In this document: positions 1-61,226 of the stretch, piece after piece
Layout: every line of letters starts with the position of its first letter
How positions within the stretch are numbered: position 1 is the first letter of the stretch
The notes under the pieces: generated by a model
Seen by the model: the letters and a program-made list of their open reading frames with translations, nothing else
What the model was told of the DNA's origin: nothing
Databases searched by the model: none
Translations under genes and position numbers: made by a program
Assembly: GCA_035994985.1 (NCBI GenBank)
Contig: DASYKZ010000011.1
Span: forward strand, 1 to 61,226
DNA from: Minisyncoccota bacterium
Lineage (GTDB): Bacteria > Patescibacteriota > Minisyncoccia > Phycocordibacterales > UBA9973
Direction: 5' to 3'
Length of the DNA: 61,226 nucleotides

Positions 1-82
1 TAAAAAAAATCCCTCGAAATTTTCTTTAAAAGATGATTTAAACATCTGAATATATATTACTGTTCAAAACAAACAAAAGCAC

Positions 83-514
83 TTGATTTTTCAAGTATTT
101 TTGTATATTTTGACCAACACAATTTGTGACTTAACCCCCCACTTCTACTCGAAGACGGGTGGGTGGTATTCCGACCAGAAGTTTGCTCGCGAAGACAAAA
201 CGTCGTTCGGATGGCTCGCCATCAAGAAGACACCAGTCTCGAACTCGACCAGCAAAAACTGGAACGAGCAGAACAAGCTTCTGTCCGCGCTCGAGAAGGT
301 GCCGAACGCCGCCGAGATGAGTTGGTTCATCACGACCTATTTCGAGGTCCGTGGTATCCGACTCTTCGAAAGCATCTACGTTCGGACGTCCAGTCTCGAC
401 TCGGACGGTCGCCGCGTCAGCGTCGGCAGCTTCGATGCCGGGGGTCTCGACGTCGGCCACTGGGACGGCGACAGCCGCCATGACAGCATCGGCTTGTCGG
501 CTGCCAGGAAGTGA
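83..514 (+). CDS. DGR variable (target) protein, small, VR at the C-terminus
   Basis: The open frame runs from the stop at 47-49 to TGA 512-514. The only early in-frame start candidates are TTG at 83, 101 and 110. The N-terminal stretch IFQVFLYILTNTIC is hydrophobic. The last ~40 codons are the VR, and the C-terminal ending ...IGLSAARK resembles C-type-lectin-fold DGR targets. The start codon is uncertain. Confidence 0.6.
   Translation: MIFQVFLYILTNTICDLTPHFYSKTGGWYSDQKFAREDKTSFGWLAIKKTPVSNSTSKNWNEQNKLLSALEKVPNAAEMSWFITTYFEVRGIRLFESIYVRTSSLDSDGRRVSVGSFDAGGLDVGHWDGDSRHDSIGLSAARK
394..514 (+). repeat. DGR variable region (VR) including IMH-like 3' end
   Basis: 394-508 aligns without gaps to 864-978 (offset 470). 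There are 15 mismatches, all at positions where the 864-978 copy has A. The last 22 nt before 508 are identical between copies. After that the copies diverge at non-A positions. Confidence 0.9.
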
Positions 515-552
515 TTCTTGATCCCTTGAGGGCTTGTCCCTCTTGAATACTT

Positions 553-592
553 GAGCCTCCGCGAAATTTTTTTGCGGAGGCTCTTTCTTTTT
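553..592 (+). terminator. GC-rich hairpin plus T-run downstream of the VR
   Basis: gagcctccgc (553-562) pairs with gcggaggctc (574-583) and is followed by tttcttttt. This could be an intrinsic terminator, a DGR homing-associated hairpin, or both. Confidence 0.6.
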
Positions 593-863
593 CATAAAAA
601 TGAAGCTAATATGTTTTTATCTTGCTAATGTAGCTTGGATCACGGTTCAAGCTCGCGAGATATCTCACCTTGAGATATCGCCAGAGTGCCAGTAGTCCAC
701 GGATTACGGCAGAGTGCGATTAAGGATAGAGAGAACTTCTTGCTCGTTTCTTGTGGAGGTGTTTGAAAAAACTGCTCCCAAATAAAATTCAGAGATGGGA
801 GGATATAGACCTACAAAGGTGGTAAACCTCGATTCTCGGTGACACGGATGGGAACGAGCAATA

Positions 864-985
864 TCTCGACTCGGACGGTAACCGCGTCAACGTCGGCAAC
901 TTCGATGCCAAGGGTCTCAACGTCAACAACTGGAACGACGACAACCGCAATGACAACATCGGCTTGTCGGCTGCCAGGCAGTCAT
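864..985 (+). repeat. DGR template repeat (TR), non-coding
   Basis: This is the invariant partner of the VR. Read in the VR frame it carries nine AAC codons plus AAG and AAT at the sites that differ in the VR. Confidence 0.9.
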
Positions 986-998
986 AGCTCTATCCTAG

Positions 999-1027
999 GA
1001 AACTCCCACCATAAAAGTGGGAGTTTC
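999..1027. other. 11-bp-stem hairpin immediately after TR, abutting the avd stop codon
   Basis: gaaactcccac (999-1009) pairs with gtgggagtttc (1017-1027), loop cataaaa. There is no clear U-run on either strand. Confidence 0.5.
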
Positions 1028-1029
1028 TG

Positions 1030-1425
1030 TTAACGCTCTCTCGTGGATTTTATCCAGCCTCCAAGCATTCTCCCTATTTCGTCGAGGTTTGCTTCGATGA
1101 TGATGTATTTCTTAGCATCAATCGCTTTTACATCCTTCATGAGGCGAACACAAACTCGCAGGAAATTAAGTTTGACGCTCGTCTTCTCCAAGGTCGGTAA
1201 TTTATCCGACTTAGACTGCTGACTTGCAAAAAGTATGCCCTCCAGCACCTCGATTAACAGGCTTTCGCATTTTTGCCAGAGCGTGTATCGATCTTGCTTG
1301 GGTACGGAAAGGCGGAGAGTATAAAACTCCTTGTATAGATCGTAGGATTTTTTGAAGATAGGTATGTCTAGGTCATTCATATATGAAAACTTATAAAGAT
1401 TTATATTGGTCGATAATTTCTCCAC
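1030..1425 (-). CDS. avd: Avd-like accessory variability determinant (four-helix-bundle protein)
   Basis: The size is 116-131 aa. The C-terminal DEIGRMLGGWIKSTRER resembles the Bordetella phage bAvd ending (EVGRILGSWIARVNRK), and VPKQDRYTLW resembles the bAvd IPRKHG region. The start is either GTG 1425 or ATG 1380. Confidence 0.75.
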   Translation of the reverse strand: MEKLSTNINLYKFSYMNDLDIPIFKKSYDLYKEFYTLRLSVPKQDRYTLWQKCESLLIEVLEGILFASQQSKSDKLPTLEKTSVKLNFLRVCVRLMKDVKAIDAKKYIIIEANLDEIGRMLGGWIKSTRER

Positions 1426-2432
1426 AAACGCTCTTCCGTGCGTGGGAGATATTCAAGTCTGACAAACGGAACAAGCCCGATGTCGCGGAATTTGAGCTGA
1501 ATCTTGAACAAAACATTTTTGACTTGTACAGAGATCTGAAAAATGAAACATACAAGCACGGGCCATACCGGGGATTTTGGATTCACGACCCAAAGCTCCG
1601 ACGAATTCACAAGGCTACCGTGCGGGATAGAGTGCTTCATCATGCCGTGTTCTACGTTTTGAACCGTATATTCGAGCCGACCTTCATCAACGATTCGTAT
1701 TCCTGCCGAATTGGCAAAGGAACGCACAAGGGCATGGAAAAAGTTGCCGACATGATTCGAGCAGTAAGCAAAAATCATACTCATCCGTGCTACGCCTTGA
1801 AATGCGATGTGAGAAAATTCTTTGATTCCGTGGATCACGACACTCTTCTTGAGATTCTCAGCACGAAAATCAAAGACGAAAAAATCCGCAATCTTTTGCG
1901 TGAGATAATCGAGAGCTTTGAGGCAAGTCGCCCGAATCTTTTTGAGCGCAGGGGCGTGCCGATCGGCAACCTGACCTCGCAAGTGTTCGCGAATATCTAC
2001 ATGAATGAATTCGATCAGTTTATTAAGCATGATTTGAAAGTGAAAAATTATGCACGGTACACCGACGATTTCGTGATCATTTCCGATGACAAGGCATATC
2101 TCGAAGGACTACTTGAACCGATAGGAAAATTCCTGAAATCAAAGCTCCATCTCGATCTGCACCCGAAGAAGATAACCTTAAAGAAACACATACAGGGAGT
2201 AGATTTTCTCGGATATGTGATACTTCCACATCACATCAAGCTCCGCACAAAAACGAAGCGCAAGATTCCCAAGAAGATTCGTCAGAGCGTGGCACTCTAC
2301 AAGAGCGGGCAGATAAACGAGGTGGCGATGAAATCCTCCCTCGCTTCATACTTAGGCGTATTGTCCCATGCCAATACATATGAGATGACCGAGAGCGTGA
2401 GGAATATGTTTTGGTTCTGGTTGAATGAATAA
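1383..2432 (+). CDS. DGR-type reverse transcriptase
   Basis: Contains the IGNLTSQ motif ((I/L)GxxxSQ, typical of DGR RTs) and the YTDD catalytic motif (ARYTDDFVII), with upstream RT motifs (CDVRKFFDSVDH). Confidence 0.9.
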   Translation: MKTYKDLYWSIISPQTLFRAWEIFKSDKRNKPDVAEFELNLEQNIFDLYRDLKNETYKHGPYRGFWIHDPKLRRIHKATVRDRVLHHAVFYVLNRIFEPTFINDSYSCRIGKGTHKGMEKVADMIRAVSKNHTHPCYALKCDVRKFFDSVDHDTLLEILSTKIKDEKIRNLLREIIESFEASRPNLFERRGVPIGNLTSQVFANIYMNEFDQFIKHDLKVKNYARYTDDFVIISDDKAYLEGLLEPIGKFLKSKLHLDLHPKKITLKKHIQGVDFLGYVILPHHIKLRTKTKRKIPKKIRQSVALYKSGQINEVAMKSSLASYLGVLSHANTYEMTESVRNMFWFWLNE

Positions 2433-2581
2433 AGCAAAACTCGCATGCCGACTCGACACAAAGGCCGAATCCTCATGCGAGGAAGCTCCTTGGACGGCTT
2501 GTTAACCATATCTCTTGCGAGGGTTAGGTTATCGAATTTTGTGGCTCCAATATAGCATTTTTCGCCGACTTTGTTAGGGGT

Positions 2582-4024
2582 CTACTTTACTAGCAACTCG
2601 ATACTCTCAATATTTATCTGATCCATAAAATTCACAACAATAGGATCAATCTTGATGTCCTCACGTTCGATAGGTTGAGTCAGATATAAACCAGCTAGAG
2701 ATGTGCATCGGCTAAGTGCTACATAAGTTTGGCCGTGAGCAAACGCTCCGCCTGCCATATTTACGACTACGGAATTATAGGTCTTACCTTGGGATTTATG
2801 AATCGTGAAAGCCCATGCAAGTCGCAAAGGAAACTGTGTGAATGAACTCAACACTTCTTCTTCAATTGTTCGATTTTCAGTATCGTAGTAATAGCGAATC
2901 TTTTTCCAAGTCTGCTGAGGAATTGAGTAAACTATTTCGCCATTGATGCGCACTTTGATTTCGGTCTGCGACAAAGACTCTACGATACCGACAGTACCGT
3001 TAACCCATCTCTTTTCGGGATCATTCTTGAGAAGCATTACCTGAGCACCTTTCTTTAGCCTTAGAAACTCCTCGGCTGGGAATGCGCTACGTTCCAGATT
3101 TCCTGCTACATCGGCTCGGTATGTATAGAGAGTTCCATCCAACTGAGCCAAGCGATGATTATTTATCTGATCAACGACAGCGTTTCGTGTGGCCAAAGTT
3201 ATAACCCCCTCGGTTGGTATCGGACTTACACATCTCTCGTTTAAGGCAAAGAGAATATCGTCGTTCAACTGATTTTTTCTTACAGCATTCAAGATATTCC
3301 TGAAACCTTCGTCATCTTGCTGTCTGAAATTATGGGTCAGTTCAAAAGTGTGAAGTTTTGTTTTCTGCCACACCTCGGCGTTGAAGAAATAAGGACCACC
3401 ATGGTTATGGGCAAAATACTGATGGAGAGCATCATCAGTAACAACTGGCGGCAACTGATATGGATCGCCGAACATGACAATCTGAACGCCTCCAAATGGA
3501 ATTTCATTACCTCGAGCTTGTCGTAGTAGCACATCGATAGCACCCATCATATCCGTTCGCACCATAGATACTTCATCGAGAACAATCATATCGACATGTC
3601 TCATGAGAGTCGCAACTCGATTACTTACTTTTAGTTGGGTGACATCAATAAAGCCAGTCGGAAGCTCAAATAAAGAATGCAGGGTCTGACCGCCGACATT
3701 CAAAGCGGCCACGCCAGTGAAAGCACCGACAACTAATCGCTTCTGTGATTTGTATTTCAAATACTGGAGCAAGACAGATTTTCCCGTCCCTGCTTTGCCA
3801 GTGATAAAGAAGTGATCTTTGCTACTCTCGATTTTACTGAAAAGTTTTTCTTGTTCGTCGCTGAGTTTAACGTTTTCTATGAAGATTAGATCCTCGTTCA
3901 GTTTCTTATTAACGACTGGTGGCCTGCGATAGCCAGAATGGCTGGATTGGTTTTTAGAACCTCCACCCTTAAAAACTTGGTAGAGAATATAGATGACTAT
4001 AATGGTAAGAATTAGCCACCCCAT
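2582..4024 (-). CDS. Pif1/RecD-family SF1B helicase with N-terminal hydrophobic segment
   Basis: Walker A is GKAGTGKS, Walker B is LDEVSMV, and the C-terminal motif is TIHKSQGKTY. Residues 2-17 (GWLILTIIVIYILYQV) look like a TM anchor. Confidence 0.75.
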   Translation of the reverse strand: MGWLILTIIVIYILYQVFKGGGSKNQSSHSGYRRPPVVNKKLNEDLIFIENVKLSDEQEKLFSKIESSKDHFFITGKAGTGKSVLLQYLKYKSQKRLVVGAFTGVAALNVGGQTLHSLFELPTGFIDVTQLKVSNRVATLMRHVDMIVLDEVSMVRTDMMGAIDVLLRQARGNEIPFGGVQIVMFGDPYQLPPVVTDDALHQYFAHNHGGPYFFNAEVWQKTKLHTFELTHNFRQQDDEGFRNILNAVRKNQLNDDILFALNERCVSPIPTEGVITLATRNAVVDQINNHRLAQLDGTLYTYRADVAGNLERSAFPAEEFLRLKKGAQVMLLKNDPEKRWVNGTVGIVESLSQTEIKVRINGEIVYSIPQQTWKKIRYYYDTENRTIEEEVLSSFTQFPLRLAWAFTIHKSQGKTYNSVVVNMAGGAFAHGQTYVALSRCTSLAGLYLTQPIEREDIKIDPIVVNFMDQINIESIELLVK

Positions 4025-4027
4025 AAA

Positions 4028-4561
4028 TTAGTCGGTTTTAATCTTATTAATTCCTGATACATCAAGAGAACCCTTAAAAAGAATGTGTGGCACTTTGTGA
4101 AAAAGTAACGGATTTTTATCCTGTGCGAACATTTCTTTATAGTATTCTTTTGTCCCCTCAGGCATTGTTGAATATTGAGCAATATCATCAGGATCGTACT
4201 TTGCGAAATTATCCTCTTTGAGCTTGTCCGCCATGTTGCTGTGCTTATACAAATACACGATCGTATTTTCAGAGTTCAAAAGGTGTGGATCAACTTCAAA
4301 AAATTCTAGGTCGAATGATTTTGTGCGACCCGAATCAAACAATGCTTTCTTTATCAGTGATGGATGAACGGCGGAAAAGTGTAAAACGTCATTCCACAGG
4401 CAATCAAGAACTGGGATTCGCTGTTCCATAATATGTTCGCGGCCGACATATTTACTCGCCTCTTTTTCGTAGAGGTCAGCATGACTATCTTTAAGAGTGT
4501 TGAGAGGGTACAAAACATTTCCTCGCATATCTTTTGGAACCCAGTGGTAGAGATAATTCAT
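4028..4561 (-). CDS. Conserved hypothetical protein
   Basis: The ORF is tightly coupled to its neighbours. Its ATG is 1 nt after the upstream TAA, and its stop is 3 nt before the helicase ATG. I recognise no catalytic motif. Confidence 0.5.
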   Translation of the reverse strand: MNYLYHWVPKDMRGNVLYPLNTLKDSHADLYEKEASKYVGREHIMEQRIPVLDCLWNDVLHFSAVHPSLIKKALFDSGRTKSFDLEFFEVDPHLLNSENTIVYLYKHSNMADKLKEDNFAKYDPDDIAQYSTMPEGTKEYYKEMFAQDKNPLLFHKVPHILFKGSLDVSGINKIKTD

Positions 4562-4562
4562 A

Positions 4563-5174
4563 TTATTTTTTTCGAGCAATTACGTGAAAAACATGCCAAT
4601 GCTTCATATCGCCTTTGGCAGTAGTGTCATCTTTCTCTTCTTCCTTGAAAGAAATGATCTCTAAATCCTTAAGCAGATTTTCTACTTGCTGTTTAGTATG
4701 GAAGATCATTTTTGGATTTACCGACCATTCGTCACGTTCTCCAAAAAACTGACCGCAGAATATACCTCCCGTTTTGAGAGAACTCTTTATTTTCGCAAAA
4801 ACAGCATCAAAGTGAGTGGAATCAGTAAATGGCAGTGCATACATTGCAGTAGCGATATCGTATTCATTTTCTGGAAAATCAAATTCTTCAAATCCAGTAG
4901 TGAAGGTGTGAAGCTTGTCGCTTTGAATATTTTTAGACTCTTGTTCCATAAGCGGACTTTTATCGATCGCTGTGACATCAAAGTCTTGCTCAAGAAGATA
5001 CCTTGTATCGTTGAGCGCACCACCGCCAATATCAATTGCCTTGTCTTTGTGAACAACGTATTCAAGCGCCTTTACCAATAATGGGCGTGGCGGTTTTGAT
5101 TTAGTAGCTGTGTAATATTGTGACCAGTCTTTTTCTGCCATATTTTGACATTTTAGCATTTTTTGATGCTTCAT
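4563..5174 (-). CDS. Class I SAM-dependent methyltransferase (small-molecule/TehB-like type)
   Basis: SAM-binding motif I is present: AIDIGGGALNDTRYLLEQDFDVTAIDKSP. The size is about 200 aa. Confidence 0.7.
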   Translation of the reverse strand: MKHQKMLKCQNMAEKDWSQYYTATKSKPPRPLLVKALEYVVHKDKAIDIGGGALNDTRYLLEQDFDVTAIDKSPLMEQESKNIQSDKLHTFTTGFEEFDFPENEYDIATAMYALPFTDSTHFDAVFAKIKSSLKTGGIFCGQFFGERDEWSVNPKMIFHTKQQVENLLKDLEIISFKEEEKDDTTAKGDMKHWHVFHVIARKK

Positions 5175-5275
5175 TGAACCCTAGCTTACATATCGGAGTT
5201 TGTGTAGTCGACTTACCAATTCGGCTTTTTGAGGGGGTCTAGACTTCCTCGGCGGTCAGCGTCATCCCTTAGGGT

Positions 5276-5596
5276 ATGGACGATATTGAAGCGATTATAG
5301 AGGCATCGAAGCATTTCAAGTATCACGAGCCCAACGGCTCCACGCCCTTTAACCGTATGTCACGCCTTCCCGAATCCAAGGGACACCTGAAGATTGCGAT
5401 CAAGGAGCGAATACGGCTTCTTGTGGCTTCGTATATCTCCCTCGCTTCTTTCATCGACGATGACCTCGTCGATTTTCTTGAGAGTGGCGATACAAAGAAA
5501 CGCAAGGGAAAAGTGGTGAGGATATACAACCGAGTCTTCAAAGATTTTGAGAGGTTAAGGAAGGAAATTAAAAGTTTTAATCTATTTGAGCCATGA
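5276..5596 (+). CDS. Hypothetical protein
   Basis: The ORF overlaps the next gene by 4 nt (ATGA). No recognisable domain. Confidence 0.4.
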   Translation: MDDIEAIIEASKHFKYHEPNGSTPFNRMSRLPESKGHLKIAIKERIRLLVASYISLASFIDDDLVDFLESGDTKKRKGKVVRIYNRVFKDFERLRKEIKSFNLFEP

Positions 5597-5964
5597 AAAA
5601 ATTTATCGAAGCGAAAAAGAAAGATACTATCGGATCGGGATTTACTGGCTACATGATCACGACCTACGAGCATTTGCTGGAATGTTTGGGCGAGCCACAC
5701 GATGCAACTAAGGAAGGACAATGGTACTCAGGTGATTGGAAAGTACGAGCCGAGTGGGCTTTCAAGTCAAAGCATAAGAAGTCGACGGTAATTACCATAT
5801 ATGACTATAAGGAAATAGTGCCCGTGGACAAAGTAACAATGTGGCATGTGGGGTCAAAGGGCGACACGAGAAGATTGGAGCAATTCTTTAAGGAGAGAGG
5901 TTTAGAAGATGGAATGCCGCTCTACTCAGGGTTAGGAGGCCTCGTTGAAAAAATACAGCCGTAA
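5593..5964 (+). CDS. Hypothetical protein (phage-like small protein)
   Basis: The ORF is translationally coupled to 5276-5596. No recognisable domain. Confidence 0.45.
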   Translation: MKKFIEAKKKDTIGSGFTGYMITTYEHLLECLGEPHDATKEGQWYSGDWKVRAEWAFKSKHKKSTVITIYDYKEIVPVDKVTMWHVGSKGDTRRLEQFFKERGLEDGMPLYSGLGGLVEKIQP

Positions 5965-6150
5965 TCCGCTACAATCAGCTACATGCTGTGTAGCCGTATT
6001 TATCTAATACGAACTGATACTATCTGATATACGACAAATATTAGATTCGTGATATCCTTTTAATGCAACTTGTACGGTATATCACGTATGTGCCGTACTT
6101 CCAGACATGGCATCGGAAAAATATTGTATCGCCGATGGATACTCAAGAAA

Positions 6151-6176
6151 CAGCACCTCTCGTAGGTGCTGTTTTA
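6151..6176. terminator. Bidirectional intrinsic terminator
   Basis: cagcacct (6151-6158) pairs with aggtgctg (6164-6171). T-rich runs follow on both strands. It sits between convergent genes. Confidence 0.55.
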
Positions 6177-6572
6177 TTATCTGCGTATACCTGCTTTCTT
6201 CAAAAGGTTGCCGACTGAAATGAAGCAGACGACATAAATAATAAAGAGGACTATCTTGAACCAGTCATTGGCAAAAACATCAGGGCCAAAAATTAAGGTA
6301 ACGATGAATAGGATTCCAAAATAAAAATAGTTATAGAGTACACTCCCCAGCATGGCCCAACGGCCTGTCGCAAGATAGTTCAAGACGGCAAGAATCAGTA
6401 TTGAAACCAGAGCTACGATCACAAATCCCCAGTGCTCAATCAGAAGTTGCTTCACTGCATTCCAAATCATTCGGTAAGCCTGTTTAGTGCCTTCATCTAT
6501 GGCATCGAGAAACCACAGCACTAATTGCCGAGGAAAATCTGCCCCTAACGGTGAGGTGGTTGATGTGTTCAT
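6177..6572 (-). CDS. Small membrane protein (about 3 TM helices)
   Basis: Three long hydrophobic segments are present. There is a 4-nt overlap with the upstream gene. Confidence 0.5.
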   Translation of the reverse strand: MNTSTTSPLGADFPRQLVLWFLDAIDEGTKQAYRMIWNAVKQLLIEHWGFVIVALVSILILAVLNYLATGRWAMLGSVLYNYFYFGILFIVTLIFGPDVFANDWFKIVLFIIYVVCFISVGNLLKKAGIRR

Positions 6573-7681
6573 TTATCTTGTGTTACCAACTTAATCAAAT
6601 CCTCCTCTCTTTCATATGCTCGTACTCTTCCCGCGAGAATACCCAGACGATATGAGATACCGTCACTCATAAGTCGCCAATTCGTATCGGCTAAAGCTTT
6701 CTTGATAATCTTCTGAAGATCAGAGGTACTAAAGCCCTCTGTCCGATCTGACTTGCCGTCATGAGCGGCAAAAGGAATCATCAAGTCTCTGCCCAAATCT
6801 GGGGTGCCGAATTGGAATTTTATATAGCCAGCTTTTTCGGAGAGCGGCACAAGTAATTTCTCAAGATCAATAACCGTGAGCTTCTTGAGTTTAGATACCG
6901 CCTCTCGTTCTTTCTCCTGCAACTTTTCCTCTTTCAACTTATCGGAGAGTTTACCCATTTCCTCGGCTCGCCATTTTTCTTCACGCTTCTTGTCAGCTTC
7001 TTCTTTGGTAAGACAAAATCTCGCACGATCTTTGAGAAAGTCGGGATCAGGCTTTTCTTTCTTTATAGTGAGATCAAGCTCATCGGTTTTGGTGTAGCTA
7101 CATTTTGAACAGGTGTAGGTCGTAACAATCTTCTTATCCTTAATCCTCTCACTTGTATGATCGAGTTCGGTCTGGCATTTTGGACAAAGATCAGGTGTGA
7201 TCCGGCACTCTTCGCCATCATCAAAGAATGCTCGGCGTGGCAGACATCCACTCGGGCAATCAAACATGAAAAGCACTCGGTCTCTGCTATCGCTACCCCA
7301 ATCGTGAATTGATTTGTCGGAACAAGTAGTGAGGCTGTAGCATTTCAGGCATCTTACGCCTTCGGGAGGTTGGGCTTGTTCAATTAAGTTATCTTTTCTC
7401 TCATCTGATTCCATCCATTTACTGACAGTTGAATCCCTCTCGTCATACCACTTGAGCGTGGTGTAGAGCATGTCGAAGTAGAGGCTGACATCACGCACCA
7501 AACCGAGAGATATCTCGTGAACTTTGTCTTTCGGCTTCTCAACCATCTTATTGTGGAATTGCTCACGAGAACGGCAATCCTCCACGGTTAAGCGGTCGTA
7601 TCGGTCTAGATATTCCTGTTTTGGTTTAAGGTGTTTAATCATCAATATCGGCAATATATCCAAAACGGCGATTTTTATCAA
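6569..7681 (-). CDS. Zinc-ribbon / coiled-coil protein of unknown function
   Basis: CxxC pairs are present (CLKC, CPSGC, CPKC, CSKC), followed by a Lys/Glu-rich coiled-coil stretch. An alternative start is at ATG 7642. Confidence 0.5.
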   Translation of the reverse strand: MIKIAVLDILPILMIKHLKPKQEYLDRYDRLTVEDCRSREQFHNKMVEKPKDKVHEISLGLVRDVSLYFDMLYTTLKWYDERDSTVSKWMESDERKDNLIEQAQPPEGVRCLKCYSLTTCSDKSIHDWGSDSRDRVLFMFDCPSGCLPRRAFFDDGEECRITPDLCPKCQTELDHTSERIKDKKIVTTYTCSKCSYTKTDELDLTIKKEKPDPDFLKDRARFCLTKEEADKKREEKWRAEEMGKLSDKLKEEKLQEKEREAVSKLKKLTVIDLEKLLVPLSEKAGYIKFQFGTPDLGRDLMIPFAAHDGKSDRTEGFSTSDLQKIIKKALADTNWRLMSDGISYRLGILAGRVRAYEREEDLIKLVTQDK

Positions 7682-7732
7682 TTTCTAGGCCATTAGTTAT
7701 CAACTCTAGGGAGCCTGGACTCCTCGGAGGGG

Positions 7733-9073
7733 TTGCGTCATCAATGTAGCTGTATGACATATATAACAACAGCGCCATTAGGGCATGCGGCCAAAGTAGC
7801 AAGCCCCGTAAGGCTTTTATACTGCCTTTACGCAAGAAAATCGACAGAACAGGAGGATAAACAGGTGCTTTCCATCGACTCCCAGATCAAGGAAATGGAG
7901 AAGATGGCGGCGGCTGATAACCTCGAAATAGTGGTCATGAAGAAGGAATCTCACTCGGCTAAGGAAGCCGGGCAACGTCCAGTCTTCAATGAGATCGTGG
8001 AGGAACTGAAACAAGGAAAATACAACGGCATATTAACGTGGGCACCTGATCGTATTGCGAGAAACGCAGGTGACCTCGGCAGAATCGTAGACTTGATGGA
8101 CCAGAAGAAATTGATTGAGATACGAACCTACGGCCAGAAGTTCATGAACACGCCGAACGACAAGTTCATGCTGATGATTCTCGGATCACAGGCGAAACTT
8201 GAGAATGACAACAAGGTGATCAACGTAAAGCGAGGATTGAGGACAAGAGCGGCCATGGGACTTCGACCATCAATGGCTCCGACAGGATATCTCAACAGCA
8301 AAAACAAAGACGAGAAATGCCAAGTGATCGTAGACGCCAAAAGAGCGCCAGTGATAAAACAAATGTTCGAGAAAGTGGCGAACGAGAATTACTCGGGCAG
8401 AAAGGTATTTAAATGGCTCAAGGAAATAGAATTCAAAAACAAGAATGGAAAGTATGTAACGCTGGGCAACATTTATAGAATGCTCCGAATGACCTTCTAC
8501 TACGGAGTGTTTGAATATCCCGAAGGTAGTGGCGAGTGGTTTACAGGAAAGCATATACCCATAATTAGCCAATCATTGTTCGAGGCGGTGCAAGAAAAAA
8601 TTAAAGTTGAGAAAAAGAAAGCATACGGACGAGAGTTCGCATTTACGAGAATGCTCCACTGTGCCTACTGCGAGTCAGGGATAACGGCAGAAGAAAAGAT
8701 TAAGGAACTGAAAGACGGCGGATCGAATGCCCATGTGTACTACAGATGCACGAAAGTGAAGAATCGAGAGTGTCCGAATGAGTCAGTCAAAGAAAGTATC
8801 CTGATAGATGAGATGCTACCGATTATCGACAAGATGAGCTTGGATAAAAGTGAGCTAAAACACAAGCTACAAGAAGAAGTGGCACGGTATGCACTCTTCC
8901 AGACAGGAGTGCTTGGAGTAGACCTGAAGCAATCAAAGAAACATAAAGACATCAGTATCAAAGTATTTGCAAAGCACATGCTCGTCCATGGGACGATGCT
9001 TCAAAAACGAGAGGTGCTCTCCTGCATCAAGAGCAGGATACTACTGAAGGACAAGAAGCTGACGATGGAATAA
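7733..9073 (+). CDS. Large serine recombinase
   Basis: The N-terminal resolvase domain has YCLYARKS (catalytic Ser) and PDRIARN. There is a recombinase domain and a Cys-rich zinc ribbon (CAYCES...YYRC...RECP). An alternative start is at ATG 7754. Confidence 0.85.
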   Translation: MRHQCSCMTYITTAPLGHAAKVASPVRLLYCLYARKSTEQEDKQVLSIDSQIKEMEKMAAADNLEIVVMKKESHSAKEAGQRPVFNEIVEELKQGKYNGILTWAPDRIARNAGDLGRIVDLMDQKKLIEIRTYGQKFMNTPNDKFMLMILGSQAKLENDNKVINVKRGLRTRAAMGLRPSMAPTGYLNSKNKDEKCQVIVDAKRAPVIKQMFEKVANENYSGRKVFKWLKEIEFKNKNGKYVTLGNIYRMLRMTFYYGVFEYPEGSGEWFTGKHIPIISQSLFEAVQEKIKVEKKKAYGREFAFTRMLHCAYCESGITAEEKIKELKDGGSNAHVYYRCTKVKNRECPNESVKESILIDEMLPIIDKMSLDKSELKHKLQEEVARYALFQTGVLGVDLKQSKKHKDISIKVFAKHMLVHGTMLQKREVLSCIKSRILLKDKKLTME

Positions 9074-9125
9074 AATTCCATAAAACATCTAGATTTTCGT
9101 CAATTTTTTTATTAAAATATAGGTT

Positions 9126-10499
9126 ATGGATGACTCTACGGTAAAAAAAGAATTACCTCCTGTCCTTAGCTATTGCCTCTATGCTAGAAAATCGAGCGAA
9201 GACGAAGAACGACAGGCTTTGTCTATCGAATCTCAGATAAGTGAGATGAATAAACTTGCCGAACGGGATCATCTCTCTGTGGTGACCGTAAAAACTGAAG
9301 CTCATTCAGCGAAGAATTCTGGCGAACGTGAAGTGTTTAACAAAATGATCGACGAGATAAAGGCTGGAAAATATAATGCGATTCTAACGTGGCATCCAGA
9401 TAGGCTCAGCAGAAATGCGGGCGATCTCGGTAGATTGATTGACCTGATGGACAGTAAACAGCTCCTAGAAATAAAGACATATAATCAAAACTTTTCTAAC
9501 TCACCTAACGAGAAATTCTTGCTGATGATCCTTGGGTCGCAGGCAAAACTTGAAAATGATACTAAAGGTATAAATGTGAAAAGAGGTCTGAGAACACTCG
9601 TCGAAAAAGGATTGTGGCCAGGAGTCGCTCCTTTGGGATATACGAATGTTGGAGAGAAAGGAAATCGAGGCATTGTGAAGATAGATCCGATACGCGCCCA
9701 TATAGTCCAAATGATGTTTGAAAAAGCAGCCGAAGGATGGAGTCAACATCATATACGGGATTGGCTCACCGATGAATTGGATTTTAGATCACCTAACGGC
9801 AAACACGTTGCGTTAAGTGGCGTACAACTAGCACTCACGAGAACCTTTTATTACGGCATGTTTGAGTATCCCAAGAAAAGTGGCAACTGGTACCACGGCG
9901 TACACCAACCACTCATTACCAAGGAGCTTTTTGAAAAAGTTCGGGAAGAAATGAAAAAGAAAAGACGAGCGACACGGATTTACAAAAAAGACTTCGCATA
10001 TACGCACTTAATCAAATGTGGCCTATGCGGTTCAAGTGTCACCGCAGAAGAAAAATTCAAAGCTTTGAAAGACGGAACTATCGCTCGCTATGTCTATTAC
10101 GGCTGTTCGAGGACGCAAGATCACCATTGTCCTATGCACTATATCCGAGAGGAAGATCTCATAAAATCACTCTGTGAAATAGTCGATGAGTTATCGATCA
10201 ATGAGCTTGGGGTGCGAGGACAGATGGATTTGGATGTAGACAGAATGTACCGTTTTCATCGGGATGTCTTAGGTGATCCAGGAGGTTTTGAAAGCAAGGA
10301 ATTGGGAGATATTGATACTAAAAAGTATATGAAGTTTCTACTGAAGGATGGCAACATTCACGAACAACGTCATGTGTTGTCGAACCTCAAGAGCAAGCTT
10401 ATTTTGAAAGACGGAAAGATATCTGTTGATAAAACAGAATCAGATGAATTATTAAAAGACGTGCCGCCTGTTAGTCAGCCGATTTCAGTACAACTATAA
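9126..10499 (+). CDS. Large serine recombinase (paralog of 7733-9073)
   Basis: Contains YCLYARKS, PDRLSRN and a zinc ribbon (CGLCGS...YYGC...HHCP). It is collinear with, and clearly similar to, the upstream gene. Confidence 0.85.
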   Translation: MDDSTVKKELPPVLSYCLYARKSSEDEERQALSIESQISEMNKLAERDHLSVVTVKTEAHSAKNSGEREVFNKMIDEIKAGKYNAILTWHPDRLSRNAGDLGRLIDLMDSKQLLEIKTYNQNFSNSPNEKFLLMILGSQAKLENDTKGINVKRGLRTLVEKGLWPGVAPLGYTNVGEKGNRGIVKIDPIRAHIVQMMFEKAAEGWSQHHIRDWLTDELDFRSPNGKHVALSGVQLALTRTFYYGMFEYPKKSGNWYHGVHQPLITKELFEKVREEMKKKRRATRIYKKDFAYTHLIKCGLCGSSVTAEEKFKALKDGTIARYVYYGCSRTQDHHCPMHYIREEDLIKSLCEIVDELSINELGVRGQMDLDVDRMYRFHRDVLGDPGGFESKELGDIDTKKYMKFLLKDGNIHEQRHVLSNLKSKLILKDGKISVDKTESDELLKDVPPVSQPISVQL

Positions 10500-10578
10500 T
10501 TTTTCTGGCAAAACGGGAGCTAAATTTTGAGACCTGAAAAAGGGTCAAAATATAGGGCCTCCGCGTCTGCCTTGTTTG

Positions 10579-10651
10579 TGCGCCCGGTAGGAATCGAACC
10601 TACGACCATCTCCTTAAAAGGGAGCTGCTCTACCGACTGAGCTACGGGCGC
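10579..10651 (-). tRNA. tRNA-Lys (anticodon UUU)
   Basis: A manual cloverleaf fits: acceptor gcgcccg/cgggcgc, anticodon loop cttttaa, T-arm gtagg-ttcgatt-cctac. No CCA is encoded. Confidence 0.9.
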
Positions 10652-10704
10652 ATGTAAATAGAACTAGTAAAATATATATGAAATAAGGCTAAAAATCAAG
10701 ATGC

Positions 10705-11352
10705 TTAAAAAGCCTCCAGTAAAAATTGCTCAAATGCTATCTCGGCATCATGGCCAGTTTTTCTGGCTTCCGGCAACAAGTATGGCAGTTTTTCAGTAAA
10801 ATTTTTAATTTGCTCCGGAGAAAACTTACCAAAGTTATTTTTTAAAAACATATCCTTTGCTTTCCAGAAAAGCACGCCGATGAGCTCTTCTAGTTCCACG
10901 CCCTTGTCCATGGCCTGCCTGTAATAAATCCAAAGATTTAGCTTGTCTTTTGCCCCGAAAGCATTTGCGAGCAGAAAGCTATTAAATTTTTCCTTTTTTT
11001 CTTTCGGCAGTTCAAATACGTAAAGTTCCGCTTTCGCTTTTTTAAAAGCATCTAATATTGACTTGTTTAGCTTTCTTTCGGAAAATATAAAATCATTACC
11101 GGAATCGGCCATAAGCTGGAGCTTCTTTAAAACAAATTCCCGCTCGCTTTCAGTCTCCAATATATTCGAAAAAACCAGCGCGGACTTTTTAAAGAAAAGT
11201 CCCGCGCCGGAGTAAAAGCTCTCTATCTGGACAGGGTTAAAATCGTTCCGGTTTATAAAAAATTTTTCCGTTCCTTTGAATACAGACTTTATAAACTTTT
11301 CATAGGCAGGAAGTTTTCTTTTAATATCATCTCCGGTAAATAAATATATCAT
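10705..11352 (-). CDS. holA: DNA polymerase III delta subunit-like (short form)
   Basis: The N-terminal IYLFTGDD pattern and the C-terminal helical region resemble HolA. At 215 aa it is shorter than typical. Confidence 0.5.
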   Translation of the reverse strand: MIYLFTGDDIKRKLPAYEKFIKSVFKGTEKFFINRNDFNPVQIESFYSGAGLFFKKSALVFSNILETESEREFVLKKLQLMADSGNDFIFSERKLNKSILDAFKKAKAELYVFELPKEKKEKFNSFLLANAFGAKDKLNLWIYYRQAMDKGVELEELIGVLFWKAKDMFLKNNFGKFSPEQIKNFTEKLPYLLPEARKTGHDAEIAFEQFLLEAF

Positions 11353-11367
11353 TACTTTACTTCGAAG

Positions 11368-11838
11368 TTAAAATCTCACTAATCTTTTATATTCCGAGTA
11401 CGCATCGCCATATTTTTCAATTAGCAATTTGTCGTGCTTGTCTAAAAAGAAAAGCCTTGAAATGCAGAATGCGGCGAGAGCGGACAAAATTATAAAAAAG
11501 GCATTGGCAATGATGGCAAAACCGAGCATTAAAAAAAGGAGTCCCCATTGCGTCGGAATCCGGGTATAGCAGTATGGTCCGCGGCAAAAATGCTCCGCTT
11601 TTTTTTCTTTTATTTTCCGCAGGTCGCGCCCAGTCTTCTGAGCCCAGATTATCAAAACAGAAGCTACTATCAGAAAAAAGAAGCCGAGAGGCATGATGAC
11701 TGTGTCTCCTAAAATTTTTACTTTAAAAACAAAATCGAAACAAACACCTATCAAAAATAGGGCCAGATAAATTATGTACGAATGGGCCAATACCCTATGT
11801 ACGCCCTGTTTCTGCCGAGCTTTTTTTTCTTTATCCAT
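11368..11838 (-). CDS. Isoprenylcysteine carboxyl / phospholipid methyltransferase family membrane protein
   Basis: It has multiple TM helices, and the C-terminal GPY..R.P...G...... EK.GD.Y..Y pattern is typical of ICMT/PEMT proteins. Confidence 0.55.
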   Translation of the reverse strand: MDKEKKARQKQGVHRVLAHSYIIYLALFLIGVCFDFVFKVKILGDTVIMPLGFFFLIVASVLIIWAQKTGRDLRKIKEKKAEHFCRGPYCYTRIPTQWGLLFLMLGFAIIANAFFIILSALAAFCISRLFFLDKHDKLLIEKYGDAYSEYKRLVRF

Positions 11839-11869
11839 CCCTGCATTATAGCATTTTTTGCAAAAAATT

Positions 11870-12652
11870 CTATTTATACGCTTCTCCCTTAAACACGCAT
11901 TTTGCCGGCCCGGTCAGCCAGATATTTCTATATGAACCGTTATCAATTTTTTCAAATTCCACCATTAAATCGCCGCCGGGCATTTTTATTTGGCAAATAT
12001 TTTCTTTTAATTTTCCTAAATGATGTGCTGTTATGGCCACAGAAGTCGCCCCCGTACCGCAAGCCAAGGTTTCATCTTCTACGCCCCGCTCATATGTTCG
12101 CACGTGAAATACGCCATTCTTTAGTTCTACAAAATTTGTATTCACTCCGTCTGGGTCAGAATTCCGTATTTTTCTTCCTTCGCTAACCACTGGGAATTTT
12201 TCCAGGTCTTTTACAAACATTATATTGTGCGGTGTAGTGCCGGAATACAAAAAATCCAAGCCGTTTCTCTTGCCAATTTCATTTACATCCTGCATTTTTA
12301 ATTTAACCAGTCCTACGTTCAATATCTCTGCTTCATGCTTTCCGTCTACCGCTAAAAACGTAATCTTTTTGGGATTCTTAATAATTTTTAAAATATTATG
12401 CGCAAAATCTACAATACAGCGTCCGCCATTGCCGCACATTGATCCTGTACTTCCGTCATTATTTATATAAACCATTTTAAAATCACACTCAGGGTCTTTT
12501 TCCAAGAGTATAATGCCGTCTGCTCCTATGCCAAAACGCCGGTGGCAGAGAAGTTTTATAAGTTCTTTGTCGTTTATATCAAAACTCTTCTCCCGATTAT
12601 CTATGATAATAAAGTCGTTTCCCGCGCCGTGGTATTTATAGAATTCTTTCAT
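11870..12652 (-). CDS. dapF: Diaminopimelate epimerase
   Basis: Contains YHGAGNDFIIIDN, CGNGGRC and ACGTGATS (the two catalytic Cys regions). Confidence 0.85.
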   Translation of the reverse strand: MKEFYKYHGAGNDFIIIDNREKSFDINDKELIKLLCHRRFGIGADGIILLEKDPECDFKMVYINNDGSTGSMCGNGGRCIVDFAHNILKIIKNPKKITFLAVDGKHEAEILNVGLVKLKMQDVNEIGKRNGLDFLYSGTTPHNIMFVKDLEKFPVVSEGRKIRNSDPDGVNTNFVELKNGVFHVRTYERGVEDETLACGTGATSVAITAHHLGKLKENICQIKMPGGDLMVEFEKIDNGSYRNIWLTGPAKCVFKGEAYK

Positions 12653-12715
12653 GTTTATATTATTGTTGTTTTTAAAATAAATTTAAAGCCGACGAACCTT
12701 TTGGGTACCGCCGAC

Positions 12716-12916
12716 TTATTTTAAGAATTGAACGACGATTTCGTTTTCCACCCTTTTAAGTCGAAAATAATCGTAGTCACAAAGATGTTCTAATGCTGTA
12801 ATCAGCTGAGGGTTATTTTTGTCAAAAGTTACGCCAAAGCGTTGACAAACTACTTGGGTTTTTTCAGGATCTAGTTCAATAAATTCACGAACCAACTCCA
12901 TGCCTTTTTCGTCCAT
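12716..12916 (-). CDS. Small hypothetical protein
   Basis: A 66-aa ORF with AAGGAG upstream of its ATG. Confidence 0.4.
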   Translation of the reverse strand: MDEKGMELVREFIELDPEKTQVVCQRFGVTFDKNNPQLITALEHLCDYDYFRLKRVENEIVVQFLK

Positions 12917-13015
12917 GTTTGTTTTTTACTCCTTGTACTAATCTAAGTTTAATTTTAAAAGCCGGACAATATTTCTTTGCTCGGCTTTTTTCTTTGAGAG
13001 TTTTTAGGCTCTCGA

Positions 13016-13288
13016 TTAATTGTCCTTGGAAAAATTTTCTCTCGCCATAGGTGAATCTGCTGCAATTTTGCTTGAACAGATAATGACTTTGTCACCATCA
13101 AGATAAGCAGAGGGTAAAATGAAGTAATTACCTCTTTTGTAATAATGAACAGAACCCCAAGCACTGAGCAACGCCGCAACGCCGCCGGCTCTTTTTTTAA
13201 AAGCACGCGGTCCCCGTGTTTGCAAAATCAGAAGCTCGGCTAAGGTAATTGTTTTTTTCCCATCAGAAGTCGAAATATTTCTAGACAT
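13016..13288 (-). CDS. Small hypothetical protein
   Basis: A 90-aa ORF with AGGAG about 9 nt upstream of the ATG and a hairpin terminator downstream (about 12955-12995). Confidence 0.5.
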   Translation of the reverse strand: MSRNISTSDGKKTITLAELLILQTRGPRAFKKRAGGVAALLSAWGSVHYYKRGNYFILPSAYLDGDKVIICSSKIAADSPMARENFSKDN

Positions 13289-13530
13289 AACCTTTCTCCT
13301 TTTGTGCCCCGCTTACTTAGCTGGGTAAATTTACAATTTACAAATAACTAAAATTATAAGACCTATATAAAGAATAAGTAATTAGTCTTATTAAGGGAAG
13401 TTTTTTAACATTAAGCTTATGTTTTACACAATTTGTAAAATCTGTTAAAATATCAAGTACTTGTCCCGTACTAAATTTTTGATTACGGGAAAGGGTCATT
13501 ATTAATAAAACTTAAAATTTTAGTACTGGG

Positions 13531-14193
13531 ATGATAAAAATACAGCCGATTGTGCGAGACATAGTCCTAAGCGAACTCGAAGCCTATTATGCGCTTACTC
13601 ACAATTACATGAATATGAGCAGCTATGCGCACCGCATCCGTCCCCTTGTACAGGAACGCGCCAAGAAGGACGTGACTATCACCAGCCTCGTCGTTTCCCT
13701 ATCGCGTCTGCGGAAAGAGTTTAAAAAGGGGAAACCCCTTGTCCATGACGTTGTCATAAAAAACATCACTACCAAGCTTCCGATATCCGAAATAATTTAC
13801 GAGAACAACAGCGAATTCATAAAAGACCTTGAGTCTCTGCATAAACAAATACAAGTGTCGCAAGACGACCTTTTTACCACGACTATAGGCACGGCGGAGC
13901 TGGACATCATTTGCTCATCCAACATTGAGGAAAAAATCCTAAAACACTTCAGGTCAAAGCCGCTTATAGTAAACCGCAATCTGGCAGCCATCGGTGTTAA
14001 TTTTGGCAACGAAGTATTTGGGGTGCCAAACGTATTTTTTTCTCTTTTATCGGTTACGGCTCGCGCGCGGATAAATATAGAAGAGCTGATATCCACTCCT
14101 ACCGAGCTGATTTTTATCGTCGCTGAAAAAGATTTCGGCAAGACCGTAGCCTTGTTTTCAGACCTGCACAGAAAAGTACATACAAAAAATTAG
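13531..14193 (+). CDS. Hypothetical protein
   Basis: A 220-aa ORF in an otherwise empty interval, with an AT-rich promoter region upstream. No firm domain call. Confidence 0.45.
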   Translation: MIKIQPIVRDIVLSELEAYYALTHNYMNMSSYAHRIRPLVQERAKKDVTITSLVVSLSRLRKEFKKGKPLVHDVVIKNITTKLPISEIIYENNSEFIKDLESLHKQIQVSQDDLFTTTIGTAELDIICSSNIEEKILKHFRSKPLIVNRNLAAIGVNFGNEVFGVPNVFFSLLSVTARARINIEELISTPTELIFIVAEKDFGKTVALFSDLHRKVHTKN

Positions 14194-14197
14194 CAGT

Positions 14198-16669
14198 TTA
14201 TTTCAGCTCTCCGAAATTATTGCCTGAGTAGTATTGTATTTCGAGGGGAATATCGGTCTTGTAGTGTATATATGACCGCAGAAGTACTCCCTCCATCGCA
14301 TCTTTTATTATTTTGCTTGCCTTGGCTAACACACTTTCATGTATCTCGTATACTAGCTCGTCGTGTATCTGCAGCATGAGATGCACTTGATTCTTCAGAC
14401 CTTCTTTTTTTAAGTCCTCCTCGGCAAAGCGTATCGCAAGCTTGATGACGTCTGCTGCAGTACCCTGCACCGGCGCATTGATGGCTGTACGCTCCGCCAT
14501 GTTTTTCAAAAAAGGAATTCTGGAATTTATATTGGCAAACGTCCGCTTCCGGCCAAAAAGAGTTTCAGTATATGAATGCTTTACAGCAAATTCTTTTACT
14601 CCGTTTAAATAATCCCGCACTCCGGAAAATTGATTGAAATAGTTGTCGTAAAATTTCTGAGCTTCTTCACGCGTACCGCCCAAATTCTTCCGCAGAGCCG
14701 TGACTCCCATGCCGTAAATAATGCCGAAGTTTATCACTTTCGCTTTACGCCGCATTTCGCTGTCCACCTTGTCCATGGGTACTCCAAAAACAAATGCCGC
14801 GGTGCCTGTATGGATATCTTTTTTGTCGCGGAACACTTCGGTCATTTTTTCATCTCCCGAGAGCATAGCTACCACCCGCAGTTCGATTTGACTATAGTCA
14901 AAAGCTACGAGCTTGTGGTCTTTTTGGGCTATAAATCCGCCCCTGATTCTCTTGCCTAGCTCTGTTTTAATCGGCAGATTTTGCAAATTCGGGTCTTGGG
15001 AAGAAAATCTGCCGGTCGAAGACCCGTTTTGAATAAACTTCGCGTGTAGCCGCCCATCTTCCCCTACCATGTTTGGTATTACATCTATGTAGGTAGAGAG
15101 AAGCTTCTGTAGCTCCCGATATGCCATTATCTCTCCGATGATTTCATTTTCATCCTCTAGTTCTTCCAAAACCGAAACTTTTGTGGAAAAAGACCCGCTT
15201 GCTCCGGCTTTTTTCTTTGATTTCATTCCTAACTTCCCAAAAAGAATCTCGCCCAGCTGCTTGGGTGAATTTATATTAAATTCCTCGCCGGCCATTTTAT
15301 ATATTTTTTTTGTCAGCTTATCAAGCTCAATATGATACTCCTTGGACAAGTTTTCAAAATATTTTTTATCTATCAAAATGCCGTGTTTATGCATCTCCTC
15401 TATAGTATGCATAAGGGGCCGTTCTATCTCGCTGTAGACTTCTCCTAAATTTTTTTCTTCTAGCTTTTTAAAAACATATTCATAGGCTGTATCAAAAGAA
15501 GCTGTTTTGGCATACATCAATACGTCCTCTAGTTTAGGGTTGGCCATCTCTGAATTAATCAACCAGAGCGCAATACTCGCTTCTTGAAGTTTCAAGGGGT
15601 TCGGAGGAATATGCTCAAAAGAATCTTTGCTGCTGCCAGAATAGTCTTGCCCTTCCAGAACAGGGTGCGAATTCTGGCGAGCATATTCCTCCGAACCCTG
15701 ACCGCTCGTGAAAAAACTTTTCAACCGCGTAAACAGGCTGCGAAATTCGTATTGCATAAAAACTTTTTCTATTTTCTTCAAGTCCGCATTTTCCCAAAAA
15801 GTTTTTTCCGGCAAGGAAAATTGTATCGGCGCATCCGTGCGGATAGTCGCCAGGGTTTTGGAAAACAGGGCTTCTTCTTCATTATCTTTTAAGAGCTCTA
15901 TCATCCGCGGGCTGATGCCAGCTTTTAAAAAGGCTTCGTCCCCGCCCGAACGACCGTCCGGTCGGGCGGGTTTTTTTAATTTTTTATAAATTTCTTCAAT
16001 AGTGCCAAAGCTGACAATCAGCGTCTCGGCTGTTTTTTCCCCTATGCCTTTGATGCCGATAATATTGTCCGAAGGGTCTCCGCGTAGGCCTTTATAGTCC
16101 GGTAAAAATTTAGGCTTAAAATGAAATCTTTCTATCACTTTTTCTTCATCGTATAAAATCGTGTCGTTAATACCTTTTTTCAGAGTGTAGACCTGTACTT
16201 TTTTATCATCCACCAGCTGCATGGTGTCCATGTCGCCGGAAGCGATTATTATTTTAACGCTTTTGTTCCCTTTATATTTTTCAGCAATCGTCCCCAAGAT
16301 GTCGTCCGCCTCAAATCCAGGAGCATCATACATAGGTATATTAAAGCCCTCGAAAATATCTCTTGAGCTTATGAGCTGGGAGACAAGGGCGTCGTCGGTC
16401 TTTTTTCTGCCTGCTTTATAGGCGTCGTAGGCTTCATGGCGGAAGGTTTTTTGGGGCAAGTCGTAGCAGGCTACTATATAGTCCGGCTTCAGGTCGGTAA
16501 TTATCTTCATGAGCATATTTGAGAGCCCGTAGAGAGCGCCGGTCGGAGCGCCGTCGGACGACATAAACTCGGGCAGGGCGTGATAGGCGCGATGTATTAT
16601 GGCGTGAGCGTCCAGTAATATCAGAGTTTTTGTATTCTTAGTTTTCTTGGCTTTATCCTTCTGTGGCAT
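14198..16669 (-). CDS. polA: DNA polymerase I
   Basis: It has an N-terminal 5' nuclease domain and polymerase motifs DYSQIELRV, KVINFGIIYG and LQIHDELV. Confidence 0.9.
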   Translation of the reverse strand: MPQKDKAKKTKNTKTLILLDAHAIIHRAYHALPEFMSSDGAPTGALYGLSNMLMKIITDLKPDYIVACYDLPQKTFRHEAYDAYKAGRKKTDDALVSQLISSRDIFEGFNIPMYDAPGFEADDILGTIAEKYKGNKSVKIIIASGDMDTMQLVDDKKVQVYTLKKGINDTILYDEEKVIERFHFKPKFLPDYKGLRGDPSDNIIGIKGIGEKTAETLIVSFGTIEEIYKKLKKPARPDGRSGGDEAFLKAGISPRMIELLKDNEEEALFSKTLATIRTDAPIQFSLPEKTFWENADLKKIEKVFMQYEFRSLFTRLKSFFTSGQGSEEYARQNSHPVLEGQDYSGSSKDSFEHIPPNPLKLQEASIALWLINSEMANPKLEDVLMYAKTASFDTAYEYVFKKLEEKNLGEVYSEIERPLMHTIEEMHKHGILIDKKYFENLSKEYHIELDKLTKKIYKMAGEEFNINSPKQLGEILFGKLGMKSKKKAGASGSFSTKVSVLEELEDENEIIGEIMAYRELQKLLSTYIDVIPNMVGEDGRLHAKFIQNGSSTGRFSSQDPNLQNLPIKTELGKRIRGGFIAQKDHKLVAFDYSQIELRVVAMLSGDEKMTEVFRDKKDIHTGTAAFVFGVPMDKVDSEMRRKAKVINFGIIYGMGVTALRKNLGGTREEAQKFYDNYFNQFSGVRDYLNGVKEFAVKHSYTETLFGRKRTFANINSRIPFLKNMAERTAINAPVQGTAADVIKLAIRFAEEDLKKEGLKNQVHLMLQIHDELVYEIHESVLAKASKIIKDAMEGVLLRSYIHYKTDIPLEIQYYSGNNFGELK

Positions 16670-16708
16670 TATGAAAAGTATACCATTTAAGCTACAATAT
16701 TAAATATA

Positions 16709-18406
16709 ATGAATGATTTTGACGATACAACAGAAAACAAGCAGCTGGATGAACTGCACAAACAGGAAGAAGAGCAGCTGGTAGCCATGCTCGCAGAATC
16801 AAAATATAATCTGCCGTATATAGACTTGAACCGTCTTGGCGTAGACAACGAAGCGCTGCGGACCATAGCCGAAAAAGACGCGCTCGAAATGAAAGTAGCC
16901 CCTTTTAAACTCTTTGGCAAGAATATATACATAGCTGTCCGCTCTCCAGACCCCGACCTTCTCTCAAAATTAAAGGAAGCAATGGCGCGGCAAAATCTCA
17001 TCCCTACTTTTTATATGGCAAGCAGTGCCAGCCTGAATAAAGTATGGGAAAGGTATGTAGAAATCTCAATGGCTGAAAGTTCTACGATTGGCGGCATAGA
17101 TATTTCCGGAGAAGTACTCCGAGACACTGCGAAAAGTATCCACCATATCCAGGACATAGAAAAACTTATAGCCGAGGCCTTGGAAGGAAATAAAATTCAC
17201 AAAATTTCGCGCCTGCTTGAAATAATCTTGGCCGGAGCTATAGCCATAAAAGCTTCCGATGTGCATATCGAAGCAGAAAAAGAGCGAGGCAGGCTACGGC
17301 TTCGGTTGGACGGGATATTGCAAGATGTAAATTTCTTTGATTTGGAGGTGTACCGCCTCCTCAACTCGCGCATAAAATTGCTATCCCAGATGAAGCTAAC
17401 TTCAAAAATCGCCCAAGACGGCAGATTTAATATTATGGAAGAAGACGAAGAGATAAGTATCCGCTGCTCGCTCATACCAGGCTCTTATGGCGAAGCCATA
17501 GTCATGCGTATACTTGACCCAAAATCTATACAAGTAAACCTTGAAGAATTGGGAATCGAGCCGTATCTTTTTGGTATTATTGAAAAAGAAATCGTAAAGC
17601 CAAACGGTATGATTCTCGTCACCGGTCCGACAGGCTCCGGAAAAACCACTACTTTATACGCATTTCTGCGAAAAATTTATTCTAAAGAAATAAACATTAT
17701 AACGATTGAAGACCCGGTAGAATACCATCTCGCCGGCATAACCCAGACTCAGACAAACATAAAGAGAGGATACAGTTTCCCCGAGGGCCTGCGCTCGGCG
17801 CTGCGCCAAGACCCAGATGTAATCATGGTCGGAGAAATACGCGACGGAGAAACTGCTGAGATTGCGGTCCAGTCCGCGCTTACCGGACACATGGTCTTTT
17901 CCACCCTCCACACCAACAACGCCGCCGGAGTCATCCCCCGTCTGATTGACCTGAAAATAAATCCAAAAATCTTAGTCTCTGCTCTGACCCTTTCCATAGC
18001 CCAGCGTCTCGTACGCAAACTGTGTGAATTTTGTAAAAAAGAGAAAGCTCTATCGCAAGAAGAAAGTGAAACCATTAAACTGGTCATGGATAGCATAAAG
18101 GGTGAAGGCAAGAGCCTTAGTAATTACAATATCAACCCTGATGCTCCTTTTAAAATTTTTACTTCTGTAGGCTGTGAAAAATGCAACATGACGGGATTTA
18201 ACGGCAGAATGGGAATCTTTGAAGCGATAAAAACTGATGAAGAAATAGAAAAAATAATGCCGCAAAATCCGAGCGAGCGTGAAATTAAAAAAGTCGCCCG
18301 CACCCAAGGCACCCTTTCCATGCGGCAGGACGGAATTGTAAAAATATTAAACGGCATTACTTCGCTGGAAGAAGTGCGGAGCGTCGTGGATTTGAATGAA
18401 GAATAG
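16709..18406 (+). CDS. PilB/GspE-family secretion ATPase (type IV pilus / T2SS type)
   Basis: Walker A is GPTGSGKTTT, with DPDVIMVGEIRD, the His box LTGHMVFSTLHTN, and a tetracysteine motif (CEFC...CEKC). Confidence 0.85.
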   Translation: MNDFDDTTENKQLDELHKQEEEQLVAMLAESKYNLPYIDLNRLGVDNEALRTIAEKDALEMKVAPFKLFGKNIYIAVRSPDPDLLSKLKEAMARQNLIPTFYMASSASLNKVWERYVEISMAESSTIGGIDISGEVLRDTAKSIHHIQDIEKLIAEALEGNKIHKISRLLEIILAGAIAIKASDVHIEAEKERGRLRLRLDGILQDVNFFDLEVYRLLNSRIKLLSQMKLTSKIAQDGRFNIMEEDEEISIRCSLIPGSYGEAIVMRILDPKSIQVNLEELGIEPYLFGIIEKEIVKPNGMILVTGPTGSGKTTTLYAFLRKIYSKEINIITIEDPVEYHLAGITQTQTNIKRGYSFPEGLRSALRQDPDVIMVGEIRDGETAEIAVQSALTGHMVFSTLHTNNAAGVIPRLIDLKINPKILVSALTLSIAQRLVRKLCEFCKKEKALSQEESETIKLVMDSIKGEGKSLSNYNINPDAPFKIFTSVGCEKCNMTGFNGRMGIFEAIKTDEEIEKIMPQNPSEREIKKVARTQGTLSMRQDGIVKILNGITSLEEVRSVVDLNEE

Positions 18407-18707
18407 AAACAAAAAAACATTAATCTCTAAACAATCCTTTCGGGGCTGAACCCTGAAAGTAATAAATTATTATAGGATAGCACCAGTCAAAATAAATCAA
18501 CCAAAACGTCCTATGCAAAATCATATAACCGGTGGCTGATTGCTTAGAGATTAATGTCTTCTTTTTTCAAAAAATTTGCCCGGCTCTTACCGGACTGGAT
18601 ACATTGTACTACATGCAAAATAACGCAAATGCGATAAAGTGCTATAATGTGTATAGCTATGTGTATACAATGTTGATAAACCCTCTACTCTTACAATATA
18701 GCATACT

Positions 18708-19763
18708 ATGCAGTTAGTGTCAAGTGCAATGTCAAATACTAAAGAAAACAAAACTAAAGAAAAACCTGATGAATCTTTTCTGGACCAGACCCTCCGGCCG
18801 GCCCATTGGGACGAATATATCGGCCAAAAACACATAAAAGACAACGTTAAAATTCTGCTCGACGCGGCCAGCGGCCGCGGACATATCCCTGAGCATATTC
18901 TTTTCTACGGACCGCCGGGATTGGGTAAAACTACCCTCGCCCACCTGATAGCCCGCGAGACGAGCCGGCAAATGAAAATAACTTCCGGCCCGGCCATAGA
19001 AAAAGTCGGCGATTTGGCGTCTATTTTGACCAACCTTGCCTCGGGCGACATACTTTTCATAGATGAAATCCATCGCTTAAATAAAATGGTGGAGGAAATT
19101 CTCTATCCTGCCATGGAGTCTGGTGTGCTCGACATTATCATCGGAAAGGGCCCCTCTGCGCGGACTATCCAGCTCGACCTGCCGCCTTTTACCCTGATAG
19201 CGGCGACCACCCGCGTGGCCCTCGTCTCTGCCCCGCTCCGTTCACGATTCTCGGGCGGAGTTTTCAGGCTGGAATTTTATTCCAACGAGGAAATTGCAAA
19301 AATTATAGACCGGTCCAGCAAACTTTTGCAAATAGGGCTTGAAAAAGAAGCACTGGAGGAAATCGCCAAGCGAAGCCGGTTTACCCCGCGCACGGCGAAT
19401 TATTTTTTGAAAAGAGTCCGCGACTTTGCCCAAGTAAGCGGGCAGGGAGCAACTAGCGGAGTATTGGAAAAGAAAATGGTGAAAGATGCGCTCAATATGC
19501 TCGCGATTGATGATATCGGACTGAACACGTCTGATAGAAAATTTTTGGAAATACTGATAGATAAATTTGGCGGAGGACCTGTCGGCATAAAGACTATAGC
19601 CGCGGCTATGAGTGAAGAAGAAGCCACAGTGGAAGAAGTGATAGAGCCGTACCTTATCCAGCTCGGACTCCTGGAACGCACTGCCCGCGGACGCGTAGCG
19701 ACAAATAAAGCATACGAGCATTTAGGTTTTGATGTTAAAAAAGGGCAGGATAAGCTTTTATAA
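18708..19763 (+). CDS. ruvB: Holliday junction branch migration helicase RuvB
   Basis: Contains LRP..WDEYIGQ, GPPGLGKTTLA and FIDEIHRL. Confidence 0.9.
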   Translation: MQLVSSAMSNTKENKTKEKPDESFLDQTLRPAHWDEYIGQKHIKDNVKILLDAASGRGHIPEHILFYGPPGLGKTTLAHLIARETSRQMKITSGPAIEKVGDLASILTNLASGDILFIDEIHRLNKMVEEILYPAMESGVLDIIIGKGPSARTIQLDLPPFTLIAATTRVALVSAPLRSRFSGGVFRLEFYSNEEIAKIIDRSSKLLQIGLEKEALEEIAKRSRFTPRTANYFLKRVRDFAQVSGQGATSGVLEKKMVKDALNMLAIDDIGLNTSDRKFLEILIDKFGGGPVGIKTIAAAMSEEEATVEEVIEPYLIQLGLLERTARGRVATNKAYEHLGFDVKKGQDKLL

Positions 19764-19770
19764 AAATTTA

Positions 19771-19798
19771 GCCGCCTAACGATATTATCGCTGGCGGC
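19771..19798. terminator. Bidirectional terminator hairpin
   Basis: gccgcc (19771-19776) pairs with ggcggc (19793-19798). A/T runs flank it on both sides. It sits between convergent ruvB and a small minus-strand ORF. Confidence 0.55.
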
Positions 19799-19822
19799 AT
19801 AATGTGTTTTTGCTTCTATTGG

Positions 19823-20038
19823 CTAATTTGTTTGTCTGGCACAGAAGTGCCGAAAGCCTTTGGGTCCGAAGCTGACCCACCCCTGAGAACTGAAGTTCAT
19901 AGGGTATTTTTTAGGAGGAAAGTAGGGGTTTCTCTTTCTTCTCCCGGGGACATTCGAAGTTTGGGGACCCGTACCTCCCATTTCTTCTTCGTCACCAAAA
20001 GACAGAGCTTTCCCAATAGGACCGAGCAGGTTTTTCAT
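19823..20038 (-). CDS. Small Gly/Pro/Lys-rich hypothetical protein (71 aa)
   Basis: The ATG at 20038 is preceded by GGAG with a 6-nt spacer. The shared terminator lies downstream. No homology recognised. Confidence 0.4.
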   Translation of the reverse strand: MKNLLGPIGKALSFGDEEEMGGTGPQTSNVPGRRKRNPYFPPKKYPMNFSSQGWVSFGPKGFRHFCARQTN

Positions 20039-20182
20039 ATAATACTCCAAAGAACAGTACTACGGTAAAACCATAGACCACGTATTCCTACGTTCTACGA
20101 CCGTGCTTTGTTATTAAAGCATGTACAAAAACAAAAAGAAATTGGTTTATACACACTTGCTAAATAATGCTAAAATCAATGA

Positions 20183-20671
20183 ATGAGAATTTTGGGAATA
20201 GACCCCGGATATGAACGGCTGGGAATTGCTGTTTTGGAAAAAAATAAGGGAGACAGGAAAGAAAAAGTGATTTTTTCCGAGTGTTTCAAAACTTCGGCGA
20301 AGTTAGATTTTTCCGAAAGGTTGCTCCTTATAGGCGAAGAAGTGCGGAGTGTAATAAAAAAATACAAGCCAGAAGTTTTGTCTATCGAAACCCTTTTTGC
20401 CACGAATAACCAAAAGACGGTAATGCACGTGGCCGAAGCTCGAGGGGTGGTGATATACGAAGCCGTACAAGCCGGCTTAAAAATTTTCGAAGCCTCCCCT
20501 CCCCAGATAAAAATGGCTACGACCGGATACGGCAAGGCCGATAAAAATCAAATAATAAAAATGGTAAAAATGCTTGTAGAGATAGATAATTTCAAAAAGT
20601 CAGACGACGAATTAGACGCTATAGCTATAGCTCTCACAGCTTTCGCCTACTTACCCGCACACTTACTTTAA
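20183..20671 (+). CDS. ruvC: Crossover junction endodeoxyribonuclease RuvC
   Basis: Contains MRILGIDPGYERLG, and the C-terminal DELDAIAIAL is typical of RuvC. Confidence 0.85.
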   Translation: MRILGIDPGYERLGIAVLEKNKGDRKEKVIFSECFKTSAKLDFSERLLLIGEEVRSVIKKYKPEVLSIETLFATNNQKTVMHVAEARGVVIYEAVQAGLKIFEASPPQIKMATTGYGKADKNQIIKMVKMLVEIDNFKKSDDELDAIAIALTAFAYLPAHLL

Positions 20672-20822
20672 AGATATTGAGTACAATGCACCAAAGGTGC
20701 GTCTTTAAAAGTAAGTGTGCGGGTTATCCACATTTTGCTCTTTTTGCTATTGCTAAGTGTTTTGTATTTTGTTACAAAGTAGGCATTAATAGAGTATCAA
20801 TAAAAATATATAAACATTTTTT

Positions 20823-20960
20823 ATGAGTTACGACGAAGATGATGGTTTTGGTGGCGGTTTTAAAATGTATGATGATGACGATGATGAATTTGCCGATCCG
20901 GCAGACCCTATTGCCGAGGACTACGACCTAGAAGACGAAAATCCCGAAAAGGACGGATAG
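20823..20960 (+). CDS. Possible 45-aa highly acidic micro-protein
   Basis: An ATG-to-TAG frame encodes MSYDEDDGFGGGFKMYDDDDDEFADPADPIAEDYDLEDENPEKDG, followed by a strong terminator. There is no Shine-Dalgarno sequence. Confidence 0.3.
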   Translation: MSYDEDDGFGGGFKMYDDDDDEFADPADPIAEDYDLEDENPEKDG

Positions 20961-20975
20961 CAATGTAAACAAAAA

Positions 20976-21005
20976 AGCCTCCAGTATTTCACTGGAGGCT
21001 TTTTT
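20976..21005. terminator. Bidirectional intrinsic terminator
   Basis: agcctccagt pairs with actggaggct (10-bp stem). An A-run precedes it and a T-run follows. It lies downstream of tyrS (minus) and the micro-ORF (plus). Confidence 0.7.
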
Positions 21006-21008
21006 GTT

Positions 21009-22400
21009 TTAGAACTTCAATTTCAGAAAACGGTGCTTACCTATTTTATATACCGTCCCTAGAGCAAGAGCATCTATATCTTTAATCTTTTCATTCGTGT
21101 CCATGTCGGTTATAGCCCCTTCGGTTACCAGCCTCCTAAACTCAGTTTTAGAAGTGACTATTTTTTCATGAAGTAAAACGTCCACAAGCTTCGTATCTAC
21201 TTTGACTTGTATTTCAAGCACATCGTCCGGCACGCCTCCTTTGGCAAAAGTTTTTTCAAAATTCTCTTCGGCTTCTTTTGCTTTTGCTTCGCCATGGTAA
21301 ATAGAAACGATTTGGCGGGCCAAGCTCATTTTTATATCTTTGGGGTTGGCACTATTCTCAGTGAGCTTTTTACGGATATCGGCTACTTCAGACAGCGGAG
21401 TAAACGTACAGAGCTCAAAGTAATTCATAATAGATGTGTCTGGGATAGACATTACCTTGCCGTACATGTCGCTTGGTTCGTCGGTAATGCCGATATAATT
21501 GTCCAAGCTTTTAGACATCTTTTCCTTGCCGTCGGTGCCCTCTATGATTTTAACCGCCATGACAGCCTGCTCAGGTTGTTTGTACATTTTCATCACGTCA
21601 CGGCCCATAAGCATATTAAAGGTCTGGTCTGTGCCGCCAATTTCAAGGTCGCAAGCGCCATACACCTTGTGGAGTATATGTGAGTCCAATCCTTGAAGAA
21701 CAGGGTACAGCATTTCATTCATATAAAGTTCCTCTCCTTTGTTTATGCGCTCTTTGAACATGTCGCGGGCTATCAGCCTCGAATGGGTAATGTTTCGGAG
21801 GGTTCTTAAGACATAAGAAAAGGAAACGCTGTAAATCTGCCGATTTTTCAGGTCTATCTTCTGCATTCTGGAATTTTCGAGAAGTATGGCCTTACCGGGA
21901 AATGAATTAGGGTCCAAGGGATACACTTTTTTGGTATTGCCTTCCATTATTTCAATATTAGTGGAGGAATCCGGTCCGGGGATGACATCTGAGACATCGG
22001 TAAACCAGTCGGAATTTTTAATCCAAGAAAATACTTTCGAGTCTTCCTGTAAAATTTTGCCGACCTGAGCCAAATATGTTTTCATGTTGGCTTGGATTTC
22101 AGCCAATTGTATTTCGGGGCGGATTTTATTTTTTCCGGTTGGATCTCCTATCTGTCCGGTATAATCTCCAACCAAAAATACCACCTTGCAACCAAGGTCC
22201 TGAAACTGGCGCAGTTTGCGCAATACCACGGCGTGGCCGATATGGATATCAGGGCGGGTCGGGTCGATACCGAACTTGATTACAATTTTTTCAGGGTTGT
22301 TTTCCAGCTTCCTGCGAAAAGCTCCGTCAGGGTCGATAAATTCCCCTACGGCGCGAGTCAATATATCATCTATTCTTTGTTTGCTTTGCTTGTCCGGCAT
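21009..22400 (-). CDS. tyrS: Tyrosyl-tRNA synthetase
   Basis: The HIGH motif is DIHIGHAV and the KMSKS motif is KMSKSLDN. There is a C-terminal S4-like domain. Confidence 0.85.
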   Translation of the reverse strand: MPDKQSKQRIDDILTRAVGEFIDPDGAFRRKLENNPEKIVIKFGIDPTRPDIHIGHAVVLRKLRQFQDLGCKVVFLVGDYTGQIGDPTGKNKIRPEIQLAEIQANMKTYLAQVGKILQEDSKVFSWIKNSDWFTDVSDVIPGPDSSTNIEIMEGNTKKVYPLDPNSFPGKAILLENSRMQKIDLKNRQIYSVSFSYVLRTLRNITHSRLIARDMFKERINKGEELYMNEMLYPVLQGLDSHILHKVYGACDLEIGGTDQTFNMLMGRDVMKMYKQPEQAVMAVKIIEGTDGKEKMSKSLDNYIGITDEPSDMYGKVMSIPDTSIMNYFELCTFTPLSEVADIRKKLTENSANPKDIKMSLARQIVSIYHGEAKAKEAEENFEKTFAKGGVPDDVLEIQVKVDTKLVDVLLHEKIVTSKTEFRRLVTEGAITDMDTNEKIKDIDALALGTVYKIGKHRFLKLKF

Positions 22401-22491
22401 ATCCCAAGACTATCACAATAAAAGATAAATCTCAAAAAACGCCTACAGAAGAATATGGGAAATATCTAATTTTCTGCTATGATTACTATAT

Positions 22492-24693
22492 ATGAAGAAA
22501 ACAAAGGCTATCATCAAGCAAATCAAAAGAAATATAATTTTATTAAAAAATAAAATCAAGAAAAACAAGCATTTTTGGAAAAATGTCCTCCTTTTTGCGG
22601 CCGGTATTATGGTCCTCATAATCGGCATAACCGTCATCTGGCTTTCCACCCTGCAAATCCCTGATTTTCGAGCATTCCAAGAAAGAAAAATTGAAAACTC
22701 CACTAAAATATATGACCGTACCGGCAAAGTATTGCTGTATGACCTGAGCCAGGACGTAAGAAAAACAGATATTACTTTTGAAGAGATGGGAGCAAACATA
22801 AAAAATGCCACGCTTGCCATAGAAGATGCCGAATTTTACAACCATGGCGGGATACGCATTTCTTCCATTATCCGCGCAGTTTTAATAAATTTTTTCAGCA
22901 CCGGCCCTACCCAGGGCGGCTCAACCATAACCCAGCAATTGGTAAAAAATACTTTGCTGACCTCGCAAAAATCCTATACGAGAAAAATAAAAGAGTGGGT
23001 TTTGGCGATAAAGATAGACAAGGTTCTGCCGAAAGATAAAATCTTTGAATATTACCTGAATGAAAATCCGTACGGGGGGACTATATATGGTATAGAAGAA
23101 GCTAGTCAGATATATTTTAATAAAAATGCTTCAGAGCTAAGCGTAGCGGAAGCAGCATATCTGGCGGCTATTCCGCAGTCTCCGACAATTTTATCGCCTT
23201 ATGGAAAACATAAAGATAAATTAGAAGTAAGAAAAAATTTAGTATTAGGAAGAGAACTGGAACTTAAATTTATTACGGAGCGGCAATACGACCAAGCCAA
23301 AAGCGAAATTGTGGCGTTTATGCCTCAGGCAAATTCCGGCATCAAGGCACCTCACTTTGTTTTCTTTATCAAAGATTATTTGGAAGAAAAATACGGGAGT
23401 GATTTAGTAGACACAGGCGGACTCAAAGTCACCACGACGCTCGATTATGATTTACAGTCTGTAGGGGAACAAATTGTGAAAGAAGGTGCTCTCTCCAATG
23501 AAAAGAAGTATAATGCTACAAATGCTGCTCTAGTTGCTATAGACCCGAAGACAGGGCAAATCTTGACAATGATAGGCTCCCGGGACTATTTTGATAAAAA
23601 TATAGATGGAAATTTTAATGTCACCACTGCTCTTCGGCAGCCGGGCTCATCTTTCAAACCGTTTATTTACGCGACTGCCTTCAATAAGGGTTTCACTCCG
23701 AGCACAGTGCTCTTTGACCTGCCTACAGAATTCCAAACTACTTGTGACGCCTATGGCAAGGCATTGCCGGGATACAGCCAAGGCGACTGTTACATGCCTC
23801 AGGATTTTGACGGAAAATTCCGCGGCCCGATGTCGCTTCACGACGCTCTCGCCCAATCTATAAACATTCCGGCGGTAAAGCTCTTTTACTTAGTCGGCCA
23901 AAAACAGGCCGCAGACGAGGCTACAGCTATGGGTATCAGCACTCTGACTGACCCAAGCAGATACGGGCTTACACTCGTTATCGGAGGCGGAGAAGTAATG
24001 CCGCTTGATATAACTTCAGCCTACGGGGTTTTTGCAAATAACGGGGTAAAAAATCCTTATACAGGAATTTTAAAAGTAGAAGACCAAAGGGGCAATATTC
24101 TTGAAGAATATACACCAAACAGCACAGAAGTTCTGTCGAAGAATACAGCTCTTATGATTTCTGATATTTTATCAGACAACGTGGCTCGTGCGCCGACATT
24201 TGGCGCAAACTCGGCATTGAACATACCCGGCAAGGATGTAGCCACAAAAACAGGAACGACCAACAACGACAAAGATGCCTGGACAGTCGGCTATACGCCT
24301 TCTATCACAGTGGGAGTCTGGGCTGGAAACAATGATAATAAAAAAATGAAAAGCGGGGGCTCCGCTATTGCTGCACCAATCTGGAATAAGTTTATGGTTG
24401 AGGCATTGAAAAAATTTCCGGATGAAACGTTTGAAGAGCCAGACTTATATATTGACCCGCAAACTACAAAGCCGATACTACGCGGCGTGTGGCAGGGAGA
24501 TGTGCATTCAATATTATATTGGGTGGATAAAAGTGATATTACAGGCCCGCTGCCGGCAAACCCTAGCGACGACCCGCAATTTAACCACTGGGAGATACCT
24601 GTACAAAACTGGTGGGCTCAAAACAAAAATAGGTATCCGGCAACCCCGCTAGACACCCCGCAAGCCTTGCCTATTCTTGGAACTCCGCAATAA
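22492..24693 (+). CDS. Class A penicillin-binding protein (transglycosylase/transpeptidase)
   Basis: GT51 motifs are EDAEFYNHGG and GGSTITQQL. Transpeptidase motifs are SSFKP and KTGTT. There is an N-terminal TM anchor. Confidence 0.9.
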   Translation: MKKTKAIIKQIKRNIILLKNKIKKNKHFWKNVLLFAAGIMVLIIGITVIWLSTLQIPDFRAFQERKIENSTKIYDRTGKVLLYDLSQDVRKTDITFEEMGANIKNATLAIEDAEFYNHGGIRISSIIRAVLINFFSTGPTQGGSTITQQLVKNTLLTSQKSYTRKIKEWVLAIKIDKVLPKDKIFEYYLNENPYGGTIYGIEEASQIYFNKNASELSVAEAAYLAAIPQSPTILSPYGKHKDKLEVRKNLVLGRELELKFITERQYDQAKSEIVAFMPQANSGIKAPHFVFFIKDYLEEKYGSDLVDTGGLKVTTTLDYDLQSVGEQIVKEGALSNEKKYNATNAALVAIDPKTGQILTMIGSRDYFDKNIDGNFNVTTALRQPGSSFKPFIYATAFNKGFTPSTVLFDLPTEFQTTCDAYGKALPGYSQGDCYMPQDFDGKFRGPMSLHDALAQSINIPAVKLFYLVGQKQAADEATAMGISTLTDPSRYGLTLVIGGGEVMPLDITSAYGVFANNGVKNPYTGILKVEDQRGNILEEYTPNSTEVLSKNTALMISDILSDNVARAPTFGANSALNIPGKDVATKTGTTNNDKDAWTVGYTPSITVGVWAGNNDNKKMKSGGSAIAAPIWNKFMVEALKKFPDETFEEPDLYIDPQTTKPILRGVWQGDVHSILYWVDKSDITGPLPANPSDDPQFNHWEIPVQNWWAQNKNRYPATPLDTPQALPILGTPQ

Positions 24694-24703
24694 TCAAAAA
24701 CTG

Positions 24704-24961
24704 CTATCGGATATTTTTTGGGGATTTTTTGCCCAGAGTTTCCTGCAACAGGCTCATGATTTTTTCTTGTTGTAAAAAAATTTCACTCTTGTAAATAGGT
24801 TTTACGTTTAAATAAACAGTATTGTTTTTGATTTTTATGTCAATTTTTTCTATTTTTAGATTAACTACTTTTTCTAGAATTTTCCTTATGGCGTTTATCT
24901 TAGCTTCTTCTGAAAGAAGGATGTGGTCAAACCGGGCAAGTAAATCTTTTATTTCAATCAT
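24704..24961 (-). CDS. Small protein downstream of dnaN (possibly DUF721/DciA-like)
   Basis: It is 85 aa and sits directly after dnaN. The IKIKNNTVYLNVKPIYKSEI pattern resembles DUF721. The call is weak. Confidence 0.35.
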   Translation of the reverse strand: MIEIKDLLARFDHILLSEEAKINAIRKILEKVVNLKIEKIDIKIKNNTVYLNVKPIYKSEIFLQQEKIMSLLQETLGKKSPKNIR

Positions 24962-24970
24962 ACTTGTTCC

Positions 24971-26068
24971 TTATGTGTTCATGGGCATTATAAGGTAGGT
25001 AAATGAAGTATCGGAGACAGGTGAGATTATTATTGGCTTTAATGAGCCGGCGAATTTTATTGATATACTATCGGTAGTGATAGACTGGAAGCAATCCAGA
25101 AAGTATTTGTAGTTAAACCCAAGCTGGACATCTTCCCCGGTAAGCGCGGCGTCTACATGGGTTTTATTTTCGCCGATATCATTGTTGACCGAAGAAAGCT
25201 CAAAAATCTTTTCTTTCGGCAAAACGTTCAGATTTATCTGGTTAAATTTATCAGAAAAAATATTAGCCAGTTTTAGGGTATTTAATAAATCTTGTTTGAG
25301 TATTACCGCGGCAGAGGTGGATTCTTTTGGAATAATCTGGCGATAATCAGGGAAAATTCCGTCAATTACCCTTGAGGTTAAGTAAATAGTATCAGAAGAA
25401 AAAGAAATGGAGTTTTTGTTGAAGGAAACTTTTAAGTCTCCATTTACCTCTCCAAAAATTCTTATTATTTCTGAAATATTTTTAAACGGAATAAGAATAC
25501 CGGAGATTTCTGGAAGTCCTTTTGTTTTAATTTTTTTTTCTGCCAGCCTGAAAGAATCCGTAGAAACAAAAATTAAATTGTCTTCTTTTGTATACATATA
25601 CACGCTGGAAATTTCAGGTTTTATATCTGAAATCAAAGCACTGTAATAAACTGATTTTATACCATTTATTATTTTTTTTGATTCTATTTCAAAATCAGTG
25701 CCGGAAATTTTCGGAATTGTAGGGAAATCATCATGGAGTTGGCCTTTGATTTTTATTTTACTTTTTTTTGTAGTAACTGACAGATTTCCATCTATACTTT
25801 CAATAAATATACTTTCATTCTGGGGGAAATTTGAAAAAATATTGTTTAGTATGGTTCCGGAAACAGCTACCGTACCGGCGGTGTCTATTTTAGCAGGAAT
25901 TCTAATCTCAATTCCAATACTTAGGTTAGTAGCTCTTAGTATTAATGAATTTTTATCAGTAGTAAGTAAAATAGAACTTAATATTGGTAAAGTAAGGTTT
26001 TTACCTATTACTTTTTCTGCTTTAGAAATTCCATCTCTAAGTTCTTCTATTTTACATTCTAATTTCAT
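24971..26068 (-). CDS. dnaN: DNA polymerase III beta sliding clamp
   Basis: It is 365 aa and sits after dnaA. The three-domain clamp pattern is present, and the C-terminal end ...YLIMPM is typical. Confidence 0.85.
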   Translation of the reverse strand: MKLECKIEELRDGISKAEKVIGKNLTLPILSSILLTTDKNSLILRATNLSIGIEIRIPAKIDTAGTVAVSGTILNNIFSNFPQNESIFIESIDGNLSVTTKKSKIKIKGQLHDDFPTIPKISGTDFEIESKKIINGIKSVYYSALISDIKPEISSVYMYTKEDNLIFVSTDSFRLAEKKIKTKGLPEISGILIPFKNISEIIRIFGEVNGDLKVSFNKNSISFSSDTIYLTSRVIDGIFPDYRQIIPKESTSAAVILKQDLLNTLKLANIFSDKFNQINLNVLPKEKIFELSSVNNDIGENKTHVDAALTGEDVQLGFNYKYFLDCFQSITTDSISIKFAGSLKPIIISPVSDTSFTYLIMPMNT

Positions 26069-26281
26069 ATGTTTATATCTTATATATTTAAATTATTAAT
26101 ATTATTATTCATGTTGATAAGTGGATAAATTGATTTTAATCAGATTATTATAGGTATTTTAAATAAAAATAATTTGATTTAGAACTAATAACTTTACCTG
26201 TTTAATAATTAATTTTTAATTCTTTTAAATTTATATACTTTATCCTTTTTAATCCACATAATTGTTATGTGTTATTAACAA
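26069..26281. other. Candidate oriC (AT-rich dnaA-dnaN spacer with DnaA-box-like 9-mers)
   Basis: The 213-bp spacer is very AT-rich. There are 8/9 matches to TTATCCACA at 26120-26128 (minus) and 26250-26258 (plus). Confidence 0.45.
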
Positions 26282-27637
26282 CTATTTAAACATAATCCGT
26301 ATCTGCTCTAATTCTTGTAATAATTGCGGGTCGTTTTTCAAATCCGCCTTAATTTTTAAGCAAGAATGAATGACTGTGGTGTGGTCTTTCCCGCCAAGTT
26401 TCTGTCCGATAAGTGGGTAGGATATATTGAAGTCTTCGCGGAGCAGATACATTACTACTTGTCTTGCCTTCACAATTTCCTTTTTTCTTATTTTTTCGTA
26501 AATAGAAGACTCGTCTATTTTATAATATTCACTTACTATTTTTACAACTTCTTTTATGGCGATATTTTTCTTGGGCTTCATGTTGTTTTTGAGAAGACTT
26601 TTTACTTCCGATAACGGCAGAGGGCGGTTTTTCAGCCTATATTGACAGACTATTATGTTTAGACTGCCTTCCAGTTCGCGTATATTCCCTTCTACCGCGG
26701 AGGCTATATATTCGACTATTTCAGGCTCTAGCTCAATATTCATTTCTTTTAATTTCACCTTTAAAATTGCCAAGCGGGACTCAAATTCCGGAGCAGACAC
26801 GTCTACAATCATTCCCGCTGCAAACCGTGACTTTAAGCGGTCAGCCAATTCAGGAATATAGTTCGGATGCTTGTCTGAAGAAAAAATAATTTGCTTATTA
26901 CTTTCGTAGAAAGTATTGAACGTGTGAAAAAGCTCTTCCTGGATTTTTTCCATTTTACCTATGAATTGAATATCGTCTATAATCAAGAGGTCATACTTGC
27001 GGTATTTCTCTTTAAAAGAATTTGCCTTGTTGCTCTGCAATGAATTGATAAAATCAGTAGCAAATTTTTCCAGAGTCATATAATGAACTTTTTTATTTTC
27101 ATATTTTTGTTTTATTGAGTTGCCGATAGCTTGGATAAGGTGAGTCTTGCCAAGTCCAGTCGGACCATAAACAAAAAAAGGATTGTATTTTGTTCCCGGA
27201 GAGTCTATTATCGCCTGCGCCGCTGCGTAAGCCAGCTCATTGAAAGCTCCCACAATGAAAGAGTTGAAATGATAACGCGGGTTTAAGTTATCCTCCGGAT
27301 TTATATATAAGTCCCGGAGGGGCAACTCTTTATTTACATAAGGAGTCTTGTCAATTGTATCTATTTCTTGCCTAGCAGGCTCAATTTTAGTTATTACGTA
27401 CTCTACGGCCCGCATATTTTCATGGGCATCGGCCAAAGTTTTAGTAATGAGCTTGTGATATTTGTTCATCAACCAGTCGCGGACAAATTCATTCGGCACC
27501 CGTATGTAAATTACACCCAATTCCTCCTTTAGAATAGAGGTATTTTTAAACCATGTACTGAAATTTGCCTTAGACAGATTTACCTCAATTTCAGTGAGGC
27601 AACTCTCCCATAATTGTTTTGTATCCATGTGTTCCAC
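26282..27637 (-). CDS. dnaA: Chromosomal replication initiator DnaA
   Basis: Walker A is GPTGLGKTHL, with IDDIQF and the C-terminal DNA-binding signature GGKDHTTVIHS. Confidence 0.92.
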   Translation of the reverse strand: MEHMDTKQLWESCLTEIEVNLSKANFSTWFKNTSILKEELGVIYIRVPNEFVRDWLMNKYHKLITKTLADAHENMRAVEYVITKIEPARQEIDTIDKTPYVNKELPLRDLYINPEDNLNPRYHFNSFIVGAFNELAYAAAQAIIDSPGTKYNPFFVYGPTGLGKTHLIQAIGNSIKQKYENKKVHYMTLEKFATDFINSLQSNKANSFKEKYRKYDLLIIDDIQFIGKMEKIQEELFHTFNTFYESNKQIIFSSDKHPNYIPELADRLKSRFAAGMIVDVSAPEFESRLAILKVKLKEMNIELEPEIVEYIASAVEGNIRELEGSLNIIVCQYRLKNRPLPLSEVKSLLKNNMKPKKNIAIKEVVKIVSEYYKIDESSIYEKIRKKEIVKARQVVMYLLREDFNISYPLIGQKLGGKDHTTVIHSCLKIKADLKNDPQLLQELEQIRIMFK

Positions 27638-27753
27638 ATTATACTCCCTCGTATGAAAAATGAAACCTTGAAAAAAATGATAACTATGTTGATAATCTGT
27701 GCATAAACACGAGAGTTGCCTAACAACTAAGATTTTGGTATAGTGTTAAAACA

Positions 27754-27888
27754 ATGTCACAAACATACCAGCCAAAGAAAAGAAAAAGAGCCAGATCTCA
27801 TGGATTCTTGGTCAGATCTCGAACTAAAACGGGGACAGCGGTCCTCAAAAGGAGGCGTCAAAAAGGCAGAAAAAAGCTCTCTGTGTAG
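27754..27888 (+). CDS. rpmH: 50S ribosomal protein L34
   Basis: A 44-aa translation, [44 protein letters not shown]. It was not in the supplied ORF track. Confidence 0.9.
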
Positions 27889-27899
27889 CACTTTTTAAT

Positions 27900-28235
27900 A
27901 TGCTCCCTAAAAAAAACAGGGTAGACAAAAAAGGAATAGACTTACTTTTTAAACAAAGCAAGCTCATCACATCTCCGAGCCTTACTTTTAAATTTATTCT
28001 GACTGAAAAGAATTCAGTAAAAAAATCTCCGCAGATATCTTTCATTGTGCCTAAAAATGTAGCCAAGCTTGCCGTCAAAAGAAACACTCTCCGCCGCCGC
28101 GGCTATACGGCCCTAGGGCCGTATATAAGCCAATTCCCGCCCAATATCTTAGGCGCTTTTGTTTTTAAAAAGTATCAGGATGATATTTCAATACTTGAAG
28201 ATGAAATCAAAAAAATACTCAGTAAAATTAATTAA
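27900..28235 (+). CDS. rnpA: RNase P protein component
   Basis: It sits after rpmH, is basic and 111 aa, and shows the LPKKNR...AVKRNTLRR pattern. Confidence 0.8.
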   Translation: MLPKKNRVDKKGIDLLFKQSKLITSPSLTFKFILTEKNSVKKSPQISFIVPKNVAKLAVKRNTLRRRGYTALGPYISQFPPNILGAFVFKKYQDDISILEDEIKKILSKIN

Positions 28236-28413
28236 TTTTTACCAAAAACACCTGTCTATATTTAAAAAAAGCAATTGTGTTTTTTACCCTACTTGTTCCA
28301 CATATACTATAGAAGCTATAGAGAAATATGGAACATTCAAAGGAATACATTTTGGGTTTTTACGTATTTTACGATGCCACCCGTGGCAAAAAAATCACAT
28401 AGACCCCATATAG
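28201..28413 (+). CDS. yidD: Membrane protein insertion efficiency factor YidD
   Basis: Contains YQKHLS......C.FYPTCSTYTIEAIEKYG and LRILRCHPW. The start was chosen at the third in-frame ATG. Confidence 0.85.
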   Translation: MKSKKYSVKLINFYQKHLSIFKKSNCVFYPTCSTYTIEAIEKYGTFKGIHFGFLRILRCHPWQKNHIDPI

Positions 28414-28445
28414 ACCCACTGAAATAATCGTGCTAGAATGGCTGA

Positions 28446-29201
28446 ATGATTGGTAATATTTGGAACACTGTTTTATATCATCCTTTAATAAACGCGCTGG
28501 CCTTTTTAGTTTCCATACTCCCCGGCGGAGATGTAGGGTTAGCGGTCATTCTCCTTACTATTCTAGTTAAAGTCATACTCTTCCCTCTTTCCCAAAAGTC
28601 CATCGAAAGCCAGGCTCAAATGAGCATACTTACTCCGGAACTCAATAAAATAAAAGAGTCCGGAGTAAGCAAAGAAGAGCAGGCTAGGCTTACCTTTGAA
28701 CTTTATAAAAAACACAAAACTAACCCTTTTTCCGGTTGTCTTTTGGTTTTGATTCAGATTCCTATAATATTCGCTTTATATTATGTTTTTTATAAAGGAA
28801 TAAATTTTGACCCCAGCTTTCTATATTCCTTCATCCACGTACCAGCCCATACAAATATGGTTTTCTTGGGGATTTTAGACATAAGCCAGAAAAGCATAAT
28901 CTTGGCGATTTTAGCCGGAGTATCCCAATATGCACAGGCATACTTTATGCCAAAACCCACTGTGACGACAGGAAGCTCAAACACCAATTCTTTTGCTGAA
29001 AGCTTTAGCAAAAGCATGAATATGCAGATGAAATATGTTTTTCCCTTCATAGTAGCTTTTATAGCTTACCGTATTTCCGGCGCCGTAGCCTTGTACTGGA
29101 TTACGAGCAACCTCTTTGCAGTATGCCAGCAGCTATACGCCAAACGCCACGACCCTCTGGTCCGCGAGGCGGTGCTGGTAGAGCAAAAAAAATTACAATA
29201 A
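28446..29201 (+). CDS. yidC: Membrane protein insertase YidC (short form)
   Basis: It is polytopic, with LPLSQKS..SQA.M..L.PE and ...NPFSGCLLVLIQIPI. It has the conserved genomic position. Confidence 0.85.
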   Translation: MIGNIWNTVLYHPLINALAFLVSILPGGDVGLAVILLTILVKVILFPLSQKSIESQAQMSILTPELNKIKESGVSKEEQARLTFELYKKHKTNPFSGCLLVLIQIPIIFALYYVFYKGINFDPSFLYSFIHVPAHTNMVFLGILDISQKSIILAILAGVSQYAQAYFMPKPTVTTGSSNTNSFAESFSKSMNMQMKYVFPFIVAFIAYRISGAVALYWITSNLFAVCQQLYAKRHDPLVREAVLVEQKKLQ

Positions 29202-29208
29202 TAAAAAG

Positions 29209-29697
29209 ATGGATAAGGAGCAGATTCAAAATTTAATACAGGAATTAATTGGAAAAATTACCCTCGGAACAAATAAAATTACTGTAAGCGGTGATGAAGC
29301 AAGCAACACATGGTATTCAGTAGAAGTTGGTGCCCCGCATTCTTTTTCTTTTCTAAAGAATGAAGGTGAGGCTATTGCTGCCTTAAACCACTTGGTCCGC
29401 AGGATAATAGAGGCAAAAACTCCTACTCCGCCCGAATTCCAAAGAGGACAAAGAGGAGTATCTATACTGATAGATATAAATGATTTTCAAAAAAAGAAAG
29501 TAGAAAGCGTCCGGGCCATAGCCCACATGATGGGAGAGCGTGCCAGGTATTTTAAATCAAACATAGAAGTAGACCCGATGTCCGCTTTTGAGCGCAGAGT
29601 CGTGCATGAGTTTTTATCCGACGCGGCCGACCTGGAAACCGAATCCACTGGGTATGGGCCGACAAGGCGAGTGGTAATTAAATATACCGGCAATTAG
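29209..29697 (+). CDS. Jag-like KH/R3H RNA-binding protein
   Basis: It sits after yidC. An R3H-like region (FERRVVHEFLSD) is present. Confidence 0.7.
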   Translation: MDKEQIQNLIQELIGKITLGTNKITVSGDEASNTWYSVEVGAPHSFSFLKNEGEAIAALNHLVRRIIEAKTPTPPEFQRGQRGVSILIDINDFQKKKVESVRAIAHMMGERARYFKSNIEVDPMSAFERRVVHEFLSDAADLETESTGYGPTRRVVIKYTGN

Positions 29698-29708
29698 ATT
29701 TTTAACGC

Positions 29709-31109
29709 CTACTTCAGATTAAGCTCCCAAAGATAGGAATCTTTTTTATTCACAAAAAATAGGTAGTTTTCATTTGTGTCAAGCTCAAGTTTTATGCCGT
29801 CTATATCTTCTCCACTAGGGATCAAAAATGGGTCTGCAATCATTGAGGTATTTCCGTCAGCCAAGCTTATTCTCCAGATTTGGTCAGAAAAAGAAATTTC
29901 CCCGCGGTACCAATCATCCGGATAGGCTGCCCCTTCAAGCGATACGGGGACTGCGCAATAAATAAACTCAGCTGTTTTATTCCATGTACATTTTTCGGGC
30001 AGAGTTTTTACTCCGAGCGCGTCATAGGCCTTTGTGTCCGTATGGTATACATATAATTCCAAATTATTATTGGCCACCAGGACGAGTTTTCCATTTGGGC
30101 TCATGAGCGCGGTTAATCCGTTTACATTGCCTAAGACTTGGATTAGATTTTTTTTATCTATGTCAACCGTATACATATATCCAGGAACTCCAGCTGAAGG
30201 CTTGGTCGTCAGTGTTATGGTTCTATTATTTCCCCAGAAAGAATTCCATTCTGTAAAAGCTGAATTAAATACGGAAGTTTTTTTACCATCCGCTAAATTT
30301 AAAACTGTGCCAGTTGCAGACCCGCCGGTGCTTAATAAATAAAATATTTTTGACTTATCCGGCGAAAGGCTGATATCTTTTATATCGTCTGTCAAAAAAT
30401 AGCCTTTGACTTCATTGGTTGGCATGTCTTCTCCTAATTTTTCTTTTGGCAGAGCGCCGACAAAAGTTTCTATAGTAGTTTCGTTTGGTTTTAAATGCCT
30501 CATGACCACGGATTGGCCGTTGTTGCCGAAATAAGCATCGTATATTTTAGGTATTACAATTCCTGAAAATTTTCGCTCAATTATTTTATCCGCAAACGTT
30601 TGGTATATGTTTCCTGTGGCCCGCTCTACATACCTAAGCGCCGCGGCAAATTCGGTCGGAGGGGCTATGGGCTTCGTAGTTACCTTTTTGGTTGTCGTAG
30701 TTGTCTTGGTCGTTGTTGTTGCCGGCGGGACGCTGGTAACTGTCTCTTGCTCCGTCGTGGTGACATTTACAGTAGTGCTGGGCGGCGCGATCGGTACAGG
30801 AATATCTTTCAGTCTTTCCTTGGAAAATATTGTAAATCCGGCGATAGGCATGCTGGAAATCTTTTTTAATTTTACTGCGGCCAGTTCTTCTTGTGTAATA
30901 GTTCCGTCTCCATTTGTATCTATCCCCGACGGTTCATCTCCCGGTGTCGGAGTATTGCTTGCAAAAGGATTGAACTGGGAAAGGAAATTTGTGCCGCTAG
31001 TTACGACATCGACAGGAGTCGTTCCGGAGCGGAGATATAAAAATCCAAAAAGCCCTGCTATTACCAGACCCAAGATGATTATTAATAGTATAAAGTTTCT
31101 TTTTGACAT
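29709..31109 (-). CDS. Membrane-anchored extracytoplasmic protein with beta-propeller (TolB/PD40-like) repeats
   Basis: It has an N-terminal TM, an EF-hand-like DTNGDGTITQEE, a Thr-rich linker, and repeated SPDKSKIFY / SPNGKLVL type blades. Confidence 0.5.
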   Translation of the reverse strand: MSKRNFILLIIILGLVIAGLFGFLYLRSGTTPVDVVTSGTNFLSQFNPFASNTPTPGDEPSGIDTNGDGTITQEELAAVKLKKISSMPIAGFTIFSKERLKDIPVPIAPPSTTVNVTTTEQETVTSVPPATTTTKTTTTTKKVTTKPIAPPTEFAAALRYVERATGNIYQTFADKIIERKFSGIVIPKIYDAYFGNNGQSVVMRHLKPNETTIETFVGALPKEKLGEDMPTNEVKGYFLTDDIKDISLSPDKSKIFYLLSTGGSATGTVLNLADGKKTSVFNSAFTEWNSFWGNNRTITLTTKPSAGVPGYMYTVDIDKKNLIQVLGNVNGLTALMSPNGKLVLVANNNLELYVYHTDTKAYDALGVKTLPEKCTWNKTAEFIYCAVPVSLEGAAYPDDWYRGEISFSDQIWRISLADGNTSMIADPFLIPSGEDIDGIKLELDTNENYLFFVNKKDSYLWELNLK

Positions 31110-31151
31110 ACAGTTATTTTAACATACTTGTTCTACGTTTTTTCTTCGCTG

Positions 31152-32288
31152 TTAACGAATATTACAATATTCGTATATATTTGGTATTGTCCCTATGACT
31201 GTACCAGCCATATTCACTTGCGGCACATTTTTTGGTGCTGGTAACTGCGGAGAGTATTGACGAATGCATGCTGCGTTTCGGCATGGTTTTTGAGTCACTA
31301 GCCAGTCTCTATAATCTGGTTGCTTTAGTACTAACTGCGCAGCAACTGATGAGCTGCAGGCAAAATTATTCGAAGCCTTAATGCATAAGTTTGACCTTTG
31401 ACGGCATCCAAGTGGTCCAGATGATACTCCAGCAGCCGCATAACAAACTGGATTCTCAAACAGTTGGCTGTGTGATTGTATTAATACCTGGAAAGGTCCG
31501 TTTGCGGATGACCCGCTATTCCAATTAAAGTTTTTTACAGGTTTACATCCACTACTCTCCATGCTCGCAATACAACTCATAGTAGTTGCTTGTATTTCAG
31601 TGACCGGGTGTCCGGATTGCTCGGCCGCTTTTACAATTTCCCTATAATCGCAGGTAGTACCAATACTGCTTTGAATAATAGGCCCTCCTGGAGTAATAAT
31701 TTTTGTTTTCAAATCTGCTATCGTAAACTCCCCCTGACTCGTCAGCGTCCCGCTCCCCACATCCACATCAGTATTCAGCAAATCAGGATTGATAGTAAAC
31801 AGGATAGTATATGCTCCAAGGGCCAGAATGAGCCCGAAGATAGCCCCCTGTATCCGCTCCTTGGCCGCAGACTTGCTGGAGATAAGCTCACTGGTGGCAT
31901 ACTCTATGCCCCCTATCACAATCATGACCACTGCCGCTACGGCGCAGAGGCCTATGAACAAGCGTATGGCAAAGTTCAGGTATTCACCGAGCTTGCCTGC
32001 GCCGCCGGGGTTGAAAGCTACAAGCTTGCCATCTTCGCAACCTTGTTCTTTTGTGCCTGTGCAGCCGGGGAGGGGGGCGAGGAGATGATAACTGGTATCG
32101 GCTTTGGTTGATATTGCTGCTCCTGACTCGTTAATTATGTTTCCTTCCGGGTCTTTGCAGGGCGCATTATTCGGTGTGTTTTTATCAGGATCATATGTAC
32201 AATTTACCTGTGCTTGGACTCTTACTGCTATGCCAAATATTCCACTTAGTATGATTAATATTAGGATGTATGGTAAAAATTTTTTCAT
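31152..32288 (-). CDS. VirB2/TrbC-type T4SS pilin domain fused to a Cys-rich lytic-transglycosylase-like domain
   Basis: The signal peptide is MKKFLPYILILII...VQAQ. A two-helix pilin core follows: LNFAIRLFIGLCAVAAVVMIVIGGIEYATS...AKERIQGAIFGLILALGAYTILF. The C-terminal part has MESSG...SSANGPFQVLIQ, resembling the SLT E-S...GLMQ motifs. Confidence 0.55.
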   Translation of the reverse strand: MKKFLPYILILIILSGIFGIAVRVQAQVNCTYDPDKNTPNNAPCKDPEGNIINESGAAISTKADTSYHLLAPLPGCTGTKEQGCEDGKLVAFNPGGAGKLGEYLNFAIRLFIGLCAVAAVVMIVIGGIEYATSELISSKSAAKERIQGAIFGLILALGAYTILFTINPDLLNTDVDVGSGTLTSQGEFTIADLKTKIITPGGPIIQSSIGTTCDYREIVKAAEQSGHPVTEIQATTMSCIASMESSGCKPVKNFNWNSGSSANGPFQVLIQSHSQLFENPVCYAAAGVSSGPLGCRQRSNLCIKASNNFACSSSVAAQLVLKQPDYRDWLVTQKPCRNAACIRQYSPQLPAPKNVPQVNMAGTVIGTIPNIYEYCNIR

Positions 32289-32291
32289 TTT

Positions 32292-33290
32292 TTAAAACTC
32301 CACATTTATTTGCTTGCTGGCAGTTCCGAGAAGCTGTTCGTTGTTTTCAAGCTCTAAGCTTAAAGTGGAAACTCCCGAAACTCCGCTTTCCACTTTAACA
32401 GGCAGCCAGTTTTTCCTGTAATCAAGTATGTTATTTGTCAAATTGCCGTTGATAAACCAATTCCATACCAAGCTTGGGCTCCGGAGTTCTTTTGGTGATA
32501 TAAAATAAGGCTCCGCTACTATAATCTCATCTCCCAGTATCTTGTGTCCGCCCTTGAGCGCCTGCTCCCATATTGTTCCCAGAATGGCGTCGTTTTTGTA
32601 AAATGATATTTGCGGCTGGGACACCCTTATGTCCAAACTTGCCTCGAGCGAACGCTGCCCGTCCGTGGTCGAAGCCGTTACTGACACCGTATCTCCATTT
32701 TCCAAATAATCATTTGTAAAAGTAAAAAAATTCTTGCCATAGCCGGATCCTTCGGCATCGTTCGTGTAATTTTTTTTCCAGGCATAGACTATATTTTTAG
32801 GGCTTACTATGCCGGATGCGTTTTTTATTTCAGGCATAGCCACCACCTTTATTTCACTGTCAGCCGTCGGCAGCGCTTTCCCGCGGTAAAATGGCGGAAC
32901 ATGAGAATCAGTAGCTTCATAGAGCAGCACCATAACAGCAGGGCTTATCACCACCTTCTTTTCTAATTCTCCATCCGGGAAGGCTAACACAACCCGTACA
33001 GTAGTAGTGGAACCCACAGCCGGAGCGGCTACGGTAAAAGATTTTCCCCCGATTTCAGATGAAACTTTCTTGCCGTTTACAAACCAAGATATGGAAATAC
33101 TGTCTAAGCTCGTTGCATAGCTGCTCAATGTTATGGTTGTGTTTTCTCCCGCGCTTGGACTCTGGGGGGACAAATCTACAGATATGGCGCTTGGTGAAAT
33201 CGCAGCGTTTCCCTGAAATGGGAAAACAAATACCAGTATAGCGATTATCGCAACTCTTATGCCTGAATATAATGATATTTTTGGTTTCAT
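32292..33290 (-). CDS. Secreted protein of unknown function
   Basis: It has a signal peptide (…FPFQGNAA), a beta-rich sequence, and a 3-nt gap to the next gene. Confidence 0.5.
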   Translation of the reverse strand: MKPKISLYSGIRVAIIAILVFVFPFQGNAAISPSAISVDLSPQSPSAGENTTITLSSYATSLDSISISWFVNGKKVSSEIGGKSFTVAAPAVGSTTTVRVVLAFPDGELEKKVVISPAVMVLLYEATDSHVPPFYRGKALPTADSEIKVVAMPEIKNASGIVSPKNIVYAWKKNYTNDAEGSGYGKNFFTFTNDYLENGDTVSVTASTTDGQRSLEASLDIRVSQPQISFYKNDAILGTIWEQALKGGHKILGDEIIVAEPYFISPKELRSPSLVWNWFINGNLTNNILDYRKNWLPVKVESGVSGVSTLSLELENNEQLLGTASKQINVEF

Positions 33291-33343
33291 AATTATATTT
33301 ATATTATAACACCTTCCAGAGCCTAAAAACCAGAATCTAATTT

Positions 33344-35230
33344 TTACAATTTCCCCTCTTTGGCCGCTGTCTCATAATCCTCTTTGGCTTTCCGGTTTGA
33401 TAATATCTGCGACGGGTCGGAAGTTATAATCTGGTCTTCCGTATAAGAAGCGACCACTTTTATGGCTACGTGCTTTAATCCCGCGAAGAATATGCCCTCG
33501 CCGACACCGGATTCTAAAAGCAGGTATTTTTCTTCATCTGTAAGGTTAAAAGTTTTTTGCAGCACATCTATAGTGGTTGGCGACTGCTTTAAAAGAATTT
33601 GAATTGAAGAGTTGGTGACTATCGGCACTCCATATGGAGATTTCATAAAGTCTGCCGCGTCTTGGGTAATAGTGGCCAAGCCCAAGTAATATTTTCTTCC
33701 GCGCTTTGCTATAGAGTACAAAAAAGACGCCGTATCTTCAGATTTCATCATCCACCATGCCTCGTCTACCACCAAGAGGCGCTTCTTCAAATTTTTGCGT
33801 ATAGCATTCCAGATGAAGTGCATGATTATATACATTGCTACGGGTTTTAATTCGTCTTCCATATCGCGGATAGAAAAAACAACGAATTTTTTATTGATAT
33901 CCACATTGCTCGGCCTGTTTAGAAATGTTGACCACGACCCGCGGGTGTATTTTGCCAGCCGTGAAATTACAGAGTCAGATCCTTCCATGCCGGAGAGAAC
34001 CATTTCAAAATCTGAAAGCAGCGGCGGCTCAATATTTGAAAAATCTGACTGGGGGGTAATATCTTTCATGGCATACGTTTCGGAAATAGCGCGGTCCACC
34101 AGCGAGTCTTCTTCGGGGGTAAGTCCGCCGAGCATCAGGCGGAAGAGTCCCACCAGGTTGATTATATTTGAGCGCAATACATCTTCTGCAGTTTCATCCT
34201 CGCGGGGTATTGGCAGGTCAAACGGGTTCATATGGTGGTCGCTCGAGAGGGAAATATTAAAATATCTTCCGCCTACGGCCTCAGACAGGAATTCATATTC
34301 CCGCTCCGGGTCTATGACCATGACGTCAATATCAAACATCAGAGACCGCAAGATTTCGAGCTTAGTCGCGTAAGATTTCCCGGAACCTGACTTGGCAAAA
34401 GTCACGGAATTGTAATTTTCCAGTGAAAACCTGTCAAAGATGACCAGGCTTGAATTATGCCTGTTTATTCCGTATAAAATTCCCGTATCGGAAGTCAGGT
34501 CAAAGGAAACAAAGGGAAAGATGCTGGATAGCGGTTCAGAATTCAGTTTTTGATGTATATTAAGCAAGTCCGTGTTTATAGGGATGATGCTTTTAAAGCC
34601 TTCTTCCTGCTGGAACAGGGCCGGTTTTATATAAATAAGCCTCGATTCCAGAATTGATTTTATTTCATTTTCAACTTTAAAAAGCTCCATTTCATTGTCG
34701 GCATAAATTGTGATATAGATGCCCATATCAAACATTTTTTCCTGCGCTTGTATCAGGTTGTCGCGCAGGCCCTCCAGGTCTTCATAGGCGGTGTCGAGCA
34801 TCGGGTCCCGAACCATGCCTTTTTTCTCGCGTACGCTTATCTGGCTTTGCACCTCGGCTACTTTTTTCTGGAATTGGCGGAGCGCGAGCGACGTATCTAT
34901 CGGATGGATAAAAATTGAAATATCAAAAACTTTATCAAGGTTGATTATTGGAGAAAACCAATTGTCCGTCAAAAATCTCGGGTACGATATGATGAAAAAT
35001 GTGCGAGCTATTTTCTCTCCTAGATTTATGGATTTTGATTCTATCTTGAGCGCTGAAGGCGCTATGATATCCTGCAGTTCTATGCTGGCTGATTCATAAA
35101 TCTCCTCGGGCAATACCGGCATGACGGAAGCCCGCATTTCACCTCCTTTTGCGCTTGCGCGGCCCAAGCCGGCTGCCCTATTTTTTCCGCCAAATAATTT
35201 TTTAAAAAAGTCCATAATATTATTGCTCAA
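33344..35230 (-). CDS. VirB4/TrbE-family T4SS ATPase
   Basis: Walker A is FAKSGSGKSYATK and Walker B is LLVVDEAWWM, with ATITQD and an N-terminal VirB4-type domain. Confidence 0.85.
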   Translation of the reverse strand: MSNNIMDFFKKLFGGKNRAAGLGRASAKGGEMRASVMPVLPEEIYESASIELQDIIAPSALKIESKSINLGEKIARTFFIISYPRFLTDNWFSPIINLDKVFDISIFIHPIDTSLALRQFQKKVAEVQSQISVREKKGMVRDPMLDTAYEDLEGLRDNLIQAQEKMFDMGIYITIYADNEMELFKVENEIKSILESRLIYIKPALFQQEEGFKSIIPINTDLLNIHQKLNSEPLSSIFPFVSFDLTSDTGILYGINRHNSSLVIFDRFSLENYNSVTFAKSGSGKSYATKLEILRSLMFDIDVMVIDPEREYEFLSEAVGGRYFNISLSSDHHMNPFDLPIPREDETAEDVLRSNIINLVGLFRLMLGGLTPEEDSLVDRAISETYAMKDITPQSDFSNIEPPLLSDFEMVLSGMEGSDSVISRLAKYTRGSWSTFLNRPSNVDINKKFVVFSIRDMEDELKPVAMYIIMHFIWNAIRKNLKKRLLVVDEAWWMMKSEDTASFLYSIAKRGRKYYLGLATITQDAADFMKSPYGVPIVTNSSIQILLKQSPTTIDVLQKTFNLTDEEKYLLLESGVGEGIFFAGLKHVAIKVVASYTEDQIITSDPSQILSNRKAKEDYETAAKEGKL

Positions 35231-35861
35231 GCTTTATCTTGCCTTCCACTTCTCCTGGATTGAAAACTTTATAAAATACTTCCACCACTTCTTCGGTGCC
35301 GAGTCTGGCGGATTTTATGCCGCAGCGTGAAAGCCCCTGCTGTATCACTCCCACTCTCTGTTCAAGCTGGGACTTTTTTTCTTCAAAGTCTTCCTGTTTT
35401 ATAGCGGTCCTTTCTTCCCGGCTTTGCCGTTTAAAGAACCTGCCAAAAGTTCCGGAATCCGATTTCAGCGCAGTATTGCTGTAAGGCACGACAATAAAAA
35501 AAGTTTTTGTCATTATATTTACTGATTCTGTGAAGCTCCGGATGAATTCTATGTACTCCCTTGTTTGTATTTTTAAGAGCGGCTCATTCTGTACCTTGAT
35601 TCTATTTTCCAAAAGGAGAAGATAGGGGCGGATATCGAGCCTTCTCGACTGCACTGATATTTGGATGGGAAAATCCAATGTATTTAGAAAATTTTGAAAT
35701 TGGAGTATGGTTGCCCTTTGCTCGTCGTCTGATTTTAAAGAAAGGTTTACCGAATTGGCGAGGACAATAGCCCGCAGCCCGCCATCTTTGAGCATGATGG
35801 TCCCGTCCCGTACTTCTTTGATGGGCACAAATTCTTGAGTTGCTTTTGCGTTTAATGCCAT
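35220..35861 (-). CDS. Stand-alone protein resembling the VirB4 N-terminal domain
   Basis: The FVPIKEVRDGTIMLKDGGLRAIVLANSVNLSLKSDDEQ pattern is typical of VirB4/TraC N-termini. It overlaps the VirB4 start by 11 nt. Confidence 0.45.
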   Translation of the reverse strand: MALNAKATQEFVPIKEVRDGTIMLKDGGLRAIVLANSVNLSLKSDDEQRATILQFQNFLNTLDFPIQISVQSRRLDIRPYLLLLENRIKVQNEPLLKIQTREYIEFIRSFTESVNIMTKTFFIVVPYSNTALKSDSGTFGRFFKRQSREERTAIKQEDFEEKKSQLEQRVGVIQQGLSRCGIKSARLGTEEVVEVFYKVFNPGEVEGKIKLEQ

Positions 35862-35868
35862 AATATAT

Positions 35869-36303
35869 TTATCCTTCTTTCTTTAAATCCAAAACGTCTA
35901 GGCTCCAGGCCAAGTCCCGCAATTTATTTCCGCTTAGCCGCAATCCGTTGCTTGAAAACGTATTCATTTTATTCTCTCCGTTTGCCATCCCCTCTATGGT
36001 ATTTGTCTTCCCTCCGGTTTTTATTTGGCGTCTTTTCCATACATAAAGCTTGCTTTGGAAGCCATATTTAAAACCTGCTTCCAGCATTTCTATAAAGGGT
36101 TTGTTGTTCGGCCGGTAAAAAGTAAGCATCCCGGCAAAACCCCCTACAATTAATATAGGTATGGCTCCCCAGATGAGCCCGAGCAGTTTGTAAAACACAA
36201 AGCATATTCCGGCTCCGCCTGCCAGATAAACAAACTCCCTAAAAGTGAATGGGCCGAAAATTTTATCTTCTATTTCTAAAAATTGTGGAACTTTAAATTG
36301 CAT
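35869..36303 (-). CDS. PrgI/VirB3-like small membrane protein
   Basis: Contains FKVPQFLEIEDKIFGPFTFREF followed by two TM helices, and sits directly upstream of the VirB4 genes. Confidence 0.65.
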   Translation of the reverse strand: MQFKVPQFLEIEDKIFGPFTFREFVYLAGGAGICFVFYKLLGLIWGAIPILIVGGFAGMLTFYRPNNKPFIEMLEAGFKYGFQSKLYVWKRRQIKTGGKTNTIEGMANGENKMNTFSSNGLRLSGNKLRDLAWSLDVLDLKKEG

Positions 36304-36328
36304 AATTCATTACGTTAAGCCGGTCGCC

Positions 36329-37111
36329 CTATTCCGGAAGCATTCTGTACGGGTCTACTTTATACCCGCTTTTTGCAGAATCTCCAGTCTCTCCTGTTGG
36401 TTTTGCTGCTTCGTCCGGACCCTTCGAAATATTTTCTATGGTATGCTCAGTTTTTATTATTGGCGCTTGGACAGAACCCAGGATTTTTTGCGCTAAGAGT
36501 GGATGCATGTCGTTTGGCCGCAAATTTGCAATAGTAGGAATGTTTTCTGGATTTTCTATCTTTTTTAAGATATCTTCCCTGTTTTCTTTTAACTGATTGC
36601 CAATGCTTTCATTCTTAATTACAGGTATTGGGTCGGACTGTATTTCAATCCCCGCTGACTTTAATACTGTAGAATCTTTTTTTGTTATATTATCTCTTGG
36701 CGTGGACGTACTTATAGGAGCTGCAGTTTCCTCCTTGCCACTCTCCATAGCATTTTTCTCAAATATTCTTTTTCTCTCTGAGTTTTTAATCAATTCTTCT
36801 TTAATTTTATTAAAAACTAGGCTGTTCATCTCATTTACCAGTTCATCCGTCTCCGCTTTGGAAATTCTCATTCTGGTCTGTAATTCTTTCGGATATTCTT
36901 CGGGGGTTGTAAGTCCGCACAAAAGCAGCTCTGTCTCAAGCTCCAAGTCTCCAAGCTGTTCAAAGTTGTAGCCTTTTTTTTCGCGGAGGCTTACAATGGC
37001 CGCTTTCCAGTCCACAGCCGCGATTGCGTTCGTGGTTTCCACCGGCAACTTTGCCTTTGCGTTTTCTATCCTTATTTGTAGTAAATCTACTTCGTTATTT
37101 GAATTGTCCAT
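36329..37111 (-). CDS. Hypothetical protein (paralogous N-domain with 37128-37625)
   Basis: The shared pattern is ..DW......L......S/F E...D...ET.L.L.G. The C-terminal half is low-complexity. Confidence 0.45.
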   Translation of the reverse strand: MDNSNNEVDLLQIRIENAKAKLPVETTNAIAAVDWKAAIVSLREKKGYNFEQLGDLELETELLLCGLTTPEEYPKELQTRMRISKAETDELVNEMNSLVFNKIKEELIKNSERKRIFEKNAMESGKEETAAPISTSTPRDNITKKDSTVLKSAGIEIQSDPIPVIKNESIGNQLKENREDILKKIENPENIPTIANLRPNDMHPLLAQKILGSVQAPIIKTEHTIENISKGPDEAAKPTGETGDSAKSGYKVDPYRMLPE

Positions 37112-37127
37112 ATTTATTATTTTAGCA

Positions 37128-37625
37128 TTAATTTATCAACTTATTCTTTGTCTCTAATATATTTGAAGTGCCTAGAAGCTTATTCTTATTTTCTGTATCG
37201 GCATTAGTTTGGTTAGTGGCCTCGTCCATAAAAGCGGAATAATCTCCGCCGGAGATAATAAAATTAACGTTTTGCTCTACAGTAGGTTTTTTACTCCCAA
37301 GACCCTTCTTTATTTTTTCTTCCATGATATTTACTATCGGTTCAAATATTTTTTCAAATACTTCAGTGGCTATTTTTTCCGCGTCGTTTTTACTGGTACC
37401 CACTTCGTTTTCAAGATTGCCGACATATAAATTAGCTGATCGGATGCCGACTAATACAAGCAGGGTTTCTACCCGAAAATCATTTACTTCACTTTCACTC
37501 AGTAAATATTTTTTACCAAGCTCTTCTGTTATTTTAATCCAATCAATACTGCTGATAGCTTGCTGCATTTCTTTCGACAGCTTTGCTACTTCTTCTTTAA
37601 TTATTTGTTGTAATTTTTCAGTCAT
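37128..37625 (-). CDS. Hypothetical protein (paralogous N-domain with 36329-37111)
   Basis: See above. It is 165 aa and lies within the operon, with 5-nt and 16-nt gaps to its neighbours. Confidence 0.45.
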   Translation of the reverse strand: MTEKLQQIIKEEVAKLSKEMQQAISSIDWIKITEELGKKYLLSESEVNDFRVETLLVLVGIRSANLYVGNLENEVGTSKNDAEKIATEVFEKIFEPIVNIMEEKIKKGLGSKKPTVEQNVNFIISGGDYSAFMDEATNQTNADTENKNKLLGTSNILETKNKLIN

Positions 37626-37630
37626 AGATT

Positions 37631-40018
37631 TTATTTGGGTTTTTCTCCACTATCTACCTTTGTTCCGGCCAGTATCTTCCTCGCAGCTTCATCTGCTCCA
37701 GCTAGACTATACGCTCCTTGCTTCAATAACAAATTTCCAACTTTACTAAGTCCACCTTGTATTCCTTGAGTATAATCAACTCTAATTTTATTACTTTTAA
37801 CATCCAGCTCTGCTTTTGCCAAGTCTCTAGCTTTTTCAAGAGCTGGCAAGCCTGCATTAGTTCTGGCAGTTTTTTTCCTAGTTTTTACAGTTTCTAACTC
37901 TTCACCTAATTCCTCTGCTCTAGTATCATTGCCAGCTTTCATTGCGTCATCTATATCTTTTCTTACAGCCTCCATTTGTTTATCAAAAGTTTCTAAAGCT
38001 AGTTTTAATGGAATTGTTGCCTTACCATCTTTACCCAGAATCGCATTTCCGTCTCTATCTACCATCGCTATTTCTGTTGTTAACACTTTTTGATTAATAT
38101 CGTTCTCTGCATTATCAACAGCTTTTTTCTCCGCTGCCGTTCCTCTCTTTTCCAGTACTTCCGCTCTCTTCATCCTCTTTTCTTCCTGTTTTTTCTTCAT
38201 TTCATTCCATCCTCCTTCTTTTGCCTTACCAAATTTTATTCCAGTTGCTGATTCTAGGCTACCAAAGACTTTTAATGCACGCGGATCAAAGCTTCTATTT
38301 CTCAGAAAATCACTTGTACCTCTTAATCTATCAGCAGTGCCCGTAAACCCGGCTTTTTCCGCTGCTCCAGCTGCTTTGTTAGCAAGAGCACCCACCCCTC
38401 CTCCAATCAATTTTGTTGCTCCTCCTGATGCTGCGGTTAGGGCCAATCCTGCCACGACACCTCCGGCCATTTTTCCGTACTTTATTACAGCCTCTCCGAA
38501 ATCACCCGAGCCTTTTTTGGCGTATTCAGTTGCCTTGTGAAGCATGGTTATATATATAAGAGCAGGGATGGAAAGCATAATCAGCGTACGGGTAACTGAT
38601 GCATTCATACTTCCATTGGATAAATTACCTAATATATTTATTTGCACTAGTTTTGAGATTATTAATAGAAAGAACATAAAAACCGGAGCCATAAAGGCGA
38701 TACTGATCAAGCGTTTCAGCCACGCGTCCCAGCCCAGATAATCCAAACTCTTTAATTGCGGGATAGATAAAGACATAAAAGCAAAAGGTGAAAATATAAT
38801 CAGTATCCAAAGCTCGATAAGCCGGCCTATGAATGCTAGTCCGGCTACAAAAAATGCCCAGGCGGCAAATAAAAAGACAGCGCCACCAGTAAAAATTATT
38901 GCCAATGCAACGGATGCGGGAAGTTTTTTCTCATCACTGCTAATCAAGCCTCCGATAGCTTGTCCCAGATAGGTACAAGGATTTTTTTCAAGACCAATAC
39001 CAATTTGACTTGCCGCCCCATTCGCTAAAGTGTATGTGAGACAAGGGCCGGAAAAATAGCTTGCATATCCGCCGATAGCCTCGCCTGTCCCTGAATAATT
39101 ACCAGTAGTTATAGTGCTTGCCAAATCTTTATTGGTAGTAGGGTTTAAAAAATTAGTCGGATTAAAACCCGCTACTATGCCTCCGGCAATATCTTTTTCT
39201 TCTACTTGAGTTTTATTTTTGTCTGTGGCTGGTAAATAAGGAATTCCGCCGTCATTTATTGTTGCACCGGTTACTGCTGATGTTCCAGCGCCCACAGCTT
39301 TTGCTGTGGCGGTAGGAGGATGTACACTTATTTTATTATAGAAAATTAAAGCGAGAATATTCGAAGAATCTATCACTACCTCAGTCATAAACATACTAAA
39401 GTTTATCAGCAACGCAGCTACAATAACTTGTACTATCATTTTTTTAATTTCGGCGCCGCCAAGCCCCAAAATCATTTTAATAGCGATATACAGCAACACC
39501 ATTATAAAGAAGATGTTAGAGAAATCTCTTATAATTCTCCATGCTTCTGGCAAAAAATTACTCTTATACAAAACAGTGCTTAATGTCAGTGACAGCATTA
39601 TATTAAATATATATGCCGTCATATATAAAATTTTAGAACCCAATGTTATAAATATGAGGAAAAAAAATCTTATAATACAACCCTCAATAATTGCATCGCT
39701 TCCCAGGCTGCATTTTCCAAAAAGGGCTTCTGTTTTTGCTTGTTCTTGTTCCTCGGCTGCCTTTTTTTCTGCGTCTGTTTGCTGGGCAGCTGTAGGCGTT
39801 GGCGGAGTATTTTTAACCCAGCTTATATATGTTCCATTTCTTATATTCTTACATTCTGTTTCTGTTAAAGTATCTGTGCGTATTTCATCACGGTCCCCTT
39901 TCGCAGTACTATACGTACAAGTTCCCGGAGGCTCGTTTTCTGCTTGTACGCTTAACATCGGAGTAAAAAATCCTCCTGCTATTATTAATATTAAAATATA
40001 TGGTAAGAATTTCTTCAT
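37631..40018 (-). CDS. TrbL/VirB6-like polytopic membrane protein with C-terminal coiled-coil tail
   Basis: The signal peptide MKKFLPYILILII is identical to that of 31152-32288. It has at least 8 hydrophobic helices, a large loop, and a charged C-terminal ~250 aa. Confidence 0.6.
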   Translation of the reverse strand: MKKFLPYILILIIAGGFFTPMLSVQAENEPPGTCTYSTAKGDRDEIRTDTLTETECKNIRNGTYISWVKNTPPTPTAAQQTDAEKKAAEEQEQAKTEALFGKCSLGSDAIIEGCIIRFFFLIFITLGSKILYMTAYIFNIMLSLTLSTVLYKSNFLPEAWRIIRDFSNIFFIMVLLYIAIKMILGLGGAEIKKMIVQVIVAALLINFSMFMTEVVIDSSNILALIFYNKISVHPPTATAKAVGAGTSAVTGATINDGGIPYLPATDKNKTQVEEKDIAGGIVAGFNPTNFLNPTTNKDLASTITTGNYSGTGEAIGGYASYFSGPCLTYTLANGAASQIGIGLEKNPCTYLGQAIGGLISSDEKKLPASVALAIIFTGGAVFLFAAWAFFVAGLAFIGRLIELWILIIFSPFAFMSLSIPQLKSLDYLGWDAWLKRLISIAFMAPVFMFFLLIISKLVQINILGNLSNGSMNASVTRTLIMLSIPALIYITMLHKATEYAKKGSGDFGEAVIKYGKMAGGVVAGLALTAASGGATKLIGGGVGALANKAAGAAEKAGFTGTADRLRGTSDFLRNRSFDPRALKVFGSLESATGIKFGKAKEGGWNEMKKKQEEKRMKRAEVLEKRGTAAEKKAVDNAENDINQKVLTTEIAMVDRDGNAILGKDGKATIPLKLALETFDKQMEAVRKDIDDAMKAGNDTRAEELGEELETVKTRKKTARTNAGLPALEKARDLAKAELDVKSNKIRVDYTQGIQGGLSKVGNLLLKQGAYSLAGADEAARKILAGTKVDSGEKPK

Positions 40019-40023
40019 TTCAA

Positions 40024-42219
40024 TTATCGTGTTGGATACGTTGGAGTGGATGAATTCTTATAATCAGCTATGTCTGTTTTGAACACTACGTCGCAGTTTA
40101 TGTCGCTATTACCGTATGAGCTACAGAATACACTCTTTTCTGTATCTTTGCTGGATTTATTAAATACGCTGTTTTCTCCGCCCGGATTTGCCCAGCCTTT
40201 TATTCTTCTCTCTTGGGAGCATGCGTCAAATGAAGTGCCCAAGCTGAAGAGCTTGTCTCTTGCGTCAGCCAATTTGTTTTCAACGTCATTTACACTGCTA
40301 GAAGTAGAGATATCCAAAATCATTCCGTCATATCTTTGTTTCAATCTTACCATTGTCGCCTCCCCTCCCGTACCTGGGTCCGGCTGTATATTTAAAGTGT
40401 TCAACTCGGCTTGGATAGACTGAAGTTTTATAAGTGTCTCTCTTATGACGTTTTCCCTTGCAGTCATAGTATCTGCCTGTTCGTTTATGATACTTATTGA
40501 GCTTACCGCGCTTAGATAACTCGTAGTTCCCGGAAGCTCAAGCTTCATTTTATTGGTCAGCCATTCCTTGAATGAATCAGCTGCCGATTTTTTATTGTTA
40601 TATGTCGCATCGTCAGAGCTTGTTTTTTGTATATCCGCATCCAATCTGGCCTGCCATCCGAGGTTTGGCCCAGGTATGCACATGTCGAGCTCTTGTGTTT
40701 TTGGCCAGATACTGTCAAATAGCTGCAAAAGCCCTGGAGTGTATGCCAAGTCATTTGTCATCTTGCCGTTGGCGGAGCCATCTATCGATATGATTTCTTT
40801 GTTTCCATTAGCTATGGCATTTTGCACGTCTTTTTTGAAAGTTCCAAGAACCACAATTTCGTCTGGTCCTCCCCAATTGAATCCGGTACTGGTTCCGGTA
40901 TTTGGGTCGCTGCCCAGGGTCTGGCCATCATAGCTGAAGTTATCGTTATTATTATTAGCGCTGCTTCCTGTTTTACTAGAAAGAGCATTTAGTCCGGAAG
41001 ACATCAATTTATTTAACAAAGCATCGAAAATTGCTGAAAGGCTGTTGCCCATAGCCGCCCCCAACTCAGTTTGAGAAAAAGGACCATTTACGGCTTTTAT
41101 TATTTGTCCGGCTACCACAGACCCCGGAGTAGTGTTTATTAGACCCGAACTTCCGTCAGGTCTTGGTGGGCATACTTTTGTACTTATCCAGTCAGCTTGT
41201 GTTTTGTCAAAAGCTTTAACTGCTGCCTGATACTTAGCATTACATTGTCTATATTCAGGAGTGTTATATCTTCCAACAAAATCTTCATCGCAAGTATTTA
41301 CTGGCCGGGTACCTATAACTTTATAGCTTGGTGGTTGCTGAAATTCATTCTTAAGATTATTATAGCTGGGATTTGTAGAACAAGTCTGCGGCGATAAGAA
41401 ACCTTGACCTTGGGCGAGCAGGTCTTTAATTGTGTTTGCCGGACTAGATTCTGTGCCGGACAGCCTTCTCGCCTGTTCTTCCCCGACCAGGAGGTTGTAC
41501 CCTATTTCGTTATTTTGCGGAAACTGGGTAGTCAGCAGAAAACCGTCCCATCCGCCGGTGCTGAAATCGCTTCTAAATCTATCCAGTAAAGCTGGGTCGT
41601 TTGTGACTTTACTCAAAGAGTATTGAGAATTTTGCTCAAAAGTACTTTTAAAGCTGTTTATAATGCCAAGTGCGGCATTTTTACCAAAGGGCTGTCTGAC
41701 GCTGTCATGACCAATAGTATTTACTAAATCCCTAATTTCAAATTTTGCTATATCTTTAAAGAAAGACCCCGGATTTTCCAGGAAAAGCGGTGCGCCGTGA
41801 AAGCCGGTATTTATCCAGTTTACCGTACTTTGGGTCATTTGGGCGAGCAACCTTCGGGCCGCAAATTTAAGGATATCTTTCAGAACCTCTTTGAGACACT
41901 CTTTATTTTTTAAATTTAGTTCGCCCTTGGCGGTTCCTAATATCGCTCCTGATATATTAGTAACTCCTGTATCATGAGTTGGCACCGCTAGTACTCCAGC
42001 TGCCGTTCCCGCAGCCTGTCCCGCCGTTCCCGCAGCCTGTCCCGCCGCTATCGCTGCTGCGCAAGCGCTTGCCGATTCCTGTTGGGCAGCCGTTTTTTTG
42101 GGTATAAAAAACAGAAAAGCGGGCATTAGTATCAAAACCATCAGAAGAATAGAAATAAATTTTTGAATTTTCTTATTTTTAATTGTTATTTTTTCTTTCA
42201 TTTTATTATAATTATACAA
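40024..42219 (-). CDS. Large membrane-anchored/secreted protein of unknown function
   Basis: It has an N-terminal TM, an Ala/Gly/Gln/Thr repeat, and about 650 extracytoplasmic residues. There is a 5-nt gap to the VirB6-like gene. Confidence 0.5.
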   Translation of the reverse strand: MYNYNKMKEKITIKNKKIQKFISILLMVLILMPAFLFFIPKKTAAQQESASACAAAIAAGQAAGTAGQAAGTAAGVLAVPTHDTGVTNISGAILGTAKGELNLKNKECLKEVLKDILKFAARRLLAQMTQSTVNWINTGFHGAPLFLENPGSFFKDIAKFEIRDLVNTIGHDSVRQPFGKNAALGIINSFKSTFEQNSQYSLSKVTNDPALLDRFRSDFSTGGWDGFLLTTQFPQNNEIGYNLLVGEEQARRLSGTESSPANTIKDLLAQGQGFLSPQTCSTNPSYNNLKNEFQQPPSYKVIGTRPVNTCDEDFVGRYNTPEYRQCNAKYQAAVKAFDKTQADWISTKVCPPRPDGSSGLINTTPGSVVAGQIIKAVNGPFSQTELGAAMGNSLSAIFDALLNKLMSSGLNALSSKTGSSANNNNDNFSYDGQTLGSDPNTGTSTGFNWGGPDEIVVLGTFKKDVQNAIANGNKEIISIDGSANGKMTNDLAYTPGLLQLFDSIWPKTQELDMCIPGPNLGWQARLDADIQKTSSDDATYNNKKSAADSFKEWLTNKMKLELPGTTSYLSAVSSISIINEQADTMTARENVIRETLIKLQSIQAELNTLNIQPDPGTGGEATMVRLKQRYDGMILDISTSSSVNDVENKLADARDKLFSLGTSFDACSQERRIKGWANPGGENSVFNKSSKDTEKSVFCSSYGNSDINCDVVFKTDIADYKNSSTPTYPTR

Positions 42220-42229
42220 TTTATGCCTA

Positions 42230-43093
42230 TTATTTCAATCTTTGGTTTATAGTATTTGCTAAATTATTAGTAGCTACCTCCAGCGCATCAGCATTTGTCT
42301 CATACTGGCTTATGCCACTCATTGCTACTATGACATCCGTGTCATAAACCCGTATATCGCTTACATTTTCTGAAAGCTTTTCAAGCGCATTGAGCATGTT
42401 TAAATGCAAATATGCCAAGCTTGGGGGTACATTTACCTGAGACATGTCCCGTATGATGTTGTTCATTTGTTTTATTATCGGGTCAAGCTGGGGTAGAACT
42501 GTTTCATCAATATCATTTTCATCAATTATTAATTTTTGCAATATGTAAGTTACTGTATATTTTATAGGGTATTTCGCATAAATTTTATTGAGCGTATCGT
42601 TGTAATTTTTTACTGCTTGCTTGCTGTCGTCTTGTATCACTTTCATATCAGTATAAACAAATATTTTTTTAGCTTGCGGATTTTGTATTTTCCCCATCAA
42701 TGAATCCGTCAAAGTGTCTACCGTGGATTGGTCCACCCCGCCTGCTTGGTTCAGGGCGGCGACAGTAGAAAAAAGCTCCCTCGAAAATTGGTCTGTCTGG
42801 GTAAGCGCCCCTTCGTCTCCTTGTATATTTAAATTAAGCTCACCATTTTGCGCTGTTTGCCCCTGCCGCCTGGCTATTTCAATATTATCCGGCACTCCGT
42901 CGTCATTCGTGTCTTTTTTGGTGGGGTCAGTGCCGTACAAGCTTTCTTGCCAGTCCGATACTCCGTCTTCATCTGTGTCTCTCTCTACGAGGTCTGCAAC
43001 CTGTTCATTTCCGTTATACACCAAGCCGTCTGCCCTTGTATTTTTAAAGATAGTTTTGTTCTTAAAAAGGAAAAGAGACACGACAAAAAGCAC
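42230..43093 (-). CDS. Membrane-anchored protein with thrombospondin type 3-like Ca-binding repeats
   Basis: It has an N-terminal TM and DTDEDGVSDWQE..GTDPTKKDTNDDGVPDN. It is the first gene of the cluster. Confidence 0.5.
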   Translation of the reverse strand: MLFVVSLFLFKNKTIFKNTRADGLVYNGNEQVADLVERDTDEDGVSDWQESLYGTDPTKKDTNDDGVPDNIEIARRQGQTAQNGELNLNIQGDEGALTQTDQFSRELFSTVAALNQAGGVDQSTVDTLTDSLMGKIQNPQAKKIFVYTDMKVIQDDSKQAVKNYNDTLNKIYAKYPIKYTVTYILQKLIIDENDIDETVLPQLDPIIKQMNNIIRDMSQVNVPPSLAYLHLNMLNALEKLSENVSDIRVYDTDVIVAMSGISQYETNADALEVATNNLANTINQRLK

Positions 43094-43243
43094 CGCAAGA
43101 GCTATAAAAATAACCTTTTTTTGTTTTAACCAGCTTAATTTAATTATGTTTTTATTATATCATTTTTTAAAATTAATAGTGCCAAAAATTCATCTGTTAA
43201 TAAGTATATTAGTTCAAAAAAAGATTAAGAGTATAATGGATAT

Positions 43244-43615
43244 ATGAAAAATTACCCACATATCTTTTTTGTCGCGGTGGCGGTACTTTTTGTGGTATTT
43301 GTAAATCTGCTTTTACCTCAACAAAGCCTTGCTGTTTCAGCATTTGGAGGACAAATTCCAAAAGAAGGAGGGCCAACTGGCCTGTCAGTTCTTCCGTGTA
43401 CAAATGGCCTTCTTTTAACAATTGGACCTCCCAGAGGAGGCTTATTTTTACTACCGCCAACAGCAAAAGTTTACGCACATTACGGTATTGTGCCCACTGT
43501 GTGGACATTAGGTCTATTTATACCAGGAGGAGTATGCACGATTGGGCCATTACACATTCCGGCAACAGGGACCATTGTAAATATAGGTGTCTCGCTCCCT
43601 TCTCCTTCGCAGTAA
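43244..43615 (+). CDS. Small secreted hypothetical protein
   Basis: It has a signal peptide (…LLLPQQSLAVSA) and is Gly/Pro-rich and beta-like. It is divergent from the T4SS-like cluster. TATAAT lies at 43232-43237. Confidence 0.45.
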   Translation: MKNYPHIFFVAVAVLFVVFVNLLLPQQSLAVSAFGGQIPKEGGPTGLSVLPCTNGLLLTIGPPRGGLFLLPPTAKVYAHYGIVPTVWTLGLFIPGGVCTIGPLHIPATGTIVNIGVSLPSPSQ

Positions 43616-43640
43616 ATCTTAAATTTCCAGTAAGATTTAT

Positions 43641-44396
43641 TTATCCAGTTGCTGTAAGCAATATCCAGTCTAAAAGAGACAAATCTTCCGCCCTTTTATC
43701 CCTAAAAGCTAAAAATGGCTCTTTTTGAAGATTAAGGACACTTTTCAAGTTTCCAGAGAGCTTTTTTCTCTTATGCGCAAAGCCTATTTTTACTATTTCC
43801 CAGAACTTTTTTTCATCTATTTTGTTTTCCTTAAAAATTTTGCGGGAAATGTGGTTTATGGCTATAACCGCCGAGTCCACCTTGGGAGCCGGTGAAAAAT
43901 ACCGTGCCGGCACTTTCATAACCATTTTTGGCTCGCCGTATGCCTTGACTGATATAGACAGAATGCTTTCTTTGTTGTCATGAGCCACTATTCTTTTGGC
44001 TACTTCATGCTGGACCATCAATATCATGGACTCCGGCTGGTTTTTCTCTGTCAGGAATTTTTTTAAAATAGCGCCGGTAATATTGTAGGGAATGTTGGCA
44101 ATTACCTTATAACGCAGAGGAACAGAGAAGCCTAAAATATCGCCATGTACTAGTACAAGAGAACCGGACTTTATTTGTTCAATGAATTTAATTTTTAAGA
44201 AGTCAAAAAGCTGGTTGTCTTTTTCCACGGCAATTACTTTCTTTGCTTTTTCTAAAAGTTCTCCTGTCAGCATTCCTTTTCCCGGCCCTATTTCTAGAAT
44301 TATATCATCGGACGTTATGTTTCCAGCTTCAATAATTTTTTTGAGCGCCAGTCCGGATTTTAAAAAGTTTTGTCCCAGAGATTTTTTTGCTCTCAT
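43641..44396 (-). CDS. rsmA: 16S rRNA (adenine1518/1519-N6) dimethyltransferase RsmA/KsgA
   Basis: Contains KSLGQNFL, EIGPGKGMLT and ANIPYNIT. Confidence 0.88.
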   Translation of the reverse strand: MRAKKSLGQNFLKSGLALKKIIEAGNITSDDIILEIGPGKGMLTGELLEKAKKVIAVEKDNQLFDFLKIKFIEQIKSGSLVLVHGDILGFSVPLRYKVIANIPYNITGAILKKFLTEKNQPESMILMVQHEVAKRIVAHDNKESILSISVKAYGEPKMVMKVPARYFSPAPKVDSAVIAINHISRKIFKENKIDEKKFWEIVKIGFAHKRKKLSGNLKSVLNLQKEPFLAFRDKRAEDLSLLDWILLTATG

Positions 44397-46450
44397 ATAT
44401 AAATTGTTTTAATTAAATTTTGCTCTCCTTCTTTTTCTAAGATATCCGGCGGGATGTCGGAAATAAATTCTGACGGCATGTTTATCTGGCGCGCTCCAAA
44501 GATAGTACGGAAATTCGCAAACGACAAAAACAATTTATTTCGGGCGCGGGTCAGGGCGACATAAAAAAGCCTCCGCTCTTCTTCGCTATCACTGCTGTCG
44601 TCCCCGGCGCCATGCCTCTGATGCGGGAAAAGCCCGTCTTCAAGTCCGGAGATAAACACCTGGTTGAATTCTAGGCCTTTAGCAGCATGCACTGTCATCA
44701 GCTTTACGGCGTTTACTGATTTCTTTTCAACTTTTTCCTGGTTTAGCATGATACTGTCTTGGTCTGAGGCCAGTGACGCGTCTTCCAAAAGTTTTTCTAT
44801 GCCTCTGGTATTTCCTTCTGCATTCTGGAGATTGTCGTACTTGAGGGCGAGGGTGGCCAGCTCTTTTATGTTTTCCAATCTCTCCACTTCTTCTTCGGTG
44901 CCGTTCTTTAATTCGTGTTCAATTCCGGACTTTGTGACTACAAATTTTATCACCAGGCTCGGTTTCTCTACTTGTATTTTTTCTTTTATTTCTTCAAGGA
45001 TTTTATAGAAATTATTAATCTTGAGCCGCATTTTTATGGGCAAGTTCTCCGTGTCGCCGGAGAAAATTTTTGCCAAAGTGACCTTGCCTATTCCCCGCGC
45101 CGGAAAATTTATGATTCTTTTTATGTCCGACAAGCTTTGCGGGTTCAGAGCCGCCCGCAGATACGCCAATGTATCTTTTATTTCACGTCTTTCAAAGAAT
45201 TTAACACCGAGGACTTGGTATGGGATATTGTAGCGGAGCATGGCTTCTTCCAGCGCCCGGGATTGGAAGTTTGCGCGATATAATACCGCTATATTTTCAA
45301 AAGTGGAATTGAGGGAAATTTTAGAAGGAGTGGTTGAATGAAGTTCATCTCCGAGCGACTGAGAAAATTTTTCTTCAATTCCACTTTTGCCATCTATTAT
45401 TTCAAGAATTTTTGTCGCCACAAAGTCAGCTTCGTCATTTTCATCGAGCGCCTCATACAGGCCTATTTTCTCTCCTGTGTCATTATTGGTAAACAGGTTT
45501 TTATCCGGCCTGTATTTATTTTTCTTGATGACCACATTGGCGGCTTCCAGGATATTTTTCGTGGAGCGGTAATTTTCTTCCAGCATTATTATTTTTGCTT
45601 CCGGATAATCTTTCTCGAAGTTCAGAATATTTTTCAAGTTCGCCCCGCGCCAGGAATAAATATTTTGGTCCGCATCGCCTACCACCACGATATTTTTGTT
45701 ATGCTGGCCTTCTTTGTTGGATAACAGTTTAGACATCAAATATTGCACTTCGTTTGTGTCTTGGTACTCGTCTATGTGTATGTACTCCCACTTGTCTTGA
45801 TATATTTTCCTAACCTCTTTATTGTCCTGCAGTAGTTTTGTGGCTTTTAAAAGCAGGTCGTCAAAATCAAGCGCATTTTCCTTCAGCTTTTTCTTTTCAT
45901 ACAAGCCCCATACTTGAGCGATTATTTTAGAGAGGGGGTTTGCGCTTGAGCCATGGCTCTCAATATAGTCTTCCAGATGGGTAAACTTGCCTTTTTCCCG
46001 CGAGATGATATTTTTTATTTTTTTTGGTTCATATTGTTTTGGATCGATGCTAAGCTCTTTTAGTATTTCTTTGATTATGCTGTTCGCGTCGGGTTCATCC
46101 AAAATAGTGAAATATTTTGTCAGCCCCAAAATTGTCGCATTTTCTTTTATAATATAGACGCCAAGCGAGTGAAACGTGCTCACAAAAGGGCTCGTATTTT
46201 GCTCTGCCACCCCATTTGAATTTTTTTTGATTTCCGCTATTACCCGTTCCCGCATTTCCTTGGCCGCTTTGTTCGTAAAGGTAACCGCCAAAATCCGGTT
46301 CGGCGAAACTCCTTCTTTTATCAGATTCACTATTCTATGAGTGATAGTTTTCGTTTTTCCCGCGCCCGCGCCGGCCACAATCAAAAGCGGACCCTTCATA
46401 TGAAGCGCCGCTTCTCTTTGCTTATCATTTAAACCTTTCAAATGCTGCAT
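44393..46450 (-). CDS. UvrD/PcrA-family SF1A DNA helicase
   Basis: Contains AGAGAGKTKTITHR, IDEYQDTN, VGDADQNIYSWRGA and VHAAKGLEF. Confidence 0.88.
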   Translation of the reverse strand: MQHLKGLNDKQREAALHMKGPLLIVAGAGAGKTKTITHRIVNLIKEGVSPNRILAVTFTNKAAKEMRERVIAEIKKNSNGVAEQNTSPFVSTFHSLGVYIIKENATILGLTKYFTILDEPDANSIIKEILKELSIDPKQYEPKKIKNIISREKGKFTHLEDYIESHGSSANPLSKIIAQVWGLYEKKKLKENALDFDDLLLKATKLLQDNKEVRKIYQDKWEYIHIDEYQDTNEVQYLMSKLLSNKEGQHNKNIVVVGDADQNIYSWRGANLKNILNFEKDYPEAKIIMLEENYRSTKNILEAANVVIKKNKYRPDKNLFTNNDTGEKIGLYEALDENDEADFVATKILEIIDGKSGIEEKFSQSLGDELHSTTPSKISLNSTFENIAVLYRANFQSRALEEAMLRYNIPYQVLGVKFFERREIKDTLAYLRAALNPQSLSDIKRIINFPARGIGKVTLAKIFSGDTENLPIKMRLKINNFYKILEEIKEKIQVEKPSLVIKFVVTKSGIEHELKNGTEEEVERLENIKELATLALKYDNLQNAEGNTRGIEKLLEDASLASDQDSIMLNQEKVEKKSVNAVKLMTVHAAKGLEFNQVFISGLEDGLFPHQRHGAGDDSSDSEEERRLFYVALTRARNKLFLSFANFRTIFGARQINMPSEFISDIPPDILEKEGEQNLIKTIYI

Positions 46451-46494
46451 GCCCTAATATAACACAGATTTAGCCTTATTTATATTAAGGATTA

Positions 46495-46791
46495 TTACAT
46501 GCTGTTTTGCAGCTTTGCTCTAATATCTCTTACGTTTATATCTTCTTTTACGACTTTTTCTGCCTGGTTTATTTTTTTCATTCCTTCTATTGCTTCCCGT
46601 AACGCATCTACATAATTTTCATTGATAGCATTAGATATGTCAAGATAAACCGAGGCAATTGCGGCTAAACCTTCCCCTCTTTCCTCATCAGTAAGATTTT
46701 TCTCTACCATCTTTTCAACAATTTGCCTAACGCTATTGTAATCTCCTTTCTCGAGCAGTAATTCAATTTTTTTTATATCTTCGGTATCCAT
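46495..46791 (-). CDS. Small helical hypothetical protein
   Basis: A 98-aa ORF directly downstream of the coiled-coil gene. Confidence 0.4.
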   Translation of the reverse strand: MDTEDIKKIELLLEKGDYNSVRQIVEKMVEKNLTDEERGEGLAAIASVYLDISNAINENYVDALREAIEGMKKINQAEKVVKEDINVRDIRAKLQNSM

Positions 46792-46798
46792 GTTTATT

Positions 46799-48109
46799 TT
46801 AACTTGATAGAATAAAGACCATGCGACTAATTAATAATTTTTTGATTTTATCGTCCGACTCATTAGACTTTTTAAGTTTTTCAGATATTCCATCAAGTAT
46901 TTCTATTATTGTTTCTTTCATTTTTTCCGCTCTCTCCGATCCCCACGATTCTTTTTTCATCAATGGCTCAAGCGCTTTTTCCAGGCTTGCCAGAGGATTA
47001 TTGGAAATTTTTAACTTAAGCACAGCGTCTTCTGTGTTTTTCGCTACAGCATATCCGACAGCTTTTCCGATTTCTGCTTCTAACTTTTCTTCCTGTGTTG
47101 CGTCACCAAGCATACTCACCCCTGTTTCAGTTGATTCAGATATCTCTTGGAATTTCTCGAATTTTTTATACGCTGACTCTAAATCTTTTAACGATCCTTT
47201 TCCAACTAAATCTTTAAGTTCTTTTGAGACTTTGTCTTGAATTGCTTTACTCAATCCTTTAATCTCTGAAATTCCGCCGAACAACTCTTTTCGGGTTTCT
47301 GTAAACATTCTCTCTGAATCTTTTTTGTAGCTTGATAATTTTTCTAGTTTCGCTAAAGCTACTTTATGTGCTTCGATTTCTTTTTCAATATTTTCCAATA
47401 TAACGCCAGCTTGTTTTTTGTTTATTTTTCCGTGTTTCTTTGAAACTGTTGCGAGAGCCTCTTTGTCTTTTCTAAGTTCTTCAGCTTCGTTATAATATTC
47501 TTTTCCATGTTCCTTCATTTTATTTAGCGCATCTTCAGATTTTGCATTAGTCGTCATTGCGTTTAGCCACTTCAGACTCTTTTTCATAGAGCGAAGCCGT
47601 ATAGCCACGCTTCCGGTAACGCCAAGCTTATTTTTTGCTCTTTCTAAGGCATTTTTAGATAATTCTAATTCACTGAGTTTGTTTTGTAGAGCTTCTTGAT
47701 TTCCCAAAGCACTGAGTTCTCCCTCAAGGCCTTTTATCTGTTGCGGTAAACCCTTGAAGCTGTTAATTTTATTTTGCATCTCTGCGATTTCTTCCGGGTT
47801 TTCAATAGCCTGCTTTTCAAGATAAGCATCTATGGAAGATAGATCATTACCCTGTAGTTTAATGCCCATCTCTTTTTCTATATGGCTTGAATACAGGGTA
47901 CGTAATTCTTTTTTTAGAGCTTCTTTCTTTTCAAAAGTTTCAAAACGTTCCTGTATTTCATCTTCATTTTCCATATCAAAATTTTCTGCGTCTGGGTATG
48001 TCGCTAGAAATTTCAAAAATTCACTAGAATTTAAAACTTTATTAATATCAAACCCAGCACTCTCTTTTACTCCCGTGTTCTTTAATACTAATTCATTTTT
48101 ATTTATCAT
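46799..48109 (-). CDS. Coiled-coil hypothetical protein
   Basis: It is 436 aa and very Lys/Glu/Leu-rich with heptad-like stretches. No catalytic motif. Confidence 0.45.
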   Translation of the reverse strand: MINKNELVLKNTGVKESAGFDINKVLNSSEFLKFLATYPDAENFDMENEDEIQERFETFEKKEALKKELRTLYSSHIEKEMGIKLQGNDLSSIDAYLEKQAIENPEEIAEMQNKINSFKGLPQQIKGLEGELSALGNQEALQNKLSELELSKNALERAKNKLGVTGSVAIRLRSMKKSLKWLNAMTTNAKSEDALNKMKEHGKEYYNEAEELRKDKEALATVSKKHGKINKKQAGVILENIEKEIEAHKVALAKLEKLSSYKKDSERMFTETRKELFGGISEIKGLSKAIQDKVSKELKDLVGKGSLKDLESAYKKFEKFQEISESTETGVSMLGDATQEEKLEAEIGKAVGYAVAKNTEDAVLKLKISNNPLASLEKALEPLMKKESWGSERAEKMKETIIEILDGISEKLKKSNESDDKIKKLLISRMVFILSS

Positions 48110-48192
48110 AATTTATATATAATATAATACTTCTAAAAAATCTTTACCATGCTTCTTTTGAATTATATACTATAATAAATTTTTTGTCAAGT

Positions 48193-48708
48193 CTATCTAG
48201 CTAATGTACCAATCAGGTATTTTCTAGGATTTTCTCCGAGGTCAACAAAGTCGTCCACGGCTTCTCGGAGCTTGCCGGACGTGGATTTGCCAAAGGAGAC
48301 CACTTCCACCTGCACCCCAATTGTTTGTAAGTATTCTACGAGCGGTACAAAATCCCCGTCTCCGGATACTATGACCACAGAGTCGAGCCGCGGGGACATT
48401 TTAATGGCATCCACAGCGAGTCCCACATCCCAGTCCGCTTTTTTGCTTCCGCCCGCGAAAATTTGCAAGTCTTTAGTCTTGGTTTCAATGCCAAGCTTGC
48501 CCAGCGCCTCAAAAAAGTTTTTCTCATCTCCTGCTTCGGTGGTGATGACGTAGGCGACGGCGCGTACCAGCTTTCTGCCCGACACGGCTTCTTTCAAAAC
48601 CGCACCAAAATTTACCCGTGCCTTGTAGAGGTTGCGGGCGCAGTGGTATAGATTTTGGGTATCAATAAAAACCCCGACTCTTTGTTCTTTATGTTTTATA
48701 ACTGTCAT
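48193..48708 (-). CDS. NYN/LabA-like domain protein (predicted RNase fold)
   Basis: Contains VGVFIDTQNLY ... VIVSGDGDFVPLVEYLQ..G..V.V, typical of NYN/LabA. Confidence 0.7.
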   Translation of the reverse strand: MTVIKHKEQRVGVFIDTQNLYHCARNLYKARVNFGAVLKEAVSGRKLVRAVAYVITTEAGDEKNFFEALGKLGIETKTKDLQIFAGGSKKADWDVGLAVDAIKMSPRLDSVVIVSGDGDFVPLVEYLQTIGVQVEVVSFGKSTSGKLREAVDDFVDLGENPRKYLIGTLAR

Positions 48709-48793
48709 TATATATAAAAATTATTTCAAAATATTAAAAATTTCAACCTACATTATAGTATAGCACTTCTTGTCCCATGTTTAGGGTTTTAAA

Positions 48794-49393
48794 TTATTTC
48801 TTTTTAACGCCCACCAAATACAGCCTGTCTTCTGTAGAAGAAAACTCTATGCTGTCATAACTATTTACGAGTTTATGAGGTTCTCCACCCCATGGCCTGT
48901 ATGGGTCGGATACATACCATGTGCCATCAGGACCCTGGAAATGAGTGACAGTGTGATATTCTTTCTTGAGATTTGGATCAACGGTGTGAATTTTATAAAG
49001 GAGTTCTGGTGATATGGGTTCAAGGCCTCTTGATTCATAAAAAGATTGAATTTCTGTGTCTAGCAAAAAAGGAACTAATCTGTATAAAGACACTTCAATT
49101 TTTTCTCCGTCGATTTCAAACTCGCGAAGAACAGGTAATTGATTCTGTCGCTCGGCCCTTCTATAAATTAGTCTGAGAATTGGAGGCCACACATCATCAT
49201 CCATTCTAAGCATGGCTTCAAATGATTTTCTGTCTATGCCATCAGTAGCACCTCCTTTGCGTAAAATCTCACTAAGTAATTCACCAAATCTTTTCATCTG
49301 TTCTAAGGTAACCCCTTCGCGAGGCTCCCTATTCTCTACTGTTTGAGTTCTTGTATTTTTATCACTTCCAGGTGGTATTTTTTCTTGGTCCAT
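48794..49393 (-). CDS. Hypothetical protein
   Basis: A 199-aa ORF with no recognisable domain. Confidence 0.4.
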   Translation of the reverse strand: MDQEKIPPGSDKNTRTQTVENREPREGVTLEQMKRFGELLSEILRKGGATDGIDRKSFEAMLRMDDDVWPPILRLIYRRAERQNQLPVLREFEIDGEKIEVSLYRLVPFLLDTEIQSFYESRGLEPISPELLYKIHTVDPNLKKEYHTVTHFQGPDGTWYVSDPYRPWGGEPHKLVNSYDSIEFSSTEDRLYLVGVKKK

Positions 49394-49423
49394 GAATATT
49401 TTAATTATAGCAAAAGTAAGAAA

Positions 49424-49687
49424 CTAAGCGAGGTCCATCTTCTTCATGACTGCGTTATAACGGGCTTTGTTTGTCCGTTCCAAGTATTTCAAATGAGTGC
49501 GCCTGTCGGCCACCATCTTGATCAGCCCCCTTCGGGAATGGTTGTCTTTCTTGTGTTTCTTTAAATGTTTTGCGAGTTCAAATATAGCGACAGATATGAT
49601 GGCAATCTGCACCTCCGGAGAGCCTGTGTCCTTCTCATGAACTTGATTTTTCTTTATAATTGTTTGTTTTTTCTTTGTAGCTAACAT
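49424..49687 (-). CDS. rpsO: 30S ribosomal protein S15
   Basis: Contains DTGSPEVQIA and HKKDNHSRRGLIKMV. The start was placed at MLATKKK. Confidence 0.88.
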   Translation of the reverse strand: MLATKKKQTIIKKNQVHEKDTGSPEVQIAIISVAIFELAKHLKKHKKDNHSRRGLIKMVADRRTHLKYLERTNKARYNAVMKKMDLA

Positions 49688-49895
49688 ATTGAATATAGTA
49701 GCACAAAAGCCCCAAAATTGCAATCCTTCAAAATAAAGGATTTATTATTTATAAAGCAATCTATCTGGCAAAGCTTTGCCAGCGAACCTGCTCGTCAATC
49801 AAGAAAATAATAAGCAGAGTACTGCTTTTATTTTCTAATTTCCTGCGCAAGACTTTCTAAACAACAAATCCTTTATTTTTTGATATAATTGAGAG

Positions 49896-50843
49896 ATGGC
49901 CTCGCTCAAGCAGCTAAAAACTCAATTTTTGGAATATACCGAAATCGAAAAAGGGAGGTCTCTCCATACTGTCCGGAATTACGACCATTACTTGAGCCGT
50001 TTTCTGGATTTTTCCAAAAATGACAACCCGGCAAATATTACCGATGCGTCAGTGCGGGAATTTCGCCTGTGGCTCAATAGGCAAAGCGCCGGCAACGCTA
50101 AAGCCAAAGGCGAAACGCTGTCCAAGAAAACTCAAAATTATTATCTGATTGCCCTTCGCGCCTTCCTAAAATATCTGAGCAGGCAAGAGGTAAAGACGCT
50201 TCCCGCCGAGCGGATAGAGCTCGCCAAGGTGGGTGAACGTTCGCTCGACCTCATAACACCTCTCGAACTAAATAGACTGCTAAATTCTCCGAACGGAACT
50301 GATTTGACAGATTTACGCGACAAGGCAATCTTGGAGCTTTTGTTTTCTACTGGCCTGCGCGTGTCGGAGTTGTGTTCCCTTACGTCCGATATCGACCTTT
50401 CTTCCACAGAGCTGTCCATACGTGGAAAGGGCGGAAAGGTGCGGGGGGTTTTCATCTCCACGGACGCGAAAAAATACATGAAAAATTATTTGTCCGCCCG
50501 CAAAGACATGAGTGATGCCCTTTTTGTACAGATGGAGAAAGAACCTGCCCGACTGAACAATCGTTCGGGCGGGGGCGGAAAAAATAAAGTAAGCGGACCG
50601 CTTACCCGCCGGTCTATTGAGCGGATTGTAAAACAGCACGCCATAAAGTCCGGTATTTCCAAAAAGGTTACTCCTCATGTCATCCGGCACTGCTTTGCGA
50701 CGGATTTACTGAGTAACGGCGCAGACTTGCGCTCGGTGCAGGCAATTCTTGGCCATGCCAACATCGGCACCACTCAAATATATACCCACGTAACTGACAA
50801 ACATCTGCGAGATATACATGAAAAGTTTCACAATAAAAACTAA
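49896..50843 (+). CDS. Tyrosine recombinase XerC/XerD family
   Basis: Contains TGLRVSEL, HVIRHCFAT and LGHANIGTTQIYTHV (catalytic Tyr). Confidence 0.85.
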   Translation: MASLKQLKTQFLEYTEIEKGRSLHTVRNYDHYLSRFLDFSKNDNPANITDASVREFRLWLNRQSAGNAKAKGETLSKKTQNYYLIALRAFLKYLSRQEVKTLPAERIELAKVGERSLDLITPLELNRLLNSPNGTDLTDLRDKAILELLFSTGLRVSELCSLTSDIDLSSTELSIRGKGGKVRGVFISTDAKKYMKNYLSARKDMSDALFVQMEKEPARLNNRSGGGGKNKVSGPLTRRSIERIVKQHAIKSGISKKVTPHVIRHCFATDLLSNGADLRSVQAILGHANIGTTQIYTHVTDKHLRDIHEKFHNKN

Positions 50844-50890
50844 CGCCGCGCTTTAAAGGACGATTGCGCGGCATGATTTCGCTAAATCAC

Positions 50891-51703
50891 ATGAAAATAA
50901 TTTCTTGGAACGTAAATGGAATAAGGGCAGTACACAGGAAAGGCCTTTTTGTGCCGTTTGTAAAAAAATACCAGCCGGACATAATTTGCCTGCAGGAAAC
51001 CAAAGCCCAAAAAGAACAAAGCGGACATCAGGGCGAAGTGGATTTAAAAGACTACGAAGAATACTGGAACTCGGCGACCCGCAAGGGCTATAGCGGAGTT
51101 GCCATATTCACTCTCAAGTCTCTTGGCAAGCCGCTTTCAGTGATGCTCGATATTCCCGCCAAGATTGCCAAGAAATATAAAATTATAAACGACCGCTACG
51201 GAGACCCAAATACGGAAGGACGGGCGCTGGCGTTAGAATTTAAGGATTTCTACGTTGCTACTGTGTACACCCCAAATGCCAAGGATGACCTTTCACGCAT
51301 TCCGCTCCGTCATAAAAACTGGGACCCCGCCTTTCTGGAATATATGCGGGAACTCGAAAAGAAAAAACCTGTCATATTTTGCGGAGACCTCAATGTCGCC
51401 CACACAAAGGACGACCTAGCTCGGCCGAAAGAAAATGTCGGCAACAAAGGATTTACTTTTGAGGAGCGTGAAGGCATCGATAAAATAGTAAGCGCCGGCT
51501 TTATAGACACATTCCGGATGTTCACAAAGGGCAGCGGGCACTATACCTGGTGGAGCCATTTCGCCAACGCGCGGGCGAGGAATGTGGGCTGGAGGATTGA
51601 TTATTTTTTTGTCAGTAAAAAACTGGAGAAGAAAGTAAAATCCGCCAAAATCCTTCCCGAAGTTTTCGGCTCCGACCACTGTCCTATACTGCTTGAGATT
51701 TAA
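50891..51703 (+). CDS. xth: Exodeoxyribonuclease III
   Basis: Contains MKIISWNVNG, LQETK, GDLNVAH and SDHCP. Confidence 0.88.
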   Translation: MKIISWNVNGIRAVHRKGLFVPFVKKYQPDIICLQETKAQKEQSGHQGEVDLKDYEEYWNSATRKGYSGVAIFTLKSLGKPLSVMLDIPAKIAKKYKIINDRYGDPNTEGRALALEFKDFYVATVYTPNAKDDLSRIPLRHKNWDPAFLEYMRELEKKKPVIFCGDLNVAHTKDDLARPKENVGNKGFTFEEREGIDKIVSAGFIDTFRMFTKGSGHYTWWSHFANARARNVGWRIDYFFVSKKLEKKVKSAKILPEVFGSDHCPILLEI

Positions 51704-52515
51704 ATCTTAATAAGCTTTGGCGTTACTTTTCCAAACCATTCCGAAGAGAGCTTTTCATAGCGCTTGCTGGATTTTGTCACCAAAAGTTCAAACGTTCTGT
51801 TTTTTGATAGTTGTTTCTGAATCTCTGTGTGCTTGGCCAGATAACTTTGCAATTTTTTTGGCAGCAGTTCTTCTTGGGCGATGATTTTTATTTTTTTGCC
51901 CAAAATCTTCTGTATGTCATTTTTTATTATTCCATAATGCGTACAGCCCAAGATGAGGACTTTTGTGTTTTTAAAAGGGATTAAATAATTTTCCAAGATT
52001 TGCTTGTACTCCTTCTGCTTTCTTAAGTTTCCTTGCTCAATCATGGGTACAAGCTTTGGAGTTGCTTTGGCAGTTAATTTTATATCTTCGTTCATTTTTT
52101 TGAGTTCCTGCACATACGCAGTTGAATCAACTGTCCGCAGTGTGCCAATAAGTCCGATATTTTTGAATTTCCCTATTGACTCCACAGTCGGGCGAACCAC
52201 CCCCAGTATTCTTCGGTTTTTATATTTTGCCTGAGAGGACTGCGGCAGCCAGCTTTGCTGGATTTTCCGCAAAGCTTGCGACGAAGCAGTATTGCAAGCC
52301 ACGATGACTAAAGCACAATCTTGTTCTAATAAGTATGAAATTGCCCGTACAGTATTTTTGTAAATTTGAGTTTGGCTTTTGTTGCCGTAAGGCAGCCTTT
52401 TCGTGTCGCCTAGATGTATATAATCATATTGCGGCATGGCTTTCCGCAATGTTCGCGCTACTACGAGCCCGCCCAGCCCTGAATCAAAAATTCCGATTTT
52501 CATCTTATTTTTCAC
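51700..52515 (-). CDS. murI: Glutamate racemase
   Basis: Contains GIFDSGLGG, ACNTAS and LGCTHY. The start is either GTG 52515 or ATG 52503. Confidence 0.88.
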   Translation of the reverse strand: MKNKMKIGIFDSGLGGLVVARTLRKAMPQYDYIHLGDTKRLPYGNKSQTQIYKNTVRAISYLLEQDCALVIVACNTASSQALRKIQQSWLPQSSQAKYKNRRILGVVRPTVESIGKFKNIGLIGTLRTVDSTAYVQELKKMNEDIKLTAKATPKLVPMIEQGNLRKQKEYKQILENYLIPFKNTKVLILGCTHYGIIKNDIQKILGKKIKIIAQEELLPKKLQSYLAKHTEIQKQLSKNRTFELLVTKSSKRYEKLSSEWFGKVTPKLIKI

Positions 52516-52530
52516 TTGGCTATTTTATCA
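52500..52530. repeat. 31-bp perfect direct repeat, copy 1 (covers the murI start and putative -10)
   Basis: tcatcttatttttcacttggctattttatca is identical to 54426-54456. Confidence 0.9.
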
Positions 52531-52658
52531 TATTTTAATTTTTTTATACGTTCGTACTGAGTTATGATGTCTCCCTCTCTGATGATGTAAGAGAACATTA
52601 CAAGATTGCTTTATAGCAGGGTTTTGTTATAATTTTGATGTTAATTAAGTTAATATCT

Positions 52659-52808
52659 ATGACTAATTTGAATCCTAAAAAACCAGTGTCTGAAGCCCAA
52701 ATGATTCTTGAGGCCCATCTTCAAGAAGAGTTTGATGAATTAGAAGCGGACATATTAAAAGCCGAGCTAGAAATAAATAATAAAAGCGATGGAAAACCCG
52801 CAAATTGA
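52659..52808 (+). CDS. Possible 49-aa acidic helical micro-protein
   Basis: An ATG-to-TGA frame (MTNLNPKKPVSEAQMILEAHLQEEFDELEADILKAELEINNK...) that overlaps the next ORF by 20 nt. There is no SD. Confidence 0.25.
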   Translation: MTNLNPKKPVSEAQMILEAHLQEEFDELEADILKAELEINNKSDGKPAN

Positions 52809-54423
52809 TAAATCTACTCAAGAAAAAATAGAACAAGCAAAAGCTCTTTTAAAAGATCCAGATTCTGCAAAACCGAATATATGGGAATCATTTTCTGATT
52901 TATTACAAACATACCAGCATTTTTTGGATTTGAAAGAAAAAACAGATGAAGAGCCTCCGGAAATTGCAATCCTTAGAGAAACACTTGATGCACTGACTGA
53001 TACCCACTTTGCATTTGCAAAGGCTTATTTTGACCACAACTCTAGGTCAATAGACAAAAATGAAAAACGATACACGAAGTTATTCCAACGCATATTTCAG
53101 ATAGCCAAAAATGCGCCAGAAACAGCCGAGGATTTATTTGGGCGATTAAAGCGCATAAAACGTAAAGTATTAAAAACAATTTTGGTTTCTTCTTTTATGG
53201 TCGTTACTGGCTTGACTGTAAATTACAATATGACCCGCTTTAAAGTCAGAGTAAAGCTAGACCCCCAGACCAACGAAAAAAGATATGAACACGATGACCC
53301 GCAAACTACTCATTTTCTTAATTGCATAACCGGCTTAGAAAGATTAACGCCTGAAGAAGAAACTGGGCTCCTGCGTGAACTCTTGTTACGGCAAATTTAC
53401 CTAGAAACTCTAAAAGCTGAGGGAATAGTGGATAAAAATGCAGATGATTCGGTGATTAACCAAGCAAGCCGTCAAGAGTTAATTAATATCTTGAAAAAAC
53501 ATAATGCCAAAAGCAGTGATCCAATCAAAGCCGTTAATGACGATCAGTTGGTCGACAACACTCTCGGTATAGCTCCTTATAAATTTGATCAAAAATACTA
53601 TGAAGCAGTATGGACATTGGAAACGGAAACGGGCAGTGCAAAGTTAGTTTTCGAGTATCCTGTAATATACGGTAAAGACGAATTTTCATTGGGGAGAAAG
53701 AAAGAGAAGTCTGATTATAATGTTTTAGAAAATAAAGTGCACCTTGAGCCACAGCGGAATCATCCTGAAATCAAACGTATTCTGATGGCCGAGTTCTCTC
53801 ATAGCAAGCAGTTTAACGAAAGCCCTGTCGCGAGTTATCTTACCGGCATAATGGACGAAATCACTATTTTTGATTATATAATACATATTGACCCTACTTT
53901 TAGGGGGGAAAGACGGTCTGAGGGACACCCTCCCGGATCTCTTATTAGGTTGTTAGACTGGAGCAAGATTTATGATAAAAATATATATAAATCCCCTGGA
54001 AGTTTCTTTGTAAACATAGATAATGACGAACCGTTTGTTGATGATTTTGGCAATGGTCCGCGCCTCGATTATTCTACGGTAGAGTATGCTGCTCACGGGC
54101 AAATAGAGCCTCAATTACATAAACGGTTCGATCAACTTTACCCTCAATTAAAAGATTTTGAAAAAGCTAGGCAAGCTCAAATTGATGCAGAAGTCTCGGC
54201 TGCTAAAATGGTAGGCCAAGGGCAATTGGCAATAGCCAAAGTTGAATTTGAAGCTCAGAAAAAATTGCACGATAAAGAAATAAAAAAGATTTGGCAGAAT
54301 GAGAAGTTAAATTTTGAGCAAAAAAAGCAAAGGGAAGCGGCAGAAGATTCCAAGCTTAAACCTTGTCAGGACAAGATTGATAATATAATAATGGAATATA
54401 AATCGAAAGGCATACAATTGTAA
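52789..54423 (+). CDS. Orphan 544-aa protein with one central TM segment
   Basis: A long ORF with a hydrophobic stretch (ILVSSFMVVTGLTV) and a C-terminal coiled coil. No domain recognised. Confidence 0.5.
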   Translation: MENPQIDKSTQEKIEQAKALLKDPDSAKPNIWESFSDLLQTYQHFLDLKEKTDEEPPEIAILRETLDALTDTHFAFAKAYFDHNSRSIDKNEKRYTKLFQRIFQIAKNAPETAEDLFGRLKRIKRKVLKTILVSSFMVVTGLTVNYNMTRFKVRVKLDPQTNEKRYEHDDPQTTHFLNCITGLERLTPEEETGLLRELLLRQIYLETLKAEGIVDKNADDSVINQASRQELINILKKHNAKSSDPIKAVNDDQLVDNTLGIAPYKFDQKYYEAVWTLETETGSAKLVFEYPVIYGKDEFSLGRKKEKSDYNVLENKVHLEPQRNHPEIKRILMAEFSHSKQFNESPVASYLTGIMDEITIFDYIIHIDPTFRGERRSEGHPPGSLIRLLDWSKIYDKNIYKSPGSFFVNIDNDEPFVDDFGNGPRLDYSTVEYAAHGQIEPQLHKRFDQLYPQLKDFEKARQAQIDAEVSAAKMVGQGQLAIAKVEFEAQKKLHDKEIKKIWQNEKLNFEQKKQREAAEDSKLKPCQDKIDNIIMEYKSKGIQL

Positions 54424-54425
54424 CA

Positions 54426-54456
54426 TCATCTTATTTTTCACTTGGCTATTTTATCA
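54426..54456. repeat. 31-bp perfect direct repeat, copy 2
   Basis: It is identical to 52500-52530 and lies between the orphan gene's stop and the TMEM175-like gene's start. Confidence 0.9.
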
Positions 54457-54483
54457 CATTTAAATATATGCTATATTTTATAT

Positions 54484-55101
54484 ATGAAACCAGGACGGCT
54501 CGAACAACTCGCGGATGGAATTTTTGCCATCGTTATGACTATCATTGTTTTCGAAATCCGGGCGCCTTTCCTCGTAGACCCGACCAACACTTTTGAGCTT
54601 TCCGTGGCCCTGAAGGCCATGCTTCCTGTTTTTCTGAGTTATCTTCTTAGTTTTGCCCTGCTTTTTACATACTGGCGGGCCCACCATTTCTTTATCTCCG
54701 TATATGCAAAAAATATTGACCTTAATCTTACAAACCTCAATGCCGCCTTTTTCTTTTTTGTCGGACTGGTGCCTTTTTCCACTTCACTTCTCGGGCAGTA
54801 TAGCAACAACAAGCTTTCCATAATTATATTTGGCTTGCACACTATTGTGATAGGTTTGTGCCTCTTTGTCATGCGGAGTTATGTATTTAATTCGGAACAT
54901 ATAAAAAACATCGAAGTAAGCCGGGAGGAAATACGCCATGGCACCATCCGCATCTTTGTGCCCGTAATTTTCGCGGTACTGGCCATCGGGCTCGCTTTTC
55001 TTAACAAAAACCTTTCTCTCGGACTGTTTACCCTTGCTGTCCTGTTCAATTTCTCGCACATCAGCACCAGAATCATCAATAAGTTTCTCAAAAAGTTATA
55101 A
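54484..55101 (+). CDS. TMEM175/DUF1211-family potassium channel-like membrane protein
   Basis: RLEQLADGIFAIVMTIIVFEI matches the family's first-helix signature (FSDGVFAI..TLLV.E). It has 6 TM segments. Confidence 0.7.
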   Translation: MKPGRLEQLADGIFAIVMTIIVFEIRAPFLVDPTNTFELSVALKAMLPVFLSYLLSFALLFTYWRAHHFFISVYAKNIDLNLTNLNAAFFFFVGLVPFSTSLLGQYSNNKLSIIIFGLHTIVIGLCLFVMRSYVFNSEHIKNIEVSREEIRHGTIRIFVPVIFAVLAIGLAFLNKNLSLGLFTLAVLFNFSHISTRIINKFLKKL

Positions 55102-55138
55102 ATCTTTTTAAATCGCTGACCAGTGTCTAGCAAAGTCA

Positions 55139-56821
55139 ATGCAAAAAGTTTGTAAAAATTGTAAAGCTGATTTTGAGGCAAGAAAAGAAGACAGTATTTT
55201 TTATGAGCAGATGAAAGTGCCTGTGCCTTCGTACTGCCCGGGCTGTCGGATGCAGATACGCCTGGCGTTCCGAAACGAACGGACGCTTTATAAGCGTGGA
55301 TGCGACTTATGCAAGACTGCAGGCGTGTCAATTTACCCGGAAGGCACAGTATTTCCTGTGTATTGCCAAAAATGCTGGTGGGGCGACGGCTGGGACCCGA
55401 CAGTATATAAGATGGATTATGACAAATCCCGCCCATTTCTCGAGCAATTTGCCGAGCTGAAAAATAAAGTGCCGCGCATCGGCCTATTGGTTATAAACAG
55501 CACAAACAGCGACTATACGAACAACAGCGCTGAGAATAAAAATTGTTATCTCATTTTCGCTTCAGAAAACAATGAGGACTGCATGTATGACAGGCTCATC
55601 CACTATTGTAAGTCCGTGATTGACTCTGTTTCTACATACGAATCCGAGCTATGCTATGAATGCATCGATTGCAAAAAATGTTTTAAGTGCATGTATTCGG
55701 AGCGGCTGCAGGACTGCATCGACGTACTATTTTCTTTCGATATGCGTAATTCGCAAAACTGTATTCTTTGCACCAATGGCCGCAATATGACTTACTGTAT
55801 TGAAAATGTGCAGTATTCTAAGGAAGAATTTGAAAAGAAAAAATCTGAAATTCTTTCCAGCCATGAAAATATTAAAAAAGCGAAAGAAAGATATAAAGAA
55901 CTGCGGGCCAAAGCAACTGTCAAATACGGCTTAATAATCAAATCCAACAATGCTACTGGAGACTACCTGTTTAATTGCTACGATGGAGTAAGTCTATTTG
56001 ATGCCCGCAATACCAAGAACTCATCTTATATTTCTGACGCAGAGGATTCGATAGATTGCCAGGATTGCAACAATCTCTATTTCAAGCCAGAACGCTGCTA
56101 CAACGTCATGGGTACATTGCAAAGCAATAATTGCATCGGTTGTGCATACCCGATGTACTGCAGCGAAGTATATTACTCAGACAGTTGCTATAATTGCACA
56201 AACTGCTTTGGTTGTGCCGGGCTCAACAAAAAGAATTATTATATTCTCAACAAAGAATACTCCAAGGAAGAATATTTAAAACTAAAAGAAAAAATAGTGG
56301 AGGAAATGAGGCAGGAGGGCACATATGGGGAATTTTTACCGCCCTCAATGTCGCCTTTTGGATACAATGAAACTCTGGCCAAAGAATATTTCCCCATGGA
56401 TAAAGCAGAAGCGAAAGAAAAAGGATTCAATTGGCAAAAAGAAACAAGCGGGACATACGGCGTCGAGACCATAAAGCAGGAAGACATGCCTCAAACAATA
56501 GAAGAAGTGACGGAAGATATTTTAAATCAGGTCCTTGTGTGCAAAGACTGCAAAAAGAATTTTCGGATTACCAAAGGAGAGCTGGATTTCTATAAACGGA
56601 TGAATATACCGTTGCCGCATAAAGATTTTGAATGCCGGCACCAGGAACGGATGTCAAAGCGCAATCCGCGGCAGCTCTGGCATCGTGCCTGCATGTGCGA
56701 TAAAGCAGGTCACCCTGCCCATGAAAATGCAGGATGTAAAAATGAATTTGAAACCTCATACTCTCCCGACCGCAAAGAGACTATCTATTGTGAGACCTGT
56801 TATCAGCAGGAGGTTTCGTAA
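55139..56821 (+). CDS. Cys-rich multi-zinc-ribbon protein of unknown function
   Basis: It is 560 aa with dozens of CxxC spacings. The N- and C-terminal modules are similar to each other. Confidence 0.55.
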   Translation: MQKVCKNCKADFEARKEDSIFYEQMKVPVPSYCPGCRMQIRLAFRNERTLYKRGCDLCKTAGVSIYPEGTVFPVYCQKCWWGDGWDPTVYKMDYDKSRPFLEQFAELKNKVPRIGLLVINSTNSDYTNNSAENKNCYLIFASENNEDCMYDRLIHYCKSVIDSVSTYESELCYECIDCKKCFKCMYSERLQDCIDVLFSFDMRNSQNCILCTNGRNMTYCIENVQYSKEEFEKKKSEILSSHENIKKAKERYKELRAKATVKYGLIIKSNNATGDYLFNCYDGVSLFDARNTKNSSYISDAEDSIDCQDCNNLYFKPERCYNVMGTLQSNNCIGCAYPMYCSEVYYSDSCYNCTNCFGCAGLNKKNYYILNKEYSKEEYLKLKEKIVEEMRQEGTYGEFLPPSMSPFGYNETLAKEYFPMDKAEAKEKGFNWQKETSGTYGVETIKQEDMPQTIEEVTEDILNQVLVCKDCKKNFRITKGELDFYKRMNIPLPHKDFECRHQERMSKRNPRQLWHRACMCDKAGHPAHENAGCKNEFETSYSPDRKETIYCETCYQQEVS

Positions 56822-56848
56822 AAAACTATATGTGCTAAAATTTCTGTA

Positions 56849-57423
56849 ATGGAATATAAAATCTTTTTAGGGTATCTGGCAGTGATTATAGAAATTGTAA
56901 GCTACGCTATTTACTTTTTTGGTATCTGGAAAGGAAAAACCAAACCGCATGCTTTTACTTGGTTTGCATGGAGTTTTGCGAATGTAGTTGGGTTTTTTGC
57001 AGTTTTGTTTTCCGGCGGCGAAGCCGTAGCCTAGGTTCTCGGAATAAATGCCATTGCTTGTTTTGCTGTTTCTGTTGTGGGTTTCTGGCAGAGAAACGTT
57101 CAGTACGATTTGTACGACTGGCTTGCTCTCATAGGTTCCTCATTGGTATATTTTTATGGTGGCTTACGAATGACCCTTTATATGCAGTGATATTAGTTTC
57201 CCTTTCGGACGGAATTAGCTTTATACCAACTTTTCGCAAAGCTTATCGTCTTCCATTTGAAGAAAATGCGACATCTTTCGCAGTCGGTATTTTGTATTAC
57301 ATATGCGCCGTTTTTGCCCTCTCATCTTTTACTTTAACGGCTGCTCTTTATCCGATAGTGATTATTGTCATTGATGGCGCCCTAGTTTTATTTATTTGTA
57401 TACGTAGAAAAAAGCTTTCTTAG
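56849..57423 (+). pseudogene. Disrupted polytopic membrane protein gene (in-frame TAG plus frameshift)
   Basis: The hydrophobic reading continues through TAG 57032-57034. It then switches frame near the T-run at 57150-57155 to join the ORF that ends at 57423. Confidence 0.55.
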
Positions 57424-57485
57424 CTATTTTTTCTCTCACAAGTATTTTTCTGCTGAAAAATCTCGCGAGCTCTCTTCTCGCCTCG

Positions 57486-59039
57486 TCAGGCTCCGGTCTT
57501 GCGTTCGGGTCCCTTACCCGACCTCACCCCATGCTTCTGGTGAAGCTTGGCCACTTCTTTTTCTTCCAGTTCTTCTTTTTTTTCTTTTCCGCGTTCGCCG
57601 AGGGCTTTGAGCTCGCCATCGCCGAGCATATTGAGAGATTTTACCAGCTCGGAGAGGTGCTCTACTGTATTTTTTGACAGGTCATCCAGTACTTCTTCGA
57701 GGAGAGCGTTTAGCATCCAGCCCATCCGGGGTCCGGCTTTGATGCCGAGCTCTTTCATCATGTATTCCCCATTGATTTTGAGCTGGCCGACAGATATCGG
57801 GTCGCGAAGGGCTTCCTCTATCATGGCATGATATTTGCGGAGCCGGTATGACGTTTCTTTTTTATTGGTCCCTACCCTGTCGCATTCCCGCAAATTCATC
57901 AAATCCCAAATATGTTCTGCACCTACTTTGGTAATGATTCTGCGTACGGCAGAAAGCGTAATCAATTCTGTATCAGAGAAAAACATATGATGGCGGACCA
58001 GTTTTTCTACGAGCTCAATTTCTTTCCGAGAGAATTTCAACCGCTCCATTATTTTTTTTGCCATGCGGGCGCTTATAACTTCGTGCCCATAAAAGGTATA
58101 TTGCTTCCTACCCACTCTGGTTTCCTGTCTCCGGCTTTTAGGCTTCCCAATATCGTGAAAAAGTGCTGCGAGCCTGATATGTAAGGGCCATTTTTTGTCG
58201 GCCGCGTGCTGGAGGGCATAGAGCAAGTGCTGCCAGACGTCATAAATATGCTCGCCGGACTGCATGCAGCCGATACCCTCTTCGAGTTCCGGAATGATAA
58301 ATTTCAGCAATCCAAATTTTTGCAGCATGACAATTCCGGCGCTTGGGTTTTCGGAATTTATTATTTTTACAAACTCGTCATGGATTCTTTCAGCGGATAT
58401 TTTTTTTATTAAATCCGCATTTTTGGAAATGCTTTCAGATGTTTCATGTGAAATGGAAAAGCCAAGCTGTACAGAAAAGCGCACCGCCCGGAGCATGCGA
58501 AGCGCATCTTCGCTAAATCTTTCATTTGGATTCCTTACTGTCCGTAACACCTTATTTTCTATGTCCTTTATTCCTCCAAATATGTCCGTTAAGCCGTGTC
58601 CCTTATCAGATAACCTATAAGACATAGCATTTACAGTAAAATCACGTCTTTTAAGGTCATCTTCCAGCTTATTGCTGAATTTTACTTCATCCGGATGCCT
58701 AAAATCGCTATATTTTGCTTCAAGTCTGAAAGGTGTAACTTCTATTATCGTGTATTCTGGTGTTTCACGAATAACCTCTTCCTTAAGTGTTTCACGTGGA
58801 ACAGATACTCCTACTGTTCCAAAAGTATTCTCATACACAGTTTTCTCGAAAAGAGCCATAATCTGGTCCGGATTGGCATTGGTCGTAATATCCCAATCTT
58901 TCGGCTCTTGGTCCATTAAGAGGTCACGGATACAGCCACCGACTAGGTACGCCTCAAAACCAGCTTTCTCAAGCGTCTCGGTTACATGTGAAACTTCTGT
59001 AGGTATTTTGGATATTAAATTTTTAGGATTTGTTTCCAC
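57486..59039 (-). CDS. cca: CCA-adding tRNA nucleotidyltransferase with HD domain
   Basis: Contains YLVGGCIRDLL, DWDITT and the HD region LAALFHDIGKP. Confidence 0.85.
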   Translation of the reverse strand: METNPKNLISKIPTEVSHVTETLEKAGFEAYLVGGCIRDLLMDQEPKDWDITTNANPDQIMALFEKTVYENTFGTVGVSVPRETLKEEVIRETPEYTIIEVTPFRLEAKYSDFRHPDEVKFSNKLEDDLKRRDFTVNAMSYRLSDKGHGLTDIFGGIKDIENKVLRTVRNPNERFSEDALRMLRAVRFSVQLGFSISHETSESISKNADLIKKISAERIHDEFVKIINSENPSAGIVMLQKFGLLKFIIPELEEGIGCMQSGEHIYDVWQHLLYALQHAADKKWPLHIRLAALFHDIGKPKSRRQETRVGRKQYTFYGHEVISARMAKKIMERLKFSRKEIELVEKLVRHHMFFSDTELITLSAVRRIITKVGAEHIWDLMNLRECDRVGTNKKETSYRLRKYHAMIEEALRDPISVGQLKINGEYMMKELGIKAGPRMGWMLNALLEEVLDDLSKNTVEHLSELVKSLNMLGDGELKALGERGKEKKEELEEKEVAKLHQKHGVRSGKGPERKTGA

Positions 59040-59050
59040 TTTGGAAATTG

Positions 59051-59121
59051 TGCGGCGTAGGAGAATCGAACTCCTGTCTCATCCTTGGCAAGGACGTGTT
59101 CTACCACTAAACCAACACCGC
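59051..59121 (-). tRNA. tRNA-Gly (anticodon GCC)
   Basis: A manual cloverleaf fits: acceptor gcggtgt/acgccgc, anticodon loop ttgccaa, T-arm aggag-ttcgatt-ctcct. No CCA is encoded. Confidence 0.88.
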
Positions 59122-59217
59122 ATAATTATGTCTATTAAATTATAAAACTGAAGCAATTATAATCTTTAATTGGCTTAATTGCAATTTTGCTATTTAAAGC
59201 TGAAAAATAACCTTATT

Positions 59218-59245
59218 TTGATAATTGCTTTAAATAATGTATAAT
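59218..59245 (+). promoter_or_regulatory. Sigma70-like promoter for tRNA-Arg
   Basis: TTGATA (59218-59223), a 16-nt spacer, then TATAAT (59240-59245). The tRNA starts 11 nt downstream. Confidence 0.5.
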
Positions 59246-59256
59246 TTATATTCGTT

Positions 59257-59328
59257 GCACCCGTAGTGAAATGGATATCACGACAGGCTTCGAACTTGTT
59301 ATTGGGGGTTCGAATCCCTCCGGGTGCA
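59257..59328 (+). tRNA. tRNA-Arg (anticodon UCG)
   Basis: A cloverleaf fits: acceptor gcacccg/cgggtgc, anticodon loop cttcgaa, T-loop ttcgaat. No CCA is encoded. Confidence 0.85.
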
Positions 59329-59597
59329 CACAAAGAGGGTAAATTTCCTTCCAAAAATCTGTCCTTTTGGTATAGCTTGATAAATAAGGATTTTTTGAAA
59401 AACTGGGGATAACTGTGTTGGTAATGTTTATAAAGGACATGTTAAAAGACAGTCTTTTAGAGTTCTTTTTGTAAAAATACATTATATTATAAGGATATTT
59501 TAGTAAAAGACATAAAATTAAGAAATTAGTTTCACGTGAAACGTGCTTCTCCCTTCATTACTATTCAGGATGTTCCATATGAAACATAATAAAATAT

Positions 59598-60008
59598 ATG
59601 CCTAAAGTATTTACGTCTGATAAACAAAAAATAGGGGAGATTGGTGAAAATATAGCTGAAAAGTTTCTCGTGAAACAGGGTTTCTTTGTAATTGATAGAA
59701 ATTACACTAAGAAATGGGGAGAAATCGATATTGTGGCCCAAAAGGACAACAAACTCTATTTCATAGAAGTGAAGTCCGTTTCTTCCTTCAGCCTTGCCGA
59801 GGATGTTCCACATGAAACAGATGATTATAGAGCAGAAGACAATATGCATCCGTGGAAAATGAAACGATTGTCACGGACAATCCAGACTTACCTTTTGAAT
59901 AAAAACATAGACGATGAAATGGATTGGCAAGTGGACCTTTTAGTCGTGTACTTAGATTTGAAAAATAAAAAGTCTAAGGTAAAAGTAGTAAGTGATATCA
60001 TTCTGTGA
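59598..60008 (+). CDS. yraN: YraN-family (UPF0102) endonuclease-like protein
   Basis: Contains GEIGENIAEKFL...G..V..RNY....GEIDIVA.....L.FIEVKS. Confidence 0.8.
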   Translation: MPKVFTSDKQKIGEIGENIAEKFLVKQGFFVIDRNYTKKWGEIDIVAQKDNKLYFIEVKSVSSFSLAEDVPHETDDYRAEDNMHPWKMKRLSRTIQTYLLNKNIDDEMDWQVDLLVVYLDLKNKKSKVKVVSDIIL

Positions 60009-60035
60009 TATATTAGATTAGCTTAAAAGCTAAAA

Positions 60036-60106
60036 CGGGCTGTAGTATACCGGTAGTACAAGCGCTTTGGGAGCGTTTAGACTGGGTTCGATTCCCAGCA
60101 GCCCGA
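60036..60106 (+). tRNA. tRNA-Pro (anticodon UGG)
   Basis: A cloverleaf fits: acceptor cgggctg/cagcccg, anticodon loop tttggga, T-arm ctggg-ttcgatt-cccag. No CCA is encoded. Confidence 0.85.
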
Positions 60107-60151
60107 CATTATTGAATAATCTCTTTTTTTCTGCTAGTATCAAGGATACAT

Positions 60152-60222
60152 GCGGGGTTAGTTAAATGGTATAACTTCAGTTTTCCAAACTGATGTCAAG
60201 GGTTCGATTCCCTTACCCCGCA
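60152..60222 (+). tRNA. tRNA-Gly (anticodon UCC)
   Basis: A cloverleaf fits: acceptor gcggggt/accccgc, anticodon stem tcagt/actga, loop tttccaa, T-arm aaggg-ttcgatt-ccctt. No CCA is encoded. Confidence 0.88.
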
Positions 60223-60227
60223 CTGTT

Positions 60228-61226
60228 TTAGTGCTTGTGTGAGAAATTATCTAAGGCGGCTTCTTCCTCTTCTAGAACTCTTTCCGGTAAATTTTTGCTT
60301 TTATTTTTTATGAGCATATATACTGCTAATAAGGTAGTGATAGGCACGGCGAGGACGAGCCCGATGCTTCCTATGAGGATGCGGATGATTTCCGTTGCAA
60401 AAACTTCACGATTAACTATCAACCCGAAGCTGGCATTAGCTGAAGAATAAAAAAGGAGGAGGAGTGGAAGCGAGGCGCCTACATACGCGATAGCGAGAGT
60501 GTTTACAAGCGCTCCGATATGCTCTCTGCCTATTCGGATGGCTCGTTTATATATTTCCCATCTGCCGATATGCGGCGCAATAGCGTGAAGCTCTTCGACA
60601 GAAATCGCTTGTCCTATGGAAACATCATACAATACTCCGAGAAGCCCAATCATAATTCCACCCATAAGTAATCCAATAAGGTCAATTCCACCCTCAGTAT
60701 TTAAATTAAGATAAAATGCCTCATCGCCCGCTACTCCTGTTAGATTGCTCCCATATACAGCAAAGTAAGCCATAAGCCCCGTGATTATAACCGTCGCAAT
60801 CATGCCTACTATTGCCGAAGATGTAGTTTTATTGAACCCATGAGTAATATAAGAGCCAAGGATGATAATAATCGAAGAAACTCCAATGCTGACTAACAGC
60901 GGGGAAAAGCCATGGAGTATGCTAGGAAGCAAAACAAAGACAATTACGAGCAAGCTTCCGGCCAAGCTCAAAAGGCCGCGCAGCCCCTGCAGGCCTCCGA
61001 AAATTAACACTAGCGCAATGAATAAAATTGAAAAGAAAAGAAGCGTCGGAGTGCGGTCCGGCTCAAAAACACTATAAAAAACACTGCCGTCTACCTGAGG
61101 AGCGGACCTCAGATAAAATGAGTCTCCCTGTTCGAGCATTACGTAATCATTATAAAATACGATGTTTTTCCCTTTATCAATTCCTTCAGTTATTTGAACT
61201 TCCAAATTTTGGACAGGTGTTTTTGT
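60228..61226 (-). CDS. YibE/F-family membrane protein (5' end probably beyond the window)
   Basis: Contains GGLQGLRGLLSLAGSLLVIVFVLLPSILHGFSPLLVS... and THGFNKTT, typical of YibE/F. The frame stays open to the window edge. Confidence 0.7.
   Translation of the reverse strand, partial: TKTPVQNLEVQITEGIDKGKNIVFYNDYVMLEQGDSFYLRSAPQVDGSVFYSVFEPDRTPTLLFFSILFIALVLIFGGLQGLRGLLSLAGSLLVIVFVLLPSILHGFSPLLVSIGVSSIIIILGSYITHGFNKTTSSAIVGMIATVIITGLMAYFAVYGSNLTGVAGDEAFYLNLNTEGGIDLIGLLMGGIMIGLLGVLYDVSIGQAISVEELHAIAPHIGRWEIYKRAIRIGREHIGALVNTLAIAYVGASLPLLLLFYSSANASFGLIVNREVFATEIIRILIGSIGLVLAVPITTLLAVYMLIKNKSKNLPERVLEEEEAALDNFSHKH

Follow-up and report, generated by a model that had tools for sequence, protein, structure and literature searches.

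The diversity-generating retroelements (DGRs) of the CPR/Patescibacteria are said to have been surveyed first by Paul et al. in 2017. Ninety percent of CPR DGRs show the arrangement TR-(avd)-RT, designated B3 (Wu et al. 2018, PMC5758913), and the Patescibacteria elements constitute 'DGR clade 2', whose activity was lower than average in metagenome surveys (Roux et al. 2021, PMC8144416). The second system suited for comparison is the DGR of the Bordetella phage BPP-1 (mtd-avd-TR-brt). The sequence analysed here, hereafter called the window, is a stretch of 61,226 nucleotides. Its region 83-2432 is a complete DGR of the Patescibacteria (CPR) type, whose components follow each other in the order target with variable repeat (VR), template repeat (TR), avd (antisense) and reverse transcriptase (RT) gene. 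Like other B3 elements, it resides in a Patescibacterium and possesses an antisense avd between TR and RT as well as one adjacent target with a C-terminal VR. Unlike them, the adjacent target is split by a MITE in this genome. With BPP-1 the element shares the A-specific TR-to-VR transfer from an AAC-rich template, the invariant IMH-like end of the VR with a GC hairpin behind it, and an Avd four-helix-bundle protein. It differs from BPP-1 by the position of avd on the opposite strand downstream of the TR, by a target that is no tail fibre, and by its location on an island of a cellular genome instead of a free phage. Taken as a whole, the locus is very probably a CPR-type DGR on a phage-derived island with a BPP-1-like RNA mechanism, a functional-looking machinery and a target split by a MITE.

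Architecture and clade of the element belong to a published kind, and hundreds of close relatives are present in Patescibacteria assemblies. At least 588 relatives of the RT were found in Patescibacteria MAGs, and relatives with 92-96% identity are already public. The 80 RT loci that we retained came mostly from Patescibacteria lineages, while a few were labelled Gammaproteobacteria or just 'bacterium'. The order TR (+), avd (-) and RT (+) also occurred in the loci L006-L015. Affiliation of the host with the Patescibacteria was indicated by the housekeeping genes of the window and by synteny with a Nomurabacteria MAG. Terminase genes were located upstream of the cassette on a longer contig, and genes for a PIF1 helicase and two serine recombinases as well as a tRNA-Lys downstream of it. 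The cassette is placed on a phage-derived island. This assignment is based on the neighbouring terminase genes, because a scan of viral contigs with the RT yielded only nine relatives, all of which were distant (at most 61% identity).

The VR (394-508, plus strand) makes up the final 38 codons of the target ahead of RK and the stop codon. It could be aligned without gaps to the TR (864-978, plus strand) at an offset of 470. All 15 mismatches (TR positions 880, 881, 890, 899, 910, 911, 919, 925, 926, 928, 934, 938, 944, 949 and 956) fell on adenines of the TR, twelve of them being A to G, three A to C and none A to T exchanges. Thus, 15 of the 30 TR adenines were changed, while the 85 non-A positions were identical without exception. 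Given adenine at 30 of the 115 positions, the chance that 15 out of 15 mismatches affect this nucleotide is approximately 2e-9. Read in the target frame, the changes concerned 12 TR codons, nine AAC, one AAG, one AAT and one GAC, and the variable sites are positions 1 and 2 of AAC-type codons at the 3' end of the coding target. The homologous target family was hypervariable in the same columns. The computed alignment reproduced exactly the mismatch count, the positions and the adenine-only pattern given by an earlier sequence-only reading of this DNA, and disclosed no mismatch at a non-A template position. The codon list of that reading was correct for the nine AAC, the AAG and the AAT but omitted the changed GAC. 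The pattern indicates that the VR has recently been rewritten from this TR. A self-comparison of 105 loci revealed an A-biased TR/VR pair in about 60 of them, the TR lying 400-550 nt upstream of the RT. In 47 pooled TR/VR pairs, 844 of 1,440 TR adenines were substituted (by G in 62%, C in 17% and T in 21%), whereas only 22 non-A mismatches occurred. Further VRs were not found in the window, L104 and L105, the two latter being other contigs of this locus.

The IMH-like 3' end of the VR (487-515, plus strand) contains 22 invariant nucleotides (487-508) followed by AAGTGA, which is CAGTCA in the TR. The first non-A differences thus reside at 509/979 and 513/983, in agreement with the invariant end and subsequent divergence described before. 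Among the relatives, VR ends and TR ends co-varied locus by locus. The GC-rich hairpin at 553-583 (plus strand), which had also been recognized from the letters, is real and comprises a 14-bp stem and a 3-nt loop with a T-run behind it. It is kept in relatives with compensatory changes. The hairpin travels with the VR, since in L057, whose target is inverted, the hairpin module remains with the VR. Transcription of the target gene probably terminates at this hairpin, which is also a candidate for a DGR cruciform.

Downstream of the TR, the accessory gene avd (1030-1380, minus strand) encodes a product of 116 aa. The start codons (ATG) of avd and the RT gene are 2 nt apart, and avd is opposite in strand to TR and RT. 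The product was recognized by Pfam bAvd (E 4.9e-17) and passed the NCBIfam equivalog model NF033474 (DivGenRetAVD) with 84.5 bits at a cut-off of 80. The RT gene (1383-2432, plus strand) codes for 349 aa with a Pfam RVT_1 domain. Sought by the patterns [LIV]GxxxSQ and YxDD, the motifs IGNLTSQ and YTDD were confirmed at 1962-1982 and 2058-2069, respectively. The earlier statement that an Avd-like gene and an RT lie downstream was right as to the presence of both, but had missed the minus strand of avd. The main claim, a complete DGR, is borne out by the A-specific TR/VR pair, the IMH-like invariant end, the hairpin, Avd and the DGR-type RT.

Attention was also paid to the RNA around the TR. A structured RNA domain of approximately 245 nt (619-861, plus strand) was predicted by RNAalifold directly 5' of the TR, its helices in the window including 619-661, 664-731 and 740-861, and it is supported by covariation. 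In the alignment, 94.9% of the cells were paired and 51 of 78 pairs exhibited compensatory changes. None of 500 shuffles was as good, and slid controls reached 40-50%. An nhmmer profile located the domain at the corresponding site of 73 sequences; this number includes the window and three truncated copies that accompany stand-alone targets. In 16 of 19 aligned loci a TAnnnT hexamer was situated exactly 12 nt upstream of the domain within variable surroundings. In the window, this hexamer is the -10-like box TAATAT (607-612, plus strand), which is predicted to act as promoter for the TR RNA. On the other side of the TR, nucleotides 988-996 (plus strand) may pair with 723-731. In the alignment 80% of the cells of this duplex were paired compared to 40-51% in slid controls, and four pairs showed compensatory changes. 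We predict with moderate confidence that the duplex brackets the TR, and regard it as a candidate analogue of the 'cPRT stop' duplex of BPP-1. Helix 3 of the RNAalifold prediction (664-666 with 729-731) was set aside, since it never varies and competes with the better supported bracketing duplex. Just 3' of the TR, a stem-loop with a stem of about 12 bp and a 7-nt loop (998-1028, plus strand; helix 12) had compensatory changes in six of eight pairs, and the fold of the single sequence agreed with it. By analogy to the study of Handa et al. (bioRxiv 10.1101/2023.10.23.563531), it is a candidate for the Avd-binding stem-loop. The bRT-Avd-RNA structure likewise has a stem-loop directly 3' of the TR and a duplex of upstream and downstream sequences around it.

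A search of Rfam with the TR-flanking RNA gave no family match, and in the accessible DGR literature we found no mention of a domain of about 245 nt 5' of the TR; the analysis of Handa et al. extended no further than 40 nt upstream of TRs. Because avd is antisense and located downstream of the TR, the upstream RNA segment cannot originate from it. In contrast to BPP-1, a dedicated non-coding 5' domain stands here at the place where the avd-derived upstream RNA would be. It is quite possible, though somewhat less likely than not, that the TR of patescibacterial DGRs with an antisense avd belongs to an autonomous non-coding transcript of about 410 nt that has a promoter of its own. The multi-helix 5' domain (619-861) would then be a previously undescribed scaffold of an RT-Avd ribonucleoprotein and take on the functions which in the Bordetella phage element fall to the avd-derived upstream RNA and the Sp spacer.

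Judged by its homology to the DGR of the Bordetella phage, the element may work as follows. A dedicated promoter near 607-612 would give rise to an RNA starting at about 619 and containing the structured 5' domain, the 115-nt TR, the bracketing duplex and the 3' stem-loop. Bound to this RNA, RT and Avd would reverse-transcribe the TR, with misincorporation opposite adenines. With the invariant IMH-like end and the GC hairpin downstream of it as guides, the resulting cDNA would then replace the VR at 394-508, whereby 12 codons of a C-type-lectin-like domain would be recoded.

The target gene itself is not intact in this genome. The ORF of 143 codons at 83-514 (plus strand) contains target sequence only from 138 to 514, while 83-137 is read from an insertion. 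Positions 138-514 encode the C-terminal 122 residues of the target and a duplicated PHF. By an exact-protein look-up we retrieved the longer contig L104, whose sequence agrees with that of the window at every position along 4,544 nt. On this contig, an N-terminal ORF of 148 aa ending with SAHF followed by WVK and a stop codon precedes an element of 244 bp, behind which the sequence of the window (...PHFYSK) commences. The gene is thus cut by an insertion with in-frame stops, and the missing N-terminal 145 residues form a separate ORF directly upstream. A gene of about 267 codons has been interrupted by a MITE at codon ~145, and since the window begins within this element, the 143-codon ORF is a 3' fragment. 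We had also considered two target classes, "A-type" (cassette-adjacent) and "B-type" (stand-alone), with the window as a recombinant or chimera of them, but dropped this idea because L104 shows a complete, though split, B-type gene beside this cassette.

The right-hand 137 nt of the insertion are present in the window (1-137), whereas the whole element occupies 9812-10055 on L104. It is AT-rich (about 29% GC) and has no coding capacity, as all six frames are closed. Its terminal inverted repeats are perfect over 9 bp and imperfect up to about 25 bp; the right one, ACTTAACCC, is situated at 129-137. Next to it, at 138-146, lies the right copy of a 9-bp target-site duplication, CCCACTTCT, the left copy being located on L104 beyond the window. 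This sequence flanks the element on both sides, but occurs just once where relatives are intact. Two of the three contigs of the locus, the window and L105, break inside the MITE. Using a degenerate inverted-repeat pattern, we found that the element end of about 29 nt, GGGTTAAGTAAA(A)TTTT(C)GTGTTGGTTTTT, is common to 25 metagenome loci with differing flanks. Two of these loci (L122 and L109) adjoin IS256/Mutator-like Transposase_mut proteins; the adjacent ORF of L122 (309 aa) matched Transposase_mut with 48.5 bits at a cut-off of 21. IS256-family elements reportedly generate target duplications of 8-9 bp (ISfinder). The 244-bp element is a MITE of the IS256/Mutator-like family. It resembles such MITEs in its size, AT-richness, lack of coding capacity and 9-bp target duplication, and in inverted repeats common to elements of about 1 kb encoding Transposase_mut. 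It deviates from them in that the perfect repeat is just 9 bp and only one copy exists in the sequence at hand. A second copy was found neither in the window nor in the fetched flanks, BLAST of positions 1-140 against the window and all loci gave no match, and an exact-match scan of metagenome and viral contigs for the element ends was likewise negative. We rejected an intron and an invertible promoter switch as identities of the insert, since its target site is duplicated over 9 bp and its termini recur in transposons. More speculatively, the MITE might be a reversible insertion that switches the diversified gene off and on in the population.

Neither as a single sequence nor as a profile did the target match any entry of Pfam, NCBIfam or the PDB. 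Its family possesses a conserved helical N-terminal region of about 100 residues. For the full-length relative P0006, AF2 yielded a model with a pLDDT of 91.7, compared to 75.6 for the 143-aa fragment of the window, for which four of the five models were near 60. Foldseek gave no usable match with this model of the 83-514 product, whose structure prediction had been proposed as a check by the sequence-only reading. The P0006 model matched best the C-terminal domains of Bdellovibrio Bd2740 (8oks; probability 0.97) and Legionella Lcl (8q4e; 0.91), with weak E-values of 0.08-0.15; further matches were snake C-type lectins and EgtB/FGE, and the top matches were mutually consistent. Superposition on the Bd2740 domain resulted in a target-normalised TM-score of 0.62 and an rmsd of 3.2 Å. 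The folds best matched by the P0006 model are those of DUF1566/C-type-lectin-like DGR variable proteins, which also include Treponema TvpA (2y3c). The VR is likewise at the C-terminal end of the domain, but the target family lacks a match to these proteins at the sequence level and carries the helical N-terminal region in addition.

Several other explanations were weighed against this picture. That the RT is a group II intron or retron enzyme and not a DGR RT is hardly conceivable. Its best NCBIfam match by name is indeed a group II RT/maturase model, and its relatives bear the JGI label 'retron-type', but the group II score (TIGR04416) of 158 bits is far under the cut-off of 300 bits, retron RT models stayed far below their cut-off, and Rfam revealed no group II intron or retron RNA. 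The nearest solved structure is 8ub7_A, a 328-aa RT which we take to be bRT of BPP-1, with an E-value of 6.5e-41 compared to about 1e-20 for group II intron RTs; bit scores were 144 for the 8ub7 RT and at most 78 for group II and retron RTs. IGNLTSQ, the adjoining Avd and the A-specific TR/VR pair point in the same direction, and on this sequence basis we assign the RT to the DGR clade. A weightier, though still rather unlikely, alternative is that the cassette is an inactive relic, in which the VR/TR differences date from the past and diversification has ceased. The disrupted target and the low activity reported for the clade (PMC8144416) would suit a relic, as would the identical VR in three assemblies of the locus (window, L104 and L105), which may however represent one population. 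On the other hand, RT, Avd, TR, IMH-like end, hairpin and structured RNA are all intact, not a single non-A mismatch has accumulated over 115 nt, and the parts of the cassette are 90-97% identical to relatives whose VRs differ between near-identical contigs. L006 and L007 showed 12 differences in 3,301 nt, all within the VR, and 19 of the 29 differences between L012 and L013 were located there. That near-identical relatives such as L006 and L007 have all their differences inside the VR speaks for an active lineage. The earlier suggestion that the element is or recently was active is hence plausible; the machinery looks functional by its sequence, and the DGR most likely diversifies a disrupted gene at present.

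As to the target, the sequence-only reading had proposed a very small surface or ligand-binding protein. For this, the ORF of 134-143 aa would have to be a functional diversified binding protein with a TTG start and a promoter taken from the inserted element, which we regard as improbable. From either TTG 83 or TTG 110, the frame stays open as far as the stop codon at 514, with the VR in frame and free of non-A damage. The insertion-derived residues are hydrophobic and could mimic an anchor, and the AF2 model of the fragment retains the same secondary-structure elements. But most homologues have 200-260 aa, shorter ones being mainly on contigs below 2 kb or marked partial, and VR-bearing ORFs beside related cassettes measure 185-648 aa, except for L022 and L037, whose VRs are at most about 400 nt away from the end of the locus, and L088 (72 aa). 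Moreover, the absent residues are encoded just upstream on L104, model confidence falls in the fragment and Foldseek no longer detects a fold for it, and upstream of both TTG codons neither an ATG nor a Shine-Dalgarno-like sequence was seen. Still far less probable is an assembly artefact by which the AT-rich positions 1-137 were misjoined to the target. The contig ends within the insertion would fit, as assemblers break at repeats or polymorphisms, but L104, which stems from a different sample, spans the entire element. The clean 9-bp inverted ends, the duplication of a 9-bp sequence that is single in intact relatives, and the recurrence of the element ends as a mobile-element terminus in other metagenomes also contradict a misjoin. 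We therefore retain the MITE-split gene, which deprives the "very small" protein of its basis.

The DGR by itself adds little to what is known. For annotation, however, it matters that the "tiny target" arises from a contig whose first nucleotides belong to a transposon. A target of 134-143 aa is what automated DGR finders would list here, and the size of the target family could be misjudged in this way. With respect to the mechanism, the covariation-supported RNA provides the most numerous and least studied DGR clade with a concrete, testable RNA, offering a 5' domain, a bracketing duplex, a 3' stem-loop and a -10 box at a fixed distance. Finally, an intact DGR machinery coexists here with disruption of the only visible target. 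The locus thus offers a natural experiment on whether the cell can do without the diversified protein or whether the insertion is polymorphic.

The VR at 394-508, located at the end of the ORF 83-514, and the TR at 864-978 were aligned at the fixed offset of 470. The computed alignment revealed 15 mismatches at exactly those positions listed in the sequence-only reading, all of which had an A in the 864-978 copy, the coding copy having G at 12 of them and C at the other 3. Half of the TR adenines (15/30) were thus changed in the VR, and none of the mismatches affected another template nucleotide, as all 85 non-A positions were identical. Given A at 30 of the 115 positions, the chance that all 15 mismatches fall on A is by our own arithmetic about 2e-9, so the adenine pattern is correct and lies far beyond chance. 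Read in the frame of the ORF 83-514, the changed template codons were AAC (nine), AAG (one) and AAT (one), as noted before, to which one GAC codon has to be added. The final 22 nt of the two copies were indeed invariant and were followed by differences at non-A positions, residing at 509/979, at 513/983 and then throughout from 516. Also the GC hairpin assigned to 553-583 was recovered; its 14-bp stem closes a 3-nt loop, and a T-run comes next. Both strands of the 61-kb window were examined for sequences matching the non-A positions of the TR, and none was detected besides the VR.

The genes downstream of the TR had been described as an Avd-like gene and an RT with the motifs IGNLTSQ and YTDD. 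The ORF 1030-1425 on the minus strand matched Pfam bAvd (E 4.9e-17), and its 116-aa version starting with the ATG at 1380 reached 84.5 bits on NF033474, the NCBI equivalog for DGR Avd proteins, whose cut-off is 80. The RT gene (1383-2432, plus strand) contains IGNLTSQ at 1962-1982 and YTDD at 2058-2069. Its product was most similar to the 328-aa RT of the solved structures 8ub7-8ube (E 6.5e-41), which we take to be the Bordetella phage bRT. Solved RTs of group II introns and retrons gave far weaker values (~1e-20 or worse), the NCBIfam group II model yielded 158 bits at a cut-off of 300, and neither an intron nor a retron RNA was found by Rfam. Thus, with an adenine-specific TR/VR pair, an Avd above the cut-off and an RT closest to that of 8ub7-8ube, the element qualifies as a genuine DGR with all its parts, as had been proposed. 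The start codons of avd and RT (1378-1385) are separated by only 2 nt and lie on opposite strands, the genes diverging, so that the promoter and the ribosome-binding region of each gene must sit within the other gene. The same 2-nt spacing was present in all close relatives.

The window belongs to a cellular genome, with genes for PolA, RuvB, an aminoacyl-tRNA synthetase, PBP1, UvrD, a CCA-adding enzyme, a type IV pilus ATPase and five tRNAs, and shares synteny with a Candidatus Nomurabacteria MAG at amino-acid identities of 55-68%. Homologues of the RT number in the thousands; among the GTDB species genomes, at least 588 relatives could be confirmed. The 80 RT loci kept mostly bore titles of the Patescibacteria lineage; a few were labelled Gammaproteobacteria or just 'bacterium', which were taken to be mislabels. 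When 105 collected loci were each compared with themselves, about 60 proved to contain an adenine-biased TR/VR pair, and several had two targets. In the paired loci the TR always resided 400-550 nt upstream of the RT, and the VR either preceded the TR by ~500 nt or was inverted at ~1.2 kb. The window's cassette has the same B3 architecture, TR-(avd)-RT, as 90% of the CPR DGRs (Wu et al., PMC5758913), and the host range matches that of the Patescibacteria-restricted 'DGR clade 2' (Roux et al., PMC8144416). We conclude that it is an ordinary member of a well-populated Patescibacteria clade with a published B3 architecture.

The closest cassettes contain TRs nearly identical to that of the window, and their VRs differ from the TR at adenines only, A>T changes included. 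Two related loci from different samples (L006 and L007) exhibited 12 differences in 3,301 nt, every one of them inside the VR, and another pair (L012 and L013) 29 differences, 19 of which affected the VR. When 47 TR/VR pairs were pooled, 844 of 1,440 TR adenines were substituted (G 62%, C 17%, T 21%), with just 22 non-A mismatches. In view of this G-rich family spectrum, the G-rich and T-less spectrum of the window is typical of the family; the lack of T among its 15 changes has a P of about 0.03 under the family spectrum. To judge from these comparisons, the DGR lineage is demonstrably active. At the window's exact locus one VR was common to all three assemblies, so the demonstration of activity applies to the lineage and not to this copy, whose machinery looks functional.

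The assumption that the DGR diversifies a very small protein turned out to be wrong. The 143-aa product has 72 homologues, mostly 200-250 aa in length and all hypervariable at the same C-terminal columns, of which the named ones belong to MAGs of the Patescibacteria lineage, bar one record labelled Thermodesulfobacteriota. Likewise, VR-bearing ORFs adjoining related cassettes comprised 185-648 aa with three exceptions, namely L022 and L037, in which the VR lies within ~400 nt of the locus end, and one case of 72 aa. In the window, homology of the target starts at HFYSKTGGWY, around position 139; for the AT-rich sequence upstream of it no match was found. By an exact-sequence look-up the window's ORF was also detected on two JGI contigs, L104 and L105. 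The latter begins at window position 39, and L104, identical to the window across 4,544 nt, reaches 9.9 kb further to the left. There, the missing N-terminal half is encoded by a separate 148-aa ORF (L104 9376-9822) ending with ...LDVREIQSAHF, followed by WVK and a stop codon, and the target is picked up again in the window at ...PHFYSKTGGWY. Alignment with intact relatives disclosed an inserted element of 244 bp and ~29% GC (L104 9812-10055), which is closed in all six frames. Its terminal inverted repeats, GGGTTAAGT and ACTTAACCC, are perfect over 9 bp and match imperfectly out to ~25 nt, and on either side lies one copy of a 9-bp direct duplication, CCCACTTCT, a sequence present only once in the intact genes. 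The right part of the element makes up window positions 1-137, and the right copy of the duplication resides at 138-146. We read the locus such that excision of the element together with one copy of the duplication would restore a single frame of ~267 codons; in an intact allele, ...GCCCACTTC would be joined straight to TACTCGAAG.

A degenerate search with the terminal repeat yielded the same ~29-nt end at 25 metagenome loci, which differed in their flanks and showed a strong tendency to be positioned toward contig ends. At one of the loci with this end (L122) it is followed by a 309-aa protein passing Pfam Transposase_mut (Mutator/IS256-like), and another (L109) encodes a similar protein of 317 aa with an InsA-type zinc ribbon. 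The shared ends and adjacent Transposase_mut proteins identify the insertion as a MITE, a miniature transposon, of an IS256/Mutator-like family. Of the three contigs, two terminate within the element; breaks inside the MITE fit either a repeat or a polymorphism and prove neither. Hence, the window begins inside a transposon, and the ORF 83-514 represents the 3′ half of a gene that this transposon has split.

The fold of the target was predicted by AlphaFold2 with a full-length relative, P0006 (71 sequences; pLDDT 91.7, pTM 0.84). The best PDB matches of this model were the C-terminal domains of Bdellovibrio Bd2740 and Legionella Lcl (probabilities 0.97 and 0.91; target-normalised TM-score up to 0.62), besides snake-venom C-type lectins, EgtB/FGE-type domains and, lower in the list, Treponema TvpA. 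Because of the weak E-values of the structural matches (0.08-0.15), a C-type-lectin-like fold, which the proposed structure check had envisaged, is likely rather than proven. The 83-514 product itself, modelled with the same alignment, only gave a pLDDT of 75.6, four of the five models being near 60, and no usable structural match, so the fold seems to depend in part on the missing N-terminal region.

In other genomes, homologous targets also exist as stand-alone genes that lack a TR, an avd and an RT within 6 kb. In some of them the hairpin is kept along with the first half of the domain upstream of the TR; examples are L001 (6001-6875) and L004 (6001-6875), where the GC hairpin and the initial ~122 nt of this domain still come after the target. 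The VRs of these two differ at 24 positions in 135 nt, compared to about 4% elsewhere. Such genes look like cassette remnants or targets that are diversified in trans. In the syntenic Nomurabacteria locus L002 (5709-6836) a stand-alone homologue lies between the tRNA synthetase and PBP1 genes, where the window has only 92 nt (22400-22492). The target proteins of L002 and the window are ~79% identical and thus more alike than the flanking housekeeping proteins (55-68%), a hint that target genes may have moved horizontally.

Upstream of the split target, L104 encodes two N6/N4 DNA methyltransferases and both terminase subunits, small and large, and has four unknown genes. Directly after the RT, the minus strand encodes a PIF1-type helicase (2582-4024), an unknown 183-aa protein and a SAM-dependent methyltransferase; this block (2582-5174) is not kept beside related cassettes. 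Past the methyltransferase, several unknown genes precede two large serine recombinases in tandem (446 and 457 aa; 7733-9073 and 9126-10499), which adjoin a tRNA-Lys gene (10578-10651). The region 7733-10651 is likely the integration end of the island carrying the DGR. Since terminase genes upstream also occur in the relatives L006 and L013, and a serine recombinase downstream in L012 and L015, we concluded that the DGR is carried on a phage-derived integrative island. Farther away, dnaN and dnaA (24971-27637, minus strand), syntenic with L002, place the window near the chromosomal replication origin. Two very large ORFs of 795 and 731 aa, without any Pfam match, have a TraG/VirB4-like P-loop ATPase gene (33344-35230) 2.4 kb upstream of them; all three are on the minus strand, and the region 33344-42219 may be a conjugation- or secretion-type module. 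A cluster of four tRNAs (Gly-GCC, Arg-TCG, Pro-TGG, Gly-TCC) at 59050-60223 adjoins the gene of the CCA-adding enzyme.

The 350-nt spacer between VR and TR showed 97% identity to the closest cassettes compared to about 90% for the RT gene. It is also modular: in L057, which has an inverted target, the region corresponding to window 510-586 (flank and hairpin) is kept with the VR, and that corresponding to 618-1035 with the TR. An alignment of 19 diverse loci folds as a multi-helix domain (619-861) and a stem-loop (998-1028). In this fold 94.9% of the cells are paired, and compensatory double changes exist in 51 of 78 pairs; none of 500 column shuffles reached these values, and pairing fell to 40-50% when the partners were slid. 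The pair counts thus give strong support for an RNA structure flanking the TR. A sequence profile of the 5′ domain matched 73 sequences. In cassettes the domain always ends at the TR start and lies on the RT strand, inverted-target loci included; three stand-alone targets carry its first half only. Furthermore, in a single-sequence fold 723-731 pairs with 988-996, bracketing the TR. The alignment gives this duplex moderate support (80% paired versus 40-51% when slid; four compensatory pairs). In 16 of the 19 loci a TAnnnT hexamer (607-612 in the window) precedes the start of the domain at a distance of exactly 12 nt, in otherwise variable surroundings; it is a predicted -10 box of a putative dedicated promoter for the TR-RNA.

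In the Bordetella element an Avd-binding stem-loop is located just 3′ of the TR, and a 'cPRT stop' duplex is formed between upstream and downstream sequences; both were also predicted for 207 other DGRs, in a study that covered no more than the 40 nt preceding each TR (Handa et al., bioRxiv 10.1101/2023.10.23.563531). By analogy, the stem-loop 998-1028 and the duplex 723-731/988-996 are candidates for the natural counterparts of these two structures, respectively. The 245-nt 5′ domain has no family in Rfam 15, and no description of it was found in the accessible literature. We regard the conserved structured RNA around the TR as the most useful by-product of this analysis.

What the first reader, a model, noticed from the sequence alone, without database searches (positions are those of the whole stretch)
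29709..43615. Eleven-gene single-strand cluster for a T4SS-like envelope machine with no relaxase or coupling protein in sight
Seen directly: from 43093 down to 29709, all genes are on the minus strand. Gaps are 3-53 nt, and one pair overlaps by 11 nt. In order they encode the following. (1) A TM protein with thrombospondin-type Ca-binding repeats. (2) A 731-aa anchored extracellular protein. (3) A polytopic TrbL/VirB6-like protein with a long charged tail. (4, 5) Two paralogous soluble proteins. (6) A PrgI/VirB3-like protein. (7) A stand-alone VirB4-N-domain-like protein. (8) A VirB4 ATPase (GSGKS, DEAW). (9) A secreted protein. (10) A VirB2-type pilin fused to a lytic-transglycosylase-like domain. 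(11) An anchored beta-propeller protein. A small secreted protein is encoded divergently (43244-43615). Established knowledge: VirB3/VirB4/VirB6/VirB2/VirB1-type functions form the core of Gram-positive-style type IV secretion systems. Conjugative versions also need a VirD4-type coupling ATPase and a relaxase, neither of which is visible in the 61 kb. The cluster is flanked by core genes (jag, rsmA) close to the origin rather than by mobile-element genes. Inference: it is a chromosomal, non-conjugative T4SS derivative. It might be used for protein delivery or attachment to a host cell, or for DNA uptake in the manner of the Helicobacter ComB system. At least five components have no recognisable family.
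Basis: partly seen in the sequence, partly recalled or inferred. Interest (0 to 1): 0.8.

Follow-up and report, generated by a model that had tools for sequence, protein, structure and literature searches.

The report
Patescibacterial chromosomal type IV secretion cluster
This is the origin-proximal, non-conjugative type IV secretion gene cluster that ultra-small Patescibacteria (here a Paceibacteria/Nomurabacteria-type genome) carry as a core chromosomal locus. It is real and well conserved, but this kind of system, including its missing relaxase and its position near dnaA, was already described in 2023-2025.

Summary
Eleven co-directional minus-strand genes (29709-43093) have gaps of 3-53 nt and one 11-nt overlap. 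They sit between rsmA/uvrD and jag/yidC/dnaA/dnaN.

Profile searches confirm a VirB4 ATPase, a PrgI/VirB3 protein, and a stand-alone protein matching the N-terminal part of full-length VirB4 models (TrsD-like). They also confirm a VirB2-type pilin fused to a lysozyme/lytic-transglycosylase-like domain. The VirB6 call for the 795-aa polytopic protein rests only on weak hints. The beta-propeller call is essentially untested.

No VirD4 or relaxase is encoded in the 61 kb. The order uvrD-rsmA-g1..g11-jag-yidC-dnaA-dnaN recurs in 80 species-level Paceibacteria genomes, so this is a vertically inherited locus, not an integrated conjugative element.

The headline is therefore already known.

One point may be new. 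At the same syntenic position, the pilin carries interchangeable cell-wall enzyme domains (NlpC/P60, VanY, M15, YkuD, amidases, SLT, lysozyme-like), and these differ even between close relatives. I found no mention of this in the papers I read.

The parts
42230..43093 (-). g1, 287 aa: acidic protein with a bacterial TSP3 (thrombospondin type 3, Ca-binding) repeat. The true N-terminus probably lies about 16 codons upstream.
   Evidence: PF18884 scores 25.2 bits against a cut-off of 25. Orthologues occur in 34-35 loci at about 30% identity, always first in the cluster. The upstream in-frame peptide LSWLKQKKVIFIALAV matches orthologue N-termini, but no canonical start codon is present there.
40024..42219 (-). 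g2, 731 aa: N-terminally anchored, Cys-containing extracellular protein of unknown family with a coiled-coil-like C-terminal part.
   Evidence: One hydrophobic segment at residues 21-39 and 10 Cys. No Pfam or NCBIfam family. The profile against PDB gives only coiled-coil noise. Orthologues occur in 43-44 loci at about 29% identity.
37631..40018 (-). g3, 795 aa: polytopic membrane protein (signal peptide, small beta domain, about 7 TM helices, 190-aa charged helical tail). Candidate VirB6 equivalent.
   Evidence: The AF2 model has pLDDT 71.5, with TM helices at 111-229 and 347-503 and a tail at 604-784. Hydropathy shows 8 hydrophobic segments. Weak hints: hhalign against pSK41 TrsL (TrbL family) gives 40% probability, falling to 1.5% with alignment A1. 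NF045848 gives E 0.014. The top-ranked Foldseek hits are R388 TrwI/VirB6, at E 0.4-0.9. No TrbL Pfam hit in 48 of 48 relatives.
37128..37625 (-). g4, 165 aa: soluble protein, paralogue of g5 (shared about 110-aa N-terminal helical domain).
   Evidence: hhalign of disjoint families gives 99.5% probability, E 1.9e-22, over 109 columns. BLASTP gives E 0.002. No hydrophobic segment. No family.
36329..37111 (-). g5, 260 aa: soluble protein, paralogue of g4. In some relatives the two domains are fused in one protein.
   Evidence: One search shows g4-like and g5-like parts in one ORF in L034, L043, L010 and L003. No family.
35869..36303 (-). g6, 144 aa: PrgI/VirB3-type small membrane protein.
   Evidence: PF12666 PrgI at E 3e-8, 34.5 bits against a cut-off of 27; TcpE at E 1.3e-3. 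Present in 75-76 of 80 loci at 59% median identity.
35220..35861 (-). g7, 213 aa: stand-alone homologue of the N-terminal region of VirB4 (TrsD/TraD-like). Together with g8 it forms a split VirB4.
   Evidence: NCBIfam hits: NF045975 VirB4_plasma positions 102-237 of 894, E 1.3e-10; NF041427 TrsD, E 8e-5; NF045971 positions 2-124 of 752, E 9e-5; TIGR00929 positions 4-176 of 792, E 2e-4. Homologues sit between PrgI and VirB4 genes on Geobacillus and C. perfringens plasmids. Present in 80 of 80 loci at 72% median identity.
33344..35230 (-). g8, 628 aa: VirB4-family ATPase lacking the N-terminal region supplied by g7.
   Evidence: PF19044 at E 4.5e-25 and PF12846. NF045971 (CD1110 family) scores 366.5 bits against a cut-off of 325, matching model positions 184-733. 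GSGKS and DEAW motifs are present. More than 8000 relatives; the top 120 are 87-96% identical.
32292..33290 (-). g9, 332 aa: signal-peptide or N-terminally anchored protein, probably Ig-like beta-sandwich domains. Unknown family.
   Evidence: Hydrophobic segment at 5-23. Only weak Ig_3, BiPBP_C and PKD_3 hits, in 5-7 of 44 orthologues. No PDB relative. Present in 75 of 80 loci at 35% identity.
31152..32288 (-). g10, 378 aa: signal peptide, Cys-containing N-terminal region, VirB2-type pilin hairpin (residues about 99-166), and an extracellular lysozyme/lytic-transglycosylase-like domain (about 205-378).
   Evidence: PF18895 at E 6.4e-4, 20.2 bits, below the cut-off of 26.6. 56 of 67 proteins at this position hit PF18895, with a best E of 9e-10, and 5 hit TrbC. 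The AF2 model has hairpin helices H99-132 and H136-166, and the C-domain has pLDDT above 90. The profile against PDB hits C-type lysozymes at E 3.7e-4. The conserved Glu of 'ES' aligns with catalytic Glu35, and GPFQ aligns with GIFQ. The top fold hit is MltC, at E 0.5.
29709..31109 (-). g11, 466 aa: N-terminally anchored protein with a Thr/Pro-rich linker and a conserved about 310-aa C-terminal domain of unknown fold (the beta-propeller call is unverified). It carries one EF-hand-like loop.
   Evidence: Hydrophobic segment at 6-24. EF-hand_5 at E 4.8e-4, in this orthologue only. PD40 and WD40-like hits in 2 of 40 orthologues. No PDB relative. 3,263 representative clusters at E<=1e-3 and 1,278 at E<=1e-30. 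Present in 69-70 of 80 loci at 43% identity.
43094..43640 (.). 548-nt spacer upstream of g1 holding the divergent 123-aa ORF (43244-43615, +) and an extended -10-like TGATATAAT. Probably the promoter region. The ORF is not a conserved part of the system.
   Evidence: The ORF has a homologue in only 1 of 80 loci. The rsmA-to-g1 spacing is 85-220 nt in 15 loci and 515-1187 nt in 9. Sequence read. Promoter-like sites over the region occur at chance level.
43641..46450 (-). Upstream anchor genes rsmA/ksgA (43641-44396) and uvrD/pcrA-type helicase (44393-46450), on the same strand as the cluster.
   Evidence: PF00398 at E 2.7e-56; PF00580 and PF13361. Syntenic in the loci that reach this far.
24971..29697 (.). 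Downstream anchor genes dnaN (24971-26068, -), dnaA (26282-27637, -), yidC (28446-29201, +) and jag/R3H (29209-29697, +). jag is convergent with g11, with an 11-nt gap.
   Evidence: Pfam hits. yidC is found in 63 and dnaA in 57 of 80 loci, in the same order.

Best explanation
**What it is.** The cluster is the Paceibacteria version of the chromosomal Patescibacteria-clade type IV secretion system. This machine derives from monoderm (MPF-FATA type) conjugation systems. It has become a fixed, vertically inherited, origin-proximal core locus.

**Likely working parts (shown or well supported).**
- A cytoplasmic-membrane platform made of PrgI/VirB3 (g6).
- A split VirB4 motor: the TrsD-like N-domain protein g7 plus the ATPase g8.
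- Probably the polytopic g3 as the VirB6-like channel subunit.
- A VirB2-type pilin (g10) whose extracellular C-terminus carries a muralytic domain.
- Rapidly evolving surface proteins (g1, g2, g9, g11).

**Likely function (inferred).** The motor assembles a pilin-based, wall-cutting surface structure that bridges to the host cell the epibiont lives on, and opens a conduit without a relaxase. I favour uptake of host macromolecules or nutrients as the transported direction. Effector export is the main alternative.

**Confidence by step.**
- Identity as a non-conjugative T4SS: about 0.9.
- Role at the host interface: about 0.6.
- Import direction: about 0.4.
For: **Core parts pass profile tests.**
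- VirB4 is above the curated cut-off.
- PrgI is above the gathering score.
- g7 matches the N-terminal 120-180 positions of four full-length VirB4/TrsD models, while g8 matches the same models from position about 184-286 onward.
- The PrgI-g7like-VirB4 triad recurs on Firmicutes plasmids.
- The order TrsC-TrsD-TrsE is the same on pSK41.
- The pilin domain is found in 56 of 67 syntenic orthologues.
- The lysozyme-like domain has its catalytic Glu aligned.

**Fixed chromosomal position.** The order uvrD-rsmA-g1..g11-jag-yidC-dnaA-dnaN recurs in the 80 best of 591 related loci, all Paceibacteria-type genomes.

**No conjugation parts.** No T4CP, relaxase or integrase lies next to the cluster.

**Conservation gradient.**
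- Cytoplasmic motor: VirB4 85% and g7 72% median identity.
- Surface parts: 29-43%.
- The enzyme domain on the pilin is swapped between at least 8 cell-wall enzyme families, even among genomes whose VirB4 is 87-90% identical. This fits a host-facing interface.

**Literature.**
- The homologous system of Southlakia epibionticum is essential for epibiotic growth, has pilins, and has no recognised T4CP or relaxase. comEC is dispensable (PMC10633639, PMC12857230).
- The Patescibacteria VirB4 clade is nested in MPF-FATA, TrsD/PrgI/VirB2 are widespread, and the cluster lies near dnaA/ksgA (PMC12102498).
- Tubular structures between a cultivated representative and its host have been reported, along with host-RNA feeding (bioRxiv 10.64898/2026.06.21.733656).
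Against: - No experiment exists for any Paceibacteria system, and the transported substrate and its direction are unknown.
- The VirB6 assignment fails Pfam in all 48 relatives. It rests on position, topology and three sub-significant hints.
- No VirB8-like component was recognised.
- The muralytic domain could simply serve the machine's passage through the cell's own wall (the classical VirB1 role). The genome does make peptidoglycan: PBP1A, DAP epimerase and a racemase are in the window.
- The set of 80 loci was chosen by VirB4 similarity, which inflates VirB4's apparent conservation relative to its neighbours.
- A VirD4-like gene probably exists elsewhere in the genome (PMC12102498), so T4CP-dependent export is not excluded.
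Confidence: 0.6

Rival explanations
1. It is an effector-exporting T4SS. The machine injects or releases proteins into or onto the host bacterium to subvert it, as proposed for Saccharibacteria. The pilin-hydrolase is itself one of the delivered activities.
For: - Published speculation (PMC10633639, PMC11665869).
- Secreted or anchored, fast-evolving proteins are encoded in the cluster.
- Precedents exist for T4CP-less exporters, namely Ptl and Brucella VirB (PMC12102498, PMC12857230).
- VirD4-like genes exist elsewhere in most Patescibacteria genomes (PMC12102498).
Against: - No effector-like gene with a recognisable toxin or enzyme domain lies in the cluster, apart from the pilin-borne wall enzyme.
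- No T4CP is in the cluster, and the T4CP is non-essential in S. epibionticum although the T4SS is essential (PMC12102498).
- Nothing here discriminates export from import.
Confidence: 0.3
2. It is an ordinary integrated conjugative element, or a remnant of one. Its relaxase, T4CP and oriT lie outside the window.
For: - The VirB4 best matches a conjugation family (CD1110).
- The window does hold mobile-element genes about 20 kb away: a DGR, a Pif1 helicase, two serine recombinases next to tRNA-Lys, and a Xer-like integrase at 49896.
Against: - The chromosomal slot and gene order are the same in 80 species-level genomes.
- Core genes sit on both sides, with 11-nt and 85-220-nt spacers.
- GC content is no different from the rest of the window.
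- No relaxase or T4CP lies within 61 kb, nor within +-10 kb of the 80 loci by tblastn.
- Only 109 relaxases were found in 3,035 Patescibacteria genomes (PMC12102498).
Confidence: 0.04
3. It is a ComB-like natural-transformation system that takes up free DNA.
For: - The Helicobacter ComB system is a precedent for an importing T4SS (PMC11665869).
- In the ABY1 class, T4SS loci sit next to comF, recG and radA (PMC12102498).
Against: - In S. epibionticum, competence depends on comEC and type IV pili. comEC is dispensable while the T4SS is essential (PMC10633639, PMC12857230).
- ComB is a diderm VirB7/9/10-containing system. None of those parts is found here.
- No competence genes flank this cluster.
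Confidence: 0.06

Closest known systems
Patescibacteria-clade T4SS (Quinonero-Coronel et al. 2025, PMC12102498; S. epibionticum SEML1_0006-0019, Wang et al. 2023, PMC10633639)
   Same: - VirB4, TrsD-like protein, PrgI/VirB3 and VirB2-like pilin are all present.
- No relaxase and no T4CP lie nearby.
- Location is chromosomal, next to dnaA/dnaN/ksgA.
- The VirB4 is 87-96% identical to proteins named from Paceibacterota/Nomurabacteria genomes.
   Different: - There is a single pilin gene rather than the pilin arrays of Saccharimonadia and Microgenomatia.
- The pilin is fused to a wall-enzyme domain, rather than having separate peptidase and lysozyme genes downstream of virB4.
- Six further genes (g1, g2, g4, g5, g9, g11) have no counterpart named in those papers.
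pGO1/pSK41/pIP501-type Gram-positive conjugation system (MPF-FATA subclass with TrsC-TrsD-TrsE)
   Same: - The gene order is the same: small membrane protein, then TrsD-like protein, then VirB4.
- It is a monoderm architecture without VirB7/9/10.
- A muralytic protein and a polytopic TrbL-like protein are present.
   Different: - pSK41 has a VirD4-like T4CP (TrsK), relaxases and a topoisomerase, and it is plasmid-borne.
- Its muralytic TrsG is a separate CHAP protein.
- Sequence similarity outside VirB4 is marginal: hhalign probability is 99.4% for VirB4 but at most 40% for everything else.
PrgI-(g7-like)-VirB4-large protein-M23 peptidase modules on Bacillus, Geobacillus and Clostridium megaplasmids
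   Same: The g7 family profile matches their roughly 315-aa proteins at 99% hhalign probability, in the same position between PrgI and DUF87/VirB4.
   Different: - These modules are plasmid-borne, next to Tad/T2SS-F-type pilus genes.
- There is no pilin-hydrolase fusion.
- Their function is also unknown.
Helicobacter pylori ComB DNA-uptake T4SS
   Same: It is a T4SS without relaxase or T4CP that works in the import direction. This serves as a model for 'works like'.
   Different: ComB is a diderm system with ComB7/9/10, and it cooperates with ComEC. No homologous outer parts are found here, and the comEC link is excluded in S. epibionticum.

Membership tests
Type IV secretion system (VirB4-based) | VirB4-family ATPase with Walker A and B motifs | tested here: met
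   PF19044 at E 4.5e-25. NF045971 scores 366.5 bits, above its cut-off of 325. GSGKS and DEAW are in the sequence.
Type IV secretion system (VirB4-based) | VirB3/PrgI-type small membrane partner encoded next to VirB4 | tested here: met
   PF12666 scores 34.5 bits, above its gathering score of 27. It lies two genes upstream of virB4.
Type IV secretion system (VirB4-based) | VirB6/TrbL-type polytopic channel protein | tested here: inconclusive
   - g3 has about 7-8 TM segments and a long tail.
- No TrbL hit in g3 or in any of 48 relatives.
- Hints only: TrsL hhalign 40% (1.5% with alignment A1), NF045848 at E 0.014, and top Foldseek hits to TrwI/VirB6 at E 0.4-0.9.
Type IV secretion system (VirB4-based) | VirB8-like bitopic protein (NTF2-like fold) | tested here: not met
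   No cluster protein hits VirB8, PrgL or TcpC models. Structure was not predicted for g9, g2 or g11, so a fold-level relative is not excluded.
Patescibacteria-clade T4SS (MPF-FATA-derived) | VirB4 belonging to the monophyletic Patescibacteria clade | not tested
   No tree was built. Indirect evidence: the nearest relatives (87-96% identity) are named Paceibacterota, Nomurabacteria or Minisyncoccia, and the best curated model is a monoderm conjugation family.
Patescibacteria-clade T4SS (MPF-FATA-derived) | TrsD-like protein (homologue of the VirB4 N-terminal region) associated with virB4 | tested here: met
   g7 hits the N-terminal parts of NF045975 (E 1.3e-10), NF045971 and TIGR00929, and it hits NF041427 TrsD (E 8e-5). 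The TrsD subfamily cut-off (200 bits) is not reached (22.5 bits). This shows homology, not membership of that curated subfamily.
Patescibacteria-clade T4SS (MPF-FATA-derived) | VirB2-like pilin near virB4 | tested here: met
   The window protein alone is sub-threshold: PF18895 scores 20.2 bits against 26.6. However, 56 of 67 syntenic orthologues hit PF18895 at E<=1e-3 and 5 hit TrbC. The model shows the two-helix hairpin.
Patescibacteria-clade T4SS (MPF-FATA-derived) | Chromosomal, near dnaA/dnaN/ksgA, without an adjacent relaxase | tested here: met
   for the window; for 80 related loci.
Conjugative element (ICE or plasmid transfer region) | Relaxase (MOB family) and oriT | tested here: not met
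   No relaxase Pfam hit in any ORF of at least 110 aa in the 61 kb. tblastn with pSK41 Nes and MobV finds nothing in the window or the 80 loci. oriT was not searched. The rest of the genome was not available.
Conjugative element (ICE or plasmid transfer region) | VirD4/TcpA-type coupling protein | tested here: not met
   None in the window nor in the 80 loci by tblastn with TrsK, which is a low-sensitivity test. The whole genome is not testable here. The literature says most Patescibacteria genomes carry one elsewhere (PMC12102498).
Conjugative element (ICE or plasmid transfer region) | Integrase or att borders, and variable presence between related genomes | tested here: not met
   Core genes abut both ends, and the slot is the same in the related genomes.
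VirB1-type muralytic T4SS component (lysozyme-like superfamily) | Lysozyme or lytic-transglycosylase fold with a catalytic Glu | tested here: inconclusive
   - The profile of g10 relatives hits C-type lysozymes at E 3.7e-4, but the domain E-value is only 0.016.
- The conserved 'ES' aligns with Glu35, and GPFQ aligns with GIFQ. The second catalytic Asp is replaced, as in transglycosylases.
- The top fold hit, MltC, is only at E 0.5.
- No SLT Pfam hit for the window protein.
ComB-type DNA-uptake T4SS | ComB7/9/10 (VirB7/9/10) outer parts and functional coupling to ComEC | tested here: not met
   No VirB9 or VirB10 hits. No competence genes are in the window.

The most novel reading that the evidence does not exclude
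In Paceibacteria the T4SS pilin gene is a cassette holder. A conserved VirB2-type hairpin displays, outside the cell, a cell-wall-active domain that is exchanged between species. The domains seen are NlpC/P60, VanY, M15, YkuD, amidase_2/5, SLT, SLT_2, 3D, and here a lysozyme-like domain not in Pfam.

If the pilin polymerises, the result would be a pilus or stub studded with wall-cutting enzymes matched to the host's peptidoglycan. That would be the device by which these epibionts breach the host wall, and a determinant of host range.

I did not find this fusion or the domain swapping described in the papers I read.
Probability: 0.3. Interest if true: 0.7.

Novelty: already known. Interest (0 to 1): 0.35.

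Why it matters
The T4SS is one of the few machines known to be essential for the epibiotic life of Patescibacteria, a group that makes up a large share of bacterial diversity. What it transports is still unknown.

This locus adds nothing new at the level of 'a non-conjugative chromosomal T4SS exists'. It does give a clean, fully syntenic Paceibacteria example in which three things can be read off the sequence:
- The motor is split into a TrsD-like protein and VirB4, and is under very strong constraint.
- Every surface part evolves fast.
- The single pilin carries an exchangeable wall enzyme.

The last point gives a directly testable handle on how the host wall is breached and on what sets host range.

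Tried and rejected
- **g7 against the cluster's own VirB4 N-terminus.** hhalign found nothing. The link to the VirB4 N-region only appeared with curated full-length VirB4 models.
- **First g4/g5 comparison.** The families were contaminated, sharing 25 members. I redid it with disjoint families.
- **g7 against PDB sequences.** Noise only.
- **g3 profile against PDB sequences.** Only coiled-coil noise from the tail.
- **Pfam on all 48 g3 relatives for TrbL.** None hit.
- **hhalign of g3 against candidate VirB6-like proteins of Firmicutes plasmids.** Nothing.
- **g11, g9 and g2 profiles against PDB.** Nothing usable.
- **Per-member Pfam for g11, g2 and g9.** Only scattered weak hits.
- **Foldseek of full-length g3 and g10 models.** No match at E<=0.001, so I use the top-ranked VirB6 and MltC hits only as hints.
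- **Promoter and terminator scans.** At chance level.
- **Rfam.** Only tRNAs.
- **The divergent 123-aa ORF as a system component.** Rejected, because it has a homologue in 1 of 80 loci.
- **The ICE hypothesis.** Rejected on synteny.
- **Whole-genome search for VirD4 or a relaxase.** Not possible. Only the window and +-10 kb flanks of related loci were available.

Full report
**1. Observation**

The ORF list shows eleven minus-strand ORFs from 43093 down to 29709. The spacers are 10, 5, 5, 16, 25 and 7 nt, then an 11-nt overlap (g7/g8), then 53, 3 and 42 nt.

The co-directional run continues upstream through rsmA (43641-44396), a UvrD/PcrA helicase (44393-46450) and three more genes to 49393. 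Downstream, g11 converges on jag/R3H (29209-29697) with an 11-nt gap. This is followed by yidC, the rnpA/rpmH region, dnaA (26282-27637) and dnaN (24971-26068). GC content in the cluster (0.38-0.435) is within the range of the window.

**2. Which gene calls hold**

- **VirB4 (g8).** Secure. PF19044 is at E 4.5e-25, and NF045971 (CD1110-family VirB4-like conjugal ATPase) scores 366.5 bits against a cut-off of 325. GSGKS and DEAW are in the sequence.
- **PrgI (g6).** Passes Pfam's gathering score, at 34.5 bits against 27.
- **g7, the 'stand-alone VirB4-N-domain-like' protein.** This call is correct and can be sharpened.
  - g7 matches positions 102-237 of 894 of NF045975 (E 1.3e-10), positions 2-124 of 752 of NF045971, and positions 4-176 of 792 of TIGR00929. 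It also matches the TrsD/TraD model NF041427 (E 8e-5).
  - g8 matches the same full-length models only from about position 184-286 onward. The two genes together therefore cover one full-length VirB4. This is the TrsD+TrsE arrangement of pGO1/pSK41-type systems, whose gene order TrsC-TrsD-TrsE I read from pSK41.
  - g7 homologues at 25-30% identity occur on 150 plasmid records, mainly Bacillus, Clostridium and Geobacillus plus haloarchaea. In the two I opened, the homologue sits between a 'PrgI family' gene and a DUF87/VirB4 gene. hhalign probability is 99%.
- **g4 and g5.** They share a paralogous N-terminal domain of about 110 aa. hhalign on disjoint families gives 99.5% and E 1.9e-22. My first comparison was contaminated. 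In some relatives the two are fused.
- **g1.** It has a TSP3 repeat just at threshold. Its listed GTG start cuts a TM helix in half. The in-frame upstream peptide matches orthologue N-termini but has no canonical start codon.

**3. The pilin-enzyme protein (g10)**

The window protein hits PF18895 (T4SS pilin) only below threshold (E 6.4e-4). However, 56 of 67 proteins at the same syntenic position hit it, with a best E of 9e-10, and 5 hit TrbC/VirB2.

The AlphaFold model has mean pLDDT 76.6, and above 90 in the C-terminal domain. It shows a signal peptide, the two-helix pilin hairpin (99-132 and 136-166) and a compact C-terminal domain.

A profile of same-architecture relatives hits C-type lysozymes in the PDB at a full-sequence E of 3.7e-4 and a domain E of 0.016. 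In that alignment:
- the family's conserved 'ES' aligns with the catalytic Glu35;
- 'GPFQ(I/V)' aligns with 'GIFQI';
- the second catalytic Asp is not conserved, as in lytic transglycosylases.

The best fold match is E. coli MltC, but only at E 0.5. 'Lytic-transglycosylase-like' is therefore reasonable but not proven.

The more interesting result is that this C-terminal domain is not the same in relatives. Across 67 syntenic proteins Pfam finds NlpC/P60 (13), VanY (9), YkuD (5), Amidase_5 (4), Peptidase_M15_4 (3), SLT_2 (2), SLT, Amidase_2 and 3D (1 each). The domain type differs even among genomes whose VirB4 is 87-90% identical to this one. Only one pilin gene is present in the window.

**4. 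What does not hold, or is only a lead**

- **g3 as VirB6.**
  - For: it has the right position, about 7-8 TM segments and a long charged helical tail.
  - Against: neither g3 nor any of 48 relatives hits TrbL/VirB6 in Pfam, and the family profile finds no VirB6 in the PDB sequences.
  - Three weak signals point the same way. hhalign against pSK41 TrsL gave 40% with one family alignment and 1.5% with another. NF045848 gave E 0.014. R388 TrwI/VirB6 chains rank first in Foldseek at E 0.4-0.9.
  - I rate the assignment likely (about 0.6) but unproven.
- **g11 as beta-propeller.** Supported only by PD40 and WD40-like hits in 2 of 40 orthologues. Its family is large: 3,263 representative clusters at E<=1e-3.
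- **g2 and g9.** No recognisable family. g9 shows weak Ig-like hints.
- **The divergent 123-aa ORF.** It has a homologue in 1 of 80 loci and sits in a spacer that varies from 85 to 1187 nt. It is not part of the system.

**5. Context**

The VirB4 has more than 8000 relatives. The 120 best, each representing a 90% cluster, are 87-96% identical and are named from Paceibacterota, Nomurabacteria or Minisyncoccia.

A scan of one genome per species found 591 related loci. The 80 best all show the order uvrD-rsmA-g1...g11-jag-yidC-dnaA-dnaN wherever the contig reaches, with only local exceptions.

Median identity to the window proteins:

| Protein | Median identity |
|---|---|
| VirB4 (g8) | 85% |
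| g7 | 72% |
| PrgI (g6) | 59% |
| g1, g2, g3, g4, g5, g9, g10, g11 | 29-43% |
| DnaA | 79% |
| RsmA | 57% |

The loci were chosen by VirB4 similarity, which favours VirB4 in this comparison.

Pfam over every ORF of at least 110 aa in the window finds no VirD4-type coupling protein and no relaxase. tblastn with the pSK41 coupling protein and relaxases finds nothing in the window or the 80 loci.

A small island at 1-10.5 kb holds a DGR, a Pif1 helicase, a methyltransferase and two serine recombinases next to tRNA-Lys. It is about 20 kb away and carries no transfer genes.

**6. Comparison with what is known**

This is the system described by Wang et al. 2023 (PMC10633639). In Southlakia epibionticum the T4SS genes SEML1_0006-0019 are essential for epibiotic growth. 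They include pilins and lack recognisable coupling and relaxase proteins.

It is also the system described by Quinonero-Coronel et al. 2025 (PMC12102498). They report:
- VirB4 in 2,417 of 3,035 Patescibacteria genomes;
- a monophyletic clade nested in MPF-FATA;
- TrsD as the most frequent companion, with PrgI/VirB3 common and VirB6 hard to detect;
- VirB2-like pilins near virB4;
- relaxases almost absent;
- frequent location next to dnaA, dnaN, ksgA, rnpA and rpmH in Paceibacteria and Microgenomatia.

The same paper counts 5,713 VirD4-like proteins in 2,918 genomes, mostly far from virB4. The absence of a coupling protein from this window therefore says little about the genome.

A 2025 review calls these systems unique among monoderm T4SSs for being essential and potentially piliated (PMC12857230). 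A 2024 perspective states that the role is completely unknown and raises the possibility of uptake (PMC11665869). A 2026 preprint reports tubular structures between a cultivated representative and its host, along with feeding on host RNA.

I did not find the pilin-enzyme fusion or its domain swapping mentioned in these papers. PMC12102498 notes only that VirB1 homologues are associated with virB4 in Paceibacteria.

**7. Mechanism**

- **Shown:** the parts list, the split motor, the fixed chromosomal position, the lack of adjacent DNA-processing genes, the conservation gradient and the enzyme-domain swapping.
- **From established knowledge of VirB3/VirB4/VirB6/VirB2/VirB1 functions:** VirB4 with VirB3 forms the inner-membrane platform that energises pilin extraction and channel assembly. 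VirB6 lines the channel. A muralytic enzyme opens the wall.
- **Inferred:** by topology (signal peptide, then two TM helices, then the C-terminus outside), the g10 enzyme domain is extracellular. If g10 polymerises like VirB2, the enzyme domains would decorate the outside of the filament.
- **Inferred:** rapid exchange of enzyme type fits adaptation to host wall chemistry better than the housekeeping task of piercing the producer's own wall, but the latter is not excluded.
- **Direction of transport:** open. I lean to import (about 0.4) for four reasons. No coupling protein is in the cluster. The T4CP is dispensable but the T4SS essential in S. epibionticum. These organisms have auxotrophies. 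Recent microscopy and RNA-feeding observations also point that way. Effector export stands at about 0.3.

**8. Verdict**

The finding is real, correctly read in its main lines, and ordinary for this phylum: already known as a kind. Its residual value is as a clean Paceibacteria exemplar, and in the pilin-borne exchangeable wall enzyme, which deserves a dedicated survey and a biochemical test.

Noticed in passing
window 83-2432: A diversity-generating retroelement. There is a 122-nt repeat pair at 394-515 (variable repeat, at the 3' end of ORF 83-514) and 864-985 (template repeat). All mismatches in the first 100 columns are A in the template copy against G or C in the other. An Avd protein (1030-1425, NF033474 at 84 bits, above the cut-off of 80) and a reverse transcriptase (1383-2432) are also present.
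   Followed up: partly
window 2582-10651: A small island next to the DGR: Pif1-type helicase (2582-4024), methyltransferase (4563-5174), and two large serine recombinases (7733-9073 and 9126-10499), ending at tRNA-Lys (10578-10651). It has no transfer genes.
   Followed up: no
window 37631-40018 and 31152-32288 (N-termini): The VirB6-candidate g3 and the pilin-enzyme g10 begin with the identical 13 residues MKKFLPYILILII. A similar leader followed by a Cys-containing motif is conserved in both families' consensus. This may indicate a shared, dedicated targeting or processing signal.
   Followed up: no
window 33344-35861; loci L001-L080: The motor proteins are unusually conserved. VirB4 is 87-96% identical across the 120 best 90%-clusters, with 85% median identity in 80 species, and g7 is at 72%. 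DnaA in the same loci is at 79%. The locus set was chosen by VirB4 similarity, so the contrast is partly biased.
   Followed up: partly
window 43093-43150: The listed GTG start of g1 truncates its N-terminal TM helix. The in-frame upstream peptide LSWLKQKKVIFIALAV matches orthologue N-termini, but no ATG/GTG/TTG precedes it (possibly an ATT or ATA start). An extended -10-like TGATATAAT lies about 60 nt upstream.
   Followed up: partly
L034:7862-8842, L043:7676-8662, L010:7621-8709, L003:7904-8902: In several related genomes the g4-like and g5-like domains are joined in one ORF of 326-362 aa. This shows a tandem-duplicated soluble domain of unknown function inside the T4SS cluster.
   Followed up: partly
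L081 (Geobacillus pGspE55-1) and L082 (C. perfringens pJFP838A): Firmicutes megaplasmids typed 'non-mobilizable' carry a PrgI, g7-like, VirB4, large protein, M23 peptidase module next to Tad/T2SS-F pilus genes, a sigma factor and a TlpA-like reductase. This is another relaxase-less VirB4 module of unknown function.
   Followed up: no
window 16709-18406: A PilB-type T2SSE ATPase (PF00437 at E 4e-114), that is, type IV pilus machinery. In Saccharibacteria this is needed for motility, host adhesion and competence. It lies about 11 kb from the T4SS cluster.
   Followed up: no
window 43244-43615: A 123-aa Gly/Pro-rich ORF with a signal-peptide-like N-terminus, divergent from g1. It has a homologue in only 1 of 80 related loci and lies in a spacer of very variable length. 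It may be a lineage-specific small secreted protein or not a gene at all.
   Followed up: partly
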